Source: Candidatus Bathyarchaeota archaeon
GTDB lineage: Archaea; Thermoproteota; Bathyarchaeia; 40CM-2-53-6
Direction: 5' to 3'
Length of the DNA: 64,000 nucleotides
Assembly (NCBI GenBank): GCA_963726255.1
Contig: CAVSBL010000002.1
Span: 1,472,001 to 1,536,000 of the forward strand
Shown here: in pieces, positions 1 to 64,000 of the stretch
Numbering within the stretch: position 1 is the stretch's first letter
How the letters are laid out: the number at the start of each line of letters is the position of its first letter
Program-made: the position numbers and the translations under genes
The notes under the pieces: generated by a model
What the model saw: only the letters and a program-made list of their open reading frames with translations
What the model was told of the DNA's origin: nothing
The model's database searches: none

Positions 1-2
1 AG

Positions 3-908
3 GCAGGCTACACGACTGGTGCTGCCTTCAGCTGGGATGCAACATTGAAGAGCACTCTCTGGCCTTTCCTTGCTTTAGCAATCTCAATGCTCTCAACCGT
101 TTTTGCTGGTGAGATCAAAAGCGTCAAGAAGAACCAGATGGTCGGCATACCAGCCAGTCTGGTATTATGTGGCGGTCTCTTCGTTGTAATGGCATACCTC
201 ATCGTCAGAACCGTTGGGTACGATTTTCTGGGTGCGGCAGGATACCTCTATTATGTTAACCCATCCGCGTACCCACTTCCAACAGCGCCTTGGTACAGCC
301 TTTTCGCAGCGTTAGTGAGCTCCAACATCGTTGTCACTTTTCTGATTTTGGTGAGTTTCGCAATTTGGTCGATTTACTGGGTTGCTGTATGTGCGATCTA
401 TTCGTCCCGAAGTATGCTCGCATGGTCCATTGACAGGCTAACTCCAAAATGGGTTGGAAACGTCAGCGAGAAATATAGGACACCCGTCAGTGCAATACTC
501 ATTTCAATGTTTGGCGGATGGATTTTTCTCCTAATCTATGCATACACGCCTTACCTGGTTACTCTAGTAGGAATGCTTGGACTGGCGATCACAATTCTGT
601 TTGTCTGCATCGCTGGACTGGTACTACCATACCGTAGGCGAGAAATTTTCGAAAAGTCGCCTGCTAACTACAGAATCGCCGGCATTCCCGCCATAAGTAT
701 CTTCAGCCTTGGAGGAATTATCTATCTACTCTATACAATCTATCTCTTCTTGATTGACAGCGTAGTCGCCGCAAACACGCCGAGCAACGAAATCGCAATT
801 GTAGGCTTCATCGTGAGCGGATTCATCTACTTCTACGCTGCACGCGCATACCAGAAGAGCAAGGGCATTGACGTAGACCTTGCATACAAAGAAGTCCCAG
901 TGGAGTAA
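3..908 (+). CDS. APC-family amino acid permease (5'-truncated by window edge)
   Basis: Frame is open from position 3. Many hydrophobic helices; motifs SRSMLAWSID, VSEKYRTP and C-terminal YKEVPVE match the two downstream paralogues. Confidence 0.88.
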   Translation, partial: AGYTTGAAFSWDATLKSTLWPFLALAISMLSTVFAGEIKSVKKNQMVGIPASLVLCGGLFVVMAYLIVRTVGYDFLGAAGYLYYVNPSAYPLPTAPWYSLFAALVSSNIVVTFLILVSFAIWSIYWVAVCAIYSSRSMLAWSIDRLTPKWVGNVSEKYRTPVSAILISMFGGWIFLLIYAYTPYLVTLVGMLGLAITILFVCIAGLVLPYRRREIFEKSPANYRIAGIPAISIFSLGGIIYLLYTIYLFLIDSVVAANTPSNEIAIVGFIVSGFIYFYAARAYQKSKGIDVDLAYKEVPVE

Positions 909-910
909 AC

Positions 911-933
911 CCTCACCCCTCTGGTTTTTTCCC
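911..933 (+). terminator. C-rich plus oligo-T archaeal terminator-like tract
   Basis: CCTCACCCCTCTGGTTTTTTCCC immediately after the permease stop codon. Confidence 0.45.
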
Positions 934-1036
934 GTTTGGTAGACATGAGCCATAAGACCGCATCCACGACACATGTCGTGAGCTGGGCAATTATGAAGTC
1001 CCGGCGAAGCCAAAGAACACGAAAGCGGCCATAGCA

Positions 1037-1639
1037 TTGCCGCCCGCAGCTCTGATCGCAATCCCTGCTCGGCGCGGCAAGGCTGCTCGGGCTAAGAAGG
1101 GGCAGCTTGTCAAAGTGATTAACACACATGGCACGCAAGTCGTCGACACATGGGCGTTCAACGCAGACGATTTGCCTGAGTTTATGTCAATGGAGCACAC
1201 GCGGCCCCACACAGGGCACATAATTCCGAAGGTTGGCGACATCATGTGTACGAACAAGCGTCGCCCGATTCTCACATTCATGGAGGATACGTCGCCTGGA
1301 ATCCACGACACTATCATCGCCGCATGTGACCGATACCGTTACAGGTTCCTAAACTTCGAGGGCTATCACGACAACTGCACAGACAACCTCCACGCCGCTA
1401 TGAGCGAACTCGGTCTCACCCCGCCTGAAACTCCGAGCCCCTTGAATCTGTGGATGAACATCCCGGTGGGCCAGGACGGCAATATTCAGTTTCTGCCGAC
1501 TGTGGCGAAGCCAGGGGACTACGTGGTTCTCCGGGCCGAGATGGATGTTGTGATGGCCTTCTCGGCTTGTCCCCAAGACATACTGCCGATAAATGGCCCC
1601 TCATGCAAACCGGTCGAGTGCCATTTTCAAGTGATATAG
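1037..1639 (+). CDS. DUF1989 / urea carboxylase-associated family protein
   Basis: Motifs GTQVVDTWAF, HDTIIAACD, HDNCTDNL, PLNLWMNIPV and SACPQD are typical of DUF1989. Confidence 0.88.
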   Translation: MPPAALIAIPARRGKAARAKKGQLVKVINTHGTQVVDTWAFNADDLPEFMSMEHTRPHTGHIIPKVGDIMCTNKRRPILTFMEDTSPGIHDTIIAACDRYRYRFLNFEGYHDNCTDNLHAAMSELGLTPPETPSPLNLWMNIPVGQDGNIQFLPTVAKPGDYVVLRAEMDVVMAFSACPQDILPINGPSCKPVECHFQVI

Positions 1640-1737
1640 CGAATGGATGGATCTAACCACCAAGAACAGTATCGGATTCTCTACGTGTCGGAAGTGACCT
1701 ACGTGCTACGCTGAACCGTGTTCTGAACGCTTAACTT

Positions 1738-3342
1738 CTATTCGACTGGGATTTCCCGGAACGTTAAGCTTACGTCGACTCCCTGTTTCTTCCTGTAAGC
1801 TTTCATCACGTAGAAGAGGATGAAGCCAACGACTATGAATCCCGCGACCATTGCGAGGGAAGTGGTGCTGTTCGCTCCAGCTCGTGGGTCTGTGATCATG
1901 ATGTAAATTGCCACAATGTTCGTTATGGCGTTGATCGCACCGAAGATCGAAATCACTGGGATACCAGCAACTTTCCAGTCCACTCCTGAGCGGTTAAAGA
2001 ACTCCTTCTGTCTGAACGGGAAGATCATGGCTGCAATAGACGCGAGTAAGAAGACGAAACCGATTCCAAGCGAACCTGAAAGTACCCCTAGCCAAGTGGT
2101 GAAGGCGATTCCTGCAAGAAAAAGCGCGCCGCCGATCCCTGAGAGAACTATCGTGTTGATTGGGGTGCGGTATCGCTCACTGACATGTGCGAAGACATCT
2201 GGAAGCATTCCGTCCATAGCCCATGCAAAGGAAGTTCTAGAGGTGAAGACGTAGACAGTTGCTGTAAGGACGAGGAACCAGCTGAACCAACCGAACAGTA
2301 TGAACGAGCTGAGAATCGCGTTGTCAGTGAGCAGAGCCGTGAAGAGGTTGTACCATGGAGACACTGGAATTGGCAGTGCGGATGGGTTATTGAACATCAG
2401 GTACGTCGCCGCCCCAAGGAAGTCGTAACCAAACACCCTCCCGCCCAAGAAGAGTAATAGAAAGAACAACACACCAGTCACGAGAACAGACCCAACCATT
2501 CCGAACAGTTGACTCTTCTTGACGCTCTTCACCTCCCCCGAGTAAGATGCGGAGGTCATGCAGAAACCGATCGCAAGCCAAGGCCAGACAAAGAAGAACA
2601 CGGTTTCCAACAATGAAAAGGGCGTTCCTGAACCGAATCCGTTTTGGACCGCTGTTTGAATAATCGCATGGTATGTGTCGTCCAAGTTTGAGTATGGCTT
2701 CGAAAAGGCGTTGAAGCGGGAAATGAAAGTTTCCTGGCTAGTTGTAGCGAGAAGCGCTATGACCACAATTGTGCTTGCCACAGCAATTATGAAAACGACC
2801 TTCTGGAAGTTGAAATAGTTTTTCATCCCAGAAGCCAACAGGATGCCGTAGAAAACAATGCTGATAAGTCCAATCATGAAGAATGCGTTCGGAGTTCCAG
2901 CCCACTGACTCATCGAGATTAGGCCTGGGCTGTTGGTCACGAAGCCGATGCCGGCTAGCATCGGCGCCACGCCTTGGAACCCAAGCATAGCCGCGTTCAG
3001 GCCGAGATAGAATAGCATCCAGACAAAGAAGTTCCAACTCATAACAAAACCTAGTGTCGGATGAATTATGCGCGTAATGTAGACGTAGTCTCCCCCTGAA
3101 CGTGGATATACTGAAGCCAACAATGCGTATGTGAGACCTTGAAAGAGAGCCACAATCGTCGTGATGACGATCGACAGCTCAAGGCTAGCGCCGGGGTAGG
3201 AGATCCAGTAGAGCACGATGAAGAGTGTGTACCCGATGCTGATCATGAACATGTTATAGGCGAGAACATCAAACCCCGAGACCTCTCGGACAAGGCCTGA
3301 GGCTTTCCTGACAAACGTTCTGGGTTCAGTCATATCTAACAT
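1738..3342 (-). CDS. APC-family amino acid permease
   Basis: FVRKASGLVREVS N-terminus, YPRSGGDYVY motif, about 12 TM segments. Confidence 0.9.
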   Translation of the reverse strand: MLDMTEPRTFVRKASGLVREVSGFDVLAYNMFMISIGYTLFIVLYWISYPGASLELSIVITTIVALFQGLTYALLASVYPRSGGDYVYITRIIHPTLGFVMSWNFFVWMLFYLGLNAAMLGFQGVAPMLAGIGFVTNSPGLISMSQWAGTPNAFFMIGLISIVFYGILLASGMKNYFNFQKVVFIIAVASTIVVIALLATTSQETFISRFNAFSKPYSNLDDTYHAIIQTAVQNGFGSGTPFSLLETVFFFVWPWLAIGFCMTSASYSGEVKSVKKSQLFGMVGSVLVTGVLFFLLLFLGGRVFGYDFLGAATYLMFNNPSALPIPVSPWYNLFTALLTDNAILSSFILFGWFSWFLVLTATVYVFTSRTSFAWAMDGMLPDVFAHVSERYRTPINTIVLSGIGGALFLAGIAFTTWLGVLSGSLGIGFVFLLASIAAMIFPFRQKEFFNRSGVDWKVAGIPVISIFGAINAITNIVAIYIMITDPRAGANSTTSLAMVAGFIVVGFILFYVMKAYRKKQGVDVSLTFREIPVE

Positions 3343-3421
3343 CTGCTCCGATCGCTCATGATTGAAAGTTCAATCGTATATAACATCGAGGGTGCACCTT
3401 CAGTTAGCGCTTCATTCCCAA

Positions 3422-5065
3422 CTACTCGACAGGTATCTCTTGGAATATCAGGTTCACGTCGACGCCTTGCCTCTTCCTGACATACTTCATGACGTAGAAG
3501 ATTATCACGCCTAGCACCAGGAATGCGCCCACTAATTCCTCTGATGTCGGACTGTTCGCGAAGGCTCTCCAGTCAAAGAGCATAATGTAGATCGCTACTC
3601 CGTTTGTTATCGCATTCAATAGACCGAGGATGCTGATGACAGGCACTCCCGCTATCTCCCAGTTAATTCCGGACTTCTTGTAGAAATCCCTCCGTCTGAA
3701 TGGAAAGATCATCGCAGCCACTGAAGCCAGGAACCAAACGAGTCCGATTCCCAGCGTCCCGGATAACACACCGAGCCAAGTCGTGTATGCGATGCCGGCA
3801 AGGAATATTACTGCGCCGACCGCGGAAAGTATGATTGTGTTGACAGGCGTTCTAAACTTCTCACTTACGTACGAGAAAGCATTGGGAAGCATCCCATCCA
3901 TCGCCCAGGCGAAGGATGTTCGAGTCGTGAAAAGGAAAGCTGCAACTGCCAGAACCAAGAACCAGCTAAACCAACCCACCAATATGAACGAACTCAACGC
4001 GACGTTGTCGGTGAGTAAAGCCGTCCAAAGGTTGTACCAAGGAGTGACAGGAATTAGAAGCGCCGCGGGGTCATTGAACTGCAGATAGCCCATTGCGCCA
4101 ATAAAATCGTATCCAAATACTCTGCCACCCAAGAACGCCAGCAGTATGAATAGGAAGCCCGTAATGATAGCTGAGCCGAGCATGCCGAAGATCTGGCTTT
4201 TCTTTACGCTCTTCACTTCTCCCGAGTACGACGCAGAGAGCATACAGTAACCTATCGCTAGCCAAGGCCAGACGAAGAAGAACATGGTTTCCAACAATGA
4301 AATTGGAGCGCCAGGAGTGAACCCCTCTGCAACAGCGGTCTGAATTGTTGCACTGTACGTGTCATCAACATGGGAATATGGTTTCGCAAGGGCGTTGAAA
4401 CGCGAAACGAATGTCTCGTGGCTTGTTGTTGCCAGTAGGACCATCATGACGATAGTGCTCGCCATCGCGATTACGAAGAGTACCTTCTGGAAGTTGAAAT
4501 AGTTCTTCATGCCAGAGATCAAGAGCAGAGCGTAGATGATTATCGCTGCCGTTCCAATCATGAAGTAGGCGTTCGGGGTCCCAGCCCACTGGCCCATTGA
4601 GATCAGGTTGGCGTCCCCCGTTATGAATCCAATCCCTCCCAGAGTGGGCGCAAGGCCTTGAAAACCAATCATACCAGACTGAAGGCCTACGTAGAATACC
4701 ATCCAAATCCAAAAGTTCCAGCTCATCACGAACCCAAGCGCTGGGTGGAGAATGCGCGTCATGTACACGTAGTCGCCACCCGAGCGTGGGTAGGCGGAGG
4801 CTAACAAAGCATACACGAGGCCTTGGATGATGCTGACAACAATTGTCAGGATAATAGACCATTCAAGGCTGGCTCCTGGGTAGAGTACCCAGTAGAAGAA
4901 CATGAAAAGGGCATAGCCCAAGCTGATGATGAACATGTTGTATGCGAGAACATCGACAGCAGACACTTCTCGGACGAGGCCAGAAGCGCGTCTCACAAAC
5001 GTTTTCCGTTCAGCCAAAAATCCATCCCCTGTTGTGTCCTTAACACTTGCCCAGGTTGTGACCAA
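3422..5065 (-). CDS. APC-family amino acid permease (tandem paralogue); start may be TTG at 5017
   Basis: Colinear with and highly similar to 1738..3342 (FVRRASGLVREVS, YPRSGGDYVY, EIPVE). Confidence 0.9.
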   Translation of the reverse strand: MVTTWASVKDTTGDGFLAERKTFVRRASGLVREVSAVDVLAYNMFIISLGYALFMFFYWVLYPGASLEWSIILTIVVSIIQGLVYALLASAYPRSGGDYVYMTRILHPALGFVMSWNFWIWMVFYVGLQSGMIGFQGLAPTLGGIGFITGDANLISMGQWAGTPNAYFMIGTAAIIIYALLLISGMKNYFNFQKVLFVIAMASTIVMMVLLATTSHETFVSRFNALAKPYSHVDDTYSATIQTAVAEGFTPGAPISLLETMFFFVWPWLAIGYCMLSASYSGEVKSVKKSQIFGMLGSAIITGFLFILLAFLGGRVFGYDFIGAMGYLQFNDPAALLIPVTPWYNLWTALLTDNVALSSFILVGWFSWFLVLAVAAFLFTTRTSFAWAMDGMLPNAFSYVSEKFRTPVNTIILSAVGAVIFLAGIAYTTWLGVLSGTLGIGLVWFLASVAAMIFPFRRRDFYKKSGINWEIAGVPVISILGLLNAITNGVAIYIMLFDWRAFANSPTSEELVGAFLVLGVIIFYVMKYVRKRQGVDVNLIFQEIPVE

Positions 5066-5614
5066 GAATCGGTTATATTACTTGTGTTAAGAGAGTATAT
5101 AACCAAAGTCCGGATTCACAGCGTTACTATTGGACAGCTGACAAAGGACTCAGCTGCAATCAGAATCATTTTCAGAACGCAAATTCGGAACGACCATTAG
5201 AGAGCTTGGGCGCGCCTAGAAAAGGAACCAATAAACTCGTTGAACTCGCAGTACGCATCGCACTGCTAATGGCGAGAAGGCACTCTTAAGGGGAGACCCA
5301 TTATGTCCTAGACCGGCAAGTCACAGATCACGATAACGCGTATGCCGCGGCGTCGAATGAAACTCGGTCATACGAGGAAGGTCAAGCTGGGCGTATTTGA
5401 AGGAGGTCCCTTCTTCAGAACCTGGTGCCGTGAACGTGGTGCACGGTATCCAGACAGCCGCGGTCGAGTGAGCCGGCAAGGAAATGAGGATTGGCCGTTT
5501 GTCTAGGTCTACAAGAAATCAGCCGCTGACCATTCCTTCACGAAAGAAACTGGGAGTAAGACATTAGAATTAGCTTTTTCAACTCGTTCGGTTAACTAGC
5601 CCTCCACGTTTGAG

Positions 5615-6385
5615 TTGAGATATGTGTCGACAGACAAGGCGAGCCTCTACGTCAATGAAGCGTTGAAACTAGTTCAGGAAGCGGAGAAGAGAAGCATCGA
5701 TCTTCGTGTCATGGGAGCGGTGGCTTTCAGAATTCATTGCCCCGAATTCATCAAGCTCATTGACGCAATGAACCGGCCACTGACCGATCTCGACTTCATA
5801 GGCTATAGGAAGCAAAGGTCGGACACCATTAAGATGTTCAAGGAGCTCGGGTACACGTTGGACAAGGAGATGCTAATTCTTGGTGAGCGCCTCAAGTTTC
5901 ACAGTCCTTCAAATGGCCCAGATATTGACGTTTTCTTAGATGAACTCCGGATGTCTCATACCCTTGTTTTCAAGGACCGTCTCAAACTGGATTTACCCAC
6001 TATTCCATTGGTCGATCTTCTGCTAGAGAAGATGCAGATAGTACAGATCAATGAGAAAGACATCAAGGACACGATACTTCTTCTACGAGAGCATGCGATT
6101 GGGAATGGTGAATCAGAGACAATCGACTCCCAGCACCTGTCGAAGCTGCTTTCAAACGATTGGGGATTCTACTACACTGTGACAACGAATCTGAAGAAAG
6201 TGATGGAATTCCTACCAGTTTACACCGCACTCTCAGAAGACGACCGGAAAGATGTTTCCTCGAAGGTCTCAGCACTCATCGAAAAGATAGAATCCGCACC
6301 GAAGAGCGCGAAGTGGAAGATGAGAGCGACTGTCGGCACGAAAAGAAAATGGTACGAGGATGTGGAAGAGACCCACATTGGTTGA
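5615..6385 (+). CDS. Nucleotidyltransferase-fold (Pol-beta superfamily) protein of unknown function
   Basis: hG-x-x-A motif (VMGAVA), R-x-x-T-DLD motif, third acidic strand DIDVF, C-terminal helical region (KDIKD, NDWGFYYT). Confidence 0.65.
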   Translation: MRYVSTDKASLYVNEALKLVQEAEKRSIDLRVMGAVAFRIHCPEFIKLIDAMNRPLTDLDFIGYRKQRSDTIKMFKELGYTLDKEMLILGERLKFHSPSNGPDIDVFLDELRMSHTLVFKDRLKLDLPTIPLVDLLLEKMQIVQINEKDIKDTILLLREHAIGNGESETIDSQHLSKLLSNDWGFYYTVTTNLKKVMEFLPVYTALSEDDRKDVSSKVSALIEKIESAPKSAKWKMRATVGTKRKWYEDVEETHIG

Positions 6386-6483
6386 CTGTATCGCTTCGGG
6401 TCTGATGAGATGAGAAATTCATGGGTTTTCACCAGCATTTGTTTGATGTATACCAGGTTTCCAGAGAACAAGAGTAAATTCAC

Positions 6484-7431
6484 ATGAAAAATGTCAGTTT
6501 CGGCATACTAACTCCTCAAATGTCACTTCAATTTGACCAGCTTAAGCGGATTTGGATTGAAGCAGAGGATTGCGGTTTTGAGTCTGCATGGATAGTTGAC
6601 CACTTCATCCCTTACGATTACCCTGATCGCTCCGTCACCGAGCCTATGCTTGAATGCTGGGTGACCTTGGCGGCATTGGCGCGAGAGACCGAGAAGATCA
6701 GGCTAGGCCCGCTTGTGTCGTGTAATTCGTATAGGCCCCCGCAATTACTCGCCAAGATGGCCGCGACTCTCGATTGCATAAGCGGAGGTAGGTTGAACTT
6801 CGCCATAGGAGCTGGATGGTTAAGGCTGGAGCACGAGGCGTACGGCTACGGTTTCCCAAAGACTCAGCTTAGAATAGAGAGGCTTGGAGAGGCGTTTGAG
6901 GTCATCAAGCGTATGTGGACTGAAGAGAAGGCGAGCTTCAATGGAAAATACTACACAATCACAGGCGCCGTGAGCTGCCCTAAACCCGTTCAGAAGCCTC
7001 ATCCGCCGTTTTACATCGGAGCCGAACATGAGAAGATCTTGAAATTCGCTGCAAGACACGCGGACGTCTGGAACTTTCCCTCAGACATCAACGCCTACTC
7101 GCCTGAGCAATACAAGGAACGCGTGAGTATCCTCGAAAATGAGTGCGATGCAATAGGACGCAACCCAGACACAATCAAGAGATCATGGCTAGGCATCGCA
7201 GTCTTAGGGAAGGACGAGAAGGAAGTCAATGAAAAGGTAGCATCGATTAAACCGAAACCACTAGCCAAGCAACAAGTAATGAGGGAGATCGTTGGGACAC
7301 CGGACACTTGTCTTCAAAGACTGGGAGATTACGTCGACCTAGGCGTCTCGGAGTTCCTGCTAATATTTCCAGAACCCTATAGGCCCGAAGTCCTTCATGA
7401 ATTCTCCAACGAAGTGATGGACAGATTCTGA
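6484..7431 (+). CDS. LLM-class (luciferase-like, probably F420-dependent) oxidoreductase
   Basis: WIVDHF, LAKMAATLDCISGGRLNFAIGAGW, PKPVQKPHPP and GTPD motifs. Confidence 0.9.
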   Translation: MKNVSFGILTPQMSLQFDQLKRIWIEAEDCGFESAWIVDHFIPYDYPDRSVTEPMLECWVTLAALARETEKIRLGPLVSCNSYRPPQLLAKMAATLDCISGGRLNFAIGAGWLRLEHEAYGYGFPKTQLRIERLGEAFEVIKRMWTEEKASFNGKYYTITGAVSCPKPVQKPHPPFYIGAEHEKILKFAARHADVWNFPSDINAYSPEQYKERVSILENECDAIGRNPDTIKRSWLGIAVLGKDEKEVNEKVASIKPKPLAKQQVMREIVGTPDTCLQRLGDYVDLGVSEFLLIFPEPYRPEVLHEFSNEVMDRF

Positions 7432-7457
7432 GACATGTGGACCAAGCCGATCTCAGG

Positions 7458-8408
7458 CTACCCGGACGTGAACTGGTAACTCTTCACCTTTTCATCCTCG
7501 AAGGTTATGAGTGCTCCCCTGAGTATCCCCTCGCCATATTCGCTTCCCGGGTTCAGACAGAGGGTCCGGCCTATCTTCCCTGTTCCTCTCGACTCATGTA
7601 TGTGCCCATGCAAGCCTAGAAGCGGTTGATATTTCTCCATTGCGGCCCTTACAGCTGTGCTTCCTACCGGTATCATGAGCATCTCACCGCCCGGCGACAC
7701 GACTGGTTTCAGGTCTTTGTCGAGTTTTGGCGCCGAGTCTAAGTTCGAGTCGTAGGGTGGGCAGTGAAGGTTGAAGATGCAGTTTTGCATATTGGTAACC
7801 TTTGATGCCATGTCTTCGATTTTCTTCGCCAACTCTTCCTCAGGGATGTCTCGGGGGCAGTTCCACGGCGTTATGTTCGTGTAACCAGTGCTAATCATTT
7901 CATGGGTGTCATCAATGGAAACAACCTTGCCCTCGGGGTTAATCACAAATTGGGATGCGTTGAGTGCCGTATCGATATCCATTCGGTCATCGTTGCCGGG
8001 CGTTATGATGCATTTGATTCCAGTTCCCTTCAACTTCTCCTCAGCCGTCTTGACCCAGTGTTCAACCCGCTGTCGCATTAAGTCAGAAAAGAGTCTGTCA
8101 ACCTCCGCACGATCAGCGTTGAGCTTAGCCATCCCTTCCTTCGTGGTTCTGAATGGGTAGTAGCCAGCGTACATGATGCTCTTCTCAAGCTGCTTCGCGT
8201 TATCCTCTCCTTTTGCGGTCTGCATTTTGCCCAGAAATTCGGCCTCGTAGCCCTGGGCAGTCTGAATCATGGGAATGATCATCTTGCCGGTAATGTCGCC
8301 ACCGCAGATAAGCACGCTTGCCTTGTAGAACTTCCCAGCGTTAATGAATTTCAAGAAGCATTGCTCGGAACCATGAAGGTCAGTTGTGTAAAACATTCTA
8401 GTCTGCAT
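7458..8408 (-). CDS. Calcineurin-like metallophosphoesterase
   Basis: Motifs DLH, GGD, GNDD, HCPP, GHIHE and NPGS. Confidence 0.85.
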   Translation of the reverse strand: MQTRMFYTTDLHGSEQCFLKFINAGKFYKASVLICGGDITGKMIIPMIQTAQGYEAEFLGKMQTAKGEDNAKQLEKSIMYAGYYPFRTTKEGMAKLNADRAEVDRLFSDLMRQRVEHWVKTAEEKLKGTGIKCIITPGNDDRMDIDTALNASQFVINPEGKVVSIDDTHEMISTGYTNITPWNCPRDIPEEELAKKIEDMASKVTNMQNCIFNLHCPPYDSNLDSAPKLDKDLKPVVSPGGEMLMIPVGSTAVRAAMEKYQPLLGLHGHIHESRGTGKIGRTLCLNPGSEYGEGILRGALITFEDEKVKSYQFTSG

Positions 8409-8531
8409 CGAAAGCTCCAGCTCTCCTTGTGTGAGAGTGATTCAATATTAAGGCGACGCTCCAAGATATAGGAATTCGGACCGACTGTTCAACCTCCGAA
8501 CGGCTGACAATGGTTAATACAATATAGACAA

Positions 8532-9571
8532 ATGCGATTGCAGGTACTAGTTATGAACTCCGTCACTTCGAAGTTGGAAAAAGGTAAGCCGCCTCATCCG
8601 GTGCGCGCAAGCTATCTCGAAGAATTGAAGCGTCTATGGGACGAAGAATGGGGAGCCCAAAGCGAGGTTGGAAAGCTCAGAGTTGTCATGGTTCACAAAC
8701 ACGGAGACGAGTTTCGTCCGGATATAATCGAGGATTTGGCATGGTACGGAGTCTCGGAGTTCCCGGACTACCAAAAAGCCGTCCAACAACACGACCACTT
8801 TGTTGACGTCCTGAAACAGGAAGGTGTCAGGGTTCACTATCTCAACCCGCCCTCACCGGCTCACGGGCCATATTCCCCTGCGAATCCCCGAATCTGGGCA
8901 ACCAGGGATCCGGGTGTCGTAATCAGGGGCGGGGCGATAATCGGGCGAATGGCGTTGCCTTGGCGGAAGAAGGATGAAGTGTTCTGGTCCCGGAGAGTCA
9001 TGCAGCTTGGCTGTCCGATCCTGCGGACCGTGACAGGCCATGGAACCTTCGAAGGTGGAAACGTTGTCTGGCTTGACCCCGAGCACGTTTGCATCGGGCA
9101 ATCGATTCGCACAAACTCTGGAGGCATATCGCAAGTTTCTGCGATTATGCAAGAAGTTGGAGGGGTCAAGGAAGTCAGAGTCGTGCCCATTCCTGGGTAT
9201 CTTGAGAATATCGAATGGCCAGCAGGAGGATTTGCACATCTCGACGTCGTTTTCGGGATGGCGGACGTAAATCTGGGAGTGATATACCCTCCAGGTGTTC
9301 CCTTCGACTTCATAGAGTACCTGAAGTACGAGAAGAAGATCCAGCTGATTGAAGCTCAACCGGAAGAAGTGCGTAGTGAGGGCTGCAACATAGTCGCATT
9401 GGCACCGCAAAGATCATCATGAATGAGAAGAACATCAAACTCAGGAAAGGCTTAGAGAAGGAGGGCGTGGACGTTATACCCGTGGACTTCTCAGAGATCT
9501 GCAAGTTCGGCGGCGCAGGGCACTGCGCTACAGGCCCACTCCTTCGTGACCCCGGGCCCATGATTGCATAG
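8532..9571 (+). CDS. Amidinotransferase-superfamily enzyme (arginine deiminase/dimethylargininase-like), single-base frameshift at about 9409
   Basis: SEVGKLRVVMVH, TRDP, FEGGN and HLD motifs. The C-terminus KIIMNE...FGGAGHCATGPLLRD, with the catalytic Cys, continues in another frame from 9410 to TAG at 9569-9571. Confidence 0.85.
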
Positions 9572-9771
9572 GCGGTTTGCTTTTTGCGTGAGCAGGAGGT
9601 CCGCACAATGTCCAGAATAAGACGGTAATTGAAGCAGTCTGCGAACCGATTGTGCCTCTGCCATTATCGTCACGCTGCGAGTTGTGTTTCCATTCGGTTT
9701 TCTTGGACAAGGATTATAATTCTGGCGGAGGCCACGTTCGCCAGAGGTTTCGCGCCAGGGGACCAATCGGT

Positions 9772-11739
9772 TTGCTAGAGAGCACCCCGATGAAACGATT
9801 CTACTTGGCCTCACCTTCGAGGTATGAGGACCAAGTAATCGAGGCCCTTGGTCAACTCGGAACAGTCCAGTTAATCACAGACTATACGGTCAACGGCTTC
9901 AAGAAAGTTGACACCGTTGAGAAGTGCGAAAAGTACGTGAAGCTCCAGCAGAGAATGAGCTCTGTCCTGTCAACTCTCCCACCCCAAAAAGGCACGAAGA
10001 AAGGCCTTGCGCGCTCGCTGAAGGAAAGCTTTGGCAAGCCAATGCAGAGGGAAGTTGAGGTCCCAGATGTCGGCCTAGAGCAGATCGAATCACACATTCT
10101 CGAGACCGAAGCTAGGTTAGATGATCGGCTTGCGAAGTTGGAGAAACTACGCACCGAGATGAAGGCGCTCAAGGCGCTAGATGAGAATCTCCTAATTCTT
10201 CAGAATCACGCCCTGAGAGCGGATGATCTGGGTGATTTTGAGAACATCTTCGTCAAAGCCGGTTTCATCAACAAAGCGCTTTCGCTGAAACTCGACAGGT
10301 ACGTCGAAGGAACCGATGTAAAGTTTTCGAAGTGGCCTGATAAACGTGAAGAGGATTTTGTAGTAATTCTCGGCCCGAATCGAGATAAGGCTCACATGGA
10401 GGAAACGCTGACACGGCTCAACTTTGCGGGATTAACCATACCAAAAGGAATCAAGCCGGATCCAACCCAGGCTATAGAAGAGAATCGGGCGTCTGAGGAT
10501 AAGCTCCGGCATGATTTAGATGGCCTCGAAAGAGACGTGAGAAGAATTTGTGAAGAATTTCAGAATAAGGCGGCGGGATTTGAACCTTTAGTGCGTAGGG
10601 CCCTTGCTATAGAAGGCGCTAGGTCGGCCTTCGGCCGAACCGAGACGTTGAGCTTGGTGCACGGCTGGGTCCCCGCGGAACAGGAAGAACCGCTCAGAAG
10701 TGCAGTTACGGAGTCGACGAATGGAGCGACCATTCTGAAGTTCGATAACCCTGCCCCCGGCGAAAACCCGCCCGTGCGAATTAACAATAGAGGGATTGCA
10801 GGGTCTTTTGAACTATTTACGAAGCTGAGGGGAACGCCGCAATACAATGAAATTGATCCCACCCTGATCGTTACCGTTCTTTTCACCATCATGTACGGAA
10901 TGATGTTTGGAGACATCGGCCAAGGAGCCCTGCTTTTTGCGATGGGCTTAATCTTCAGCCGCTTGCAACGGAGCTTCTTGGGAATTCCAGCGCGAGCGAT
11001 GAGAAAGTTAGGGGGAATCCTAGCGACCTGCGGCATATCAGCCATATTCTTCGGAACACTCTACGGCGAGTTTTTCCTATCCGAAGCTTTCCACCCCATC
11101 TTCGTAAACCCAATCCAAGGCCAAACCACCATGATCATAGTGGCTCTATTGTTCGGGGTCGGACAACTATCCGTTGGATTGGTCCTCAAGATTGTAAACC
11201 TGCTTCGGAATAAGGCAATGATTGAAGCTGCGTTTGGGGGAGTGAGACTTCTTTACTATGTCACTGGCGTTATGTTGGCTGTGAAGTACGCCGCAACGAT
11301 GTCTTTCACGGTCTTCACGGATAACTTGGGGCTCCTGGTTCTGGCGCTCACATGCCTCCTACTTGTGTTGCTCGCCCCAACCATTGAAGGCGTCTTGAAG
11401 CATGAATTCAAGATGGGTGAAGGGGTAATGAAGGGTGTCTCGGAATTTATTGAGACGTTCCTGTCGTACATGACAAACTCGATTTCTTATGTGCGATTAG
11501 CCGCGTTCGCGATCGCTCATTCGGCTCTCGGTATAGCAGCCGTCATCTTAGGAGCCTCGATGGGTGTACTGCCAGGTTTCATTGTTATGAATTTCCTGGC
11601 CATGACTATCGAAGCGCTGGGGGTTTTCATTCAATGCATGAGGTTAACATATTATGAGTTCTTCACTAAGTTCTATTCTGGCACGGGAGTACCGTATCGC
11701 CCATTCTCGCTTCCGAGAGTCTTTGGAACCGTTAAATAG
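9772..11739 (+). CDS. atpI: A/V-type ATP synthase subunit I (a); start reassigned to TTG 9772
   Basis: GWVP, PQYNEIDPT, GMMFGDIGQG, SYVRLAA (essential Arg) and RLTYYEFFTKFY motifs. Confidence 0.93.
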   Translation: MLESTPMKRFYLASPSRYEDQVIEALGQLGTVQLITDYTVNGFKKVDTVEKCEKYVKLQQRMSSVLSTLPPQKGTKKGLARSLKESFGKPMQREVEVPDVGLEQIESHILETEARLDDRLAKLEKLRTEMKALKALDENLLILQNHALRADDLGDFENIFVKAGFINKALSLKLDRYVEGTDVKFSKWPDKREEDFVVILGPNRDKAHMEETLTRLNFAGLTIPKGIKPDPTQAIEENRASEDKLRHDLDGLERDVRRICEEFQNKAAGFEPLVRRALAIEGARSAFGRTETLSLVHGWVPAEQEEPLRSAVTESTNGATILKFDNPAPGENPPVRINNRGIAGSFELFTKLRGTPQYNEIDPTLIVTVLFTIMYGMMFGDIGQGALLFAMGLIFSRLQRSFLGIPARAMRKLGGILATCGISAIFFGTLYGEFFLSEAFHPIFVNPIQGQTTMIIVALLFGVGQLSVGLVLKIVNLLRNKAMIEAAFGGVRLLYYVTGVMLAVKYAATMSFTVFTDNLGLLVLALTCLLLVLLAPTIEGVLKHEFKMGEGVMKGVSEFIETFLSYMTNSISYVRLAAFAIAHSALGIAAVILGASMGVLPGFIVMNFLAMTIEALGVFIQCMRLTYYEFFTKFYSGTGVPYRPFSLPRVFGTVK

Positions 11740-11790
11740 TGAGGCCCCAAATCCTTGGCTGTGGTTTCATTGAGCCGCGAAAGAAAATCG

Positions 11791-12108
11791 ATGTGGAAGA
11801 GGAGACTGCTTCTGCTCACACCCTTTCTCGCCGCGCTGTTCTTGTTCACTTTTTCCGTCACCGGAACGTTCGCACAAGGAACTACAACCAACCAAACATC
11901 GAACTTCGACACCGTAGGCGCTGGCTTGGCGGTCGGTCTGGCAGGACTTGGTGCAGGTTTGGCTATCTACGGGTCTACCTCATCTGGTCTGGCAGCGATG
12001 GTCGAAAGACCCGAGCTTACGACATGGGTTCTGGTTTTTGCAGGTCTGGGGGAAGGAATCGCTATCTACGGCTTGGTTGTTGCAATCCTTATTCTGGGTA
12101 GACACTAG
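11791..12108 (+). CDS. atpK: A-type ATP synthase subunit K (c, proteolipid) with N-terminal leader
   Basis: GLAVGLAGLGAG helix, ERPE loop, GEGIAIYG with the ion-binding Glu. Confidence 0.92.
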   Translation: MWKRRLLLLTPFLAALFLFTFSVTGTFAQGTTTNQTSNFDTVGAGLAVGLAGLGAGLAIYGSTSSGLAAMVERPELTTWVLVFAGLGEGIAIYGLVVAILILGRH

Positions 12109-12127
12109 TTGTGCGATTAGGCAAATC

Positions 12128-13156
12128 TTAGACGCCGAATAAGCCGTTTGAAATTTCTTCTTCGCTCAGGTTCAGTTGTTTGCCGGTTACGATTGATACT
12201 AAGTTCTTTGCTTCAGCCTCGCAGAGAAGAAGGTACGCGATTACGTATTCAGCTTGAAGTGAGTGTGTCATCAAGGCTGCCGAAGCGTCGCTGTATAGGT
12301 ACCTGAAGAAAACCCGTTCGAGAAGCAATGAGGAACCAGCCTTGAGCAAGCTCGCAGCTTCAGAGGCGAGCTTAGAGTACCCTCCCCTGAGAAGGATCGG
12401 GGCCTCCTCAATCCGGCTTTGTATCAAGGATTGCAGCGTGGTCTTCGAAAGGGCATAGGAAATCGGGACGGTGGCGTCCTCTATCAGTCTTGGAGAAACG
12501 CCTCTCGTCTTCAACGAGAACAATGTGAGTAAGTTCCTAAGATCTATCTCTTCCCCTATCAAATTCCTTGTTCCATGAATCTTGTCCACCAACTCCCAGA
12601 TTCTGCTGAAGTAAATCTTATCGAGCGCTGCTTCTAGGATCAGAGTCGTTCCACTCTCCTTATACGGCTGAAGTTTCGAGAGAATTGAGTGGTACTGCGT
12701 GTCGCGGAGGAGTGAGCCAACCTCATCCACGTCTTTCGCTTTCAGGAGCGCAGGAAAGTTCACGAGTGTATGCTCCCTTTCTAAAGGGACGAGGTTAGAT
12801 TCCTCCGCGGTTTGGCCGCCGTGTTTCGCTCGAATTACGCGTTTTATGTTTTCAACTTCGAATCTCGCACAATACCTGGTTAGGATATCTTGCATCTTTC
12901 CTTGAGCGGCTGAGCGGCGTACGAAAAAGAACCGCTCTACTAGTTTCCTTAGGATCACGTTCTCTAGGGTCGCAGCGTCCTGTTCATGTGTGGGCAACTG
13001 GCCGAGCTCAATGGCGTAGTCTGTTTTGAGCAGGCTGTCCGATACGTCTCGGAGGTTTCTTGTCCTGGCTAGATTTTGCATGTCTCGTTGGGTTATGAGA
13101 TGGGTTCGTAGGCCGTGTGTTCTAGTAACGAGGTAAACGCTGGCTCCTCGTCCCAT
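12128..13156 (-). CDS. atpC: A/V-type ATP synthase subunit C
   Basis: ENIKRVIRAK, EIDLRNL and EAKNL motifs; 342 aa; operon context. Confidence 0.85.
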   Translation of the reverse strand: MGRGASVYLVTRTHGLRTHLITQRDMQNLARTRNLRDVSDSLLKTDYAIELGQLPTHEQDAATLENVILRKLVERFFFVRRSAAQGKMQDILTRYCARFEVENIKRVIRAKHGGQTAEESNLVPLEREHTLVNFPALLKAKDVDEVGSLLRDTQYHSILSKLQPYKESGTTLILEAALDKIYFSRIWELVDKIHGTRNLIGEEIDLRNLLTLFSLKTRGVSPRLIEDATVPISYALSKTTLQSLIQSRIEEAPILLRGGYSKLASEAASLLKAGSSLLLERVFFRYLYSDASAALMTHSLQAEYVIAYLLLCEAEAKNLVSIVTGKQLNLSEEEISNGLFGV

Positions 13157-13765
13157 CTATTTTGTTCCTCTGATTACTGCTTTCACACGTTTGGCTCTGA
13201 AGAATTCTTCAAGCGTTTCTTCCTCAAGCCTACCCTCTATGTATCGAAGTGTTTCCATCAGTCCAGGCAAAATCACTCTTTCCAAGGCATTGACCTTGCG
13301 GTTAGTCAACATGAGTTCTTGGGCGATGCTTTCGATCCTTGCCTCGGCTTCCGCTATGGTCAGTAATTTTCTCAGAGATTCAGTCATTTGCTGGGCGGCC
13401 GCGTACGCAGAAGGGTCGATTACTGAGTTAATTGTCGACTCCTTTCCCCGAACGATTTCGGGCACCAAGACGCCCATAACGCTACGCAGCCTCACTTTGG
13501 CTTCCAAAGCGGTGACTGTGGACGCTTGCGATTGAAGCCGTGAATAGCCGAGGGTCATGTAGGCGGTTCTCAACGCCGAATACGTTTCCATGAGGCGTTG
13601 TTCGAACTCATGTCTGGCGTTGATCTTGGCGAGGAGCCGGTTCGTTTCCGCCGCCAAGTTGTCCCGCTTCATCTCGAGAAGTTCTTTGCCACGTTTGGTG
13701 AACTCAAGTTGTTCCCGCAGCCTGAGGAGAACCCCTCTTGTGACAGCGACCCTTCCAACGCTCAT
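13157..13765 (-). CDS. atpD: A/V-type ATP synthase subunit D
   Basis: [11 protein letters not shown] and [14 protein letters not shown] motifs. Confidence 0.93.
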
Positions 13766-15180
13766 TGAGACTTAGACGCCTGTTTTTCGTTTGCCACGTG
13801 CTTGGGGTGATACTTCTGAATGTATTCCTCGTGGATACGCGTCAAGGCATCTTCTGGCAATATTCCTAGAAGGGCCCATGCTATGCCAAGGGTCTGCTCA
13901 ATTGTCCTATTCTCGAACTCACCCTGCCTTACCAACCGTGTCTCGAACTCGTCGGCGAACTCTAGGTAAAGCCGCTCTTCTTCACTCAACCCTACGTTCC
14001 CAACAATCCTAGCTAGGTCGCGAGCCTGCCTGCCCCTTGCGTACGCGCCGTACAGCTGGTCGGCCACATCCCCGTGATCTTCTCTCGTCTTACCCTTCCC
14101 TATTCCTTTCCTCATCAGTCTGCTTAAGCATGGCAGCACGTTTATCGGCGGATAGATTCCCTTCATGAACATTTCACGGTCCAGGAAGATTTGGCCTTCC
14201 GTTATGTACCCCGTCAAGTCAGGGATCGGGTGTTGGATATCCCCCCCGGGCATCGTCAAAATAGGCATCTGAGTCAGGGAACCGCGTGAACCTTCGATGA
14301 CCCCGGCCCTTTCGTATATCGAGGCCAAGTCACTATACAGATATCCAGGGTAACCTTTTCTGCTTGGGACTTCCTCCCTGGCGGCGCTCAACTCCCTCAA
14401 GACCTCAGCGTAGTTCGTCATATCGCTGAGAATTACCAGAACGTGCATCCCAAGATCGTAAGCCATGTACTCGGCGACAGTCAATGCAATTCGGGGAGTG
14501 AATAGCCTCTCGATTGCTGGGTCGTCCGCCAGGTTTAGTATGACCACAGATCGTTCGAGCGCCCCAGACTTTCTGAATTCATCTATGAAATACTCTGCCT
14601 CGTCGTGACGCAGCCCCATCGCGGAGAACACCAGCGCAAACTCTTCCTTTTCCCCGAGGACAGTTGCTTGGCGTGCGACTTGCGCAATCAGCTTGTTGTG
14701 GGGAAGGCCGCTTTCAGAGAATATTGGAAGCTTCTGGCCTCTCACCACGGAGAGCATTCCATCTATCGCGGAGATGCCGGTTTGAATGAAATTGTTAGGG
14801 TACACTCGAGCTGTGGGATTTATTGGAGCCCCGTTGATGTCACGCGACTCGTCAGAGACGATTGCAGGCAAACGGTCCACCGGCTCAAAGACGCCGTTGA
14901 ATACCCTCGCAAGAAGTTCATTGGACAAGGGAATCTTGAAGGCCGATCCGGAGAAGCTTAGAATAGAATTGGATTGGAGCCCCATCTCCCCTCCGAAGAC
15001 CTGTATGACCGCCTTACCCCTGCCAACCTCAAGAACCCTGCCCATTCTGTCAATCCCGTCTGGAGCTCGAACCTTGACCAGCTCATCGTAGCCGACGTTC
15101 TCCACATTGTCAACCATTATCAGGGATCCTTTGATTTCGGTGAGGCCCCTGTGGATTAGTCCATAGGTCTTTCCAAGCAT
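13762..15180 (-). CDS. atpB: A/V-type ATP synthase subunit B
   Basis: [27 protein letters not shown] and [14 protein letters not shown] motifs. Confidence 0.96.
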
Positions 15181-15194
15181 ATTCCCACAAACTC

Positions 15195-17027
15195 CTAGGT
15201 TTCCAAGTCGTATTCCCGTGCAATCTTGCCGAGTGCTTCTTGGACTTCAGCTGTGAGTTTTGCGACTCCTTCTATACCGCTCTTTTCTTCTTTGGCTCTC
15301 TCCATCCTCTTGATGTATGGTAGTTCCTTGATTTTCTCGGCCGGAACGCCTTTCCGTACGAGGACGCTGGCTCTCTCGTAGAAGTCTATGAGCATCTGAA
15401 GCATGGCCACTTGCTTCTCCATGTCGCAGAAAGCGTCGACCTCGTGATATGCGAACTGTCTGAGAAAGGCTTCTTTTATCAACTCGGCTGAGAGAAGCAT
15501 TAATCTCTGATCGTCAGGCAGGGAGCGTTCTCCCATTATCCTAGCTATGGATTCGATCTCCGAGGACTCGCTGAGTATTTTCAGGGCTTTGCTCCGTAAG
15601 TCTTCGAAATTCCCGCCAAACCTCCCTTTCCAGTAGGACGCAATCTTTTCTGAGTAGTTACTGAAGCTCTCAGCCCAAGCGCCTGAGAGCCTATCTACGT
15701 ACAGGCTGTAACTCTTCAACCAGTGTATGGCTGGAAAGTGCCTGCTGTAGGCAAGGTCCCGGTCTAGAGCCCAGAACACTCCTGTGAATCTTAGAGTGTG
15801 AATGGTGACAGGCTCATTGAAGTCTCCACCCGGCGGCGAAACGGCTCCGATGATTGATACTGAACCGGTCCTTTTCGGTTCTCCCAGCGCCACTACCTTC
15901 CCAGCCCTTTCGTAGAACTCTGCTATCCTATCCGGGAGATATGCCGGGTACCCGCCTTCTGCAGGCATTTCTTCCAATCGGCCCGAAATCTCACGCAGGG
16001 CTTCAGCCCACCTAGAAGTCGAATCGGCCATTATCGCGACGTCGTACCCTTGGTCACGGTAATACTCAGCAATGGTTACGCCCAGGTATATGCTGGCTTC
16101 TCTAGCAGCGACGGGCATGTTACTTGTGTTAGCGATGAGTATCGTTCTCTCCATGAGGGGCCGGCCGGTCCTCGGGTCGGTAAGTTCCGGAAAGTCCGTC
16201 AGCACTTCACATATCTCATTCCCTCTTTCGCCGCATCCGATGTACACGATAACCTTGGAATCACTCCATTTAGCGAGCGAATGCAACATCACGGTCTTTC
16301 CTGTCCCAAATCCACCTGGGATGCTGGCTGTTCCACCTTTGGGAAGCGGGAAGAACGTGTCTATCACTCTCTGCCCGGTCACCAGTGGTTCCTCCAGGGG
16401 AATCCGTTCGCCAGGCCTGAATGGTCTTGGAATCCTGATCGGCCACTCCTGCATCAATCTAAGTTCGACCTGGCCTCCATCTGCAGTTTCGAGTCGCCCA
16501 ACCGGTTCATCTACCGCATAGTCACCCTCATCTAGTGAGAGGACCTTGCCACCAGTGCCCGGCGGAAGCATTATTCTATGAACGACTGCAGGGGTTTCCT
16601 GAACTAGACCAAGCACAGATCCCCCACCCACCTTGTCGCCCTTTTTCACTTCAGGTTTGAAATGCCATTTCCTTTCCCTGGAGAGTGTGTTTACCCGAAC
16701 ACCCCTTTCGATGAAAGGCCCCTTCAACTTCCTGATTGTTTCCAAAGGCCTTCCTATCCCATCGAGTATACTATCGAGAAGCCCAGGGCCAAGCTCCGCT
16801 ACGAGTCGCTTACCAGTTCCATTCACGATCTCTCCAGGACGAAGCCCGGTCGTTACTTCGTAGACTTGAACTGTGAACTCTCCAACGCCAACTCCTATGA
16901 CCTCTCCGGCTAAGTGCTCGTTTCCAACTTCAACTATCTCGCCCATCTCGATATCGGCGATTCCCGCTGCGACGATGACAGAGCCGCTGATCCACCTAAT
17001 CTGGCCTTGCCGACTTGATTTACTCAC
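15195..17027 (-). CDS. atpA: A/V-type ATP synthase catalytic subunit A (GTG 17027 overlaps the atpE stop)
   Basis: Walker [38 protein letters not shown]; no intein seen. Confidence 0.96.
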
Positions 17028-17658
17028 CTGCTTTGCCGCCTCCGGAGAGTATCCTACGAATCGTTCCTTCAAGTTTCCGCGATGCGGCAGACAGCCGCGC
17101 TTCCAGAATGTTGTTGAAAGACTGAACTCTGTCTTCGGTGGAGACTATAACTCCGCCTAAGGTTCTTGTCTGCAGCGTTCCCATTTGAAGAATGATTCTC
17201 TCTCCTTTGCTCTTGCCAGCTCTTTCCGCGAGGGTGCCTAGAAGGTTACTGACCACTTCCTTGTCTCGTGCGTTTGTTTCGATAATGAATTTGTTTCCAT
17301 TCATTGCGCTGATTCCCGCAAGTATCAGGTTGCTAAGAAGCTCTTGGTACTCTCGTCCGCCCTTCTCGGCCATTTCCCCGATTCGCTTCTCGGTCTCTTC
17401 GAATACCCGATTGGCCCATTCCGATTGTACTCGAAGAAGCTTCCCCCTTACGTCCATCCTTGCAACGGCTAGCTCAGCCTTCTCTCGAGCATCTAGTTCC
17501 CGCACAAGAAGTCTGGCTCGTTCCTCTCTAAGGCTCGCAGCTTTCGTATTTGCTTCCGCGACTATTCTCTGAGCTTCCTGTCTGGCAGTTTCAAGAATCC
17601 TTGAAACTTCCTCCTCGGCCTTCCTCTCGATCTCAGTCTGCAGCGCTTGAATGCTCAA
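17020..17658 (-). CDS. atpE: A/V-type ATP synthase subunit E
   Basis: Charged N-terminal coiled coil, C-terminal GGVIV...FNNILEARL. Confidence 0.88.
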   Translation of the reverse strand: MSIQALQTEIERKAEEEVSRILETARQEAQRIVAEANTKAASLREERARLLVRELDAREKAELAVARMDVRGKLLRVQSEWANRVFEETEKRIGEMAEKGGREYQELLSNLILAGISAMNGNKFIIETNARDKEVVSNLLGTLAERAGKSKGERIILQMGTLQTRTLGGVIVSTEDRVQSFNNILEARLSAASRKLEGTIRRILSGGGKAGE

Positions 17659-17975
17659 AGTTTCCCTCTCAATGTCTCTTCTATTAGGCGCGCGATGGCC
17701 TTCTCATAATTCTGGTGAGCGACCTTTTCCAGCGCTGAGGCATTTCGCTTGTACTGCTCTTCTATCTCTACCTTCTTCCGGCCAATCTCATCGTTTCTCG
17801 CTCGCCTGAGTTTTTCCCAACCGGGATCAGATTCAATTGCTCTCACAATTGATTCTGCCTGCTCGCGAGCTTGTTTCACTATGGCCTGCGCATCCTCCTT
17901 GGCCTTTCTGACCTTCTCCTCAGAAACCCTCTCTCTGCCAATAAGTTCCTGAAGTTCCTTGATGTCCGCCGACAT
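17655..17975 (-). CDS. atpH: A-type ATP synthase subunit H/G (peripheral stalk)
   Basis: 106-aa charged coiled coil (AKEDAQAIVKQAREQAE) between F and E. Confidence 0.7.
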   Translation of the reverse strand: MSADIKELQELIGRERVSEEKVRKAKEDAQAIVKQAREQAESIVRAIESDPGWEKLRRARNDEIGRKKVEIEEQYKRNASALEKVAHQNYEKAIARLIEETLRGKL

Positions 17976-17984
17976 GTGTCAGAT

Positions 17985-18323
17985 TCAACCCTCGAACTTC
18001 AATTCCGCTCCAACCGACTGTGTGACGAGAGAACGGAGTTCCCGGAGTCTATCCCCTCTCGGTCCACTAAAATCGGGAACCACCGCAATCACGGGTCGTT
18101 GTCTCTCTCTTGCTAGGATTGCGTCCCTTTGCGTTTTTAGAGCAGTGGATAAATTCTCAGTAAGGATTATGACTGAATATTTGCCCTCGGCCACGATTTT
18201 CTCGAGGACCTTAGCTGCTTCCTGGGGATCCCGGACCGGAAATGGAGTAACCCCAGCCATCCTGAAGCCGAGGGCAAGATACTTGTCAGCGATTACTGCG
18301 ATGCGATCGCCATCCTGGCCCAT
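17985..18323 (-). CDS. atpF: A/V-type ATP synthase subunit F
   Basis: IAVIADKYLALGFRMAGV, PVIAVVP and SVGAEL motifs. Confidence 0.9.
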   Translation of the reverse strand: MGQDGDRIAVIADKYLALGFRMAGVTPFPVRDPQEAAKVLEKIVAEGKYSVIILTENLSTALKTQRDAILARERQRPVIAVVPDFSGPRGDRLRELRSLVTQSVGAELKFEG

Positions 18324-18380
18324 CTTCAGTACTCTCCGCTTGTCAGGGCCTGTGCGACCCGTCACTCTGGCTACGTAAGG

Positions 18381-18590
18381 TTACCGACCTGAAACCCCGT
18401 GTGAAAGAACGGAAGCCCAATACGCCAGAATAGCAATCCATGCTAGGATGAGCAATATGGCTAGGACCCCAGCATTAAAAGACACGAGGTAAGGTACCGC
18501 GGCCGTGTACACCAAGTAAACCACTGTGCTCGTAATGATTAATCCCAGAACCCACAGAAGCACTGCAGCAACACGTGAAATGTATCCCAC
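18381..18590 (-). CDS. Small two-TM membrane protein upstream of atpF
   Basis: 69-aa hydrophobic ORF co-oriented with the ATP synthase unit. Confidence 0.6.
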   Translation of the reverse strand: MGYISRVAAVLLWVLGLIITSTVVYLVYTAAVPYLVSFNAGVLAILLILAWIAILAYWASVLSHGVSGR

Positions 18591-18699
18591 TAAGATAACC
18601 CTCTGAACAAGCTGCTAATCCCAATAATCAGACAGGTATGCTCACTAAATAACCTCAATGTCTCAGCCTATCCTCGCCAAGCGCCCTTTTCGGGACATG

Positions 18700-18936
18700 T
18701 CAGGTACGTCGAGTAAGTAACAGGCTGATGAACAGAGAGAGGAGGACTACGGCTCCGAACATTATCGCAATCATCTTCCCCATGGAGAAGACCGACAGCA
18801 GCAAGAGCCCTACGATCACTAGAAAGAAGAGGTTGAGCTTGAACCATCCACTCTTTCGTTGCTTGACGATCAATGCAACCAAACTCACGAGCGCAAATAA
18901 AACGAGCAGGTCTACGAGCACACGCAGCAAACTCAC
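18700..18936 (-). CDS. Small hydrophobic membrane protein (about 3 TM)
   Basis: 78 aa, almost entirely hydrophobic with basic loops. Confidence 0.55.
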   Translation of the reverse strand: MSLLRVLVDLLVLFALVSLVALIVKQRKSGWFKLNLFFLVIVGLLLLSVFSMGKMIAIMFGAVVLLSLFISLLLTRRT

Positions 18937-19045
18937 TTACGCCACATCCACAAACTCTGAGAATCAGTGTGCGGGAGCCCTACGTGTAAGTTCCGGTAGA
19001 TCTACTTGCCAGGCTAAGCCCACCAGAGCCTGATGTTTGTTAAGA

Positions 19046-19504
19046 CTAGTAGACGTGGACATACCATATGACTTGGACGTAGATGTCGCCGGTGAAATGT
19101 AGCGAAGGCGTCCATTGTTCGGCCTGAAACGCTGACGGCGTCACGAATAATCCAGAGACTACAACATGAGAACCGCTCAAAACCTCCGGTAGGTCCGCCA
19201 TAGGTGATAAGATCAGCCGGTAGTTGCGACCGTTGACTGCAATGTATAAAATCTGCGTCTCAGGATTTGTGCAAGGAGTGACCAACAGGCTACATGACGG
19301 GGCCAACGTCAACACCCTAAGCGTCCCTATGACCGTCACGTTTTCGCCAACCGGTTGGATTCCGATTGAGGCTGAGGATAATGCGTGGCCGATGAGTTTC
19401 GGATTTTTTGACCCCACGTAATTGTACGTGTAAACGCTAGCCACGATGAGGAAAGCAACTGCACTTAGTACTATGATGGACCTCGCAGGCGCCATGCTCT
19501 TCAA
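19046..19504 (-). CDS. Hypothetical membrane-anchored/secreted protein
   Basis: N-terminal TM segment followed by a beta-rich domain with a Cys pair. Confidence 0.6.
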   Translation of the reverse strand: MKSMAPARSIIVLSAVAFLIVASVYTYNYVGSKNPKLIGHALSSASIGIQPVGENVTVIGTLRVLTLAPSCSLLVTPCTNPETQILYIAVNGRNYRLILSPMADLPEVLSGSHVVVSGLFVTPSAFQAEQWTPSLHFTGDIYVQVIWYVHVY

Positions 19505-19709
19505 AACGACACACCATTTATTTTCAGCGACTCTTTCGAACGCTAAAGATACTCTTGACTAAACTCATCAAATCCCAAAATGCCGCCGCAACCGAATTGA
19601 TTTCAACTAGCTGGCCTATCTCTCAATAGCTCGACGTTATCGCGTCAGCGTAGGTCTTTACGGTGTTCATTAGACTGTGGGCTTATTATACAACGGTCCA
19701 GAGGGTGCC

Positions 19710-20900
19710 ATGGCTCATGGAAGTGAAAGCCAGTTGACGAAGAAATTCAAACATATTGATACCAAACTCATTCACGCTGGCGAACCCGAACCGCGCATCA
19801 TGGGTGCTGTTAGTATGCCGATTTTCCAGTCGGCCATGTTCGAGTATGCCGGCGAAACAAGTTACCACGACCTCAAGTACATCCGGCTGAACAACACGCC
19901 AAACCATACTGCCCTCCATGAAAAACTGAGAGCGCTGGAGAACGCTGAAGCCTCGTTAGTAACCGCGAGCGGTATGGCGGCCATCTCCACGACCTTACTG
20001 TCCGTTCTCTCCACAGGCGACCATTTGCTTGCCCAAGACTGCCTCTACGGAGGAACCCATGATTTCGTCACGAAAGACCTTCGCACATTTGGGATATCCT
20101 ACGATTTCATTGACGCAGACGACCCAGAGTCCTGGGAGAAGAAACTGAAGCCGAACACGAAGGCGGTGTACGTCGAAACAATAACGAACCCCACCATGCA
20201 GGTTGCCGACCACAAAGCAATTGTTGAATTCGCAAAGTCCCATTCGCTGGTAACGCTCATCGATAACACCTTCGCGAGCCCAATCAACTTCCGGCCATCG
20301 GAGTGGGGCTTCGACCTATCACTCCACAGCTGCACAAAGTACCTGAACGGCCATTCAGACATTGTCGCGGGTGCCGTCATAGGCCGCGCAGAGTTGGTGG
20401 ACAGAGTCAAGCATAAGCTTGACCATTTAGGCGGATCACTCGACCCACACGCCTGCTTTCTACTCCACAGAGGAATCAAGACACTGGGAGTCAGGGTCAG
20501 GTATCAAAACGAAAGCGCACTCAAAATTGCAAAATTCCTACAAGGCCACTCAGCCATTCAGAAAGTCAACTACCCAGGCCTCGACACCAACCCGCAGCAC
20601 GCAAGGGCACGCGAACTGTTTGATGGTTTCGGGGGCATGCTAAGCTTCGAACTCAAAGGAGGAGCTACCGCAGCGCAGCAATTCATGAAGCGCACGACAC
20701 TGCCAATAATAGCTCCCAGCCTCGGTGGCGTGGAAACATTACTCACCTTACCATCAAAGACATCGCACTCCGGAATGTCGCCAGAAGACCGAAACGCGCT
20801 TGGAATCTCCGACGGACTCATCCGCATGTCGGTCGGAATAGAGGCAACAGAAGACATAATCGAAGATTTCCAACAGGCCTTGGGCTCATCAGCTCATTGA
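19710..20900 (+). CDS. Cys/Met metabolism PLP enzyme (cystathionine gamma-lyase/synthase, methionine gamma-lyase family)
   Basis: SGMAAI, DNTFASP, HSCTKYLNGHSD (PLP lysine), SLGGVE and RMSVGIE motifs. Confidence 0.92.
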   Translation: MAHGSESQLTKKFKHIDTKLIHAGEPEPRIMGAVSMPIFQSAMFEYAGETSYHDLKYIRLNNTPNHTALHEKLRALENAEASLVTASGMAAISTTLLSVLSTGDHLLAQDCLYGGTHDFVTKDLRTFGISYDFIDADDPESWEKKLKPNTKAVYVETITNPTMQVADHKAIVEFAKSHSLVTLIDNTFASPINFRPSEWGFDLSLHSCTKYLNGHSDIVAGAVIGRAELVDRVKHKLDHLGGSLDPHACFLLHRGIKTLGVRVRYQNESALKIAKFLQGHSAIQKVNYPGLDTNPQHARARELFDGFGGMLSFELKGGATAAQQFMKRTTLPIIAPSLGGVETLLTLPSKTSHSGMSPEDRNALGISDGLIRMSVGIEATEDIIEDFQQALGSSAH

Positions 20901-21045
20901 ACAACAACCCGCTTCTAGTCTGAAAAACCAATGCATGGCGCTTAAGCGCGGTATGGGAAGTGATGTTTAGTCTGATTGCTGAGTAATGTGTAAATATGGA
21001 TTCAACTACGGGCCGTAGTTCGAATCCTAAGGATATGGTTCCGTC

Positions 21046-22269
21046 TTGAAACCCAAACCAATTATCTCGCAAAAGATTGCCGTCGTCCTAATCATCTCGG
21101 TTATGGTCCTGGTATCGCTTTCGGCGTATTCGAGCTTTGTCGTCTTGTCGGAAGCCTCCCAAATCTCACAACTGAAGAGGCTTAGCTCCAATTTGCAAGC
21201 CAGGAACAGCCAATTGGAAAACGCCCTGTCGTCTCAGGCTCCGCTTGCCGGAAACGCTTCTTTCGGCCTCAGTCCGGTTACGATATATGACAGCTCAAAT
21301 CGCAGCGTGGTAACGGTTCAGAGCACCCAGGTCTCCGTTGTTGAAACCATTTTTGGGCCGCAGACCACAACATCGAGCGTGCTTGGGTCGGGTTTCGTGG
21401 TGGACTATTCGAACGCATATTACATAGTGACTAACTTTCACGTGATCGATAGCACCGTCAACACTACCGTAACATTCTGGGACGGTGACTCCTACCCAGC
21501 GAAAGTAATAGGCTCCGACCCCCTCAGCGACATAGCTGTAATTGTAACACATGCGTCGGAGAGCGACCTCCACCCCCTCGAATTCGCATCATCATCTTAC
21601 CTTAGGGTCGGACAGATAGTGATGGCAATCGGTAGCCCCTTCGGCCTTACAGGTTCCATCACATATGGAATAGTAAGCCAGTTGGGGAGAAACATTCAGT
21701 ATCAATCTGCCACTCAGGCAATCTCAGTGGCGGACGTTATCCAGTTCAGTGCCCCCATAAACCCAGGAAATTCTGGAGGACCACTCTTAGACGCTGCTGG
21801 AAGGGTGGTAGGAATCACAACCGCCACAGCAAGTGGCTCCCAAGGTGTCGGTTTCGCGATTCCATCCGACACCATACTTCAGGAGCTCCCCTCTATCATA
21901 ACTAGCGGGGGGTACCATAACCATCCAGCGATGGGAATTGAAGCTGTCGACGTGAATTACGAACTCTCACAAGCGGCGGGCGCAAACGTGACCTACGGCG
22001 TATTAATAGAAAAGACCGTTTTAGGAGGGCCGGCAGACCGAGCAGGCCTGAAAGGCGGGCAGCAAATTGTCACAATCAGCGGCCAACAGTACCTTATCGG
22101 CGGAGACATCATAGTTTCCGTGGACGGAAGCAGGATAGTGAATTATGATGCGCTCTCAACATATTTGGAGAGATACGTCCTCCCGGGACAGACAATTCGG
22201 GTGGGCATAATCAGGTCAGGAAGTTACCAAGAAATACAGGTCACAGTTGGCGCTGCAACCGTCCCATAG
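21046..22269 (+). CDS. Membrane-anchored HtrA/DegP-like serine protease with PDZ domain
   Basis: N-terminal TM, TNFHV (His), SDIAV (Asp), GNSGGPL (Ser), PDZ-like GPADRAGL...GDIIVSVDG. Confidence 0.92.
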   Translation: MKPKPIISQKIAVVLIISVMVLVSLSAYSSFVVLSEASQISQLKRLSSNLQARNSQLENALSSQAPLAGNASFGLSPVTIYDSSNRSVVTVQSTQVSVVETIFGPQTTTSSVLGSGFVVDYSNAYYIVTNFHVIDSTVNTTVTFWDGDSYPAKVIGSDPLSDIAVIVTHASESDLHPLEFASSSYLRVGQIVMAIGSPFGLTGSITYGIVSQLGRNIQYQSATQAISVADVIQFSAPINPGNSGGPLLDAAGRVVGITTATASGSQGVGFAIPSDTILQELPSIITSGGYHNHPAMGIEAVDVNYELSQAAGANVTYGVLIEKTVLGGPADRAGLKGGQQIVTISGQQYLIGGDIIVSVDGSRIVNYDALSTYLERYVLPGQTIRVGIIRSGSYQEIQVTVGAATVP

Positions 22270-22414
22270 ATGAGGAAAAGCTGTCTCAACATCCTGTTTG
22301 CTATTGGGCAAGCTGAACTGCGAAGTACGTTATGAGGTCAAGGCGAAAGCGCAAGCTCTATTGTGTGGATAAACGATTCATCCGATAGTACCAATGAAGG
22401 GATGAAACTGCAGC

Positions 22415-22627
22415 TTGAGTAGGAAGAAAGGCGTGTCGACTGCTGCTTACGTGTTGACCGCCGTGGGGATAGTGGGAATCATCATTTCTCTCGTTACAGA
22501 ACAGTCCGACTACGATCCAGTTGCGTTTGGAATCGCTACCGTTTCAATCTTGATAGCGATTGCCGGCATTGCTCTCGCGTTCAGAATGCCTAATGACAAA
22601 GAAGGAAATAGACCGACAGCCTCTTAG
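22415..22627 (+). CDS. Small two-TM membrane protein
   Basis: 70 aa with two hydrophobic segments. Confidence 0.55.
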   Translation: MSRKKGVSTAAYVLTAVGIVGIIISLVTEQSDYDPVAFGIATVSILIAIAGIALAFRMPNDKEGNRPTAS

Positions 22628-22796
22628 ATGGATTCTAACCTACGTGCGTTATTCCACAGCCTGGCTTCACTTGCTTCCTAACCGTTACGCTGACTTCATC
22701 GACCATTGTCAGTTATTCCCCTCTACCTCGAGTATTGGCAGTTGTGAAGAGTTTTTCTCTGAGAGGATTGGTTTGGCGTAGCCTAGTGTCTAAACC

Positions 22797-24233
22797 GTGC
22801 AGTATCGGTGGGTTGTCCTTTCAGTTACGACAGTCGGCATCTTCATGGCCGGCCTTGACACGCGCATCGTTCTGATCGGCCTTCCCACAATAGCCGAATC
22901 GCTTCGAACTGACCTTGAAACATTGCTATGGGTGACTCAGGGCTACCAGATTGCAATAACGATTGGACTGCTCTTCCTCGGTCGATTCACCGACATCTTC
23001 GGGCGGGTGAAGGTCTACAATCTGGGTTTTGCAATTTTTACTGTCGGTTCTGGGCTTTGCGTTTTTGCGCAAACGGGAGAACAACTGATGATTTTCCGGA
23101 TTATCCAAGGCGCAGGGGCAGCCATGTTGATCGCTAACAGCGCAGCCCTAATTACCGACGCGACGCCGGCGGCGGAGCTTGGCTTTGCTCTTGGGGTTAA
23201 CCAGATTGCGTTTACGCTCGGCGCGGTTCTTGGGTTAACTGTAGGTGGCGTGTTGATCGATACAGTAGGATGGAGAAGCATATTCACACTGAACGTTCCC
23301 ATCGGGATCTTTGGTACTCTCTGGGCTCACCTTCGTCTAAAGGAAATTGCCCAAACCGAAAGACTTGCTAACTTTGATTATGCGGGCCTCTGCTTGTTCA
23401 CGACTTCTCTGACATCGCTTCTGTTGGTGATCACATTCCAGACTATGGCTGCAATCGATAACATCGGAGCCGCAATACTCTATGTCATCAGCATAGTGAC
23501 CTTTGCGCTTTTTCTCTATCTCGAACCGCGCAGGGCTGAGCCGATTCTGGATATGCGGCTCTTCAAAATTCGGCTCTTCTCAGCGGGCAACGTTAGTCAA
23601 TTCTTGTATTCTCTCGGTTTTGGCTCCCTAAGTCTCATCATAATTCTATACTTCCAACTCATTCGAGGGTATACCGCGCTCACTGCTGGACTGCTCTTTC
23701 TACCATTAGATGTCGCCTTCGTGAGCATTGGCCCAATAAGTGGCAAACTTTCGGACAGGTATGGGACACGGGGGTTGGCCACTCTAGGAATGGCTGTGGG
23801 AACAGTTGGTTACGTTGCACTTGCATTTCTTGTAAGTGCTACGACTCCGATAATACAGATAGAGATCGTTCTCATTTTGGTCGGCCTAGGGTTGGGGCTT
23901 TTCTCATCTCCAAACATCAGCGCAGTAATGGGCTCTGTTCCCCCTCAACGGCGTGGCGTTGCCTCAGGAATCAGAGCAACCGTCTTCAACACGGGTAGTG
24001 TGTTAAGCATCGGCCTCGTAGCATACATAATCACGACGGCCATCCCGTACCAAGTTGTATCCGGCATAATCATTGGTGGCTACACGACCCTCATGCCTGG
24101 AGAGGCGTTAGGCTTTGTGACCGGCATCGGCCGCGCATTCCTTGTTGCCGCCGTGATCACCTTGATAGGAATGTTCGCATCGAGCCTACGCGGGCCTGAA
24201 ACGAAGACACATACAGACCTTACCGCAAAATGA
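22797..24233 (+). CDS. MFS transporter, DHA2 (EmrB/QacA) type
   Basis: LDTRIV, GRFTDIFGR, RIIQGAG, WRSIFTLNVPIG and GKLSDRYG motifs; about 14 TM. Confidence 0.92.
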   Translation: MQYRWVVLSVTTVGIFMAGLDTRIVLIGLPTIAESLRTDLETLLWVTQGYQIAITIGLLFLGRFTDIFGRVKVYNLGFAIFTVGSGLCVFAQTGEQLMIFRIIQGAGAAMLIANSAALITDATPAAELGFALGVNQIAFTLGAVLGLTVGGVLIDTVGWRSIFTLNVPIGIFGTLWAHLRLKEIAQTERLANFDYAGLCLFTTSLTSLLLVITFQTMAAIDNIGAAILYVISIVTFALFLYLEPRRAEPILDMRLFKIRLFSAGNVSQFLYSLGFGSLSLIIILYFQLIRGYTALTAGLLFLPLDVAFVSIGPISGKLSDRYGTRGLATLGMAVGTVGYVALAFLVSATTPIIQIEIVLILVGLGLGLFSSPNISAVMGSVPPQRRGVASGIRATVFNTGSVLSIGLVAYIITTAIPYQVVSGIIIGGYTTLMPGEALGFVTGIGRAFLVAAVITLIGMFASSLRGPETKTHTDLTAK

Positions 24234-24259
24234 GATTAAAGCACTCAAGCGAAACTTGC

Positions 24260-24730
24260 TTAGTTCTCACTGATATCGGCGATTTTAGGGCCCAGAATGG
24301 TAACGATGTCTCTAATCCTAACCTCCAGTAGCTTGTCAACATCTCCCCCACCAACGATTGCCGTTTCGTTCTTGAGAACCTGCGGGTCGAGCAGGATGCG
24401 ATGAATGTCGCTGAAGGGACACACCCCTCCAGCAGGATAGCCCGAATGTTTCAGCACTTCCTCGCGGCTCGCGAGCCGGACGTCACTCACAGCGAGGATA
24501 GTCTTGAGCTTCTTGTGGCTAACCTTGCTTTTCGCCGGCACAATTGCGAGCAACGAATCGCCGGCTGAGTCAACCATCACGATAGACTTGACAATCTTCT
24601 CAACCTCAACATTTCTCGCGGCCTGTTCAACCGTCTTCACGGGCTCGTTGAACTCGATGAAGCGGTGCCAAACCTTCTTGGAGCCGAGCAGCAGCCTAAG
24701 TTTCTCAGCGTAATTCGACGATGGCAACAT
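24260..24730 (-). CDS. YbaK/ProX-family aminoacyl-tRNA deacylase (copy 1; start uncertain)
   Basis: KTVEQAA, IVKSIV, RLASREEV, GYPAGGVCPF and GGG motifs. Confidence 0.85.
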   Translation of the reverse strand: MLPSSNYAEKLRLLLGSKKVWHRFIEFNEPVKTVEQAARNVEVEKIVKSIVMVDSAGDSLLAIVPAKSKVSHKKLKTILAVSDVRLASREEVLKHSGYPAGGVCPFSDIHRILLDPQVLKNETAIVGGGDVDKLLEVRIRDIVTILGPKIADISEN

Positions 24731-24864
24731 CTCATTAGAGGGCATTAATGGGGCCAGCTTCCCAAATCTAGGCGATTTAGGTAAACATATTGTTCGAGCA
24801 AACCGCGAAACTCGAAAACCTGTATTAAGAGCATGATGAAACTTCATTCTTGAAGGTGCGGTAA

Positions 24865-25269
24865 ATGCCGCAACGCGCGGGTCTTACAGCTGCTGACATT
24901 ATGACTGAGAATGTTGTGACCAGTGGACCACACGACGGCCTCTGGAGAATCGCGACTCAGATGCAACGCCACAATATTGGATCGGTTGTAATAACGGAAA
25001 AGGGAAAAATACTCGGCATATTGACGGAGAGGGATTTTGTCCGAATAGTTGAACAAGTAGGGGCTTTGCTTGAGAAAAATCTAGCCATACATCATATGAC
25101 CAAGCCCGTCCTTACCGTGCAGTCTGACACGCCGTTGGTGGAAGTCACCAAGCTCATGCGTGAGAAGCATATTAGGCATCTGATTGTGTTAGACAAGAAT
25201 GGTGAAGTGGGGGGAATAATAAGTTCCCGGGACCTGATGAAGGTTACAACTGACATTATGGCGGTCTAA
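24865..25269 (+). CDS. CBS-pair domain protein
   Basis: DIMTENVVT, GILTERDF, HIRHLIV and GIISSRDL motifs. Confidence 0.9.
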   Translation: MPQRAGLTAADIMTENVVTSGPHDGLWRIATQMQRHNIGSVVITEKGKILGILTERDFVRIVEQVGALLEKNLAIHHMTKPVLTVQSDTPLVEVTKLMREKHIRHLIVLDKNGEVGGIISSRDLMKVTTDIMAV

Positions 25270-25292
25270 CGAAACGCGAACGAACTGCCCTT

Positions 25293-25311
25293 CTTCGATT
25301 CTGGATCGAAG
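25293..25311. terminator. Hairpin between convergent genes
   Basis: CTTCGAT-TCTGG-ATCGAAG, a perfect 7-bp stem between the stops at 25269 and 25317. Confidence 0.4.
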
Positions 25312-25316
25312 TGACG

Positions 25317-25787
25317 TTACGGGGACGTGAATTCGGCTACGGTTGGTCCTACTAGGTTGACTAATGCTCGAGTGCTGATCTTCACGCTTTTCGTATGCGA
25401 CCCAGGGTTAAAGTAGACATGCTCCTGGCTCAAGAGGGCTTCATCAAAGAATGTTTCGAGGTTGATGATATTCCCGAGCGGGTAGACGCAGCCTACTGAA
25501 CACCGTGTAATCTCTTCAGCCTCTTCCTTTGGAGCCAAAGAAATAGGCGCTGACTTGGTAATTGTGCCTAACCGGTGGAAGTCAATTTTCTTGTTTCCCG
25601 GGAGAACGGCGAGCACGAAGGTGCCGTCGCTTTTTTTCGCTACCATTGACTTTGCGATATGCGCTTCATCGGTCTTGAGGAATTTCGCCATCTGTGGGCA
25701 AGTGTAGACAGGGTTGTGTTCGAAGACCTCAAATTCAATTCCTTGTGCCTTGAGCGAGGACAGAATCTTCTCTTCGATTTCAGTCAT
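25317..25787 (-). CDS. YbaK/ProX-family aminoacyl-tRNA deacylase (copy 2)
   Basis: EHNPVYT, IAKSMV, GCVYPLG and FNPGSHTKSVKI motifs. Confidence 0.87.
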   Translation of the reverse strand: MTEIEEKILSSLKAQGIEFEVFEHNPVYTCPQMAKFLKTDEAHIAKSMVAKKSDGTFVLAVLPGNKKIDFHRLGTITKSAPISLAPKEEAEEITRCSVGCVYPLGNIINLETFFDEALLSQEHVYFNPGSHTKSVKISTRALVNLVGPTVAEFTSP

Positions 25788-25793
25788 GTGGGT

Positions 25794-27407
25794 CTATTTC
25801 ACGATCCACCTTGATTGCTCGCGCATGAATTGTTGTACGTAATACGGGCCTAATCCGCTTTTGCCAGTGGAGCCACTTCCTTTCCATCCTCCAAAGGAGT
25901 TGACCCCAGGCCATGCACCGGTAGTCGCACCTGCGCGCCTGTTCGCGTAGGTTACACCGGCCTGTATCTGGTCGAAGAAGGTTTGCATTTCCTTTTTCTC
26001 TTTCGTGTAGATCCCAGCGCAGAGCCCGAATTCGGTCTCGTTCGCGAGTCTGAGCGCATCGTCAAATGATTCTACGCCTGCGACTACAACAAACGGTACG
26101 AACAGTTCTTCCTTGAACAGCCGGTGAGTTGGCGGCAAACCATCTACTATTGCTGGTTCGACGAAGTAGCCGTTGTCGTACCCGCCACCCCGCAGTGTGC
26201 TACCTCCAGTGATGAACCTGGCGCCGTCCCGCCTTGCATCTTCTGCCGCTCGCTGGTATGTTTCAACGGCGGCTTTGGTGATGATTGGGCCCAAGAATGT
26301 CTCTTTCCGCGTGGGGTCGCCTACCTTCACGAATTTCTGAGTGTAATCTTTCAGAGATTCTAAGAACCTGTCCTTGACACGTCGGTCAACGTACACGCGT
26401 GAGCATGCGCTGCACTTCTGTCCTCCAAACCCGAAGGCTGCTCGCATGACCCCCTCCGCAGCCTGGTCAAGGTCTGCGTTAGCGGTGATTATTGCTGGAT
26501 TCTTGCCTCCCATCTCCGTAATGACGGGTTTGGGGTAATCTTTTGCGAAGTGGTGGTACACCTGCATCCCCACATCCTTCGAGCCCGTGAAAACGAGCCC
26601 ATCAACCCCTGGGTTTTCTTGGAGTTCGACGCCCACCGTTCCGCCCGGTCCAGTGACAAAGTTGTATACGCCGCGTGGGATTCCAGCGTCAATGAAGGCT
26701 CTGCAGAGCTCGTAACCTAGCAATGGTGAATCGCTTGACGGTTTGAAGACGGCTGTGTTTCCCGCGGCGAGGACGCCTGCGGACATGCCGGTGGTCAATG
26801 CGAGTGGGAAGTTCCATGGGCCAATAACTGCCCAGACTCCGTACGGCCGGAGTATGCTTTCCGTCTCCTGTCCTGGCCCTGGTGGTTCAAGTGGCCGCAA
26901 GAAACCTTTGTTGAGTTCCATCTGCTCGCAGTAGTAACGGACTAGCTCGGCGGCTTCGTTAACTTCTGCTAAGGATTCGGAGCGGCTCTTACCGACTTCG
27001 AAGGCCATCCAAGCCGATAGTTCATATCGCCTTTCAATTATCAGGTCGGCGGCCTTGCGTAGGATTGCGATTCGATCCTTGTATGGTGTCGCGGCCCATT
27101 TTGGATACGCCTGCCTAGCTGCTGCAATTGCAGATTTTACGTCGTCCGTAGTGCCCTTCGGAAAGTAGCTTACTGTTAAGCGAGTGTCTACAGGGGAAAC
27201 GTGAACCATTTCCTCGCCGGTTGCTGGCCGTTCCTGTCCGTTAATGAAGATTGGGTAGTGCTTACCAAGCTTGGCCCTCACCTCCTCAACCGCCGTTTCG
27301 TACGCTTTATCGTCCTTAGGTGTCACCTTGAGGGTTGCGTACGTGATTCGGGGCACCTTTGCTGTCGACTTGCTTCTCGTTTTTCTCTTCGCTTTCTTTG
27401 CCACCAC
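25794..27407 (-). CDS. Aldehyde dehydrogenase, probable 1-pyrroline-5-carboxylate dehydrogenase (RocA/PruA-like)
   Basis: PWNFP, FTGS, EMGGKN, AFGFGGQKCSACSR, EELF and FGGWKGSG; the GQKCSA context is typical of P5C dehydrogenases. Confidence 0.8.
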   Translation of the reverse strand: MVAKKAKRKTRSKSTAKVPRITYATLKVTPKDDKAYETAVEEVRAKLGKHYPIFINGQERPATGEEMVHVSPVDTRLTVSYFPKGTTDDVKSAIAAARQAYPKWAATPYKDRIAILRKAADLIIERRYELSAWMAFEVGKSRSESLAEVNEAAELVRYYCEQMELNKGFLRPLEPPGPGQETESILRPYGVWAVIGPWNFPLALTTGMSAGVLAAGNTAVFKPSSDSPLLGYELCRAFIDAGIPRGVYNFVTGPGGTVGVELQENPGVDGLVFTGSKDVGMQVYHHFAKDYPKPVITEMGGKNPAIITANADLDQAAEGVMRAAFGFGGQKCSACSRVYVDRRVKDRFLESLKDYTQKFVKVGDPTRKETFLGPIITKAAVETYQRAAEDARRDGARFITGGSTLRGGGYDNGYFVEPAIVDGLPPTHRLFKEELFVPFVVVAGVESFDDALRLANETEFGLCAGIYTKEKKEMQTFFDQIQAGVTYANRRAGATTGAWPGVNSFGGWKGSGSTGKSGLGPYYVQQFMREQSRWIVK

Positions 27408-27515
27408 TAATCATTCCCTCAGATTCGATTGAATCTTGATTACTTGAATTTACCTAGAGCCTCTCCATTATGGGATTATGAGCAGGGCGTGCTTATTTCG
27501 CCGTATTGTAGCCGA

Positions 27516-28229
27516 TTACGAGGCCAGGACCCCCAGGTAAAGCCTCCCGAGTTCCCTGTGTTCGAGCAGTTCCCGAGCGGTTCCTTCGAAAGTATTCTTG
27601 CCACCCACCAGCAGGTAAGCAATGTCGCCTATCTCCAGGGCGCGTTTTGCGTTTTGCTCTGCGAGAATCACGGTCAAGCCGATATCTTTGGCGAGCGACG
27701 CAATGAGGTTTAGGACCTGTGTTGCAATTTTCGGCGCCAAATTTGCGGTCGGTTCATCGAACATCATTACGTTTGGTTCCCTGACGAGCGCTAAGGCCAT
27801 CGCAAGCATCTGCCGCTCTCCACCACTAAGGCTGAATGCTTTGGTGTTCGTGTAGGCTGAAAGCTGTGGAAAGAGTTCGAAGATTCTCTTTAGTCGTCTC
27901 CGATAATCGTCTTGGCTAATCTTGTACCCCGCAAGTTTCAGGTTCTCTGTGATAGTGAGGTTCGTGAATACATTGTCGGTCTGGGGGAGAAAAGCGATAC
28001 CGCTTCTGGCTATTTTATGAGAGGGCCAGCCTGTGATATCCTGCTCGTTATGTTTTATCGTTCCCTGATATAGCGTCGTGAGGCCGGCGACCGTTTTCAG
28101 GAGTGTGCTCTTGCCCGAGCCGTTTGGGCCGACGATGACGGTGACCTCGCTGGCTTTGGCGTTCAGCCTAACGCCGTTGAGAATTTGAAGTTTCCCGTAG
28201 CCAGCGAAGACATCTTTGACGTCCAGCAA
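27516..28229 (-). CDS. livF: Branched-chain amino acid-type ABC transporter ATPase
   Basis: GPNGSGKST, LSGGERQMLA, DEP and EQN motifs. Confidence 0.9.
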   Translation of the reverse strand: MLDVKDVFAGYGKLQILNGVRLNAKASEVTVIVGPNGSGKSTLLKTVAGLTTLYQGTIKHNEQDITGWPSHKIARSGIAFLPQTDNVFTNLTITENLKLAGYKISQDDYRRRLKRIFELFPQLSAYTNTKAFSLSGGERQMLAMALALVREPNVMMFDEPTANLAPKIATQVLNLIASLAKDIGLTVILAEQNAKRALEIGDIAYLLVGGKNTFEGTARELLEHRELGRLYLGVLAS

Positions 28230-28232
28230 TTT

Positions 28233-28997
28233 TCACGCGCCCAAGTATGCTTCTATCACTCTTGGATCGTTGATCACTTGTTCGGGCGGGCCGGCTGCAA
28301 GAAGCCTACCGGATGCCATCGCGTTCACGTAATCGACGTATTTGAGAGCGATGTCGAGCCTGTGTTCTACGATGAAGAATGTTATTCCATATTGCTCTCT
28401 CAGCCGAATGATTCTTGCGAATATTTCGTGAGCTAGGGTTGGATTAACTCCTGACACGGGTTCGTCAAGCAAGTATAGGTTGGCATCACTCATTAGGGCT
28501 CTCCCAATTTCAACTAACTTCATCTGTCCACCGCTCAGGAGCGACGCCGGTGTGTTCAAATGTTCGGACAAGCCGAGCAATTCGAGTATTTTCGACGCCT
28601 TCTCAACAGCGTCTGCCTCATGTTTTGCCCAAAGCCGTTTGACAAGCGACTTGGCGAGTGACTCTCCTGGGTGATTCTTCTCGGCGACGAGCAAGTTCTC
28701 CAGCACCGTGAGCTTGCCGAACATCGACGGTATTTGGAAGGTCCTCGCGATTCCTGTTCGATATACCTGCTGGGGTGACCATCCCGTTATCTCGGTTGTG
28801 CCATAATAGATCTGCCCTTCGTCGGGTTTTTGGAAGCCTGTTATGACATTGATCAACGTGGTCTTTCCCGAGCCGTTTGGCCCGATGAGAATGCTCACTG
28901 TCTTCGCGTCCACGTTGAGCGTAACCCCATCCAAGGCGTGAAGATTGCCGAACGACCTCTTTACGCCTTTGACTTGCAGGAGGTTACCCATGCTCAT
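28233..28997 (-). CDS. livG: Branched-chain amino acid-type ABC transporter ATPase
   Basis: GPNGSGKTT, RTFQ, LSGGQ, VEH and VIEAYLG motifs. Confidence 0.9.
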   Translation of the reverse strand: MSMGNLLQVKGVKRSFGNLHALDGVTLNVDAKTVSILIGPNGSGKTTLINVITGFQKPDEGQIYYGTTEITGWSPQQVYRTGIARTFQIPSMFGKLTVLENLLVAEKNHPGESLAKSLVKRLWAKHEADAVEKASKILELLGLSEHLNTPASLLSGGQMKLVEIGRALMSDANLYLLDEPVSGVNPTLAHEIFARIIRLREQYGITFFIVEHRLDIALKYVDYVNAMASGRLLAAGPPEQVINDPRVIEAYLGA

Positions 28998-28998
28998 C

Positions 28999-30027
28999 TC
29001 ACTTCTTTGGCTGCACGGCTGAAGTCTCTCTTTGCAATGTTCCAACAAGGCCTTCAGGTCTGTAGATGAGAATTAGGATCGTTATGAGGCCAAGTAGAAG
29101 ATAGTTCAGCCAGACTACGTCGAATGGAAGTATCCCGACGAACGCGTACTTGTAGTAGAGTATTAGCTTATTCAGAGACACGAAAACGAAAGTTCCCACC
29201 AGCGCCCCCCTATTGCTTCCCATTCCCCCCAGCAAAATCATAAGCCAAGGCAGAAACGTCCAATCAAACCTAGCATAGGTAGGGGTTACGGCGCCACTGT
29301 ACATAACCCACAGGCTTCCCGCAAATCCACACAACGTCGAGCCAACCAAAATTGCCACGGTCCTATATCGAGTGATGTCCTTACCAAGCGACCTCGCCAC
29401 CACCTCATTGTCCCGAATGGCTTTCAGAGTCCTTCCGAGAGGAGTCTTGATAAGATAACCAGCATAGGCAAAGACTCCGATTGCCACCAAGAGTAGCACG
29501 AAAGTGCCCGCGTAGAATCTATACTGCCCTGCCCATCCTAAGACGTCTGGGACACTAACGCCTGGAGGCCCGCCTAGGAGGGGCTTGTAGCCGACTCCTA
29601 TGACGTTGAGTATCTCTCCGAACGCCAGAAGCGTGATCGCCAAGTAATCTTCCCTAAGCCTAACCGCAGGTGCTGACGAAATGAGGCCCATGGCCGCGCC
29701 CGCAACGCCGCCAATCGCGAGGAACAGAACCAAGAATCCGATGGCTATGAGAGGCTGTGATGTTAAAGTGGGGTTGATCAGCGCCAGTACGGAAACATTG
29801 TTGATAATAGGACTCAGGTCCGTATGAATGCCGAGCAAACTCAAAGCGAGTCTTGTTGATAGACCGCCTGTGAAGTAGGCCCCGCCTGCGACCGCAAAGA
29901 GAATGCCGAAATTAGGTATTCCAGTTATGCCCTCCTGCAAGTTGAGGCCTATGTTGATGATTAAGTAGACTGCGAACAGAGCTAGGAGATCAGTTGTGAA
30001 AAGGACTAGTTGGTCTAGCCCCGACAT
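28999..30027 (-). CDS. livM: Branched-chain amino acid-type ABC permease
   Basis: RLREDYLAITLLAFGE, GRTLKAIRDNE, LGGMGS and RPEGL motifs. Confidence 0.88.
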   Translation of the reverse strand: MSGLDQLVLFTTDLLALFAVYLIINIGLNLQEGITGIPNFGILFAVAGGAYFTGGLSTRLALSLLGIHTDLSPIINNVSVLALINPTLTSQPLIAIGFLVLFLAIGGVAGAAMGLISSAPAVRLREDYLAITLLAFGEILNVIGVGYKPLLGGPPGVSVPDVLGWAGQYRFYAGTFVLLLVAIGVFAYAGYLIKTPLGRTLKAIRDNEVVARSLGKDITRYRTVAILVGSTLCGFAGSLWVMYSGAVTPTYARFDWTFLPWLMILLGGMGSNRGALVGTFVFVSLNKLILYYKYAFVGILPFDVVWLNYLLLGLITILILIYRPEGLVGTLQRETSAVQPKK

Positions 30028-30934
30028 CACTTGGACCTCCGAAACCGCAGGCCTGCTAGGCCCCGGGGCGCAACGATCAACGTGACAGACAGCACGACGA
30101 GCGGAACGATAGGCTCGTAGAATGAAACCCACGGGCCGACGACCGAGGCCAGCACCGACGTTCCGACCACATCGACCAAGCCCAGCAAAAGTCCGCCCAA
30201 TACTGCCCCGTATATCTGCTCAAGACCTCCAACTATGCTCGCGCAGAATATACTGGCCAGCAGGACGGTTCCAGTACTTGGGTTGATCTCTATCCATAGT
30301 GGGATAAGAGCTCCGGCAACACCTGCGAGTCCCCCGCGATGAACCATGACACTGCTAGCATCATGCTAACATTGATGCCGATTGCTTCCGAAAGAGAAGG
30401 GTTTTCCATCGACGCCCTCAACGCTATGCCCAACGTAGTAAAATTCAACAACAGGTACATTGCAGCCGAGCAGAGGGCTAACGTTCCGAGTGCCACGAAA
30501 AGTATACCCGGTTGACCCATGAACTTGAAATCTAATCCGCTTAACAGAACATTCCGGGAAGGAACCTTGTAAACTGTGTTCAAGTAGTCGGCGTGTATGT
30601 TCGTAACGCCGAGCATAATGATATCAAACGCTAGAGTTGCGATCATTAACATTACAGTTGATGAGTTTCTCCTCCTCATCGGTTCGAGAACCGCATAGAA
30701 AAGCAATAAACCGACAAGACCTACCAGGATGAAAGCGATTGGCACGCCGAGATATGGGTTCGGACTTAGGATGACGGTTGAGGTGTAGGTGACGTAGGCG
30801 GCCACAGTCACGAAGGATGCGTGGGCAAAATTAGCAACCTTCGTCGTCCTGTAAAGTAGAGTGACCCCGAGCGCCATAAGTGACAGAATCGCTGAGAAGG
30901 TAAGCCATCCCACAATCGTCGGAAGGAACTCCAT
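30027..30934 (-). CDS. livH: Branched-chain amino acid-type ABC permease, frameshift in a G5 run at 30331-30335
   Basis: NFAHA and GIALRASMEN in one frame; GLAGVAGAL, IVGGL and PRGL in the next. Adding one G restores SWFIAGGLAGVAG. Confidence 0.88.
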
Positions 30935-31105
30935 TAACCTCAGCCACCCATTCTCGAGCTTCGAGCCTCTTTCAGAGGCACCCTCTTAGGAGTCACGTAT
31001 CAACATCCTACTTACAATTAAGATGACCCACACCGTATATGGTAGTGTCTCTCGGGAATTCGTGCCGTCAGAACTCATGTTTCTCCCGATTGGAGTCACA
31101 CCCTG

Positions 31106-31130
31106 AAAAAAAGAAAAGAGGGGGTTTTTG
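31106..31130 (-). terminator. Oligo-T terminator-like tract after the binding-protein gene
   Basis: Minus strand reads CCCCCTCTTTTCTTTTTTT just after the stop at 31136. Confidence 0.55.
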
Positions 31131-31135
31131 TGAGG

Positions 31136-32396
31136 TTACAGTTGCACTAGCCATGTAACTTGTTGATCTACTGATGAGTAGGTGGCAACCCTTTCCCAAT
31201 TGCTTTGGACCACGGCCCAGAACTCCATGTCCATGGTCACTCTGTCTCCAGCTGAGTTGAGTTCAGTGTTGCCTGTCGCACCCCAATACGATGCGGCTAC
31301 CGTTGGCACTGCCGCTTTAATCGCCTCACTGTCGTATTTGCCTGCATTGAGAATTGCGTAAGCCGCTATCCAAGCTGCATCGTATGTGGCCAATGCGTAG
31401 ATATCGGGTTCTTGGCCGATTGCAGATTGAACCTGCTGGTTCAGAGCCAGATGCTTAGAGGTCAATGGCGCCATGAGTTGTACAGAGATTAGATTCACTT
31501 TTGACGCTATAGCGCCAGCGTTTTGTATGATGACCGTGTCCTGCGACAGAGTATCGGGCCCAAACCAAGTTTGTCCAAGCAGCGGGCTGTTTCGGGTGTT
31601 CGCTTGGGATAGCATTGTAGCAACGTCTTCCCACATGTTGGCGAAGACTGCGACAGGTGTCTTGGCCGCCAGGAGAGGTGCCACTTGCCCCTCTAGCGTG
31701 TTGAGTACTACGGTGAAATCTGTCGTAGTCGGATAGGCGTAGGTCACGTCCGCGACCAAGTTGCCTCCGGCCGCTGTCCATGCAGCCTTGAACGAGTCGT
31801 GAATAGAGAGACTGTATGTATCTTCGGCCGAGACCATGATAACGTTCTTGAATCCTTTACTTTGAAGCGCAGCAACGAGCGCGGCGCCTTCAGCCTCAGC
31901 CGCTGGCACAACGCGGAACTCGTAATCTCCGGGTGGAGCTACGGATTCTCTGGCAGCAGTTGAGGTGCCGTCGATTACGACTATCTTGTTAGTGTCGGCG
32001 TATGAGTCGATAGCTTTCATGGCTCCGCTTGTCATGCCTCCTATGACGACTTTACAGCCTTGCGCGTACAGGGCCTGTATTCCCGTTAAGGCTACGTCGG
32101 GTTTGGTCTGAAAGTCTTCGATGTAGAACTTGAATGTCGTCGGTATGCCCAACGAGGTCACGTAGGCATTGATGTCAGTCTCTGCGATCTTGACTGTCGC
32201 CTGAGCTCTTACACCGTAACTCGAGAAGTCTCCGGTGAGGCTTAGCAGAGCGCCGATTGGAATCACGGATGGCAAAGTAGATGTTAAGGGCGGTGGGGTT
32301 GGGTGCAACGCATAACCAAGTCCGCCGCCAATCACGAGCATTACTAGCATCAAAGCAATGACGGGGGGTTTAGTAAGTGTACTAGACGTTTTTCAT
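31136..32396 (-). CDS. ABC transporter substrate-binding protein (LivK-like, membrane anchored); true ATG probably at 32396 with a frameshift in an A5 run
   Basis: IGALLSLTG, YDAAW and GATG...GDR motifs. GAGGAGG precedes ATG 32396; removing one A gives MKTSSTLTKPPVIALML in frame. Confidence 0.85.
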
Positions 32397-32460
32397 ATCC
32401 TCCTCAAAACGAAAAACGTACGCGTCTCGGCGTTTAACATATTTGTACGTAAAATTTGCG

Positions 32461-32484
32461 AAGTATAAGTATAAGTATAAGTAT
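32461..32484. repeat. Tandem hexamer (AAGTAT)x4
   Basis: aagtat aagtat aagtat aagtat read directly, upstream of the binding-protein gene. Confidence 0.9.
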
Positions 32485-32613
32485 ATTTCCGGATTTTGCC
32501 TGCTCGCAACTCTCGCACAATTTGAACACTACCCTCAGATTGGCTGGTCTCAGGTTAACACAACATGCCAATCGACATAGGATTATTGTTGCGCGTGCAG
32601 CAGTTCCCTTTAC

Positions 32614-33636
32614 TCAATTACGTTTGTCAGTTAAGTTCCACAAATCGATACGGGTCCCGATTCCCATCGACTTCGCTAATTGGTAGGCTCTGAAAGCCGT
32701 GGATGCGTCTGAGGCGGCTGTCCCTACAGATTTGAAAACGGTTATCTCACTAGGCGAAGTTCTGCCCGGCTTCCTTCCCGCCACTATGGCCCCGATCTCG
32801 CTGTAAATGTCTTCTTCTCTTAGAATCCCTTTGGAAATTGGGTAGGATAAATCGCCGACGTTCTTGGCGTCCCAAGTATCCAATACGATTTTTGACGCTC
32901 GCTTCATAACTTCCTCGTCGAGTTCTCTTGCATCAGGCGTATGTGATCCGATTCCTGTCACGTGGCAACCTGATGATAGCCATTCTCCCTTGATGATTGG
33001 TTTCGACGAGGTCGTGGCGGTCACGACGATATCTGACTCACGAACTGCATTTTCGAGATTGTCTGTCACGGCGAAGTCTGAGTCGACATGATTCTTCATT
33101 TCCTCGACGAATTTTCGGCATCTCTCGGCATCGAGGTCATAAGCAAACACCTTCTTTATTCTGCGAACTTCGGTCAGGGCAAGTATCTGGGCACGCCCCT
33201 GCACCCCTGTTCCTGCAATGGTCGCCGTAGAGGCATCCTCGCGCGAAAGGTACTTAGCTGCCACAGCGCCCGCCGCGCCTGTTCGGATTGCAGTTATGTA
33301 TGTTCCATCGAGGATGGCTAGGGGTAGGCCGTTCTCAGGGTCAATTAGGATAATCGTTGCAATTACAGTTGGCAATCCCAACTTGTGATTGTTTAGATGT
33401 GTCGTCACGAGTTTCGTTGCCAACGCGTTCGCGCCAGTCAAATAGGCTGGCATCACAAGCATGTTTCCGCCATAACGGTCCATGTCCACCCTCAGCCTAG
33501 CGGGGACGACTGCAGTGCCCAGGCCGACTTCTCTATACGCGTTCTCCACGGCTCTCACCGCTTCGATTGGCGTCAGCACGCGCTCGACGTCCTTTCGCGA
33601 CAACAAAAGAGCTGAATGATGTTTTCTACCTTCCAT
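32614..33636 (-). CDS. Ornithine cyclodeaminase/mu-crystallin family protein (candidate delta1-pyrroline-2-carboxylate reductase)
   Basis: [28 protein letters not shown] and FKSVG motifs. Confidence 0.88.
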
Positions 33637-33671
33637 CTTGGTCCAGAACCTCTAGTAGACAATGATTGTTT

Positions 33672-34775
33672 TCATTCGATGGTCAGCACTGGTTTGCCTA
33701 GTACTTCCATCTTCGGCTTGATGCCGAGTCCCGGCAATTTGTTCGCGGCCATCCGGCCGTTGACGCGATGTGGAGCGCCTTCTGCGATACTTACAGTAAC
33801 GTAGCTATTGAAGTCGGTTGTTGAGAAGAGGAACTCAGGCGGCGTACTATGCGCTAGATGTGCTATGGCTGCAGTCGTGATGTCGCCTCCCCAACTGTCC
33901 TCAATAGTCATAGCTATGCCCATCGAAACACAAAGGTCACGCGCTTGACGCGCTTTGGTGAGGCCGCCGAATTTGCTGATCTTAATGTTCACCACGTCCA
34001 TTGCTAAGTCAGCCTTACCGCGCAGAAGCATGTCAATGCTATCAATCACCTCGTCGAGCACGAACGGATGGTTCGTCTGGCGGCGAACTGATAGGCACTC
34101 CTCGTAGGTCAAACATGGTTGCTCGATATAGACATCAACATCTTCAACTGCACGCACAACTCGCATGGCATCGTGCATCAACCAGCCGGTGTTCGCGTCC
34201 GCCACCAGGCGGTCGCCCGGCTGCAGCCGTGCGGAGACGGCGCGGATACGTTCAATGTCTGATTCAGGATCGCCCCCGACTTTGAGTTGAAAACGACGAT
34301 AACCTTCTTGTCGATAGGCGGCCACGCGATTGGCCATGCTTTCAGGTGATTCTTGCGAGATAGCACGGTACAGGCCGAAATCTTCGCCATAACGGCCGCC
34401 GAGCAGAACGCATACAGGCTGGCCGGTGACTCGGCCAAGGATGTCCCAACAGGCTATGTCGATGGGAGATTTCACGTAGGGGTGCCCTTTGAGTGCAGAA
34501 TCCATGCGACGGTTCAGACGGCCAAGTTCGAGTGGATCCTCGCCGAGTAGATGCGGTCCCAGTTCAGCGATGCCTGCGCGTACACCGTTCGCGTATGCGG
34601 GGAGGTAATACGGCCCAAGTGGGCACATCTCACCATAACCAATGACACCGGTATCGGTCTCTACACCAACAACTGTGCTGTCGAAAACGGTAACAGATTT
34701 GCCGCCGGACCACTTGTACGCACCTCCCTCAAGAGGAAGGTCAACCTTCCATGCGGAGATCTTCTTGATTCTCAT
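33672..34775 (-). CDS. Enolase-superfamily (MR/MLE) enzyme, cis-3-hydroxy-L-proline dehydratase-like
   Basis: [62 protein letters not shown] and TDFNSY, matching my recollection of the Labrenzia c3LHyp dehydratase subfamily. Confidence 0.8.
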
Positions 34776-34807
34776 ACTGCAACTCCTCACGTGCTACGAG
34801 AATTCGG

Positions 34808-35185
34808 TCACCATTTCTTGGCTTCGTCTGGCTCGATTACAATTCCCTTTTCAGACTCAATCTTCCTGAGCTGTTCGTATGCTTTGTCAAATAACTCTTC
34901 GTTTAGGTTTGCAAGAGTAAATTGCATAGAGTTTTCCAGGAATTTCTGGAGTTCAAAAGGACTCTTCAACTCATGCGTAACTCCCACGTCTATGTCGCCG
35001 CCTTTCGGAACTCCGACTGTTACGTTCTTTCCATGGAATTTTACTCCCAGCCTTTTCCTTCCCCCCCAGATTGTCAAGGCCAGAACCGAGTCATCGTGTG
35101 TTCTAGCGTATGAGGCAAGAAGCCGCAAACAGTGGAGGTAATTCTCATGAATTGACAGCCTTTCTGAATCGATATTGAATTGCAT
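34808..35185 (-). CDS. Hypothetical protein (probable start ATG 35185)
   Basis: Protein-like composition from MQFNIDSERL; the longer ORF-track extension overlaps the neighbouring gene. Confidence 0.5.
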   Translation of the reverse strand: MQFNIDSERLSIHENYLHCLRLLASYARTHDDSVLALTIWGGRKRLGVKFHGKNVTVGVPKGGDIDVGVTHELKSPFELQKFLENSMQFTLANLNEELFDKAYEQLRKIESEKGIVIEPDEAKKW

Positions 35186-35357
35186 GTTAGAACCTGTTGT
35201 GTTTTTCGCCATTCGGTATAGTCCCACGCTTCTCCTATACGCTTTAGACATTAAGTCAGTATTCTCCAGGAGACACCGCGAATCGGATTGCATTGATTCG
35301 CGGAAATTGTGCTTGTGAAGATTGGCGGGGCATGTTACTTCAGGAGATGTTGTCGCG

Positions 35358-35741
35358 TTAGAGGTGCTTTCTAATCTCGGCTTCGGCTTCCTCTGGGGCC
35401 ACAACGTGCACTTTCGGCCCCGCGTCCTCTAGAAGTTTCTTTGCCTTGTCGTGCGCCGGGGCTGGGACGATGAGTACGACGGGTATGTCCAAGGTCTTGC
35501 ATGCGAACAACAGATCAGCCGGGCCCATGCGTTCCTGTTCAGCTGGTACGACCTTGTGAAAATATCCGACTACAACGTTTACCTCGCCCTTGCTAAGGTG
35601 GTTGACGTACTTCCCGTGTCCGTCCCATGTGTTCGCCACCGGCAATGTCTCAACGCCTTCAGCAGCGAGCTTCGACAACAGAAGTGCATCAGTTCCTTCA
35701 AAATAACCAACTCTAGCCAACGGTCTTAGCCTCGGGTACAA
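35358..35741 (-). CDS. Conserved-looking alpha/beta hypothetical protein
   Basis: RVGYFEGTD, NTWDGHGK and VVGYFHKV; alternating strand/helix pattern. Confidence 0.65.
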   Translation of the reverse strand: MYPRLRPLARVGYFEGTDALLLSKLAAEGVETLPVANTWDGHGKYVNHLSKGEVNVVVGYFHKVVPAEQERMGPADLLFACKTLDIPVVLIVPAPAHDKAKKLLEDAGPKVHVVAPEEAEAEIRKHL

Positions 35742-35818
35742 CTCTGTCCAAGCTCAGGATAAAAGTTTACTAATCCTTTTCTGATTGGTCTGGGCCCAAG
35801 CTTCGTTAGGGACGACTC

Positions 35819-36490
35819 TTGCGTCAGCCGAAGGCTATTCTTTCTTGGTCTTCCGGTAAGGACAGCGCAATGGCACTATACCGAACCCTCACAGGAAAGC
35901 AATTCGAGGTAGTCTGCCTCCTAACAACGCTCAGCGAACAATTCCGCCGGGTTTCTATGCATGGGGTTAGGGAGGAGCTTCTTGACTTGCAGGCAAAGTC
36001 CGTGGGCAAACCCCTGGAGAAAGTGCTGATACCCTATCCTTGCCCGAACCTGGTTTACGAAGAAAAAATGCGGGATGCCCTATCCCGATGGAAGAAAAAT
36101 GGGGTTACGCATGTCATCTTTGGCGACTTATTCCTTGAAGACATTCGGAAGTATCGGGAAGCGAACCTCATGAAGCTTGACCTCAAGCCTGTTTTTCCCG
36201 TGTGGGGAAGGGACACAGCAGGCCTTGCCCGCGAGATGCTGCAGCTTGGTTTCCGATCCATTCTTACCTGCGTTGACCCAAAGAAGGTTGACGCCAAATT
36301 TGCAGGCCGCCAATTTGACAGCTCCCTCCTAACGGACCTACCGCCGAGTGTTGACCCGTGTGGTGAGAATGGGGAATTTCACACCTTCGTCTATGATGGA
36401 CCAAACTTTCATGAACGGATTCCTGTTGAAGTTGGGGAATCCGTGTTACGGGATGGTTTTCAATTTGCGGACGTGCTGCTGAAACGCTAA
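35819..36490 (+). CDS. PP-loop ATP pyrophosphatase (diphthine-ammonia ligase/Dph6-related family)
   Basis: SWSSGKDS, FGDLFLED and DPCGENGEFHTFV motifs. Confidence 0.88.
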   Translation: MRQPKAILSWSSGKDSAMALYRTLTGKQFEVVCLLTTLSEQFRRVSMHGVREELLDLQAKSVGKPLEKVLIPYPCPNLVYEEKMRDALSRWKKNGVTHVIFGDLFLEDIRKYREANLMKLDLKPVFPVWGRDTAGLAREMLQLGFRSILTCVDPKKVDAKFAGRQFDSSLLTDLPPSVDPCGENGEFHTFVYDGPNFHERIPVEVGESVLRDGFQFADVLLKR

Positions 36491-36858
36491 CCTGGTTTGC
36501 CACCTGATCTCTTGCGTAAGAAATAGACCGGGATGAGAATCAGGAGGGCCAACTGAAGGGCTGAGCCAACCAGGAACGTAATCGATGCAGGTGACAACCC
36601 TGCCTCCACGAATGATTGATGCTCCGGTTGCGGAAGGGAGACTGCGAGCGTGAGTAGTGAGAGAACGAAAGCTAGTGGGTATGCGATTCTATGCCCCGTT
36701 GCCGCAAGCGCAGCTACGATGACATAAGCCAGCCATCCCACGAGTACCGAGTAGAAAAGCCATCGCGGGACAAGAACGTATAGTTGCAAGAGGAGAAGAA
36801 TCCCCATGGCAACTGACAGATAGATCAACAGGTCTATCGTACGCCTAATCGAAGGCAA
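36487..36858 (-). CDS. Four-TM membrane protein
   Basis: 123 aa with four hydrophobic segments. Confidence 0.6.
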   Translation of the reverse strand: MPSIRRTIDLLIYLSVAMGILLLLQLYVLVPRWLFYSVLVGWLAYVIVAALAATGHRIAYPLAFVLSLLTLAVSLPQPEHQSFVEAGLSPASITFLVGSALQLALLILIPVYFLRKRSGGKPG

Positions 36859-36952
36859 GGGAATATCCTCGGGAGTGAATTCTAAGATACTAGCGTCTGA
36901 TATGAAGTTGAAGAGCAGAATGAAGAAAAAAGAAAGAGAGGAAGAGATGTTC

Positions 36953-37075
36953 TCAGTGTTTCAGTTCTTCGATTCTTTCCGCCACGCCTTTCAGTTCATT
37001 CTCAAGATTGGTCTTGTATTCTTCAAGCCATTCCAGCTTCTCTTCTTTCGTTAGGAATCTGCGTCCACCACACAT
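36953..37075 (-). CDS. 40-aa coiled-coil microprotein (DUF5320-like), absent from the ORF track
   Basis: MCGGRRFLTKEEKLEWLEEYKTNLENELKGVAERIEELKH; GGAGGTG 8 nt upstream of the ATG; pyrimidine tract downstream. Confidence 0.8.
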   Translation of the reverse strand: MCGGRRFLTKEEKLEWLEEYKTNLENELKGVAERIEELKH

Positions 37076-37203
37076 TGCTCAAGCACCTCCTCTAGACCTT
37101 GCCCTCAGATCAATGCGGGGACAAATTTAGCGACTGAGCGACACTGAACCCCGTCACGAATAGGCTTCACGGGACCAAGGCAAAGTGTACGGAAGAAGAG
37201 TCT

Positions 37204-37719
37204 TTACTGCTTGAGTAATCCGTACTCCTTCAGCACGTCTCCATGGCCACGTGCAAAGTCCTGAGTGGTTAGGCCTTCGGGTTTCACGTACCTAAGCTCA
37301 GAGAACCACTCTGGCCGCTCCACCTTATCCTCCAAGGTCCCCTCGTATACGAAACAAAGATCCCAATGTGCGGCCTCTGGATCGTTCGGGTCCTTAGAGA
37401 GATGCGACTGGGCCTGCTGAAACCTCAATTTGCCCGGTTTGCTTATTCCAACCTCCTGGGTCAGAACTCGCATCGCCGCGTCTTCAGGCCTCTCTCCATA
37501 TTCCAAGTGGGACGCTGGAAGAATCCACTTGTTAGATGCCACATATTGTGGTGCGAACTTTTCTCCGACGTAGAATTTCTCAACCCAAATCTCAGGCTTA
37601 ACCATCTTACCTAGAAGGATGCCATCCTTGCCCCTCAGAACGAGGAAGGCCGAAATGCAAGCGCCGCCTTTCGGCACATGCCCCTCCATGAACAGTGCTT
37701 TCTTGATCATTCGGAACAC
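37204..37719 (-). CDS. NUDIX hydrolase (degenerate box)
   Basis: WILPASHLEYGERPEDAAMRVLTQEVG resembles the Nudix box. Confidence 0.75.
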   Translation of the reverse strand: MFRMIKKALFMEGHVPKGGACISAFLVLRGKDGILLGKMVKPEIWVEKFYVGEKFAPQYVASNKWILPASHLEYGERPEDAAMRVLTQEVGISKPGKLRFQQAQSHLSKDPNDPEAAHWDLCFVYEGTLEDKVERPEWFSELRYVKPEGLTTQDFARGHGDVLKEYGLLKQ

Positions 37720-37758
37720 TCGCAGAAAGTTACGACCCGCTCACAATATAAGAACTAG

Positions 37759-39474
37759 ATGCAGACGTTCAAGACTGGAACATTGACCTCCGCATTTTCA
37801 CAGATCGTAGATGCCAAGCCTCACACCCCAGTCTACACCATGCATAGGTATTTCGCGCGGAGGCCTTGGAACGTCTTTCACGAACTCGTTTCGCACTATA
37901 GCACGGTAGGTGATATTGTGCTAGACCCATTCTGTGGCGGCGGCGTAACCATCGTTGAGTCTCTCAGACTGGGCAGAAAGGCGATCGGGGTTGATGCTAA
38001 CCCGCTGGCAACATACATAACAGAAATGGAATGTAAACCCCTAAACTTGCAATCGTTCCAACAAGCGCTTCTCCACGTTAGCCAAAAAGCCGAATTAGAA
38101 ATATCGCGGCTTTACCGAACGAAATGTGCGGGGTGCAATTCTGAAGCGGTCGCCGATTGGATTGAGTGGGACGAAGCAACAGGGCGAATGATCCGGCTAA
38201 AGTATGATTGCCAGAAATGCGGGACCAGTGGTGAGAAAACGCCTGAACAGCATGACCTCAGGCTTGCGAGGCAAATCACTGAAAACTTTGCCCGATTCGT
38301 AAGCCAGCGGAAGCTTTGGTATCCTAAGACCCGAATACCAAATGGTGACAAAACCAACTCTCTCTTGAGTAAGCACATCAATTTCTTCCACGAACTCTTC
38401 ACGAAAAGGAACGCCCTCGCGCTGTCCATCCTTCATGCTGAGATTAGCCGTGTTGAGGATAGTGAATGCAGGGATTTTCTGAGGTTTGCGTTTAGTGGTT
38501 CATTGAAGTGGGCGAGCCGGCAATCCCACCTTAGAGGTGAAATAGTTGAGGGTTGGGCTATGCATGCCTACTGGGTGTATCCGAGAAGCCTCGAAATTAA
38601 CGTCTGGAACACCTTTCGACGACGAGCGCAGGCCATACTTCGTGGGAAGAAATACAGTAATCAACACCTGGGAAAATTCTGCGTATTTGCACGAGACTTC
38701 AACGAGCTGGCCAAGGGGAACGCTTCTTGCCTCATACTCAATCAGAGCTCTTCAGAACTTCCTTTCCCGGAGAGTTCTGTCGACGCAATCATTACCGACC
38801 CGCCGTACGGTGGTAACGTGAACTATGCTGAACTCTCAGACTATTGGCATATCTGGCTGAGTGAAGGAAAAATCATTGACAAGGGTAGCGAGGTAATAAT
38901 CAACAGGACTCAGGGGAAGGGAGTCGAAGAGTATGAATCGCTTCTTTACGCCGTGCTGAAAGAGTGCTATAGAGTTCTCAAACCCAACCGCTGCCTTGTG
39001 TCCACTTTCAATAGTAGGGACATACGAGTTGTTGCGAGTTTCATAACCGGAGCCTCGAAAGCTGGTTTCACACTTCACCCGGATGGGCTACTTTACCAGA
39101 ACCCCATTCGCCCTTACACCACAACTTTTCACGCGATGCAAATCGGCGCCTTCGTCGGAGATTTCGTCTTCACTTTCGTTAAAGAGAAGACACTGCAACC
39201 ATACAATTCAGGGCCGAGTACTGTTGACCTGAAGGAAATTCTGGCCACATACGTCGCAGATGCTGTGGCAGGGGAAATAACGGAACCGCAGCTAAGGGAA
39301 CGAGCCTACAGGTCAATTATCCCATTTCTAGCCAACAGGGCACGCGTTGACCTGGCTGCCTGCAAGGAGACGGTTGACTTCTTTGAAGCCAAAATGAAGG
39401 AACGTGAACAGGACTTCCGCCAGATCAGAACGAAAATCACCGAAAAGAGAAGACGAAAGTTCAGGCAGAGGTAG
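37759..39474 (+). CDS. Amino-DNA methyltransferase with Zn ribbon (COG1743/DUF1156-like)
   Basis: HRYFARRP, DPFCGGG (SAM binding), CAGC...CQKC, TDPPY (catalytic) and RVLKP motifs. Confidence 0.85.
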   Translation: MQTFKTGTLTSAFSQIVDAKPHTPVYTMHRYFARRPWNVFHELVSHYSTVGDIVLDPFCGGGVTIVESLRLGRKAIGVDANPLATYITEMECKPLNLQSFQQALLHVSQKAELEISRLYRTKCAGCNSEAVADWIEWDEATGRMIRLKYDCQKCGTSGEKTPEQHDLRLARQITENFARFVSQRKLWYPKTRIPNGDKTNSLLSKHINFFHELFTKRNALALSILHAEISRVEDSECRDFLRFAFSGSLKWASRQSHLRGEIVEGWAMHAYWVYPRSLEINVWNTFRRRAQAILRGKKYSNQHLGKFCVFARDFNELAKGNASCLILNQSSSELPFPESSVDAIITDPPYGGNVNYAELSDYWHIWLSEGKIIDKGSEVIINRTQGKGVEEYESLLYAVLKECYRVLKPNRCLVSTFNSRDIRVVASFITGASKAGFTLHPDGLLYQNPIRPYTTTFHAMQIGAFVGDFVFTFVKEKTLQPYNSGPSTVDLKEILATYVADAVAGEITEPQLRERAYRSIIPFLANRARVDLAACKETVDFFEAKMKEREQDFRQIRTKITEKRRRKFRQR

Positions 39475-39555
39475 CGTACTATGGAAATCATTCACAGGAG
39501 ATATAGCTCGGGTCAATTGATGTGGAAGATATAGAACTAGTAGTTGTAATCATGC

Positions 39556-40518
39556 TTGTCAGGACAATTTACGGCTCTAAGCTATCAGGGGCATCGTGAA
39601 AATGGAATCGAAGATTCTGCTGGAACTATTTTTGATATAGTAAAGTTCTCAACGCATGACGGCCCGGGCATTCGGACCGCCGTATTCTTCAAAGGCTGCC
39701 CTCTGCACTGTTGGTGGTGCCACAACCCTGAAGGACAGACTCCCGCAGCACAACTCGTTTACAGAGAAGAAAGATGCATCCGTTGCTTCAGCTGCGTAGA
39801 GGCATGCCCGAATCACGCTATCAAAATCCTCGAAGACATTCCAACTCTTCTAAAAAATGCCTGTAAGCTTTCTGGCATGTGCACTATAGCGTGCCAGACG
39901 AAAGCCAGAGAAATGGCGGGGAAGAGACTCAAAGTTTCCGACGTCATGGAAGAAATAGAGAAGGACAATATTTTCTATGACGAATCTGGTGGCGGAGTCA
40001 CCTTTTCAGGTGGCGAACCATTTATGCAACCCGTCTTCCTCCAGAACCTACTTGAAGCCTGCAATGAGAGGAGAATACGCACGGCCGTTGAGACCTGCGG
40101 GTTCGTAAACTCCGAGATTTTACTGAATAGCGGCCGATATGTAGATTTGTACTTGTATGATTTGAAAGTCGTCGATGATGAGACTCATCGTAGGTTCACG
40201 GGTGTCTCAAATGAAGTGATCCTGAAGAACTTGCGGCAACTCTCTCAGGTCCACGACCACGTCATTGTTCGTTTCCCCGTTATTCCCGGCGTGAATGACC
40301 ATGATGCGAACGTCCTTCGATTAGGCGAATTCGTATCGTCATTGGGAAGCGTGAAAGAAATTGATGTTCTTCCCTACCACGAACTTGGCATTGAAAAGTA
40401 CAAGCGACTTGGAATGGTGAACAGGATGCCGGAAATCGAACCGCCCTCCACCTCAGAGACGCGTGCGATAGTGGAGAAATTGGAAGGGTTTGGGTTACTG
40501 GTTAAGGTAGGAGGTTGA
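39556..40518 (+). CDS. Glycyl-radical enzyme activating enzyme (radical SAM with ferredoxin insert); start uncertain
   Basis: HDGPGIRT, GCPLHCWWCHNPE, CIRCFSCVEACP, GGVTFSGGEP and LPYH motifs. Confidence 0.93.
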   Translation: MSGQFTALSYQGHRENGIEDSAGTIFDIVKFSTHDGPGIRTAVFFKGCPLHCWWCHNPEGQTPAAQLVYREERCIRCFSCVEACPNHAIKILEDIPTLLKNACKLSGMCTIACQTKAREMAGKRLKVSDVMEEIEKDNIFYDESGGGVTFSGGEPFMQPVFLQNLLEACNERRIRTAVETCGFVNSEILLNSGRYVDLYLYDLKVVDDETHRRFTGVSNEVILKNLRQLSQVHDHVIVRFPVIPGVNDHDANVLRLGEFVSSLGSVKEIDVLPYHELGIEKYKRLGMVNRMPEIEPPSTSETRAIVEKLEGFGLLVKVGG

Positions 40519-40522
40519 TGAT

Positions 40523-42879
40523 ATGAATGAAAGAGTGGGAAAGCTTAGGCAACAAAGCCTGGATACGAAACCGCGGATCTCTGGTGAAAGAGCCGAACTG
40601 ATGACGGAATTCTATGAACACTCCTCGGAACCCGCTAGCCCTATCAGAAGAGCTCTTGCATTCGAGCATTTGATGGAAAGCAAGGCGATCTACGTAGGTG
40701 ACGGAGAACTAATCGTCGGCGAAAGAGGCCCTGCACCGAAGGCCACACCCACGTACCCGGAACTATGCTGCCACAGCCTTAAGGACCTTCAAATTCTCAA
40801 CGACCGAAAGAAAATTTCCTTTGCCGTTGACGACCAAACGCGAAAGGTCTACGAGGACAGAATTATTCCGTTTTGGCGAGGCCGAACCATCCGTGACCGT
40901 ATCTTTTCCGAAATGTCGGATGAGTGGAAAGCGGCATACGAGGCCGGTATCTACACGGAGTTCATGGAACAGCGCGCCCCAGGGCACACTGTTTTGGACG
41001 ATAAAATCTACCGTAAAGGCTTCTTAGACTTTCAGGTCGACATCGAGAACGCGAAGCAAAAGCTCGACTATCACAACGACCCTGACGCTTACAGGAAGCA
41101 GAAAGAGCTCGAGGCCATGTCCATTTGTTGTGATGTCATCATCCGGTTTGCTCAACGCCACTCTGAGAAAGCGTGCGAGATGGCTCAGCATGAAACTAAC
41201 CCCCAACGAAGAGAGGAATTGGAGAGAATTGCAGAGGTTTGCTCAAATGTTCCGGCACATGCGCCGCGTGACTTCTGGGAGGCACTGCAGGCCTACTGGT
41301 TCGTTCACTTGGGCGTAATCACGGAACTTAACACGTGGGATTCCTTCTGCCCAGGCCATCTTGACCAACACCTGTTCCCGTTCTACAAGCGGGGGCTTGA
41401 GGATGGGACACTAACGAGGGACAAAGCGAAGGAGCTCTTGGAATGCCTCTGGGTGAAGTTCAACAATCAACCCGCGCCGCCGAAAGTCGGTGTAACGGCG
41501 GAGGAGAGCGCCACCTACACGGACTTCGCCAACATCAACCTCGGCGGCCTAAGGCAGGATGGTTCAGATGGGGTCAACGAACTCAGCTACTTGATCCTAG
41601 ATGTTATTGATGAGATGAGGCTCGTACAACCATCATCGAACATCCAACTCAGCAAGAAGAGCCCCGACCGCTTCCTGAAGAGAGCCTGCGAGATTATCAG
41701 GGAGGGATGGGGACAACCGTCGATATTCAACGTCGACCTAATTGTCGAAGAACTTATCCGCCAGGGCAAGGCTGTTGAAGACGCACGGTCAGGCGGCATA
41801 AGCGGTTGCGTTGAAACGGGATGCTTTGGCAAAGAGGCTTACATACTAACCGGGTACCTGAACCTACCGAAAATATTGGAGATTACCCTAAACAACGGAG
41901 TAGACCCGCGCACAGGCAAGAAGATTGGGTCGACCACGGACGACTCAGCGGGTTTCAAGTCTTTCGACGAACTCTTCGACGCATTCACTAAACAATTGAA
42001 ACATTTCGTTGACATCAAGGTTAGAGGCAGCAATATTATTGAAAGATTATTCGCCGAGCAAATGCCCGCCCCATTTCTATCGACGCTAATTGATGACTGC
42101 ATCGTGAAGGGTAGGGACTACAATGACGGGGGCCCACGCTACAATACGACTTACATAATGCCCGTTGGAATCGGCACGCTAACAGACAGCCTAGCAGCGA
42201 TCAAACGTCACGTCTTTGATGAGAAACAGTTGAGAATGGAGCAATTGCTCAAGACACTCGAAAAGAATTTTGAAGGACATGAATTAATCCGCCAAATGCT
42301 TTGGAATAAGACGCCGAAGTATGGAAACGACGACGACTACGCTGATGAATGGTTGAAAGCGGCCTTCGATTCATTATACCACGTGATTAGCGGCCGAAAG
42401 AACACGAAGGGAGGATTCTATGCAGTCAACTACCTCTCCACAACGTGCCACGTCTACTTCGGCTCGGTAGTGGGTGCAACGCCCGACGGAAGACACGCGT
42501 ATGAGCCAGTGTCCGAAGGTGTTTCACCCGTACAGGGTGCCGATACACACGGTCCTACAGCCGTGATAAAGTCGGTTGCCAAAATGGACCAAGTCCGCAG
42601 GGTGGAACGCTACTAAACCAGAAATTCTCCCCATCACTCCTAGAGGGCGAATTAGGCATTGACAACCTCGCACACCTGGTGCGATCCTACTTCAAGCTGG
42701 ACGGCCACCACGTCCAAATGAATGTCGTGACAGCGGAAACTCTACGCGCAGCACAAGCGAACCCTGAGAAATATCGGGACTTGATCGTTCGAGTGGCAGG
42801 GTACAGCGACTACTTCTGTGACCTGGGCAAGACACTGCAAGATGAAATCATTGCTCGAACAGAACACAAGTCCTTCTAG
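40523..42879 (+). CDS. hypD: trans-4-hydroxy-L-proline dehydratase (glycyl radical enzyme), single-base frameshift at about 42599
   Basis: EFMEQRAPGH, NTWD, ESATYTDF, SGCVE, LTGY and LSTTC correspond to recalled HypD active-site residues. GGTLLNQKF and the glycyl loop RVAGYS follow in the shifted frame. Confidence 0.88.
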
Positions 42880-42901
42880 GCTTCTAGGATAGCTCGCATG
42901 T

Positions 42902-43360
42902 TCACGTCTGCGTTGCCATCGACTCGCCTTTTTCCTGCCGCTCGGAATCTCCACGCCCATAATCCCAAGATAACACGCGCTCGGGTTTCAGCATCATAAC
43001 GACTCGATCAGGCTGCTTGACGGCTTCAACTAGCCATTCATTTCCTTCCTCTTCGCCGTAACGGAAAGAGATCTTCTTCAACCAGTCGTCTCGATTGTCC
43101 TTGAGGACCTGAGCGTTTCCGAATACGCACACAGCCACGTATGGACGGATGTCTGTTGCGATACTCAAAGCGACCGCAGGGTTACTTTTCATATGCTGCC
43201 CCTTCAAGCGGCCTATGCGGGTTGTGAAGTAGAAGATTCCGTTCTGGTATGTGTACCAAATAGGGTTCACACGCGGCTTCCCTTTCTTAGACACCGTAGC
43301 AAGATGAGCCATGCGTGGCTCTTGCAGAAATTTCTCAAGTTCGGTTTTGGATAATGGCAA
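42902..43360 (-). CDS. Pyridoxamine 5'-phosphate oxidase-like (PPOX, flavin/F420-binding) protein
   Basis: HLATVSKKGKPRVNPIWY and K...NPAVAL motifs. Confidence 0.85.
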   Translation of the reverse strand: MPLSKTELEKFLQEPRMAHLATVSKKGKPRVNPIWYTYQNGIFYFTTRIGRLKGQHMKSNPAVALSIATDIRPYVAVCVFGNAQVLKDNRDDWLKKISFRYGEEEGNEWLVEAVKQPDRVVMMLKPERVLSWDYGRGDSERQEKGESMATQT

Positions 43361-43379
43361 CTTTCTTCTCTCGCTAGCC

Positions 43380-43901
43380 CTAAAGTTTCCCTAGTTCCAA
43401 GCGATCCCCGTAACCGTTCAGGAAGGTAAGGTCACTCAGCGGTTTGCGATTCTTCCTCTTGCCGATGACCTTTCGGGCCGGGTACCCGAACCCAACGACG
43501 ACGCTTGGATTCAAGTTATTAGGTATACCAAAATCCCTTTGCAAGGCTTCAGGGTTCAATCCGGTGAAAAGGCAGGAAATTACCCCAAAGTTCCATGCGG
43601 CGATTTGCATATCTTGAGCCGCCCTGCCCGCGTCGAGCACGTGGAAACCAAATTTCGGGTTCGTTAGGACGATGACTGCGAAGTTCGCTTGAGCAACCCA
43701 ACTGCCTGTCGTGCTGTCTTCCGCCAGACTCTTGAGATGATCACGTCCTTGAACTAGGATAAAGCGCCAATGCTGATTGTTAATCCCACTCCCCGTGAGA
43801 CGGGCGGCTTCCAGGACCTTCAGCTTCACGTCCGCTGGAACGTCTCTTGAATCGAATTCGCGCACGTCCAGTTTCGTTGCGACGCATTCATACGCATCCA
43901 T
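43380..43901 (-). CDS. Nitroreductase family protein
   Basis: VREF, SGINNQHWRF, DAGRAAQDMQIAA, GFGYP and RKPL motifs. Confidence 0.87.
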   Translation of the reverse strand: MDAYECVATKLDVREFDSRDVPADVKLKVLEAARLTGSGINNQHWRFILVQGRDHLKSLAEDSTTGSWVAQANFAVIVLTNPKFGFHVLDAGRAAQDMQIAAWNFGVISCLFTGLNPEALQRDFGIPNNLNPSVVVGFGYPARKVIGKRKNRKPLSDLTFLNGYGDRLELGKL

Positions 43902-43957
43902 GTAACTCAGCCCTCTGCTATTGGAGCAACTCAACAGATAAAGATGGAATTAGCGAG

Positions 43958-45250
43958 TCAGCTGGCTTGAAGCGCATTCAAACCTGCATAGCGAACCTTA
44001 CTGCCAAGCTCCTTCTCTATAGCAAGCAGTCGGTTATACTTGACAATTCGTTCACCGCGGCAAGGTGCCCCCGCCTTTATCTGCCCACAGTTCAATGCGA
44101 CCGCGAGGTCGGAAATGGTTGTGTCCTCTGTCTCGCCTGACCTGTGACTAACCACAACCCTGTAATGATTAGCCAGCGCCAACTTTGCAGCATCAACTGC
44201 CTCCGTCAAAGTGCCAATCTGGTTAACCTTCAACAGAAGCGCATTCGCGGCACCGGCGTCGATGCCTTTCTTCAATCGCGTAACGTTTGTAACGAAGATG
44301 TCGTCGCCCACGACCTGAACCCAGTGGCCGACCTTGCGTGTGAACTGGGCGGTATGTTCGAAATCTTCCTGTTCGAATGGATCCTCGATGTAGCGGATTG
44401 GAAAACTCTTTGCCAACTGTTCGTAGAACTCTGCTAGTTCTTCTGGGGAGAGTTTCTTCCCATCAATTTCGTACATTCCGTTTCGGCAGAATTCTGATGA
44501 GGCGGCGTCGAACCCTAGGAAAACGTCTTTTCCGGCGGAGTAGCCGGCCTCGGATATGGCCTGCGACAGAATCTGAAGGGCTTCTAAAGTCCTGTTGAGA
44601 GGGGGTGCAAATCCGCCTTCATCGCCAACGTTGATCGCTTGCCTTCCATGTTTGGATTCGATTACCCGCTTGAGTGTGTGGTATATTTCTGAGCCAGCGC
44701 GTAGGGCTTCCGTGAAGCTCTTTGCTCCCGCGGGTAGAACCATGAATTCCTGGACCTTCAGTCCCGTCCCAGCATGCTTGCCACCGTTGATTACATTCAT
44801 GGCCGGTACGGGAAGGGTTCGACCGTTTCCGTTGCTCAAATAATCATACAGGGATTTCCCTTCAAGCCGGGCGGCAAGCTTCGCCACCGCCAACGATACG
44901 GCTAGTATCGCATTTGCGCCCAGCCGCGACTTGTTCGGTGTCCCATCCAAGTCGATCATTGCATGGTCAATATTCGACTGTTGCCGTGGGTCGAGGCCTA
45001 TGAGCTTCGGGGCGATTACTTCCCCGATGTTTCTGAGGACTTTGAGCACGCCCAATCCGGCGTAACGTTTCGGATCTCCGTCCCGGAGTTCCAGGGCCTC
45101 GTGCGTTCCCGTCGAAGCGCCCGAGGGGACTGCAGCTTTCTCCCATGTGTCATCGGAGTAAATTGCTGCCTCAACGGTTGGGTTTCCCCTCGAGTCTAGG
45201 ATTTCTCGGCCGCTCACCTTAGTTATCTTGAACTGGTTGGGCAATTGCAA
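43958..45250 (-). CDS. eno: Enolase (phosphopyruvate hydratase)
   Basis: REILDSRGNPTVE, VPSGASTG, VGDEGGFAP, LLKVNQIGTL and SHRSGETED motifs. Confidence 0.97.
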   Translation of the reverse strand: MQLPNQFKITKVSGREILDSRGNPTVEAAIYSDDTWEKAAVPSGASTGTHEALELRDGDPKRYAGLGVLKVLRNIGEVIAPKLIGLDPRQQSNIDHAMIDLDGTPNKSRLGANAILAVSLAVAKLAARLEGKSLYDYLSNGNGRTLPVPAMNVINGGKHAGTGLKVQEFMVLPAGAKSFTEALRAGSEIYHTLKRVIESKHGRQAINVGDEGGFAPPLNRTLEALQILSQAISEAGYSAGKDVFLGFDAASSEFCRNGMYEIDGKKLSPEELAEFYEQLAKSFPIRYIEDPFEQEDFEHTAQFTRKVGHWVQVVGDDIFVTNVTRLKKGIDAGAANALLLKVNQIGTLTEAVDAAKLALANHYRVVVSHRSGETEDTTISDLAVALNCGQIKAGAPCRGERIVKYNRLLAIEKELGSKVRYAGLNALQAS

Positions 45251-45336
45251 ACATCAAGCCATGAAAAACGTGCGTAACATAACAATCTTTGCGAAGCACT
45301 AATACATACAAAAGCAATACCTACGGCCACGGAGAG

Positions 45337-47283
45337 GTGCATTCCTCGAACTTCCGCCCAATAGTTTACGCGTCGATTTTGCTCGGCTTCCTGCTCTTCG
45401 TGGCACTCCCATTATCTACGGCGCAAACCAGACCGTCGGCCTCTACGGCAGACAACCTAAACGGCGTGGCTATTCTGGCTCCCAATGATGCTTGGGCTGT
45501 TGGGAACGCAGGGACAATCGAACATTTCGACGGCTCATATTGGACCCTGGTTGCTTCGAGCACCAGCTCACACCTTCTTGGATTATCATTCGGGCCGCCA
45601 GGGGCGCCCAGTTCAGATTCAGGTTTCGCGGTAGGCGGGAGCGGCGGAACGGCCGTCGCACTCTTCCACAGCCCAGTTTCGTGGGAACAAGCAATGACTG
45701 GGCTTTCTGGACCCGATGCACAGGAACTTGGGTCAGTCTTCCCGACTAGTTCTACTGATGCGTGGGCTGTCGACGCTGTTTCGGGCGCGTTTTGGCATTG
45801 GTCTGGGGTTGTGGGCTTGGGGGGTGGATGGAACGAGGTTTCCTCGGCCTCGGCTGGGCTGAATTCCATCTTTATGACCAGCGCATCAGACGGCTGGGCG
45901 GTTGGCTTAGGCGGAATCATCTACCATTATGCGGGCGGGGGGTGGTCGCCGTATCCCAGCGTGGGAACAACTCTCAACTCCGTATTCATGGTTAACCAAA
46001 ACGAGGGATGGGCCGTTGGCGACGGGGGAAACATTTTCCATTACTCGTCAGGGATATGGACAGGCCCCGTTTCATCCTCGCCCACGAACCAGAACCTCAA
46101 AGCAGTTTTCTTTGTAAGCCCAACGGAGGGCTGGGCTGTGGGCGCTTCCGGAACTGTATTGCATTACTTGAATGGCGCGTGGTTGTTGGCTTCGAATCAG
46201 TTTGGGACAAACCAGAATTTGAACGCCGTCTCCTTCCTCGGGGGAAATGGTTGGGCGGTTGGCGATTTTGGAACAATCATACCGTTGAGTACCCAAACAC
46301 CTCCGCAAGGTGTTCCTGGATCGACATTTGAGTCGGTTTACTTGTCGAACGGTGGCGATGGATGGATAGTTGGATGCTCTACCGGGGGTTGCGGAAGCGG
46401 TGCGGGCGAGCCCACGTTGCTTCATTGGAACGGTAACTCATTCACCAGAGGAAGCGCTTATGCGACCGCAACGGACCTTTACTCGGTTTCCATGGTGAAC
46501 CCATCTGAGGGGTGGGCTGTGGGCGGCCTGGGAAGCAACCCGGCTATTTTGCATTTCACTGGGGGATCGTGGGTGCAGGTTCCAGCGCCACCCGTCAACG
46601 GGATCTTACACTCGGTGTTCATGGTTGATGCGGGCAACGGTTGGGCCGTGGGAGATAACGGCGCAATCCTCCACTACTCTGGCGGCTCATGGGGAGTAGT
46701 CTCAGCGCCCACACCAAACACGCTGCGGAGTATCTTCATGGTAGGCCCCAGTGATGGCTGGGCTGTAGGTAACGTGGGAACAATACTCCGATACCAGAGC
46801 GGCCAATGGTTAACCTACTCTAGCTCAACGAGCGCATCCTTGAACTCGGTCTTTTTCCTGGACTCAAGCCACGGGTGGGCTGTAGGTTCCGGTGGCACGC
46901 TTCTCTATTTCAACGGCGTGGGGTGGGTTCCCGTAGCTGCTGGAGTTTCATCAAAGCTGAACTCGGTGGCGCAGGTGAACCCGCAGGAAGCATGGGCAGT
47001 CGGTGACTTGGGTACAATCCTGCATTGGAATGGAATAAGCTGGTACAAGACTGCGCCTTCTCCTTCAATCTCCGGCAACCCTAACTTGAATTCCATCTTC
47101 ATCTCGTCGAACGGTTTCGGTTTGATCGTGGGTGCACCTCAAGCTGCGGGCAGCCAAGGAACCATCCTACAGGTTTCAACGCTCAACCCCATCCCGGAGG
47201 TAACCACGCCACAGCTTGTGCTTGCCGCCGTGTTCGGGGCATCGCTAATCGTCATCCAAATTCGGCGCCGAAGACTCGGATGA
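45337..47283 (+). CDS. Secreted beta-propeller-like repeat surface protein with C-terminal membrane anchor
   Basis: Signal peptide, 14 LxSV...GWAVG..G.I.H repeats, C-terminal PIPE + TM + RRRR; GGAGAG precedes GTG 45337. Confidence 0.8.
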   Translation: MHSSNFRPIVYASILLGFLLFVALPLSTAQTRPSASTADNLNGVAILAPNDAWAVGNAGTIEHFDGSYWTLVASSTSSHLLGLSFGPPGAPSSDSGFAVGGSGGTAVALFHSPVSWEQAMTGLSGPDAQELGSVFPTSSTDAWAVDAVSGAFWHWSGVVGLGGGWNEVSSASAGLNSIFMTSASDGWAVGLGGIIYHYAGGGWSPYPSVGTTLNSVFMVNQNEGWAVGDGGNIFHYSSGIWTGPVSSSPTNQNLKAVFFVSPTEGWAVGASGTVLHYLNGAWLLASNQFGTNQNLNAVSFLGGNGWAVGDFGTIIPLSTQTPPQGVPGSTFESVYLSNGGDGWIVGCSTGGCGSGAGEPTLLHWNGNSFTRGSAYATATDLYSVSMVNPSEGWAVGGLGSNPAILHFTGGSWVQVPAPPVNGILHSVFMVDAGNGWAVGDNGAILHYSGGSWGVVSAPTPNTLRSIFMVGPSDGWAVGNVGTILRYQSGQWLTYSSSTSASLNSVFFLDSSHGWAVGSGGTLLYFNGVGWVPVAAGVSSKLNSVAQVNPQEAWAVGDLGTILHWNGISWYKTAPSPSISGNPNLNSIFISSNGFGLIVGAPQAAGSQGTILQVSTLNPIPEVTTPQLVLAAVFGASLIVIQIRRRRLG

Positions 47284-47363
47284 TGTGGAACTGCGTTCTC
47301 GATGATTCGCCCACACTCTTTTCTTAGGGAACACTTCAGCTGCGATTAAGCGGTGTTCACTGG

Positions 47364-48104
47364 ATGAAGCGCTGGGCACGAAAATTCCTGATTACACTCT
47401 TACTCATGTTCCCAGTCGTTTTCACCGTGCTGTCTTACCTCGAAGACCTCGCGGAGTCAGGTGCGGAGGGCCCAGCTGGAGGGATTATTGCGCTGATGTC
47501 GAACCTCCCGCGGATCGTAATCGACCTAGCGACAGCGGGAGGTTACGCTGGAATTTTCGCCCTCATGTTGCTGGAAGCAGCGGCCTTCCCAGTGCCCAGT
47601 GAAATAATCCTGCCGCTAGCCGGGTACCTCGTTTCGCAGGGAACATTGGAGTTCTGGTTTGTTGTTCTCATTAGTACCTTAGCCGCAATGATAGGTTCCT
47701 TCGTAGACTATTTCATCGGTTGGAAACTTGGCAGTTCCCTCCTTGTGGGAAAGTCGAGACTCCCCTACATTGATGCGACACGCCTTCGGAGAACCCGCGG
47801 CTGGTTCGACAGACACGGTGCGGTAGCGGTCGCATTACTTCGATTAGTACCAACGGCGAGGGTGCTGGTTTCGTTTCCAGCGGGTGCTTACAAGATGAGT
47901 AAGTCGAAGTTCGCGTTCTACACTCTCGCAGGTTGCCTACCATGGAACATATCACTAGTCTATCTTGGATGGTGGCTTGGGTCTTCTTGGGAGGAAGTTG
48001 TGGCCGCCTTTAGATACATCAACCTCGTCGTCTACTTTTTGATCGCATTAATCGTGATATGGATCGTGTGGCGGTTGGTGTCGAAGCGAAACAAACGAGC
48101 GTAG
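47364..48104 (+). CDS. DedA family membrane protein
   Basis: LEAAAFPVPSEIILPLAG, FDRHG and RLVP..R..VSFPAG motifs. Confidence 0.9.
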   Translation: MKRWARKFLITLLLMFPVVFTVLSYLEDLAESGAEGPAGGIIALMSNLPRIVIDLATAGGYAGIFALMLLEAAAFPVPSEIILPLAGYLVSQGTLEFWFVVLISTLAAMIGSFVDYFIGWKLGSSLLVGKSRLPYIDATRLRRTRGWFDRHGAVAVALLRLVPTARVLVSFPAGAYKMSKSKFAFYTLAGCLPWNISLVYLGWWLGSSWEEVVAAFRYINLVVYFLIALIVIWIVWRLVSKRNKRA

Positions 48105-48118
48105 AGACGACTCTTACC

Positions 48119-48493
48119 CTAATTCTCTCTTAGCTTTCTGTGAAGCTGTTCCACACGACGCGTCGTCACCCAATCCTTATGGTGCCGAAAACCGCCCCCG
48201 AAGGATCTCGGGATATGTAAGAGTTCGTGGATCAGAGTCTTCTCTTTTTCGTCGTATGGCAAGGAGTCGTATTGTTCAGCCAGGACTTCAACCACATAGT
48301 AAGCTGGTTCGCTCAGTGCTTGCTGCCAAATGCGCGGCAACGAGTGAACGCGGGCTATGGTATTGTTGGCTTTGGAGCCGTAGCTTCGGTAGCAGTAGAC
48401 CCGGTGCTTGGGGATATGCGTGAAACCTAGCTTGTCTATGATTTTGACTAGCATCTCGGAGACGTCGGGTGCACGTTGGTACCGAAATTGCAT
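48119..48493 (-). CDS. Small putative zinc metallopeptidase
   Basis: HELLH (HExxH) plus downstream RHH; 124 aa. Confidence 0.75.
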   Translation of the reverse strand: MQFRYQRAPDVSEMLVKIIDKLGFTHIPKHRVYCYRSYGSKANNTIARVHSLPRIWQQALSEPAYYVVEVLAEQYDSLPYDEKEKTLIHELLHIPRSFGGGFRHHKDWVTTRRVEQLHRKLREN

Positions 48494-48563
48494 GCATAGA
48501 TGATGAGGCTACGTACCTAAAATGTAATTGTCAAGGATCTTGAAAATGATGCTGAGTCAATGC

Positions 48564-49088
48564 TTAGGGGTTTGCATTAATCAAAGCGAAAGCCGTTTCC
48601 ACCGCTCTCTGCGGTGTGCTCTCTCCTAGTATTCGTTCGATCTTCCGATCGTCAATGTACGTATCAGCCAGTCGGTCTGCCATTCCTCCGGTACCTTTCA
48701 GTGCGATGATTGGTATCTTCTTCTGGTAGGCTGCGGCTACCTCGATCATGGTTCCGGCCCCACCGCCGACAATTACGATTGCGTCCGCAGAGTATGCGGT
48801 TAGGAAATCTCTGGCGAAGCCTATGCCTGTGGCTATGACGACATCGGAGAACTCGTTCGCTGCTCCCTTATCGTCTTGAGGAACTATACCAACCACGAAA
48901 CCACCGCCATCCTTAGCCCCGCGGCTTGCTGCCTCCATCACTCCGCCAAGCCCACCGCTAATGAGAACTGCGCCCTGCCTCGCCACCTCTAACCCCACTT
49001 GGTAGGCGGCCCGGTACGCAATCTCTGGGCAATGGTCCTTCCCGAACCCTATAACTAAGATTTGTACACGCCTCGGCATCAAGACCAC
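48564..49088 (-). CDS. LOG/SLOG-superfamily protein (TIGR00725-like)
   Basis: SGGLGGVMEAASRGA, TGIGFAR, GGGAGTMIE and GTGG motifs. Confidence 0.85.
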   Translation of the reverse strand: MVLMPRRVQILVIGFGKDHCPEIAYRAAYQVGLEVARQGAVLISGGLGGVMEAASRGAKDGGGFVVGIVPQDDKGAANEFSDVVIATGIGFARDFLTAYSADAIVIVGGGAGTMIEVAAAYQKKIPIIALKGTGGMADRLADTYIDDRKIERILGESTPQRAVETAFALINANP

Positions 49089-49104
49089 CCGCTATACGTT
49101 GATG

Positions 49105-49695
49105 CTACCTTACTGGGCCCTCTTCGATTCTTCTTCGGATTTCCGAGAGAAGCGTTTTGACCGATTCAAGTTCGATTTGATCGAGTTTTGAAAGAATATC
49201 CTCTACAATTAGCGCTTTCCGGACATGTACGTTTCCTAGCAGATATTCCTCGTATGCCCAGAGAAGTGCTTCAATCTTGTCTGCTGCCTTCAGAATGCTT
49301 ACTTCAGTCGCCGAAATCTCCCGACTTGACCTCCGCAGGCGAATGTACTCGTGGGCAAGATCAGGCGGCAAGCTGCCCATTAAATTCTCGAACCACTCCA
49401 GGGCACGGTCATCTAGCTTTTCGGCAAAAGCGACGTCCTGATGTTTGAAGGGGTGGTGAATGTCGCCCGTCCGTGCTTCCTCGGCGTCGTGCAAAAGCGC
49501 CATTCTAAGCAACCGCTCCACATCCACCTTTGTCCCTCTTTTCTTTTCGAGGTCGGCTAGAACCATAGCATACAACGCCGTGTAGTAGGAATGTTGTGCA
49601 ACATCTTCGCGGAAATGGCATTTGTAAACGCTGAACCTTCCCACTGTCATCAGCGACCTGATGGCTAACAGAAAATCGAGGACTTCCGGTTTCAA
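49105..49695 (-). CDS. HD-domain hydrolase (YfbR-like 5'-deoxynucleotidase family)
   Basis: EDVAQHS, ALLHDAEEARTGDI and AADKIE motifs. Confidence 0.85.
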   Translation of the reverse strand: MKPEVLDFLLAIRSLMTVGRFSVYKCHFREDVAQHSYYTALYAMVLADLEKKRGTKVDVERLLRMALLHDAEEARTGDIHHPFKHQDVAFAEKLDDRALEWFENLMGSLPPDLAHEYIRLRRSSREISATEVSILKAADKIEALLWAYEEYLLGNVHVRKALIVEDILSKLDQIELESVKTLLSEIRRRIEEGPVR

Positions 49696-49734
49696 CAGTG
49701 TCCCTCAAATCTAAGAAGAATCGCCTTGAGTAAT

Positions 49735-50274
49735 CTAGCTTTCTGCGTGCGTCAAGCTCTTCTCGAGCGTGAGCGAGTTCAACCGCTGGACTTCTGGAAT
49801 ATCGTAATATTTTGTTAGAATTTCTTGTGGGTTACTGGATTTTCGGTATCCGTGCTTTTCGTAGAATGTGATTGCCCAGGAGGCTCGAGTGTAAGTTCCA
49901 ATTATGATTCTCATAGCCTTGTTTGAGTTCGTTATGATTTCTTCGATGTGCCTGAGCAGGAGACTGCCGATGCCTCTGCCTTGGGATTTGGGACGCGTGT
50001 AGGCGTGTCTGATGAGCGCCACGTCGTCAATGTATTCATACCCCATAACTCCGAGCATGTTGCCTTCCTCCTCATAGGCAAGGAATGATACTCTCTCGAT
50101 TTCTCGCTGCAACTCGTTCATGGTCATCTGCGGTTCATGGTATACGTGAGGCGGCAGGACGGGTTCGTAGGCCTTTGCTGCTTCGTTGATGATTTGCAGG
50201 ATTGCAGCCAGTCTTTGGTGGGTGCAGTGCCGTATGGTTCCAGCGGGGGGTGGTAACTCAGCCAGGGGGTTCAT
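49735..50274 (-). CDS. GNAT-family N-acetyltransferase
   Basis: QGRGIGSLLL acetyl-CoA motif, AITFYEKHGY. Confidence 0.87.
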   Translation of the reverse strand: MNPLAELPPPAGTIRHCTHQRLAAILQIINEAAKAYEPVLPPHVYHEPQMTMNELQREIERVSFLAYEEEGNMLGVMGYEYIDDVALIRHAYTRPKSQGRGIGSLLLRHIEEIITNSNKAMRIIIGTYTRASWAITFYEKHGYRKSSNPQEILTKYYDIPEVQRLNSLTLEKSLTHAES

Positions 50275-50620
50275 CTCGCTTTGGAAATCCGGTGCTCGGA
50301 TGCCTCATTTTGGCCTATCTCAACTATAAGCGGTTGAGTCTCAAAAACGGGGGCGGGATCGCCTGAAGACCCATTGGCCGTCTTATATGGCTCAGGGCTT
50401 TCTCCCCGTACTCGTGTGGATTTAAGGAAAAACACGCCTCTGTGGCTGCCTAATAGAACATTGAACATGTGAAATTATAGTCCTGGGCTGTGTTCAGGTA
50501 TGCACGTGGCAGTGTCCAATTGAAAAATTGAGTCTCATTCTTGAGAGAGAACGAGGCCAGAACGCGATTCACACGTCTTGGCTCAGGATAAAGGTCGCCT
50601 GACTGTCTGGAGGTGATTGT

Positions 50621-50863
50621 ATGGCTAGAACGAGTATGCTCACACAGAGGTCGATTGTTGCGGACGATACGCTCGCGTTGCTCACCGGTCAACCAAGAGG
50701 TGCTCTTCTGAGTTACACGGAACTTACCAAGTTGATGCACCAGTACATCAGAACGAAACAGCTTAGGCTGAAGGCATGTCCAAGCTGCAACGCTCCAATT
50801 CCAGGCTACGCGACCTTCTGTGACAAGTGCGGCAAAGACGTAACTCCAATACAAATCAAGTAG
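50621..50863 (+). CDS. Small protein: SWIB/MDM2-like segment fused to a C4 zinc ribbon
   Basis: GGAGGTGA at 50609-50616; LALLTG...LSYTELTKLMHQYIRTKQL followed by CPSC...FCDKCG; T-rich tract downstream. Confidence 0.7.
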   Translation: MARTSMLTQRSIVADDTLALLTGQPRGALLSYTELTKLMHQYIRTKQLRLKACPSCNAPIPGYATFCDKCGKDVTPIQIK

Positions 50864-50890
50864 GTGCTGAAAACTCAGACCACAAACCCA

Positions 50891-50912
50891 TTTTTTCCTT
50901 TTTTTCCTTCTT
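50891..50912 (+). terminator. Oligo-T terminator-like tract
   Basis: TTTTTTCCTTTTTTTCCTTCTT after the stop at 50863. Confidence 0.55.
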
Positions 50913-51029
50913 ACGAATCAAGTTGGCATGGAGCGTGACTACGGTTGATTCGTTTAGTGTGGTGCTTAGTGTGGCGATAAGCCGTAACCTATTTTGTGCA
51001 GGCTGACGACTAGGCGGGGAAGTGTCTCG

Positions 51030-51509
51030 TTACGCGACTGTCCGTGAAAGTTGTTCTAGCGGGGCAGTCATTACCAGGCAGTTTGCAGAGCGAATGACTC
51101 TTTCGCTAACGCTACGATTGAACAAACTCGCCCAACCACCTCGAACCCGGCGCTTCATCAGGAATACGATCATGTAATTGTCGCTTTCTGTTTCGGTAAG
51201 GATGCCCTCCGCAACACTCCTGGCTATTGCGACTTTCGACCTGACGCTCATCCCCTGATTGGTTAGCCATTCCGAGATCTCGTTAAGCCTCTTTTCCGCT
51301 TGTTTGATTTCATTGCCATAAGGCTCCGGGTCTAGTGCAGCGGTTCGGCTAGGGACCTCTATGACGTGAAGCAGGACGATGAGGGGGCTCGCGAAAGCGG
51401 ATAGCAGGTGCAGAGCTCGAGTGATGAGTTCCTTGCTCACGAGGTCGCCTACAGGTATGAGTATCTTAGCCGAACCTGCTGACTTACCTTTTCTACGTTT
51501 CGTGGCTAT
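51030..51509 (-). CDS. Universal stress protein (USP); likely non-canonical start at ATA 51509
   Basis: KILIPV (upstream of the track's GTG), LLHVIEVP and SVSERVIRSANCLV motifs. Confidence 0.8.
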   Translation of the reverse strand: MATKRRKGKSAGSAKILIPVGDLVSKELITRALHLLSAFASPLIVLLHVIEVPSRTAALDPEPYGNEIKQAEKRLNEISEWLTNQGMSVRSKVAIARSVAEGILTETESDNYMIVFLMKRRVRGGWASLFNRSVSERVIRSANCLVMTAPLEQLSRTVA

Positions 51510-51775
51510 TCAGCGACCGATTTTCCATCCTTTCTCAGCGTGTGGATTATGACCATTGAATTTGTACCTCTGATTCCTTCGATTCGTTGAATTTTGTGTG
51601 TGAGCCGCCTGAACTCAGTAATTGAATCGGTCTGAATGAGCGCAACTAAATCGTACTCCCCCGTAACCTCGTAGAGGTCTACTACCTCAGGAATCCTTTC
51701 GAGGGCTGCTGTCACTTTCTCCAATTGCTGCGCTTGAACGACTACGTTGAGGATAACCCAAACACCTCGGGGCAA
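51506..51775 (-). CDS. Stand-alone Lrp/AsnC ligand-binding (RAM) domain protein
   Basis: IPEVVDLYEVTGEYDLVA and IEGIRGTNS; no HTH. Confidence 0.87.
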   Translation of the reverse strand: MPRGVWVILNVVVQAQQLEKVTAALERIPEVVDLYEVTGEYDLVALIQTDSITEFRRLTHKIQRIEGIRGTNSMVIIHTLRKDGKSVAE

Positions 51776-53752
51776 CTACTTTGACCTCCTAGAAATCATA
51801 AGCTTCCCTGGATATTTAGATAGCACAGCCAGAGCAGATTCCTCTCCTTCCTTTTCGATATGGCGTCTTATTGTCTTGCGTTTCAGCAACAGTATCACAT
51901 CATTCTTTTCGGCGCCCGCTTCCTCGTCAAGGATCTTAATGAACGGGCCTATCTCGACCCGTGCGGCAGCCTCGTACCCATCTGATCTGAGTTGCGCTGC
52001 TAATGATTGCAGGTCGTCGAGCGTTTCAGTTTGGTATTCCCTGATTTGTGAATAATCCGATAGCATGTCAGTGCTGAGGCCGAGGTCCACCGGGTCGACG
52101 ATGGTCAGTAGAGTTATGTGGAAACGCTTGTCCAGTGCTTCTTTGATGGAGTCCAGTACTTCGTCCTCTGGACTTCTAACGAGAACGATCGCGTTCATGA
52201 TGTACCCGCCTGGAAGTATCCGCTTCCCAGTCTGGGCTGTCCACACGGGCATGTGTTTTATTCTGCGTAGGGCGACGAATCCGACCAAGCCAATGAGAAT
52301 CCATGCAGTGCCAAGGATTCTGCCACCTTCATGGAAAGTGAGAATGAGCCCCCAAAGCACTCCACATGATATTGCTCCGACCACACTGATGAGGGGAATC
52401 GTGACCTTTCGGTTGCGGAATTTCAGGTTGATTGCTCCGGGGACTTTCCAAGCGCGATATGCGTCTGCCTGTTTGTTTCGAAGAACTATGAGGCAAACAT
52501 TGACGATGATGTATGACAAGAGCGCTCCGAAGTTGTATAGGTCTGCGACGAAAGTGAGTTCCCCGATGAACGCGAGAGCCATCCCGATCGCTCCGAACAC
52601 CAGAATCGTCCTGAAAGGCGTTCTGAATCTGCCGTGGACTTTGTAGAACCACCTTGGGAGAAGGTCAAATCTTCCCATGGAGAAAACTATGCGTGAAACG
52701 CCGATGACGCCTGTGTTTGTGGAAACATAGCAGATGGCGAAACCAGTCAGGGCAACAACCGGGGCAAGGTACGTTCCGATTACCGGTATGTGTCCCGCAA
52801 TTGCACTAATAGGGTCGTTTCGTGCGGCCGCGAGATCCGCCCACCCCATCAAACCCATGCTGACCACGGAGAGTCCTACTGCAAAGACGACGACTGAGAC
52901 AATGGATAGTTTGTTGGCGCGTGGAATCCATTTGTCTGGCCGTCTGGTTTCCTCTGCGGCTTGTGCAATGGATTCGATTCCGATGAAAGATGTCATGGCG
53001 AGAGTTATGCCGTATATGAAATTCTGGTCCTGCACTCCAAGGCTAGGTAGTGAATATGCAATGTTGAGATGCTGTGTGGTAGAGCCGAATGTGGTCACTT
53101 GGCCAAGAAAACGGGCTAGGCTGAATGCCAGCACGAGCCCAGAGACTAGAATTATGGCCTCAACGACCAAATCAAACGAAACTAGGATTTCATTGAAGAG
53201 TGAGGATTCTCTTATTCCTATGATGTTCACTGCTAGGAGGAGAATGACGAGAGTTCCGGCAATGATTCCCAAGTGCGGGATGACCAACTTGAGACCTAGA
53301 AACTCAACTAGAATGTGGCCTCCGATGATTCCTGGGAAGAAAAAGCTAAGATATCCAGCAGATGCCAGCGAGAACAACGCAATGTCCACTGTATAGTCCA
53401 ACATCACCGCCCAACCAGCGATGAACCCGACCAAATCGTTGAAGGCTTTCATCGCGTAAATGTGGGCACCCCCCGCGTAGGGGTAGATCGTGGCGAGTTC
53501 AGAGTAAGCGAGACCTGTCGTGATGTACGTTATTGAAGCGATCAGAAAGGCTAGGGGTGATGCTCCCGCCGCAAAGAGAGCCACGAGGCCTATTGCGACG
53601 TAGATGTCGGCTCCAACATCAGCGTAGCCCATTGCAAATGAGCCGTACCAGCCAACTTCCCGGCGCAAAGTCTGTTCTTCAGGTTTCCTTGACAAAATTC
53701 CATGGCCCCTTGTTATTGCATGGTTTCCGGAACTCTCTTTCGACGTCGCCAC
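51776..53752 (-). CDS. APC-family permease with C-terminal USP-like domain
   Basis: GYADVGADIY, YPYAGG, GIESIAQAAEE and FRTP motifs; soluble C-terminal domain. Confidence 0.88.
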   Translation of the reverse strand: MATSKESSGNHAITRGHGILSRKPEEQTLRREVGWYGSFAMGYADVGADIYVAIGLVALFAAGASPLAFLIASITYITTGLAYSELATIYPYAGGAHIYAMKAFNDLVGFIAGWAVMLDYTVDIALFSLASAGYLSFFFPGIIGGHILVEFLGLKLVIPHLGIIAGTLVILLLAVNIIGIRESSLFNEILVSFDLVVEAIILVSGLVLAFSLARFLGQVTTFGSTTQHLNIAYSLPSLGVQDQNFIYGITLAMTSFIGIESIAQAAEETRRPDKWIPRANKLSIVSVVVFAVGLSVVSMGLMGWADLAAARNDPISAIAGHIPVIGTYLAPVVALTGFAICYVSTNTGVIGVSRIVFSMGRFDLLPRWFYKVHGRFRTPFRTILVFGAIGMALAFIGELTFVADLYNFGALLSYIIVNVCLIVLRNKQADAYRAWKVPGAINLKFRNRKVTIPLISVVGAISCGVLWGLILTFHEGGRILGTAWILIGLVGFVALRRIKHMPVWTAQTGKRILPGGYIMNAIVLVRSPEDEVLDSIKEALDKRFHITLLTIVDPVDLGLSTDMLSDYSQIREYQTETLDDLQSLAAQLRSDGYEAAARVEIGPFIKILDEEAGAEKNDVILLLKRKTIRRHIEKEGEESALAVLSKYPGKLMISRRSK

Positions 53753-53986
53753 CTGTTTTCGATGTATTGTTTAGATTCAGACTAATGCCTTTATTTCCGT
53801 AACCCGCGCAGGTCCTATAATGCTTGTTTTGTCGGCGTCGCGTTCCGCCAGGACTAATGTCTGTCTGGGCTTCACATATTCATAGAAGTTGCACCTTCGC
53901 TTCCTGTTTGAGAGCACACAAAAACCAAAGCCAGAAGAACGAACTGTTTTATTCTACAACCGGTTTCCAAATCCCAGTGAAGTTTC

Positions 53987-55267
53987 TTGAGAAGAGTGGC
54001 TGTAGTTGCAGGTGGGATCTCCAGGTATCAGAAACCTAGGCATGAGACACAGGAGGAGATGGTCGCCCAAGCGATGAAAGAGGCTCTTGAGGATACCCCG
54101 AATCTGTCGATTAGCGACATTGACAACCATGTATGTTCCTACTTCAGCGATCACTTCGAACAGCAACTTGCATTTCAATGGATTCCGAACGACTATCTTG
54201 GGTTGACACCGAAACCCGTTTTCAGGGTTGAAAACGGAGGGGCAGGACCAGGCACGGCAATTAGGGCCGCTTGGGCGCTTGTAGCGTCTGGGCTCTCCGA
54301 AATCTGCCTGGTTAGCGGCTTTGAAAAACAAGGAGAGGTCTCATCGCCGAAGGCGAATGAATTCATAGCGCTAGCTAGCGACACTGACTTTGACTTTCCT
54401 GTTGGCGGCTACTATACTGGATACTACGCGGCAATGGAAGCGCGTCACATGTACCTCTACGGCGAGACGGAGGAGGATCTGGCAATGATAGCCGTGAAGA
54501 ATCGTAACTACAGCCTAGACAACCCCTACGCACAGTGGCCGATCGAGTGTGGAGGAAAGAAGATCATGGTTGATGACGTCCTGTCATCACGTCTGATCGC
54601 TTGGCCTCTGAAGGTGCTTGATTGCTGCCTTCTCAGCGAAGGAGCAAGTGTAATAGTTCTTGCCTCTCAAAAATACGCGAGGAAAATCACCGACACACCA
54701 GTCTGGATAACAGGGCTCGGACTAGGAACTGACATGATGAGGCCTGGAGACCGTCCGGACAACCCCGGTTTTCATGGCATGTTCCCCAGCGAGGCACGAA
54801 CCTACCCGAAACACGCCCTGAAACCAAGAGAACCCTACCCCGAGCTGACCAACTTCGGAGCCTGCAAGTACGCTGCCAGAACCGCGTACAAGATGGCGGG
54901 AATCAAGAAGCCTCTCAAGGAGATTGATGTCGTAGAGATACACGACGCCTACGATTCCAGCGAACTCCAAACCTGCGAGGATCTAGACTTTTGCAAGAGG
55001 GGAGAAGGCAAGACGCTCATCAGAGAAGGAGAGACTTACGTGGACGGTGAAATACCGGTGAACGTAAGCGGCGGCCTGGAAGGGTTCGGACACCCGGTTG
55101 GTTCTACGGCAATCGGCCAAACCGTCGAGCTCTTTTGGCAACTGAGACAGGAGATTGGAAAGAAGCACAAGAGCAATGCCACTCAAGTGAAGGGCGCGAA
55201 GGTTGGGCTTAACCACAGCCATGCGGGCACCGGAACCGCAATCACAGTCATGATCGTGGAGAGGTGA
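53987..55267 (+). CDS. Thiolase-domain protein (SCP2-thiolase-like) lacking the usual nucleophilic Cys
   Basis: AVKNR, DCC..SEGA, EIHDAY and NVSGGL..GHPVG motifs; VENGGAG where active thiolases have a CxS motif. Confidence 0.87.
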   Translation: MRRVAVVAGGISRYQKPRHETQEEMVAQAMKEALEDTPNLSISDIDNHVCSYFSDHFEQQLAFQWIPNDYLGLTPKPVFRVENGGAGPGTAIRAAWALVASGLSEICLVSGFEKQGEVSSPKANEFIALASDTDFDFPVGGYYTGYYAAMEARHMYLYGETEEDLAMIAVKNRNYSLDNPYAQWPIECGGKKIMVDDVLSSRLIAWPLKVLDCCLLSEGASVIVLASQKYARKITDTPVWITGLGLGTDMMRPGDRPDNPGFHGMFPSEARTYPKHALKPREPYPELTNFGACKYAARTAYKMAGIKKPLKEIDVVEIHDAYDSSELQTCEDLDFCKRGEGKTLIREGETYVDGEIPVNVSGGLEGFGHPVGSTAIGQTVELFWQLRQEIGKKHKSNATQVKGAKVGLNHSHAGTGTAITVMIVER

Positions 55268-55959
55268 TGGAAATGCAGCCTGACAAAGTTCTCAAAGAGA
55301 AGAAGCCCGATGAGAAATGGAACGAATGGGGCCGGGTTGGGAAGTGGAACGTAGTCGGCTACAAGATCATCGAAGGGGACAAGGGACCAAGACCTGACAA
55401 GCTCGAAAGAGCAAGATACATGCTCGTCAACCGGCCATGGGACGTGATGTACGAGCACAGTTACGGACTCGTCTCAAAATTCTTTGAGGAACTGCTCGAG
55501 AAGAAGCTGTTCGGAACCAAGTGTCCGAAATGCGGAGACGTATTCTGCCCGCCGAGAGCGCACTGCTGGAGGAACAAGTGCCATCTTGCTGAGACTCAGT
55601 GGGTGGAGATGCCAATGCGCGGCATGCTTCACTGCTTCACAGTCCTTGGTTTCGCAGGCGAAGCATTTCTAGCGGACCTACCCTTCCTATTGGCGTATGT
55701 AAGAGTTGAAGGAGCGAACACTCTGATCGCAGGCCGCCTAGTGGGCATCGAGCCGGAAGACGTAGAATGCGACATGAAGGTAGAGGTCAAGTTCGTCGAC
55801 CACCCCACCGGCAATCCCATGGACATCTACTTCGTCCCGGCAGGACCCCCTCCGGGGAGACGATCAGCGGAACAGAAAGCACGAATGAGGAAACAACTCG
55901 AACCGATACGGGCTTGGGTCAAAGAACGATTTGGACAGAAGAACCCCGCAGAAAACTGA
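55264..55959 (+). CDS. DUF35 Zn-ribbon/OB-fold protein (thiolase partner)
   Basis: GTKCPKCG..FCPPRAHC and an OB-fold C-terminal region; overlaps the thiolase stop. Confidence 0.87.
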   Translation: MMEMQPDKVLKEKKPDEKWNEWGRVGKWNVVGYKIIEGDKGPRPDKLERARYMLVNRPWDVMYEHSYGLVSKFFEELLEKKLFGTKCPKCGDVFCPPRAHCWRNKCHLAETQWVEMPMRGMLHCFTVLGFAGEAFLADLPFLLAYVRVEGANTLIAGRLVGIEPEDVECDMKVEVKFVDHPTGNPMDIYFVPAGPPPGRRSAEQKARMRKQLEPIRAWVKERFGQKNPAEN

Positions 55960-56136
55960 CAGCCCGCTCCCCTAGGCTCACAGTCGAGGACCAAGTATGT
56001 CCGCGACTATTCGTCTGACATCGACTGCTGAAAGCTACGCGTTTCTTGTGTGTTGGTCTAGTGGTGCGCACGCACAAATGGAGAGACGAAGGGTAGTTCA
56101 TAGGTTATTCCGCAAAGGAAGTTGAGGCGCTATCTC

Positions 56137-56379
56137 ATGACAGAAAGAGGTAGGCTTAGCGAAGAACAGGAACGGAGGGCTGCGAAAAAGATGGACAGAT
56201 TCTACGAAAGCGTTGGGGTCAGCCACTTGGAGAGGCCAGATGGTTACTGGTTGAAATGCAGAGAGTGCGGAAAGGAATGGGAACATACTAGTGAGATGAC
56301 TCCGCTCTATCATTGGGTATGCCCAAACAAGTGCAACGTGAAGGAAAGGAAGGAACGAGGGAGAATGTTCAGGGCATAA
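56137..56379 (+). CDS. Small zinc-finger-like protein
   Basis: CRECG...WVCPNKC Cys pairs; flanked by inverted copies of the repeat. Confidence 0.6.
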   Translation: MTERGRLSEEQERRAAKKMDRFYESVGVSHLERPDGYWLKCRECGKEWEHTSEMTPLYHWVCPNKCNVKERKERGRMFRA

Positions 56380-56456
56380 ACAAAAGCGAGCGGTTCGTAA
56401 AGTGATTTCTTGCGTGGGTGCGCGCACCACTATACACAGAAAATTAGATCGATGAC

Positions 56457-56484
56457 GACGGTTCAAATCACGTTGGTCGCACCA
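56457..56484 (+). other. Degenerate tRNA 3'-end-like fragment (possible att-site remnant)
   Basis: GACGG-TTCAAAT-CACGT-TGGTCGC-A-CCA mimics T-arm, acceptor strand and CCA; no matching 5' half. Confidence 0.3.
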
Positions 56485-56815
56485 CCATATCTTTAGCTGC
56501 ACTGAGCATGTTTGCGTTGCACCCGGCCGCTATGCGTTGAAATGTAGCCTATTCACGGGCGAGATGATGCGGTTTCGGCGGTTGAGATAATGCCATCTCG
56601 GCGGTAAGCTGGTCTTTAGCCACCTTTGTAACGGATCGTGTACTGCAAAGTCCCGAGGAGTCTTCTGAGCGCACCACTATATCCACACGCACGAAAAGAT
56701 TAGAGAAACGGCGCACCATCTTGCCGGTCCGGGGTAAGTCAACCGTACGATCAGCGTAGCATGTGTTACGCTCATGATGAAAGAAAGGGGATGTGGGACT
56801 GCGTCCGGAGCGCGC

Positions 56816-57103
56816 TTACTTCTTTTGCAGTCCTTTCTGAAGGTCGCTTAGTTCCATTAGTGGTGTAAGGTCTAGTTTGCAGTTTAAGGTCATCCAGAGT
56901 GGCTCGAAGAATCCTGCTATCATATCGGCGCTTTGTATGTTGACTATCATGTAGATGCCTCTTTCGCCTTCAATTGGCGCAAAGTAGACTGCTTCGGGTT
57001 TGATCTGGTTGAGTAGACCTTCCATTTTCTTTAGAAAGTTAGGATCTTGCAGCAATTTGTTTCCGTGTTCTGTTGGCATATGTAAACGTAATAGGAATTT
57101 CAT
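56816..57103 (-). CDS. Small conserved hypothetical protein (DUF3303/GYD-like)
   Basis: KPEAVYF...GERG...EPLW...PLM pattern; GGAGGTGA at 57110-57117. Confidence 0.75.
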   Translation of the reverse strand: MKFLLRLHMPTEHGNKLLQDPNFLKKMEGLLNQIKPEAVYFAPIEGERGIYMIVNIQSADMIAGFFEPLWMTLNCKLDLTPLMELSDLQKGLQKK

Positions 57104-57486
57104 TCAATTTCACCTCCGTGATCTACGAGACCTCGTTCGTGACGCTCGGAAATGACGGATCTAAGGTTACTCCGCGATTCCGCCCGAAAAAGTCGTTCTT
57201 GTTAGAACAATTTTCCAGTTAAGCGGCTTGAACACGATCTTGAGTGAACGAGAGGCCACATCCCTATTATGTCTTCTGAGTTTTTTCACTGCCGGCCTTT
57301 CCAGCTGGTGGCGGGTCTAGTGGTGTGTGCGCGCACCACTGACCTGTGTGTGGGCTAGCTGGTGCGGACGAATGATTTTGAACTGCAAGGGCGCTTATTC
57401 TAAGATTGGTTTCGAAGCCAAAGCATGATAAAGTCGCAATATGTCGGGAGCGTGAACAAAAGAACCGCAGACAGACGTGAAAAACA

Positions 57487-57963
57487 ATGGGAACAAAGCT
57501 AAGGGCGGGTGACATGGCGCCTGATTTCGGGGGTCAAACATCTAAGGGCACTCGGATTCGTCTCAAAGACCACCTTGGAAAGAAGAACATCGTACTCTAC
57601 TTCTACCCCAAGGATGATACCGAAGATTGCACAATTGAAGCCTGCACTTTCAGAGATAAACTCCAACCCATAGGGGCGCTCTGGACAGAGGTCATAGGCG
57701 TTAGCGTGGATACGGTCGAATCCCACAGGAGATTTGCTGAGAAGAATGGCCTCAATTTCCCATTGGTCAGCGATCATGACAAGCAGATCTCGAAGACCTA
57801 CGGGGTTCTAAGTGAAGATGGTTCGGAAGCAGAAAGAGTCACGTTCATAATTGACAAAGAAGGCAAGATTGCTAAGATCTTTCCGAACGTCGACGTCACA
57901 AGACATGCGAATGACATCATCGATGCACTCAAACAACTTACCTTCCAGAAGACGAAACGCTGA
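57487..57963 (+). CDS. bcp: Peroxiredoxin, BCP/PrxQ type
   Basis: LYFYPKDDTEDCTIEACTFRD, GVSVD and RVTFIID motifs. Confidence 0.92.
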   Translation: MGTKLRAGDMAPDFGGQTSKGTRIRLKDHLGKKNIVLYFYPKDDTEDCTIEACTFRDKLQPIGALWTEVIGVSVDTVESHRRFAEKNGLNFPLVSDHDKQISKTYGVLSEDGSEAERVTFIIDKEGKIAKIFPNVDVTRHANDIIDALKQLTFQKTKR

Positions 57964-58064
57964 AAGCACTTGGTTAATACGTAATCATAGAAGGTATGCT
58001 GAATAGAGGATTAAGTTTCAGGGTTCCCTTTTCGAATAGTCGCTGAATGGAAGGGACTGCGGCT

Positions 58065-60593
58065 TTATGCGTTTAACGCGGCGAGCGCCTTCAATGAAAT
58101 AGCCTCAACCTTTCGGTAGATACTCGATTGACTCGCCACCTGTCCCCCAACTTTCAGCAGGTCTTCGACACGGACACCGAATAGTCTTTGGTTTTCCTGA
58201 AGGTACGGTAGGATTACGTTCCAGTCAGTTGCTCCAACGGAAGTTAATTGGCCCCCATTCAGCTGATCTGCGCCAACTTTTCCTGAAGGGTCTCTCACGT
58301 AGATTGCCCCGCCAGAAGCTAAAGAGAAGAGGTTGCTGCCTGGATACGGAGTTTCAAGTTCATAGATTTGGCCGTCATCCCCGAATTTCATTCCATTGAC
58401 GATTATGAATCCGCCTCCGTTGAGGGGGTCGCCGGCCATGAAGGACTCGGCTAGGTAATCGAGGCATGTGCCATTTATGACAACGCGCGGGCGACCGACT
58501 GCATTGATGAGAGGTCTCCCAGCGGCATTTCCTAAGACGTATACGTCGCCGCCTTTTGCGGCGTACATGAACGTCTGCCCAACATCCCCGTAGATAACCA
58601 GTTTTCCGGCCTTCATTATCTGGGCAACTTGGTCCTGCGCTGACGTGTGCACGTAGATTTCGGCCCCATCAAGCCCCGACCCCAAGTAATCTCCTGGGTT
58701 GCCGAACACATCGATTCGAAAACCATCGGAATGCTCACCCAACCCCGCGCCACAGAACCGCTGTCCACGCCAATCAAAAGACAAAACATGCTTCCAATTT
58801 TGTTTGTAGGCAGTTACGATCATGGCTGAAGCTGAACCCTCACCTTCCGCCGCGAAGTCAGCTACGTCAAGCAGCAACGTTTCTTCGCTACCCGTGGGGG
58901 CTCGTAGCTTATGCTTGTTCGTTGAGCTCACTAACACCCAATTCGAGTCATACGTGTCGGAGATCAATGGAAACTTCCGAAGGATTTTGAAAAGCGATGA
59001 TTCCGCGTTTGCCTGTATTTTCCCTTCTTTCGCATATGGAATCAAGTGAAGGTTGTCTAGCAGCCAGGTCAGAAATTCCACAGCTTTCACTTTCTCTCCA
59101 TAACTTCTCTCCGCTGCCTGCTCCAAGTTCGCGCACAGAGCTTCGACGGTCTCTAATCCTGATCGAGCAGCTAACGCTTCTGTGAGAAGTGTTGGAGCCA
59201 GCCTCAAAGTCGCGTCTACGATGTCACGCGCTGGCTTCTTAGCTGGGACGGAAATCTCGACTCCGAATTTGTTAACACATTTCAATTCAGGTGTCCCGGC
59301 TGATCGGTCGACTGTGAAGATGAAGGCGCCGCCGTCTGTGTAGCTTCCCCCTCTCGCGTTCCAGTAGAGGTCAGCTTTGGCCCCGAAACGCGGATCCTCT
59401 GCGGCTAGGCTCTTTAGGCAGGCGTCTATGGCTTGGCGTTCCGAAGCGATTAGACCGATCTTGGCCGCACCGTCCTGTAATGCAAAGACTTGGGGGCGGA
59501 GCATTGACGTGTCGGTTATGCCCAGTAGGTGAAGGGTGCGGCCCGCGTCTTCACTTCGGCCGACTATGAAGAACCATGGCCCGTCTGGTGAGCCATGGAT
59601 GTGTGAAGCCTGAACCTCCCGGTACAGCCGCCGTTTGTCTTCGGGAAGCATGTAGAGGTCACGTTCCGTCGTAGGCGCCATGGCTTCGATCAAGACCTCC
59701 ATCGGGTATCCGTACACCCTTCTCCACAAGTCGAACAGGTAGACCGCGACCTCGGTGTCGGTTAGGAAGAGGGGGTAGATTTTCCGTTGAGCTAGATACT
59801 CTGCGATTGAATGGTAATTCGAAAAGTCCCCGTTGTGCACCAAGGCCTCATGAAGCCCTACGAATGGGTGTGCGCCTCCGGGGTGCCAGACTTTGCCTTT
59901 CGTTGGGTACCGGTGGTGCCCGATCCAAATGTGCGCTTCAAAATCTTCCAGCTTGTAGTAACGTATGACCTGATCTCCCCACCCAACTATCTTCAGAACG
60001 ATCATGTCCTTGCCGTGGGAAAGGACGAAAGCTTTCTTCTCGCCTAGGGACGCGTAGAACTTCTTGTTCAAAGCGTAGCTGTTTTGATAGATGAATTCGT
60101 CCTCGGCAAGTTGACGATCCAGCAGGTCGCTCCGTTGCATGAATTGGCCGAGCACATCTTCCTTCACCCTGCAGAAGTAGCGGCGGACTGCAGGTGGCTT
60201 CACCTGCAAATCGGGGAGGGTTGTGTAGTCGGGTATGGTCTCAAGCCAATTTGCGGCTTCGACGTTGAGAAACGGGTGAATGAATTCCTCTTCAACCGCT
60301 TCACTTGCCGAAGAGTCTAGGTAGGCGATTTGAATTAGGTAATCCTCCTCAAGAATACGCTTAGTTACGCCTAGGCGTTCTGGTGAGAGGCCTAGGGCAG
60401 CTATTCCTCCGCCCTTTCCGTTGCCGCGGTTTTTCATTTGAAGGAGGGCTTGGAGGAAGTGTTTGCCGGCGATGGGTTCTGAGCAGGCGGCGCCGACTAC
60501 GCCGCATCCGCCTTCAGCCTCGACCTTCCGACCGAGGTTCATTCCCTCAACTAGTCTCGACCGGGATTGGATGATGCTCGCAGCTGGATGCAT
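58065..60593 (-). CDS. Glutamate synthase subunit: class II glutamine amidotransferase fused to GXGXG domain
   Basis: GGCGVVG (N-terminal nucleophile Cys), HHRYPT, HPF and HNGD motifs; C-terminal GNPGDYLG / GDVGQTF / GNAAGR repeats. Confidence 0.85.
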   Translation of the reverse strand: MHPAASIIQSRSRLVEGMNLGRKVEAEGGCGVVGAACSEPIAGKHFLQALLQMKNRGNGKGGGIAALGLSPERLGVTKRILEEDYLIQIAYLDSSASEAVEEEFIHPFLNVEAANWLETIPDYTTLPDLQVKPPAVRRYFCRVKEDVLGQFMQRSDLLDRQLAEDEFIYQNSYALNKKFYASLGEKKAFVLSHGKDMIVLKIVGWGDQVIRYYKLEDFEAHIWIGHHRYPTKGKVWHPGGAHPFVGLHEALVHNGDFSNYHSIAEYLAQRKIYPLFLTDTEVAVYLFDLWRRVYGYPMEVLIEAMAPTTERDLYMLPEDKRRLYREVQASHIHGSPDGPWFFIVGRSEDAGRTLHLLGITDTSMLRPQVFALQDGAAKIGLIASERQAIDACLKSLAAEDPRFGAKADLYWNARGGSYTDGGAFIFTVDRSAGTPELKCVNKFGVEISVPAKKPARDIVDATLRLAPTLLTEALAARSGLETVEALCANLEQAAERSYGEKVKAVEFLTWLLDNLHLIPYAKEGKIQANAESSLFKILRKFPLISDTYDSNWVLVSSTNKHKLRAPTGSEETLLLDVADFAAEGEGSASAMIVTAYKQNWKHVLSFDWRGQRFCGAGLGEHSDGFRIDVFGNPGDYLGSGLDGAEIYVHTSAQDQVAQIMKAGKLVIYGDVGQTFMYAAKGGDVYVLGNAAGRPLINAVGRPRVVINGTCLDYLAESFMAGDPLNGGGFIIVNGMKFGDDGQIYELETPYPGSNLFSLASGGAIYVRDPSGKVGADQLNGGQLTSVGATDWNVILPYLQENQRLFGVRVEDLLKVGGQVASQSSIYRKVEAISLKALAALNA

Positions 60594-60598
60594 TTTGT

Positions 60599-61861
60599 TC
60601 ACCTGTAAAGCAAGAGGTCCGTCCTTCCCCTCAATTCCTTGATTGAGCGTAACCCAAGGCTTGCCAAGATTGTTCTCCACTGCTGGGACCATGAAGTGTA
60701 GAGGTTTACGATTCTTTGCGCGCCCCATTGCGGCTCAATGAGCAGAGTGAGCTCAGGGTCGGTTGTTGTGATTCCTACTTGGCATCCCCTTCCACGTTCG
60801 CAGTTGCCGCAATGCGTGCAACCGACTGCCACAGTTTCAGCCGTCCCAATCACGCAGCCGTCCGCTCCGAGGGCAATGGCTTTGGCCACATCGTATGCTG
60901 TTCTAATTCCGCCGCTCGCCATCACCGTGAGCTCGTCCCTTACTCCTTCCGCGACTAGGTAGCGGTGAACCTTCGGAATCGCATACTCTATGGGCATGGC
61001 AATGTTCTTCTTGGCAATCTCTGGTGCCGCGCCCGTCCCCCCGTAGCCCCCATCGAGGTGCAAGATGTTTGCATCTGCGTAGTAGCTACCAATGGCGACC
61101 ATGTCAACATCGGATGGAGTCGAAACCTTCACAGACACCAAACACTTGGGGTTGACAGCACGAATCCAGTCGACATGCTTCTTGTGGTCTTCAACTGAGT
61201 AGACACTGTGAAAGGGAAACGGGGAATAAAGCGAGGTGAAGGGCATTGATTCCCTCATGCTCGCCACTTCTGACGTCACCTTATCAGCGAGCAAGTGGCC
61301 GCCTAAGCCCGGCTTCGCCCCTTGGGCATACTTGAACTCAACAACCCTCGCCGCCTGAATCGTCTCTTCGCGCACCCCGAACATCCCGGTCGCAACCTGC
61401 GTGATCACATAATCCTTGTACTCCATGAGCGGGGGCGGGTAGCCCCCCTCACCCGTGGATGTGAAGGTGCCCAATCGTTTCGCGGCGATAGCCCTAGCGA
61501 GCATAAAGTTGAGGCTAACCGAACCGAACGACATACCGCCGCCGTAGATGGGTATGGGGATTGTAATCTTGGGGCCGAAGTTCCGGCGGTTCAACCCAAT
61601 CGAGAGGTCATAGTCCTCGTCCCCAAGCCCTGAGTGGTTTTTGATGTTCTTGAAGTCTAGTCGATCGAAACCGCCGCCTGATTTCCCTACCTTGTACTCG
61701 AGCTGGCTGGGAGGTTTGCCGGTGGTGGCTTGTTCGTAGGTTGCGAATATCAGCCCCGAGGTCCATCTCTTGTTTCCAAGCCCGCCTGGGATACCGTGTC
61801 TAAGCGTTGGTAGAACGTTGAGCCCGTGGTGGATTAGTTTTGTATGCTTCTGAACGATCAT
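60599..61861 (-). CDS. Glutamate synthase FMN-binding subunit
   Basis: GMSFGS, TGEGG, QVATG.FG, KYAQGAKPGLGGHL, DGGYGGTGAA, SGGIR and the Cys cluster CTHCGNC...C. Confidence 0.9.
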   Translation of the reverse strand: MIVQKHTKLIHHGLNVLPTLRHGIPGGLGNKRWTSGLIFATYEQATTGKPPSQLEYKVGKSGGGFDRLDFKNIKNHSGLGDEDYDLSIGLNRRNFGPKITIPIPIYGGGMSFGSVSLNFMLARAIAAKRLGTFTSTGEGGYPPPLMEYKDYVITQVATGMFGVREETIQAARVVEFKYAQGAKPGLGGHLLADKVTSEVASMRESMPFTSLYSPFPFHSVYSVEDHKKHVDWIRAVNPKCLVSVKVSTPSDVDMVAIGSYYADANILHLDGGYGGTGAAPEIAKKNIAMPIEYAIPKVHRYLVAEGVRDELTVMASGGIRTAYDVAKAIALGADGCVIGTAETVAVGCTHCGNCERGRGCQVGITTTDPELTLLIEPQWGAQRIVNLYTSWSQQWRTILASLGLRSIKELRGRTDLLLYR

Positions 61862-61862
61862 T

Positions 61863-63446
61863 TCACGTTGCGCGTTCAATATCGGCAAACGCCTCCTTTT
61901 CCAAATCCTCGTTGAACATCGCCCGGCCCACGTCACCCCTCAACCGTCTGACGTCACGCATTCCCATAGCGCTCAAAATCTCGATGAGTTGGTCATGCCA
62001 AGAAGCGAATAGGTTAACCAGCCGCTGTTCACCCCATTCCACGTCAAACTTCTCCGAGGTGATGCGGCCAGTTTCAGGGGACCTGCACTCGGTCAGAAAT
62101 TGGGCTTGAAGGGCGACGAGGACGGTTGTATCGATGGCCACGAGGTCGGCACCGCAGATTATTGCCTTAGGGACATGTTCTGCCAGCGTTATTCCGCCAC
62201 TCGCGATTAAGGTAACTTCGTCTCGCAGAGATTCTTTCACAAGTTTACCGTGCACGGAACGGAGAAGGTCTCCTACGAACATTGGGTTCTCCTCGTCCCA
62301 CCCTTTGCCGTGGTAGTCTGCGAAGAAGTGAATTATGTCGACACCAGCCCGAACCAAGCCCACAGCCGTCTCCGGCGAATCATTTGACAGTGGGACACGG
62401 ACTGAAATCGGAGCTCTAGGGTTGATTTCTCTAATTCTATCAACCGCGCCGGGCTCATATTCTGTTAGCTCGATCGCTTGCGCTGCAAGTACCGAATCAC
62501 GGTCTCCGTTAGTGCTTGCAGGTGAAATCAAGGGGACTAGTCGCCTCCGGTGTGAGCTGAAGAATTCTTGAGCTTGGCTTGGCGCTGCGATGAATAGGGT
62601 GCCTGTTTTTGCAGCCGCGCCAGCGACTGATTGTATTATGGATTGGCTGCTTAGGTTTGGTGGCAGGTAGTCGAAGATTATTGGTAATGAGACTTCGACG
62701 GTGCTTGTTGACAGGTCGGGTTTCTGGTTGAAGAAATCTAGGAATTTTTGTTTACGTCCCATGTCGACGATGGTGGAGATGTATTCCCTGCCGTAGACTC
62801 CGTCGCGGGTGGGCCGGACTATCTCTGACATGTCGGTCCACATTGAATCCCAGCCTGGGCCGGCAAAAGCTCCCTTGTACCCCATACCCTTGATGGGAAT
62901 CTTTCCGGTCTCGGCCTCGTACGAGACCGTAGCTATTGGCGACCCGCTCGCGGTAGCCGGATCCTCGGGGATCCAATAGGAGTCAGCGAACCTGAAGAAT
63001 TCCGGGTTACGGTCGACCGTGCAGAAGCTTGGATACTCCTGAACGCACCTCATGCAACCTGTGCATTTTTCTCGTAGAGGATGAAAACCGCCGAACCGGC
63101 TGCCAAATACTCCGTAAATGCAAGGCCTAGTCATAAGGGCGGCGCGGTATTCCTTTCGCCTTAACTTGAAGCCGTAGTCGAACACTTCTCGAAGCAACAA
63201 GCGTGCAAGCCCGACTTTCCCCACTCTCGGATAGAACGGATGAGGTTGCTCGCAGCGCGGTGGCGCTGGACTGACCTCAATCTTGTAGCGCACGTATGCA
63301 CCCGGTTTCTCTGCTTTTACGACCGGCTCAGAGTCTACGCTGTTGGCTTGCTCTAGCAATTGTAGCGCTCCATCGCTGTAGTGAACTATAGAGCCGCAGG
63401 GAATGCGTTGAACAAATATATCCGTATGGGCCGAATCGATAGACAA
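61863..63446 (-). CDS. Glutamate synthase-related protein: Fe-S motif plus degenerate FMN barrel (start uncertain)
   Basis: CIYGV...CTGCMRC, RDEVTLIASGGI, KAIICGAD and MGMRDVRRLRG; lacks the QGAKPG motif. Confidence 0.78.
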   Translation of the reverse strand: MSIDSAHTDIFVQRIPCGSIVHYSDGALQLLEQANSVDSEPVVKAEKPGAYVRYKIEVSPAPPRCEQPHPFYPRVGKVGLARLLLREVFDYGFKLRRKEYRAALMTRPCIYGVFGSRFGGFHPLREKCTGCMRCVQEYPSFCTVDRNPEFFRFADSYWIPEDPATASGSPIATVSYEAETGKIPIKGMGYKGAFAGPGWDSMWTDMSEIVRPTRDGVYGREYISTIVDMGRKQKFLDFFNQKPDLSTSTVEVSLPIIFDYLPPNLSSQSIIQSVAGAAAKTGTLFIAAPSQAQEFFSSHRRRLVPLISPASTNGDRDSVLAAQAIELTEYEPGAVDRIREINPRAPISVRVPLSNDSPETAVGLVRAGVDIIHFFADYHGKGWDEENPMFVGDLLRSVHGKLVKESLRDEVTLIASGGITLAEHVPKAIICGADLVAIDTTVLVALQAQFLTECRSPETGRITSEKFDVEWGEQRLVNLFASWHDQLIEILSAMGMRDVRRLRGDVGRAMFNEDLEKEAFADIERAT

Positions 63447-63492
63447 ATGTACCTCGAATAGGCAGCATTATAGATGAACGCGCATAAAATGG

Positions 63493-63963
63493 GTGTCGAA
63501 GTTGTCTTCTGTTGAACGTTTGCGCATCGATGACGTTGACCGAAAGATATTGAGTGAGCTTCTTCGCGATTGCAGGCGGTCATACCGGTCGCTCGCTCGT
63601 CGGGCCGGTATCTCTGTGGGGACCGTTCTCAGCCGCATTCGCAGACTGGAGAAGGCTGGGATCATCAAAGGCTACTCAGCCCTGCTCGATCATGAAAAGC
63701 TAGGTTACCAGCTCACCGTCATAGCGGAAATCACCGTGTTGAAAGGAAAGTTGCTTGAGATGGAGGAGGCGATTGGGAAACTCTCCAACACTTGCGCCGT
63801 GTATGATGTTACGGGGCTCACGGATGCCCTTGTGATAGCGAAGTTCCATTCTCGAGAAGAACTGAGTAAGTTCACGAAGAACCTTCTGAGCATGCCCTTC
63901 GTGGACCGAACCAACACTCACGTTGTCCTAACGACGATTAAGGAAGATTTACGGCTCCTCTAG
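63493..63963 (+). CDS. Lrp/AsnC family transcriptional regulator
   Basis: DDVDRKILSEL HTH, RIRRLEKAGIIKGY and YDVTG motifs; divergent from the glutamate synthase genes. Confidence 0.93.
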   Translation: MSKLSSVERLRIDDVDRKILSELLRDCRRSYRSLARRAGISVGTVLSRIRRLEKAGIIKGYSALLDHEKLGYQLTVIAEITVLKGKLLEMEEAIGKLSNTCAVYDVTGLTDALVIAKFHSREELSKFTKNLLSMPFVDRTNTHVVLTTIKEDLRLL

Positions 63964-64000
63964 CTCCGCCAGGTTGTTTAGGGATTTGGCTTACGCGTTG

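Follow-up and report, generated by a model that had tools for sequence, protein, structure and literature searches.

A permease, metallophosphoesterase and nucleotidyltransferase triad with candidate nitrogen-compound catabolism genes in a Bathyarchaeota genome

Introduction

The arcABCD and agmatine deiminase pathways comprise an APC-type transporter, a Cys-dependent guanidino-group hydrolase, a carbamoyltransferase and an ATP-yielding carbamate kinase. Similar components are encoded in the genome of a Candidatus Bathyarchaeota archaeon, of which we analysed a stretch of 64,000 nucleotides (GCA_963726255.1, CAVSBL010000002.1:1472001-1536000; "the window"), and in particular a locus at its beginning. 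However, the deiminase homologue of this locus is short (296 aa) and scores far below the ArcA cut-off, its carbamoyltransferase is of the N-acetylornithine type rather than the ornithine or putrescine type, and the kinase is encoded 660 kb away; moreover, the known pathways have no counterpart to the creatininase, the DUF1989 protein and the two F420-dependent LLM oxidoreductases found here. The CgdAB guanidine carboxylase pathway (UAAP1/UAAP2) resembles the locus in its DUF1989 fold, its zinc-site cysteines and a plausible guanidino-type C-N hydrolysis, but here there is a single DUF1989 subunit instead of two, its scores are far below both equivalog cut-offs, and no urea/guanidine carboxylase in this genome exceeds its cut-off. 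The aerobic creatinine pathway consists of creatininase, creatinase and sarcosine oxidase. In our locus, too, a creatininase scoring over its equivalog cut-off adjoins an uptake system; however, no creatinase or sarcosine oxidase was seen in this locus, the host is an anaerobic archaeon, and the partners are the DUF1989 protein, the carbamoyltransferase, an ADI-like enzyme and the F420 LLMs.

Two further groups of systems resemble the remaining genes. The nucleotidyltransferases ANT(2'')-Ia and LnuA, together with those of the MenT, AbiEii and JHP933 kind, belong to the same Pol-beta branch as the nucleotidyltransferase-like protein (NTase) of the locus, with a C-terminal helical domain (Z 10.3-12.1) and a catalytic set of G...DxD plus a third Asp. 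Identity to them is only 10-16% and no curated family is reached, and the fixed partners here are a metallophosphoesterase and a permease, in contrast to an antitoxin or a resistance context. In the amtB-glnK system with GlnD or GlnE, nucleotidylylation controls nitrogen uptake and assimilation. It shares with the locus a membrane transporter for nitrogen compounds encoded with Pol-beta-type nucleotidyl-transferring and nucleotidyl-removing functions, which in our case are predicted; unlike that system, the locus has no PII protein, its predicted remover is a separate metallophosphoesterase and not an HD domain, and each permease paralogue has an enzyme pair.

Results and Discussion

Eight contiguous ORFs lie within positions 3-9571, and their domain calls were borne out by profile searches and a structure model. 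As the original prediction had stated, no housekeeping gene is found among these eight, the A-type ATPase operon beginning only at 9652. Its second statement, that the window holds no urea/guanidine carboxylase, can be extended by profile search to the whole 2.42-Mb genome, where none scored over the cut-off; the best TIGR02712 match (457 bits, cut-off 1304) covers model positions 3-442, the biotin-carboxylase part only. Upstream of the window the catabolic block continues with a creatininase, an N-acetylornithine-type carbamoyltransferase and a second F420 LLM. The evidence supports an uptake-plus-catabolism island for nitrogen-rich compounds.

Five of the eight genes belong to a conserved triad: a permease of APC type whose C-terminal tail is conserved, a metallophosphoesterase and an NTase of Pol-beta fold, the last two both soluble. 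Here the triad comprises three permeases, one NTase (5615-6385, plus strand, 256 aa) and one phosphoesterase (7458-8408, minus strand, 316 aa). The first permease, perm0 (3-908, plus strand; PF00324, 33 bits), is represented by its 3' part, being cut by the window start; the full gene encodes 535 aa and starts about 700 nt upstream. Two permeases of triad type follow on the minus strand, permA (1738-3342, 534 aa; PF13520, 79.7 bits) and permB (3422-5065, 547 aa; PF13520, 83.5 bits), which are tandem paralogues, 70% identical to each other and 41-42% identical to perm0. The C-terminus of perm0 bears the subfamily motif ...GIDVDLAYKEVPVE, and a count by eye gave the tail consensus, ...G(I/V)D(I/V)xLAFKE(I/V)PPE at the C-terminus, for about 69 of 73 permeases. 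The other genes, encoding the DUF1989 protein, an F420 LLM and the ADI-like enzyme, together with the three genes just upstream of the window, form what we call the cargo.

By a combination of tblastn and ORF clustering, contig C2 has 9 places at which all three triad genes are found together, and the region is, with high probability, one of about nine paralogous loci in this genome, each joining the conserved triad to different C-N-cleaving catabolic enzymes. Family matches in this genome number 14 for the NTase and 13 for the phosphoesterase, and the families occur in 47/61 and 53/61 related genomes, respectively. We compared 80 loci around NTase homologues, drawn from Bathyarchaeia, Asgard archaea, Chloroflexota, Actinomycetota, Proteobacteria, Planctomycetota, Methylomirabilota and Bacillota. 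Of these, 70 contain the phosphoesterase, 54 the permease and 53 both partners; counted by gene, 75 of 88 NTase genes have a phosphoesterase and 62 of 88 a permease within 5 kb. All three genes are co-directional in 33 loci, and four further loci have a divergent permease with a tail variant. In one example NTase and phosphoesterase are fused into a protein of 580 aa. The triad is also encoded on a plasmid of the cultured haloarchaeon Halobellus limi, where the NTase is annotated as "hypothetical protein". Exceptions exist: the phosphoesterase is missing from 10 of the 80 loci and a recognisable permease from about 20, partly because contigs end, and 4 of the 12 NTase genes on C2 have neither partner within 5 kb. 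Other triads have variable neighbours, such as an enolase-superfamily enzyme, a CN-hydrolase, M20, M24, M28 and S58 peptidases, aminotransferases, an adenine-deaminase-like amidohydrolase, a polysaccharide deacetylase and LLMs. We found no publication describing this trio in the literature, and it is undescribed.

This distribution bears on the original view of the eight genes as one system with a nucleotidylation/phosphoester step, which we took as a dedicated pathway where the NTase would nucleotidylate an imported guanidino or amino compound and the phosphoesterase would cleave the phosphoester so formed, both being obligatory catabolic steps. The genes do adjoin one another, and the close relatives G021, L120 and L106 retain the grouping; among the nearest folds of the NTase are two small-molecule O-nucleotidyltransferases, ANT(2'') (Z 11.9) and LnuA (Z 10.4). 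However, the NTase-phosphoesterase pair stands beside unrelated enzyme sets at eight other places in the genome, and among the 80 NTase loci a DUF1989 gene was seen once, an LLM five times and the ADI-like gene never. In the metagenome contig L115 the carbamoyltransferase (92% identity), creatininase (85%) and DUF1989 gene (82%) are retained but a different triad paralogue (33-46% identity) has been swapped in. In addition, the presumed acceptor-binding domain is the most conserved part of the NTase across paralogues. A single dedicated pathway is therefore quite improbable, and neither the eight-gene composition as a unit nor nucleotidylation and phosphoester cleavage as pathway steps survived the comparison, the NTase, phosphoesterase and permease forming a generic triad.

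The NTase has no Pfam match over cut-off. An alignment-based AlphaFold2 model (pLDDT 92.7) has the Pol-beta nucleotidyltransferase fold, and VIA-align gave MenT1 as the best match (Z 12.1, rmsd 3.5, 168 residues), with ANT(2'') at 11.9, another NTase at 11.5, and JHP933 and LnuA at 10.4; TglT and MenT4 also match. G34, D58, D60 and D105 are invariant in 73 sequences, and it is on the modelled fold, the Gly motif and the three acidic residues that we predict membership of the Pol-beta superfamily. The score against PF14907 (NTP_transf_5) is 13.3 bits, below the gathering cut-off of 31.2; at E values up to 1, 49 of the 73 family members touch this model (best E 2.4e-5) and 10 touch PF08843 (AbiEii; best E 0.0013), and the family is without a curated model. 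The phosphoesterase scores slightly below the PF00149 cut-off (20.8 vs 21.5), and its ESM Atlas neighbours are Metallophos clusters. Its five motifs, D10xH12, G37D38, G138NDD141, H215 and G268HIH271, indicate a calcineurin-like metallophosphoesterase by their metal-binding residues: D10, H12, G138, N139, D140, D141, H215, H269 and H271 are invariant in 58 sequences and G37, D38 and G268 nearly so.

The resemblance to MenT1, TglT and MenT4, the AbiEii similarity and the many copies per genome could be read as signs of a MenT/AbiEii-like toxin with the phosphoesterase as an enzymatic antitoxin, the copies being toxin-antitoxin or defence modules whose position near permeases is incidental. This is very improbable given the tight and wide linkage to one permease subfamily and to catabolic genes. 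Furthermore, archaeal and bacterial NTases are 43-52% identical, which would be unusual for conflict genes, and no member reaches a toxin family cut-off.

Turning to the cargo, the DUF1989 gene (1037-1639, plus strand) encodes a single subunit of 200 aa (PF09347, 175.7 bits, cut-off 27). DUF1989 had been connected with the subunits of carboxyguanidine deiminase, and this does not extend to equivalence with CgdA or CgdB, as the protein scores 115.4 bits against TIGR03424 (equivalog cut-off 284.7) and 66.5 against TIGR03425 (205.95), and tblastn found one gene in the genome, not two adjacent paralogues. It is an orthologue of the 3ORU type, the uncharacterised 3ORU protein being its closest solved relative, and its three zinc-site cysteines are conserved (compared with PMC12560246). 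Genes of this type are rare in Bathyarchaeia, with 2 of 401 genomes searched having one, whereas identity to bacterial homologues reaches 70-80%; the bacterial homologues compared for gene context (60-82% identical) have other neighbours (SDR, amidase, aminotransferases). The LLM (6484-7431, plus strand; PF00296, 173.9 bits) exceeds the cut-off of the F420-dependent subfamily TIGR03560 (239.3 vs 231.4).

The ADI/DDAH-like enzyme (8532-9422, plus strand, 296 aa; PF02274, 66.8 bits, cut-off 22.8) has D126, H236, D238 and C285 invariant in 8 orthologues. This matches the Asp, His-x-Asp and C-terminal Cys that we take to be the functional residue set of the guanidino-group-modifying superfamily, of which the protein, by Pfam domain and conserved residues, is a predicted member. 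Of 7 other contexts in which orthologues occur, 4 have a triad-type permease no more than 6 kb from the gene; one orthologue immediately follows a creatininase-like gene and one, in G055, immediately precedes a carbamoyltransferase-like gene.

Of the three upstream genes, the creatininase homologue (G000:C2:1469342-1470154) scores 275 bits against TIGR04448 (equivalog cut-off 235), the carbamoyltransferase (G000:C2:1468214-1469272) 313.6 against the N-acetylornithine-type model NF003384 (cut-off 288), and the second F420 LLM 249 against TIGR03557 (cut-off 210). At a distance of 660 kb the genome encodes a carbamate kinase that exceeds its cut-off, with two paralogous carbamoyltransferase genes flanking it. 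The upstream block stays with DUF1989 in the related metagenome contigs L106, L111, L115 and L120, the order in L111 being creatininase-DUF1989-permease-LLM-LLM; neither L111 nor L115 has the ADI-like gene.

With the creatininase, carbamoyltransferase and second LLM directly upstream of the window, the predicted import and degradation of a guanidino compound gains support. The cargo probably degrades some guanidino, ureido or cyclic-amidine compound; that it acts on creatinine or creatine specifically is possible but doubtful. Against this chemistry, some enzymes of the creatininase family do not act on creatinine, the locus showed neither a creatinase nor a sarcosine enzyme, the bacterial DUF1989 homologues have other neighbours, and L111 and L115 lack the ADI-like gene. 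According to the route we propose, the permeases would import a creatinine- or guanidino-type compound and the creatininase homologue would open the ring, converting creatinine to creatine. The guanidino group would then become a ureido group with release of ammonia, a step that we assign to the DUF1989 protein, on the model of carboxyguanidine deiminase, to the ADI-like Cys-His-Asp hydrolase, or to both. Phosphorolysis of the ureido compound by the carbamoyltransferase would yield carbamoyl phosphate, from which the distant carbamate kinase could make ATP, with the LLMs performing some F420-linked redox step. As a whole, the route would be a fermentation of the deiminase type, comparable to the arginine and agmatine deiminase pathways. 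The carbamoyltransferase could, however, be biosynthetic instead of catabolic.

Another possibility is that the cargo represents a variant of the arginine or agmatine deiminase pathway, consisting of deiminase, catabolic carbamoyltransferase, carbamate kinase and APC antiporter, with the creatininase and DUF1989 genes as unrelated neighbours. The invariant Cys, His and Asp set of the ADI-like enzyme fits such a pathway, as do the carbamoyltransferase in the locus, the carbamate kinase in the genome and the G055 gene order. We nevertheless consider it unlikely: the ADI-like protein scores 67.7 bits against the ArcA equivalog TIGR01078 (cut-off 489.1; 408 model positions) and is about 110 residues shorter than a typical ADI, the carbamoyltransferase is below the ornithine (TIGR00658, 258.5 vs 280.85) and putrescine (TIGR04384, 225.7 vs 500) cut-offs, and the ADI-like gene is absent from both L111 and L115, although each retains creatininase and DUF1989 and L115 the carbamoyltransferase as well.

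What the NTase and phosphoesterase do in all these triads can be suggested only tentatively. We propose that they form a nucleotidyl-adding and nucleotidyl-removing pair acting on a target common to all triads and not on the cargo substrate, the likeliest target being the permease that belongs to the pair, or some factor that binds this permease; addition and removal would then switch uptake on and off. In favour of a common target, paralogues within the genome are 38-50% identical for the NTase and 37-58% for the phosphoesterase, and only 19-29% for the permeases. Mean column conservation in the NTase is highest in the C-terminal helical domain (0.57-0.83 over residues 121-200, vs 0.39-0.62 in the catalytic core), and we also counted in favour the archaeal-bacterial identity, the absence of hydrophobic segments from both enzymes, and the permease tail. 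Within-genome distance matrices of 7 triads speak against it, neither NTase-phosphoesterase (r 0.14, p 0.33) nor NTase-permease (r 0.29, p 0.09) being significantly correlated; phosphoesterase-permease was the only significant pair (r 0.63, p 0.03). Across all 60 triads r is 0.62-0.75, a value confounded by species relatedness. The permease tail, for its part, has no invariant hydroxyl residue able to accept a nucleotide, which also counts against this proposal.

Alternatively, the two enzymes may process a chemical handle common to all permease substrates, for example in amines esterified with phosphate or a nucleotide, phospho-amino alcohols and phosphagens among them, and the triad would be an uptake-and-unmasking unit and not a regulatory switch. 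Triads always adjoin small-amine catabolism, such as the creatininase here, MttB/corrinoid methyltransferase genes in an Asgard locus, alcohol and aldehyde dehydrogenases in Halobellus, and a glutamine-synthetase-like gene with GFA and SHMT in L100; the catalytic site of the phosphoesterase is complete, and a conserved acceptor domain is equally compatible with a common handle and with a common protein target. However, both enzymes are cytoplasmic, a phosphodiester-building NTase with a cleaving esterase has no obvious net catabolic role, and the loci examined share neither a recurrent kinase nor a recurrent phosphate-related gene, making this alternative rather unlikely.

Taken as a whole, the explanation by triad architecture, cargo chemistry and a common-target role for the enzyme pair, which is computational throughout, has in our estimate a probability of about 0.5. 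A more far-reaching version, which we regard as improbable, gives each permease its own NTase writer and phosphoesterase eraser. Reversible nucleotidylylation of the transporter, or of a factor docked on its C-terminal tail, would gate the uptake of nitrogen compounds, in this locus controlling an ATP-yielding creatinine/creatine fermentation in which the single-subunit DUF1989 protein would be a creatine deiminase and the N-acetylornithine-type carbamoyltransferase would release carbamoyl phosphate. If true, Archaea and Bacteria would have this control principle in common, each new permease bringing a further copy of it, and the fermentation would be one so far undescribed.

The gene arrangement around the tandem permeases has some further features. 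PermA, with about 11 hydrophobic segments, has a TATA-like box of its own upstream, and permB is divergent from the NTase gene, the two being separated by a 549-nt spacer.

The locus and its conserved core

The archaeal genome carrying the locus comprises 2.42 Mb in five contigs, and eight ORFs, the number described in the original prediction, occupy positions 3-9422 of the window. The domain calls of that prediction were borne out by Pfam and NCBIfam: three APC permeases (3-908, + strand; 1738-3342 and 3422-5065, both -), a DUF1989 protein (1037-1639, +; 175.7 bits), an F420-type LLM protein (6484-7431, +; TIGR03560, 239.3 bits against a cut-off of 231.4), an ADI-superfamily protein (8532-9422, +; PF02274, 66.8 bits) and a metallophosphoesterase (7458-8408, -), which at 20.8 bits lies slightly under the Pfam cut-off of 21.5 and conserves all five metal-binding motifs. 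The remaining gene (5615-6385, +) encodes a 256-aa NTase-like protein. Rfam returned nothing at E <= 0.1 for window positions 1-10000, so that no riboswitch was seen there. The DNA runs that matched the locus numbered 20 and were metagenomes of sediment, wetland, peat and soil; no RNA run was among the matches listed. Directly past the ADI-like gene, an A-type (V-type) ATPase operon starts at 9652 with subunit I (9652-11739, +; NF004430, 216.7 bits, under its equivalog cut-off), followed by a 120-aa ORF with no family match (11739-12101).

The eight genes had been interpreted as a candidate pathway for uptake and degradation of a guanidino or modified amino compound, with no urea/guanidine carboxylase in the window. 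This interpretation is supported in part. No urea or guanidine carboxylase scored over cut-off in a search of the whole genome, but the eight genes do not behave as a set. In the best 80 NTase loci, DUF1989 was found once, an LLM gene five times and the ADI-like gene never; 70 of these loci have the phosphoesterase, 54 a permease, and 53 the two together. The object of interest is a conserved, unexplained triad of permease, metallophosphoesterase and NTase rather than the eight-gene set. Several loci first scored as lacking a permease proved to hold a divergent one, and 33 triads are co-directional.

The triad in other genomes

From Asgard archaea through to Proteobacteria, the NTase is accompanied by this phosphoesterase and this permease. 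Its alignment matched at least 590 stretches in species-representative genomes, 570 of which encode a relative. The archaea among the best 80 are Bathyarchaeia and Heimdall-, Hermod-, Thor- and Promethearchaeota; the bacteria are Chloroflexota, Actinomycetota, Alpha- and other Proteobacteria, Methylomirabilota, Planctomycetota and Bacillota. A triad also lies on a megaplasmid of Halobellus limi (NZ_CP031312.1, L147 5926-9462), where a metallophosphoesterase, an NTase (31% identical, annotated 'hypothetical protein') and an APC permease adjoin genes for an IclR regulator and for alcohol and aldehyde dehydrogenases; being in culture, the species is a possible experimental host. In a Hermodarchaeota locus (L047 2157-8774) we observed an Asgard version with a divergent permease, APC-like and 526 aa long, which is encoded two genes away from the phosphoesterase and ends in ...NIDLDAIYTSLSPE. 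Its neighbours encode an MttB-family methyltransferase, a corrinoid protein and a URO-D-like protein, which suggests quaternary-amine demethylation.

In sediment Bathyarchaeia the NTase has multiplied to about a dozen copies. The NTase was detected in 47 and the phosphoesterase in 53 of 61 related genomes, and the genome studied here has 14 and 13 matches, respectively, often at adjacent coordinates. In ten regions of its contig C2 chosen around matches, tblastn and ORF clustering gave 12 genes for the NTase, 11 for the permease and 9 for the phosphoesterase, with all three families together at nine places (~820, 918, 1471-1480 (the window), 1546, 1892, 1901, 2129, 2331 and 2340 kb). One phosphoesterase (C2:918027-918970) is split into ORFs of 113 and 201 aa, by either a frameshift or an assembly error. 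The 2129-kb triad (C2:2128-2132 kb) recurs with identical scores on two small contigs, C1 of 12.9 kb and C5 of 11.8 kb, which look like assembly duplicates and may contribute to the 9.3% contamination estimate. Two distant paralogues of DUF1989 (24-26% identity) occur in a triad locus of a sister species (L013, G011:C3:334000-353999), along with an aldehyde:ferredoxin oxidoreductase, a class III aminotransferase and three amidohydrolases.

Literature searches covering article text turned up no paper that describes the triad, nor any that deals with creatininase in Bathyarchaeota. New here are the high copy number of the triad in a Bathyarchaeia genome, a conserved permease tail, and a creatininase/DUF1989/carbamoyltransferase cargo.

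An uncurated nucleotidyltransferase family

The 256-aa protein has no match in Pfam or NCBIfam, and sequence and profile searches against the PDB gave chance-level matches only. Its fold from a single sequence was unusable (pLDDT 42.4); a model built from a 73-sequence alignment reached a pLDDT of 92.7 and aligned with Pol-beta-type nucleotidyltransferases, namely MenT1 (Z 12.1), ANT(2'') (11.9), JHP933 and LnuA (both 10.4) and TglT (10.3). Foldseek against the PDB returned nothing at E <= 0.001; its top rows were all nucleotidyltransferases, with the identical proteins ranked first. Because of this structural alignment and the invariance of G34, D58, D60 and D105 across the 73 sequences, the label 'NTase' given in the original prediction is correct. 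The most conserved region is the C-terminal helical domain, which in the structural relatives holds the acceptor.

The family is large. When 1.84 billion cluster representatives were searched with a profile, 2981 members were recovered at E <= 0.001 and 998 at E <= 1e-30, the members being representatives at 50% identity. It is without a curated model and its proteins are named just 'hypothetical protein'. PF14907, itself mentioned a single time in the article text searched and there as 'uncharacterized', is touched solely below cut-off (49 of 73 sequences at E up to 1, best 2.4e-5). A search for longer, fused forms yielded a single convincing fusion, with the phosphoesterase as partner: P0121, a natural NTase-phosphoesterase protein of 580 aa. 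Two further NTases, P0302 (396 aa) and P0342 (436 aa), are extended N-terminally; on visual reading, one of the extensions resembles a winged-helix regulator, and the other a small regulatory domain that has a proline-rich linker.

A possible common target of the NTase and phosphoesterase

The phosphoesterase lies within 5 kb of 75 of 88 NTase genes, and a permease within 5 kb of 62 of them. An unlikely rival reads the NTase and phosphoesterase as a toxin-antitoxin pair. Both proteins have zero hydrophobic segments, and the permeases have 10-12. Another unlikely rival is that the pair processes the imported substrate. The genes beside the other triads of the genome are diverse: an enolase-superfamily enzyme with an alpha/beta hydrolase; a CN-hydrolase, M20 and S58 peptidases and a class III aminotransferase; a polysaccharide deacetylase with an adenine-deaminase-like amidohydrolase; and M24 and M28 peptidases, a class V aminotransferase, LLM proteins and ABC transporters. 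Unmasking of a shared chemical handle by the pair is a further, less probable alternative.

Within the genome, paralogues are 38-50% identical for the NTase and 37-58% for the phosphoesterase, and only 19-29% for the permeases. We infer from this difference, together with the conservation of the C-terminal domain of the NTase, that both enzymes recognise a constant target rather than the varying cargo. The NTase would add a nucleotide to a target common to all triads and the phosphoesterase would remove it, the most likely target being the permease itself. Roughly 69 of 73 permeases, archaeal and bacterial, counted by eye, share the C-terminal end ...G(I/V)D(I/V)xLAFKE(I/V)PPE, with variants in Asgard and Planctomycetota loci; in the window it lies at 3425-3490 (-), 1741-1806 (-) and 840-905 (+). 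One permease of the genome studied here (C2:1065208-1066743) bears this tail with no NTase or phosphoesterase nearby.

Across 60 triads, the distance matrices of the three families correlate (r 0.62-0.75, Mantel p <= 0.001), a correlation that host-species kinship alone could produce. Among the seven triads of this one genome, phosphoesterase and permease were the sole significant pair (r 0.63, p 0.03), NTase distances correlating significantly with neither the permease (r 0.29, p 0.09) nor the phosphoesterase (r 0.14, p 0.33). When the NTase and the phosphoesterase were modelled as a complex with the final 48 residues of the 3422-5065 permease, the score was 0.08 against a mark of 0.32, a verdict of 'no answer' that bears on binding neither way. 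Upstream of 11 permease genes we found TATA-like boxes only, and no 8- to 10-mer of a shared operator was common to more than three of them. Whatever its role, the pair is part of organic-nitrogen uptake by abundant uncultured heterotrophs of sediment and soil.

The cargo of the window copy

The cargo runs on upstream of the window for three genes (C2:1468214-1471190), encoding an F420 LLM of the G6PDH-like family (TIGR03557, 249 bits against a cut-off of 210), a creatininase (TIGR04448, 275 against 235) and a carbamoyltransferase (N-acetylornithine model, 313.6 against 288). The last fails both the ornithine and the putrescine models. Further upstream are PrpD-like and citryl-CoA lyase/succinyl-CoA ligase-like genes. 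A carbamate kinase over cut-off (C2:2142864-2143790) lies between two paralogues of the carbamoyltransferase (56% and 45% identity). This region (L146, C2:2141709-2144891) is ~10 kb from a triad and also adjoins amidohydrolase, cysteine-synthase-like and threonine-synthase-like genes.

Gene architecture and conservation are observed; the most likely route for the cargo would run as follows. The permeases would import a creatinine- or guanidino-type compound, which the creatininase would open; DUF1989 and/or the ADI-like hydrolase would convert the guanidino to a ureido group, and the carbamoyltransferase would phosphorolyse the ureido compound to carbamoyl phosphate, from which the carbamate kinase would make ATP. 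Such a route would apply to another substrate the principle behind the arginine and agmatine deiminase pathways. The cargo hints that creatinine-type compounds may be degraded by an anaerobic route with substrate-level phosphorylation. A less probable rival is that the cargo is a plain arginine deiminase variant.

The ADI-like protein has invariant Asp, His-x-Asp and Cys positions, and its orthologues are 50-56% identical in five other genomes of the genus and 92% in a near-identical relative. In four of seven other contexts a triad-type permease is found no more than 6 kb from its gene; one copy is directly behind a creatininase-like gene and another directly before a carbamoyltransferase-like gene. 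Defining tests were negative for CgdAB, ArcA and the ornithine and putrescine carbamoyltransferases, and positive for creatininase, the Pol-beta fold, the guanidino-modifying superfamily, the F420 LLM proteins and the motifs of a metallophosphoesterase.

For the DUF1989 protein the nearest solved relative is 3ORU, an uncharacterised structure (E 1.6e-68), and the cargo points to a possible first function for proteins of this type. It aligns with the three zinc cysteines given for TMAO demethylase in PMC12560246. Homologues 70-80% identical occur in Alphaproteobacteria and other bacteria, but just 2 of 401 Bathyarchaeia genomes searched had the type at E <= 1e-40; at E <= 0.001 it turned up in 5 of the 61 relatives. 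The gene is therefore rare here and was probably gained from outside.

Its links were read from 31 metagenome loci around close relatives. Two keep the whole gene order (L120 at 98% identity, L106 at 86-91%). In L115 the carbamoyltransferase (92%), the creatininase (85%) and DUF1989 (82%) are retained, the ADI-like gene is absent and the adjacent triad is another paralogue (permease 33%, phosphoesterase 46%, NTase 36%); L111 has the order creatininase-DUF1989-permease-LLM-LLM. High-GC, apparently bacterial contigs with DUF1989 shared none of these neighbours, nor did the bacterial contigs reveal a consistent partner. In a proteobacterial locus (L100), a 57%-identical DUF1989 adjoins a triad along with glutamine-synthetase-like, GFA and SHMT genes. 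On an archaeal-type metagenome contig (L108 4522-6107), the DUF1989 gene follows CofD- and CofC-like genes of F420 biosynthesis.

What the first reader, a model, noticed from the sequence alone, without database searches (positions are those of the whole stretch)
24260..42879. Archaeal multi-isomer hydroxyproline utilisation region
Seen: Liv-type ABC importer, c3LHyp-dehydratase-like enzyme adjacent to a mu-crystallin-family gene, P5C dehydrogenase-like ALDH, and HypD plus activase within 19 kb. Known: c3LHyp dehydratase yields delta1-pyrroline-2-carboxylate, which OCD-family reductases convert to proline; HypD yields P5C; P5C dehydrogenase yields glutamate. Inference: this archaeon anaerobically scavenges both 3- and 4-hydroxyproline (collagen, extensin or detrital peptides). 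I do not know this combination as a described archaeal locus.
Basis: partly seen in the sequence, partly recalled or inferred. Interest (0 to 1): 0.78.

Follow-up and report, generated by a model that had tools for sequence, protein, structure and literature searches.

The report
Stepwise-built archaeal hydroxyproline catabolism island
A sediment archaeon (Bathyarchaeia) has gathered genes of known enzyme families for breaking down two forms of hydroxyproline next to a resident glutamate-forming dehydrogenase, but one key gene is broken in this assembly.

Summary
The genome is archaeal, and its closest named relative is a Candidatus Bathyarchaeia MAG.

- **Weaker assignments:** the OCD-family gene most resembles the Thermococcus litoralis pyrroline-2-carboxylate reductase. 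The ALDH is the genome's best P5C-dehydrogenase candidate. Neither passes a curated cut-off.
HypD has a one-base deletion that puts its glycyl-radical domain in another frame; real or technical is unresolved. LivH is split at a G run, which is probably an assembly error.
- **Not a conserved locus:** only this genome and its nearest relative hold both modules together. Relatives show a backbone without them. They also show an intermediate stage with only the dehydratase and ABC importer inserted before the ALDH. The reductase and the activase-HypD cassette came later.
- **Origin:** the dehydratase came from bacteria and is confined to one genus.
- **Rest of the pathway:** proline dehydrogenase lies 735 kb away. 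ProC and proline-racemase-family genes were not found.

The likely routes converge on P5C and then glutamate. This is a new arrangement of known parts: HypD in archaea is already in print and in NCBI names. Moderate interest.

The parts
33672..34790 (-). [quoted passage not shown]
   Evidence: NF043002 scores 624.4 bits against a cut-off of 500. Best PDB chain is 4mgg at 530 bits over residues 6-369. Within the class it is found in one genus only (8 of 23 genomes, plus one 61% hit elsewhere; 9 of 401 in all). The archaeal copies form one clade among bacterial sequences.
32614..33636 (-). OCD/mu-crystallin family enzyme, probable NADH-dependent delta1-pyrroline-2-carboxylate reductase (TlLhpI-like)
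   Evidence: Pfam OCD_Mu_crystall 280.6 bits. No NCBIfam cut-off is passed. Best PDB chain is 6t3e, 'Delta1-pyrroline-2-carboxylate reductase', at 286 bits, against 241 and 238 bits for AlaDH. The R-K-R-D tetrad and the NAD Asp are kept. The discriminating triad reads L-H-A (with PMC4141209). Orthologues of at least 67% identity occur in 3 of 59 family genomes. The gene is absent from this position in G307 and G260.
31136..32353 (-). Substrate-binding protein of the Liv-type (HAAT) ABC importer, ligand unknown
   Evidence: Peripla_BP_6 120 bits, ANF_receptor 102 bits. No NCBIfam hit. Best PDB match is only 32.7 bits. Orthologues of at least 90% identity occur only in the 4 of 59 genomes that carry the dehydratase-ABC cassette; the next best is 46%.
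30027..30934 (-). LivH-type permease, split into two ORFs (30290-30934 and 30027-30347) at a G5 run, 30331-30335
   Evidence: BPD_transp_2 profile positions 2-187 and 185-267 fall in the two pieces. An extra C behind 30330 is present in all three runs that cover the place (X1, X4, X5). A JGI relative is intact at 302 aa, and other assemblies break at the same run in other ways.
28999..30132 (-). LivM-type permease
   Evidence: BPD_transp_2 142 bits. LivM NF008450 93 bits, below its cut-off.
28233..29048 (-). LivG-type ABC ATPase
   Evidence: ABC_tran plus BCA_ABC_TP_C. LivG model 214 bits, below its cut-off.
27516..28229 (-). LivF-type ABC ATPase
   Evidence: ABC_tran 112.6 bits. LivF model 187 bits and UrtE model 191 bits, both below their cut-offs.
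25794..27407 (-). Aldehyde dehydrogenase, probable L-glutamate gamma-semialdehyde (P5C) dehydrogenase; a resident gene
   Evidence: Aldedh 456 bits. Its best NCBIfam models are P5CDH (426.5 and 391.6 bits, below the cut-offs of 648 and 660). Its best PDB chains are P5CDH and PutA at 328-300 bits, against 252 bits for the next ALDH class. It is the best of 8 ALDH genes in the genome on the P5CDH model (426 against 351 bits). Orthologues occur in 45 of 59 family genomes.
25317..25787 (-). Free-standing YbaK/ProX-type tRNA-editing-domain protein, 6 bp after the ALDH; role in the pathway is speculative
   Evidence: tRNA_edit 102.7 bits. Best PDB chains are 3op6, 1wdv (APE2540) and 2cx5. It is an accessory gene: orthologues of at least 56% identity occur in 8 of 59 family genomes, 6 of which carry HypD.
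39556..40518 (+). Glycyl-radical-enzyme activase (radical SAM), HypD-AE-like
   Evidence: TIGR02494 scores 359.7 bits against a cut-off of 174. The HypD-activase model NF043069 scores 370.7 bits, below its cut-off of 425.
40523..42879 (+). trans-4-hydroxy-L-proline dehydratase HypD, interrupted by a one-base deletion at 42599 (N part 40523-42616; C part 42601-42879 in another frame)
   Evidence: NF043068 scores 1170.5 bits against a cut-off of 1100 on the N part alone. The N part is 675 of 692 residues identical to the intact 785-aa gene of L002, and the C part is 92 of 92 identical. L002's HypD scores 1146 bits to C. difficile HypD 6vxc, against 582 bits for the next GRE. All 13 checked residues are kept. 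The break is described.

Best explanation
The region is a lineage-specific gene island in a Bathyarchaeia archaeon. It brings two separate hydroxyproline entry routes next to one resident exit enzyme.

**Route 1, on the minus strand (inferred).** The Liv-type ABC system imports cis-3-hydroxy-L-proline or a close analogue. The enolase-type dehydratase converts it to delta1-pyrroline-2-carboxylate. The TlLhpI-like OCD-family reductase reduces that to L-proline with NADH. The proline dehydrogenase encoded 735 kb away oxidises proline to P5C. The ALDH at the end of the gene string oxidises P5C (glutamate semialdehyde) to glutamate.

**Route 2, on the plus strand (inferred).** The activase installs a glycyl radical on HypD. 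HypD dehydrates trans-4-hydroxy-L-proline directly to P5C without oxygen, and the same ALDH takes it to glutamate. No ProC was found, so reduction of P5C to proline is unlikely.

**What is shown.** Family membership of the dehydratase and of HypD, the conserved catalytic residues, the gene order, and the comparative history of the region.

**What is inferred.** The substrates, the transporter's ligand, the role of the ALDH, and the flux.

**History of the island.**
- The backbone had the ALDH-YbaK pair but no hydroxyproline genes.
- A dehydratase plus ABC cassette was then inserted just upstream of the ALDH. The dehydratase itself came from bacteria.
- In this species and its nearest relative, the reductase was added behind the dehydratase, and the activase-HypD cassette was placed 4.8 kb away.

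**State in this assembly.** HypD carries a one-base deletion, so route 2 is either freshly inactivated in this population or mis-assembled. It is intact in the nearest relatives.
For: **Identity of the parts**
- Curated equivalog cut-offs are passed by the dehydratase (624 against 500 bits) and by HypD (1170 against 1100 bits).
- Nearest solved structures: 4mgg at 530 bits; HypD 6vxc at 1146 bits against 582 for the next GRE; Pyr2C reductase 6t3e at 286 bits against 241 for AlaDH; P5CDH at 328 bits against 252 for the next ALDH class.
- The HypD residues named by Backman et al. 2020 (PMC7077986, passages read) are all kept in the window: Arg156, His160, Asp278, Lys326, Ser334, Asp339, Phe340, Cys434, Glu436, Tyr450, Thr645. 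So are Phe152 (recalled) and the radical glycine within RVAGYS (numbered Gly765 from recall).
- The OCD homologue keeps the Arg-Lys-Arg-Asp tetrad and the NAD-specific Asp. At the three positions that separate the enzyme classes it reads L-H-A. TlLhpI reads L-V-A, AfAlaDH reads R-D-K and true OCD reads E-D-K (with PMC4141209 section 2 read).

**Coupling of the parts**
- In 29 of the 79 other loci fetched with the dehydratase, an OCD-family gene lies in the locus, mostly directly downstream.
- SBP orthologues of at least 90% identity exist only in the 4 of 59 family genomes that have the dehydratase-ABC cassette.
- G275 has hyp198 directly next to the ALDH, with no cassette.
- G307 and G260 have the cassette but neither the OCD gene nor HypD at this place.
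- HypD is again close to proline or P5C genes in two other arrangements. In G307 it lies beside Pro_dh. In G313 it lies 12.4 kb from the ALDH, inside a rearranged copy of the same neighbourhood.

**Own genome**
- Pro_dh gives 1 hit at 97.9 bits.
- The P5CR_dimer (ProC) search gave no hit, and its control rang in 12 of 14 genomes.
- The window's ALDH is the best of 8 ALDH genes on the P5CDH model.

**Origin of the dehydratase**
- 78 of the 80 best loci are not labelled archaeal (bacterial phyla, or unassigned titles).
- The 10 genus-g1 rows form one clade with SH-aLRT 98, among Planctomycetota rows.
Against: - HypD is out of frame for its last 92 codons. The same deletion appears in a second public assembly (P0245). 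Run X1 reported no inserted base there at depth 9.35. Route 2 may therefore really be dead in this population.
- The two modules are separated by six ORFs with no known link to hydroxyproline. They lie together in only 2 of the 5 genomes that have both. In G307 they are 900 kb apart.
- The ALDH fails the curated P5CDH cut-offs (426 against 648 bits). It is a widespread resident gene (45 of 59 genomes), so its position may owe nothing to hydroxyproline.
- The OCD homologue passes no curated cut-off, and its middle discriminating residue (His) matches none of the characterised classes.
- The binding protein has no informative relative (32.7 bits at best).
- Proline dehydrogenase is 735 kb away.
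- The natural source of the cis-3 isomer in sediments is unclear.
- The direction of change (gain, or loss in G275) is inferred by parsimony without a rooted species tree.
- The dehydratase tree is a quick tree with midpoint rooting and weak deep support.
- The genome is scored at 9.3% contamination, although synteny with same-genus genomes argues against a chimeric region.
Confidence: 0.6

Rival explanations
1. The juxtaposition is a coincidence. The ABC importer and ALDH serve general amino-acid (proline, arginine or branched-chain) catabolism. The dehydratase is a horizontally acquired passenger, and the HypD cassette landed nearby without any functional coupling.
For: - The ALDH is resident in 45 of 59 family genomes, irrespective of hydroxyproline genes.
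- The dehydratase sits in four unrelated contexts in G224, G333, G295 and G327.
- The HypD cassette sits in differing contexts across the class.
- Six ORFs with no known link to hydroxyproline lie between the modules.
- The window also carries three APC amino-acid permeases and a trypsin-like peptidase, which fits a general amino-acid scavenger.
Against: - The SBP and Liv genes occur at 90% identity or more only where the dehydratase cassette occurs (4 of 59 genomes).
- The OCD gene was inserted exactly between the dehydratase and the SBP gene. This matches the dehydratase-OCD pairing seen in 29 of 79 other loci.
- HypD lies near proline or P5C genes in three different arrangements.
Confidence: 0.2
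2. In this particular organism the 4-hydroxyproline route is a fresh pseudogene, and only the cis-3 route still works. The island is decaying rather than being built.
For: - There is a one-base deletion at 42599, outside any homopolymer.
- A second assembly, P0245, ends with the same shifted residues.
- No inserted base was reported for run X1 at depth 9.35. The same run's contigs do correct the LivH break.
In L132 (G309) I likewise found HypD without an activase hit.
Against: - The 92 codons after the break are 92 of 92 identical in protein to the intact orthologue, so any lesion is very recent.
- Runs X2 and X4, and loci L002 and L204, have the extra base.
- Besides G000, 22 class genomes have a full or near-full-length HypD orthologue. 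All read without internal stops in open frames of 786-812 aa.
- The second assembly has further breaks in the same gene, and the genome shows a technical homopolymer error nearby (LivH). A systematic consensus error is therefore possible.
- X1 may not be independent of the assembly.
Confidence: 0.35
3. The enolase-family enzyme and the OCD homologue act on a different cyclic imino acid, such as an N-methylated or other substituted proline or a pipecolate derivative. The module would then not be a hydroxyproline pathway.
For: - The OCD homologue passes no curated model, and its middle discriminating residue (His) is unlike characterised enzymes.
- TlLhpI itself is promiscuous, acting on pipecolate and 4-Hyp isomers (PMC4141209, section 2 read).
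- The SBP is uninformative.
- The environmental source of the cis-3 isomer is obscure.
Against: - The dehydratase exceeds the equivalog cut-off by 124 bits. In the alignment its match to the nearest structure, 4mgg, is full length (residues 6-369), at 530 bits.
- The next group of chains scores about 220-228 bits.
Confidence: 0.1

Closest known systems
HypD / HypD-AE of Clostridioides difficile (PDB 6vxc; NCBIfam NF043068 and NF043069)
   Same: It is the same enzyme family. The intact sister gene scores 1146 bits to 6vxc. The CXE Cys loop, the HypD-specific Asp278, Asp339, His160, Ser334, Tyr450, Thr645 and Phe340, and the RVAGYS motif are all kept. The activase lies directly upstream (PMC7077986).
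   Different: - The host is archaeal.
- There is no adjacent proC and none was found in the genome, so P5C probably goes to glutamate rather than to proline and Stickland reduction. Huang 2018 (PMC6219649) suggested this fate for some bacteria.
- The gene is frameshifted in this assembly.
- According to a 2026 review (PMC13450708, passage read), no archaeal PFL-like GRE has yet been characterised.
[quoted passage not shown] 2015; seen here only as cited and described in PMC5144071)
   Same: It passes the equivalog model. The best solved relative is 4mgg, which I recall as the L. aggregata enzyme; the tool's title does not say so. It is paired with a Pyr2C reductase gene.
   Different: - Here the gene sits in an archaeon after horizontal transfer.
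- It is coupled to a Liv-type ABC importer and to an archaeal-type (TlLhpI-like) reductase. The bacterial LhpI/LhpK types are not used.
- It is placed upstream of a P5CDH-like ALDH.
LhpH-LhpI cluster of Thermococcus litoralis, for trans-3-hydroxy-L-proline (Watanabe et al. 2014, PMC4141209)
   Same: It is an archaeal hydroxyproline-related cluster that uses an OCD-family Pyr2C reductase of the same subfamily. 6t3e is the best PDB hit of the window's protein, and I recall that entry as the T. litoralis enzyme. Proline dehydrogenase is part of the wider pathway in both cases.
   Different: [quoted passage not shown] No member of that family was found in this genome.
- T. litoralis has no HypD and no enolase-type enzyme.
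- Its proline dehydrogenases are heteromeric flavoenzymes. Here the match is to the PutA-type Pro_dh domain.
[quoted passage not shown] 2016, PMC5144071)
   Same: It catalyses the same reaction, in bacterial hydroxyproline clusters.
   Different: It has an unrelated fold (aconitase X). It was not searched for in this genome.

Membership tests
trans-4-hydroxy-L-proline dehydratase HypD (NF043068) | Score at or above the curated equivalog cut-off | tested here: met
   1170.5 bits against a cut-off of 1100, from the 697-aa N part alone.
trans-4-hydroxy-L-proline dehydratase HypD (NF043068) | Cys-loop CXE motif and the HypD-specific substrate and acid-base residues (His160, Asp278, Asp339, Ser334, Phe340, Tyr450, Thr645) | tested here: met
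   All are kept in the window's N part. The residue list comes from PMC7077986.
trans-4-hydroxy-L-proline dehydratase HypD (NF043068) | C-terminal glycyl-radical domain (RVAGYS) in the same polypeptide | tested here: not met
   The motif is present but lies in another frame after a one-base deletion at 42599. The gene is intact in L002, L204 and 22 other class genomes. Whether the break is real is unresolved.
trans-4-hydroxy-L-proline dehydratase HypD (NF043068) | Cognate radical-SAM activase encoded alongside | tested here: met
   The activase at 39556-40518 lies directly upstream. TIGR02494 is passed at 359.7 bits against a cut-off of 174. The HypD-AE equivalog model scores 370.7 bits, below its cut-off of 425.
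[quoted passage not shown] | Score at or above the curated equivalog cut-off, and clear separation from hydroxyproline-betaine epimerases | tested here: met
   624.4 bits against a cut-off of 500. 530 bits to 4mgg, against 220-228 bits to 4e8g, 2pmq and 4h2h. That these three chains are the betaine epimerases is recalled, not shown by the tool's titles.
[quoted passage not shown] | MLE-subgroup catalytic lysines and Asp/Glu/Asp metal ligands | tested here: inconclusive
   The stretches around them are identical or conservative in the alignment to 4mgg..fqlKvGG....vaDaNtgw....yiEqPc....vlDEvi....niKisk... Which residues are catalytic is recalled, because the primary paper could not be read.
delta1-pyrroline-2-carboxylate reductase, archaeal TlLhpI type (OCD/CRYM superfamily) | Catalytic tetrad Arg39-Lys67-Arg110-Asp303 and NAD-specific Asp159 | tested here: met
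   All five are aligned and kept (numbering from PMC4141209).
delta1-pyrroline-2-carboxylate reductase, archaeal TlLhpI type (OCD/CRYM superfamily) | Discriminating triad: TlLhpI L52-V224-A228, against AfAlaDH R-D-K and OCD E-D-K | tested here: inconclusive
   The window reads L-H-A. Two of three positions match TlLhpI, and none matches AlaDH or OCD. The His is not seen in a characterised member. No NCBIfam cut-off is passed.
L-glutamate gamma-semialdehyde (P5C) dehydrogenase (NF002852 / TIGR01237) | Score at or above the curated cut-off | tested here: not met
   426.5 bits against 648, and 391.6 bits against 659.65. These are still the best-scoring families. P5CDH and PutA chains are the best PDB hits. 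The gene is also the best of 8 ALDH genes in the genome on this model.
Liv-type (HAAT) ABC amino-acid importer | Binding protein, two permeases and two ATPases in one gene string | tested here: met
   All five are present at 27516-32353. LivH is split at a G run, which is probably technical.
Liv-type (HAAT) ABC amino-acid importer | Ligand specificity (branched-chain amino acids) | not testable with these tools
   The best solved relative scores 32.7 bits, and there is no NCBIfam hit.
Thermococcus litoralis-type archaeal 3-hydroxyproline cluster | [quoted passage not shown] | tested here: not met
   PF05544 gave no hit in the genome, which is 98.5% complete. The control rang in 4 of 14 genomes, over the cut-off in 1.

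The most novel reading that the evidence does not exclude
One genus of Bathyarchaeia from sediments, peat and wetlands is in the course of assembling a dedicated hydroxyproline island. It does so by horizontal transfer from bacteria and by relocation of its own genes. This would give these uncultured anaerobic archaea access to plant- and microbe-derived hydroxyprolines as a carbon and nitrogen source, through an oxygen-independent radical enzyme.

The free-standing YbaK/ProX-type editing protein, co-transcribed with the ALDH, would be a quality-control factor. It would remove hydroxyproline mischarged on tRNA-Pro while the cell is loaded with the analogue.
Probability: 0.2. Interest if true: 0.65.

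Novelty: new variant of a known kind. Interest (0 to 1): 0.45.

Why it matters
Bathyarchaeia are among the most abundant uncultured archaea in sediments and are thought to live on detrital protein. Concrete, testable substrate assignments for them are rare.

- **First archaeal radical enzyme of known function.** An intact archaeal HypD is available in the sister genome. According to a 2026 review, no archaeal PFL-like glycyl radical enzyme has yet been characterised, so it could be the first with a demonstrated function.
- **A view of how clusters form.** The comparative series runs from the bare backbone, through the stage with the dehydratase-ABC cassette, to the full island with the reductase and HypD. 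It is a clean natural example of a catabolic cluster being built step by step around a resident exit enzyme, with a bacterial gene as the seed.
- **Limits.** The enzymes are of known families and are already auto-annotated in public records. The gain is ecological and evolutionary, not a new mechanism.

Tried and rejected
- **Expression.** No RNA holder was listed for the region among public runs, so nothing can be said about expression.
- **Settling the HypD frameshift.**
  - The single read-laying run lists the extra base for X2 and X4 but not for X1 or X5, and it hides 2 rows. By counting gaps per record, I infer that the hidden rows belong to X2 and X5, not to X1. This is an inference.
  - The one metagenome scan returned a single contig with the intact version.
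  - The exact look-up found the truncated protein only on the window's own 2.36-Mb contig, plus a 247-aa fragment from another assembly that ends in the same shifted residues.
  - The question stays open.
- **Mobile-element scars around the activase-HypD insertion.** Only short chance-level repeats were found. The junctions fall cleanly in the 73-bp MTase-PNPOx spacer of G307 and G260.
- **D-proline reductase (PF09338).** There was no hit, but the control rang in none of 14 genomes, so the search is uninformative.
- **Primary paper on the enolase-type dehydratase (Zhang 2015).** It is not held. Its content is taken from the description in PMC5144071 and from recall.
- **Conserved ALDH-Pro_dh adjacency.** Pro_dh lies beside HypD only in G307, which is 1 of the 20 loci fetched. 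It was in none of the 20 ALDH loci and none of the 80 dehydratase loci.
- **Dehydratase contexts in G224, G333, G295 and G327.** They share no partner genes.
- **Tree.** The careful tree search did not finish, so a quick tree was used.
- **Not attempted.** Structure prediction of the binding protein and a search for AcnX-type dehydratases.

Full report
**What is in the sequence**

ORF listing, Pfam and NCBIfam give the following map.

| Coordinates | Strand | Gene |
|---|---|---|
| 35358-35741 | - | unknown (hyp127) |
| 34808-35404 | - | unknown (hyp198) |
| 33672-34790 | - | enolase-superfamily dehydratase |
| 32614-33636 | - | OCD/mu-crystallin homologue |
| 31136-32353 | - | Liv-type binding protein |
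| 30027-30934 | - | LivH |
| 28999-30132 | - | LivM |
| 28233-29048 | - | LivG |
| 27516-28229 | - | LivF |
| 25794-27407 | - | aldehyde dehydrogenase (ALDH) |
| 25317-25787 | - | YbaK/ProX-type tRNA_edit protein (YbaK2), 6 bp after the ALDH |
| 24865-25269 | + | CBS pair |
| 24260-24847 | - | second tRNA_edit protein |

- Between the two modules lie a Dph6-like gene, an unknown ORF, a NUDIX gene and a DNA methylase.
- After these, on the plus strand, come the glycyl-radical activase (39556-40518) and HypD (40523-42879).
- The genome has 2.42 Mb in 5 contigs and is scored 98.5% complete and 9.3% contaminated. It carries archaeal rRNA.
- The closest named record is a Candidatus Bathyarchaeia MAG (L002). 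It is 97% identical in the dehydratase and has the same gene order from enolase to the OCD gene.

**Identity of the parts**

[quoted passage not shown] Its best solved relative is 4mgg (530 bits). The next group of chains scores 220-228 bits; I recall these as hydroxyproline-betaine epimerases.
- *HypD.* The N-terminal 697 residues alone pass the HypD equivalog model (1170 against 1100 bits).
  - The intact sister protein scores 1146 bits to C. difficile HypD, against 582 bits for the next glycyl radical enzyme.
  - Backman et al. 2020 (PMC7077986, passages) name the residues that bind or act on hydroxyproline. I checked 13 positions and all are kept in the window.
- *OCD homologue.* It passes no curated cut-off. 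Its best solved relative is a Pyr2C reductase (6t3e, 286 bits), ahead of archaeal alanine dehydrogenase (241 bits).
  - Numbering follows Watanabe et al. 2014 (PMC4141209, section 2 read).
  - It keeps the catalytic tetrad and the NAD-specific Asp.
  - At the three discriminating positions it reads L-H-A. The reductase reads L-V-A, alanine dehydrogenase reads R-D-K and true cyclodeaminase reads E-D-K.
- *ALDH.* It is most like P5C dehydrogenases but falls below the curated cut-offs. It is the best of eight ALDH genes in the genome on that model.
- *Binding protein.* It has no informative relative.

**Two breaks**

*LivH.* The gene is split at a G5 run.
- All three public runs that cover the place have one more base there. 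One of them has contigs otherwise identical to the window.
- Other assemblies break at the same run in other ways, and a JGI relative is intact.
- I read this as a technical homopolymer error.

*HypD.* One base is missing at 42599, outside any homopolymer.

Evidence that the gene is intact in the lineage:
- The frame stops after 697 codons. The last 92 codons follow in another frame and are 92 of 92 identical to the intact orthologue.
- Two runs (X2, X4), L002 and one metagenome contig (L204) have the extra base.
- All 22 other class genomes with a full or near-full-length HypD orthologue read without internal stops, in open frames of at least 786 aa.

Evidence that the break is real in this population:
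- The run closest to the window showed no insertion at depth 9.35.
- A second public assembly ends in the same shifted residues, though it has further breaks in the same gene.
- Across the 12 kb shared with L002, this is the only frame-breaking difference.

The break is therefore either a very recent lesion in this population or a systematic consensus error. I could not decide between them.

**Is it one locus? The comparative picture**

*Distribution in a sample of 401 genomes of the class:*
- HypD orthologues (at least 59% identical, at least 1074 bits) occur in 23 genomes, or 24 counting one fragmentary case. They are spread over four families. Seven of these genomes are in the 23-genome genus g1, G000 included.
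- The dehydratase occurs in 9 of the 401 genomes. Eight of them are in genus g1.
- Five genomes have both. Only G000 and G281 (the genome of L002) have them on one stretch. In G307 they are 900 kb apart.

*Gene order in relatives:*
- G275 has the backbone PNPOx, methylase, NUDIX, unknown, Dph6-like, hyp127, hyp198, ALDH, YbaK2, CBS, MFS. It has no hydroxyproline genes.
- G307 and G260 have the dehydratase, the binding protein and LivHMGF inserted between hyp198 and the ALDH. They have neither the OCD gene nor HypD at this place.
- G000 and G281 also have the OCD gene between the dehydratase and the binding protein. The activase-HypD cassette sits in the 73-bp spacer between the methylase and PNPOx, without repeats at the junctions.

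*How specific each part is to the island:*
- Binding-protein orthologues of at least 90% identity exist only in the four cassette genomes (4 of 59; next best 46%).
- OCD orthologues of at least 67% identity exist in 3 of 59 genomes, and the resident paralogues are at most 49% identical.
- The ALDH is resident in 45 of 59 genomes.

*Conclusion on history:*
- Stepwise gain is the most parsimonious reading. Loss in G275 cannot be excluded without a rooted species tree.

**Links to proline and P5C metabolism elsewhere**

- In G307, HypD lies beside a Pro_dh gene and a DAO-family oxidoreductase. G000 keeps that Pro_dh locus, without HypD, 735 kb from the window.
- In G313, the activase-HypD cassette sits 12.4 kb from the ALDH, inside a rearranged copy of the same neighbourhood.
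- In G134, the 67% OCD orthologue follows a DHDPS-family gene, with Pro_dh 5 kb away.
- In 29 of the 79 other dehydratase loci, an OCD-family gene lies in the locus, mostly directly downstream.
- The genome gave no hit for ProC or for the proline racemase family.

**Origin of the dehydratase**

- Of the 80 best loci in one-genome-per-species contigs, 78 are not labelled archaeal (bacterial phyla, or unassigned titles) and 2 are Bathyarchaeia.
- The quick maximum-likelihood tree used 87 of 89 rows. Two were dropped because the match was shorter than 330 aa or contained a stop.
- In that tree the ten genus-g1 rows form one clade (SH-aLRT 98) among Planctomycetota rows. The deeper support is weak, and the root is only at the midpoint.
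- A single transfer from bacteria into the genus is the simplest reading.

**Mechanism proposed**

- *Route 1.* Import by the Liv-type system, dehydration of cis-3-hydroxy-L-proline to Pyr2C, NADH-dependent reduction to proline, oxidation to P5C by Pro_dh, then oxidation to glutamate by the ALDH.
- *Route 2.* Radical dehydration of trans-4-hydroxy-L-proline to P5C by HypD, then the same ALDH.
- *Status.* Enzyme family membership and gene history are shown. Substrates, transporter ligand and flux are inferred.

**Comparison with what is known**

- Archaeal HypDs and a P5C-to-glutamate fate were noted by Huang et al. 2018 (PMC6219649, passages). NCBI already names several Bathyarchaeia proteins as HypD.
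- An archaeal 3-hydroxyproline cluster is known from T. litoralis, but it uses a proline-racemase-family dehydratase for the trans isomer (PMC4141209).
- The enolase-type dehydratase is known from Labrenzia (described in PMC5144071).
- Full-text searches for Bathyarchaeota or Bathyarchaeia together with hydroxyproline found one irrelevant paper and none, respectively.
- A 2026 review states that no archaeal PFL-like glycyl radical enzyme has been characterised (PMC13450708, passage).
My locus L132 shows a similar case.

**A lead, not a finding**

- The YbaK2 gene is accessory: orthologues of at least 56% identity occur in 8 of 59 genomes.
- Six of the seven HypD-bearing genomes of the genus carry it, against two of the sixteen without HypD. 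The genomes are close kin, so this is not a statistical test.
- A role in clearing hydroxyprolyl-tRNA-Pro is possible. I found no paper linking these terms.

**Verdict**

- This is a new arrangement of known parts, with an informative assembly history. Interest is moderate.

Noticed in passing
window 30331-30335 (LivH): This G/C homopolymer is a hot spot for frame errors. The window and one Logan contig end at the same shifted residues, an ENA assembly shifts into another frame, and a JGI relative is intact at 302 aa.
   Followed up: partly
genome G000, whole: ARAGORN in default mode finds only 7 tRNA candidates, of which 2 are standard. With introns allowed it finds 35. Of these, 31 are drawn with an intron, some at non-canonical positions or of implausible length.
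   Followed up: no
window 32455-32492: A short tandem ACTTAT repeat sits in the 260-bp spacer between the OCD gene and the binding-protein gene. Read laying skipped this stretch as a repeat. A separate promoter for the transporter genes may lie here.
   Followed up: no
L127 (G307:C1:1224600-1244500), 11336-14132: In a same-genus genome, HypD is followed, in convergent orientation, by a Pro_dh gene and a DAO-family FAD oxidoreductase.
   Followed up: partly
G333:C20:132995-137338; G224:C1:1532474-1537099; G327:C12:60425-65017: OCD-family paralogues (41-45% identical to the window's) sit 2.3-2.7 kb from Liv-type binding-protein paralogues (33-34%). This occurs in three same-genus genomes that carry the dehydratase elsewhere. 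It may be a recurrent OCD plus ABC module of unknown substrate.
   Followed up: no
G000:C2:2283902-2284903: The genome's second OCD-family paralogue (45% identical) is reported with one in-frame TAA. This is possibly another broken gene.
   Followed up: no
window 58065-63446: Three overlapping minus-strand ORFs (887, 445 and 527 aa) carry GXGXG and Glu_synthase domains. They overlap at 60599-60728 and 61863-61936. This is either an archaeal-type split glutamate synthase or further frame problems.
   Followed up: no
window 1738-5065, 51776-53752, 21046-22269: There are three APC-family amino-acid permeases and a trypsin-like peptidase in the same 64 kb. An A-type ATP synthase operon lies at 9652-17658. 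This is consistent with an amino-acid-scavenging way of life.
   Followed up: no
window 48119-49695: A putative phage metallopeptidase, a SLOG cluster-4 protein and a YfbR-like HD phosphohydrolase lie side by side. This may be a nucleotide-related or defence-related trio.
   Followed up: no
window 37759-39474: A 571-aa N6/N4 DNA methylase has a weak match to the DUF1156 anti-phage-associated family (63 bits against a cut-off of 1000). It is conserved in the backbone of all five related genomes.
   Followed up: no
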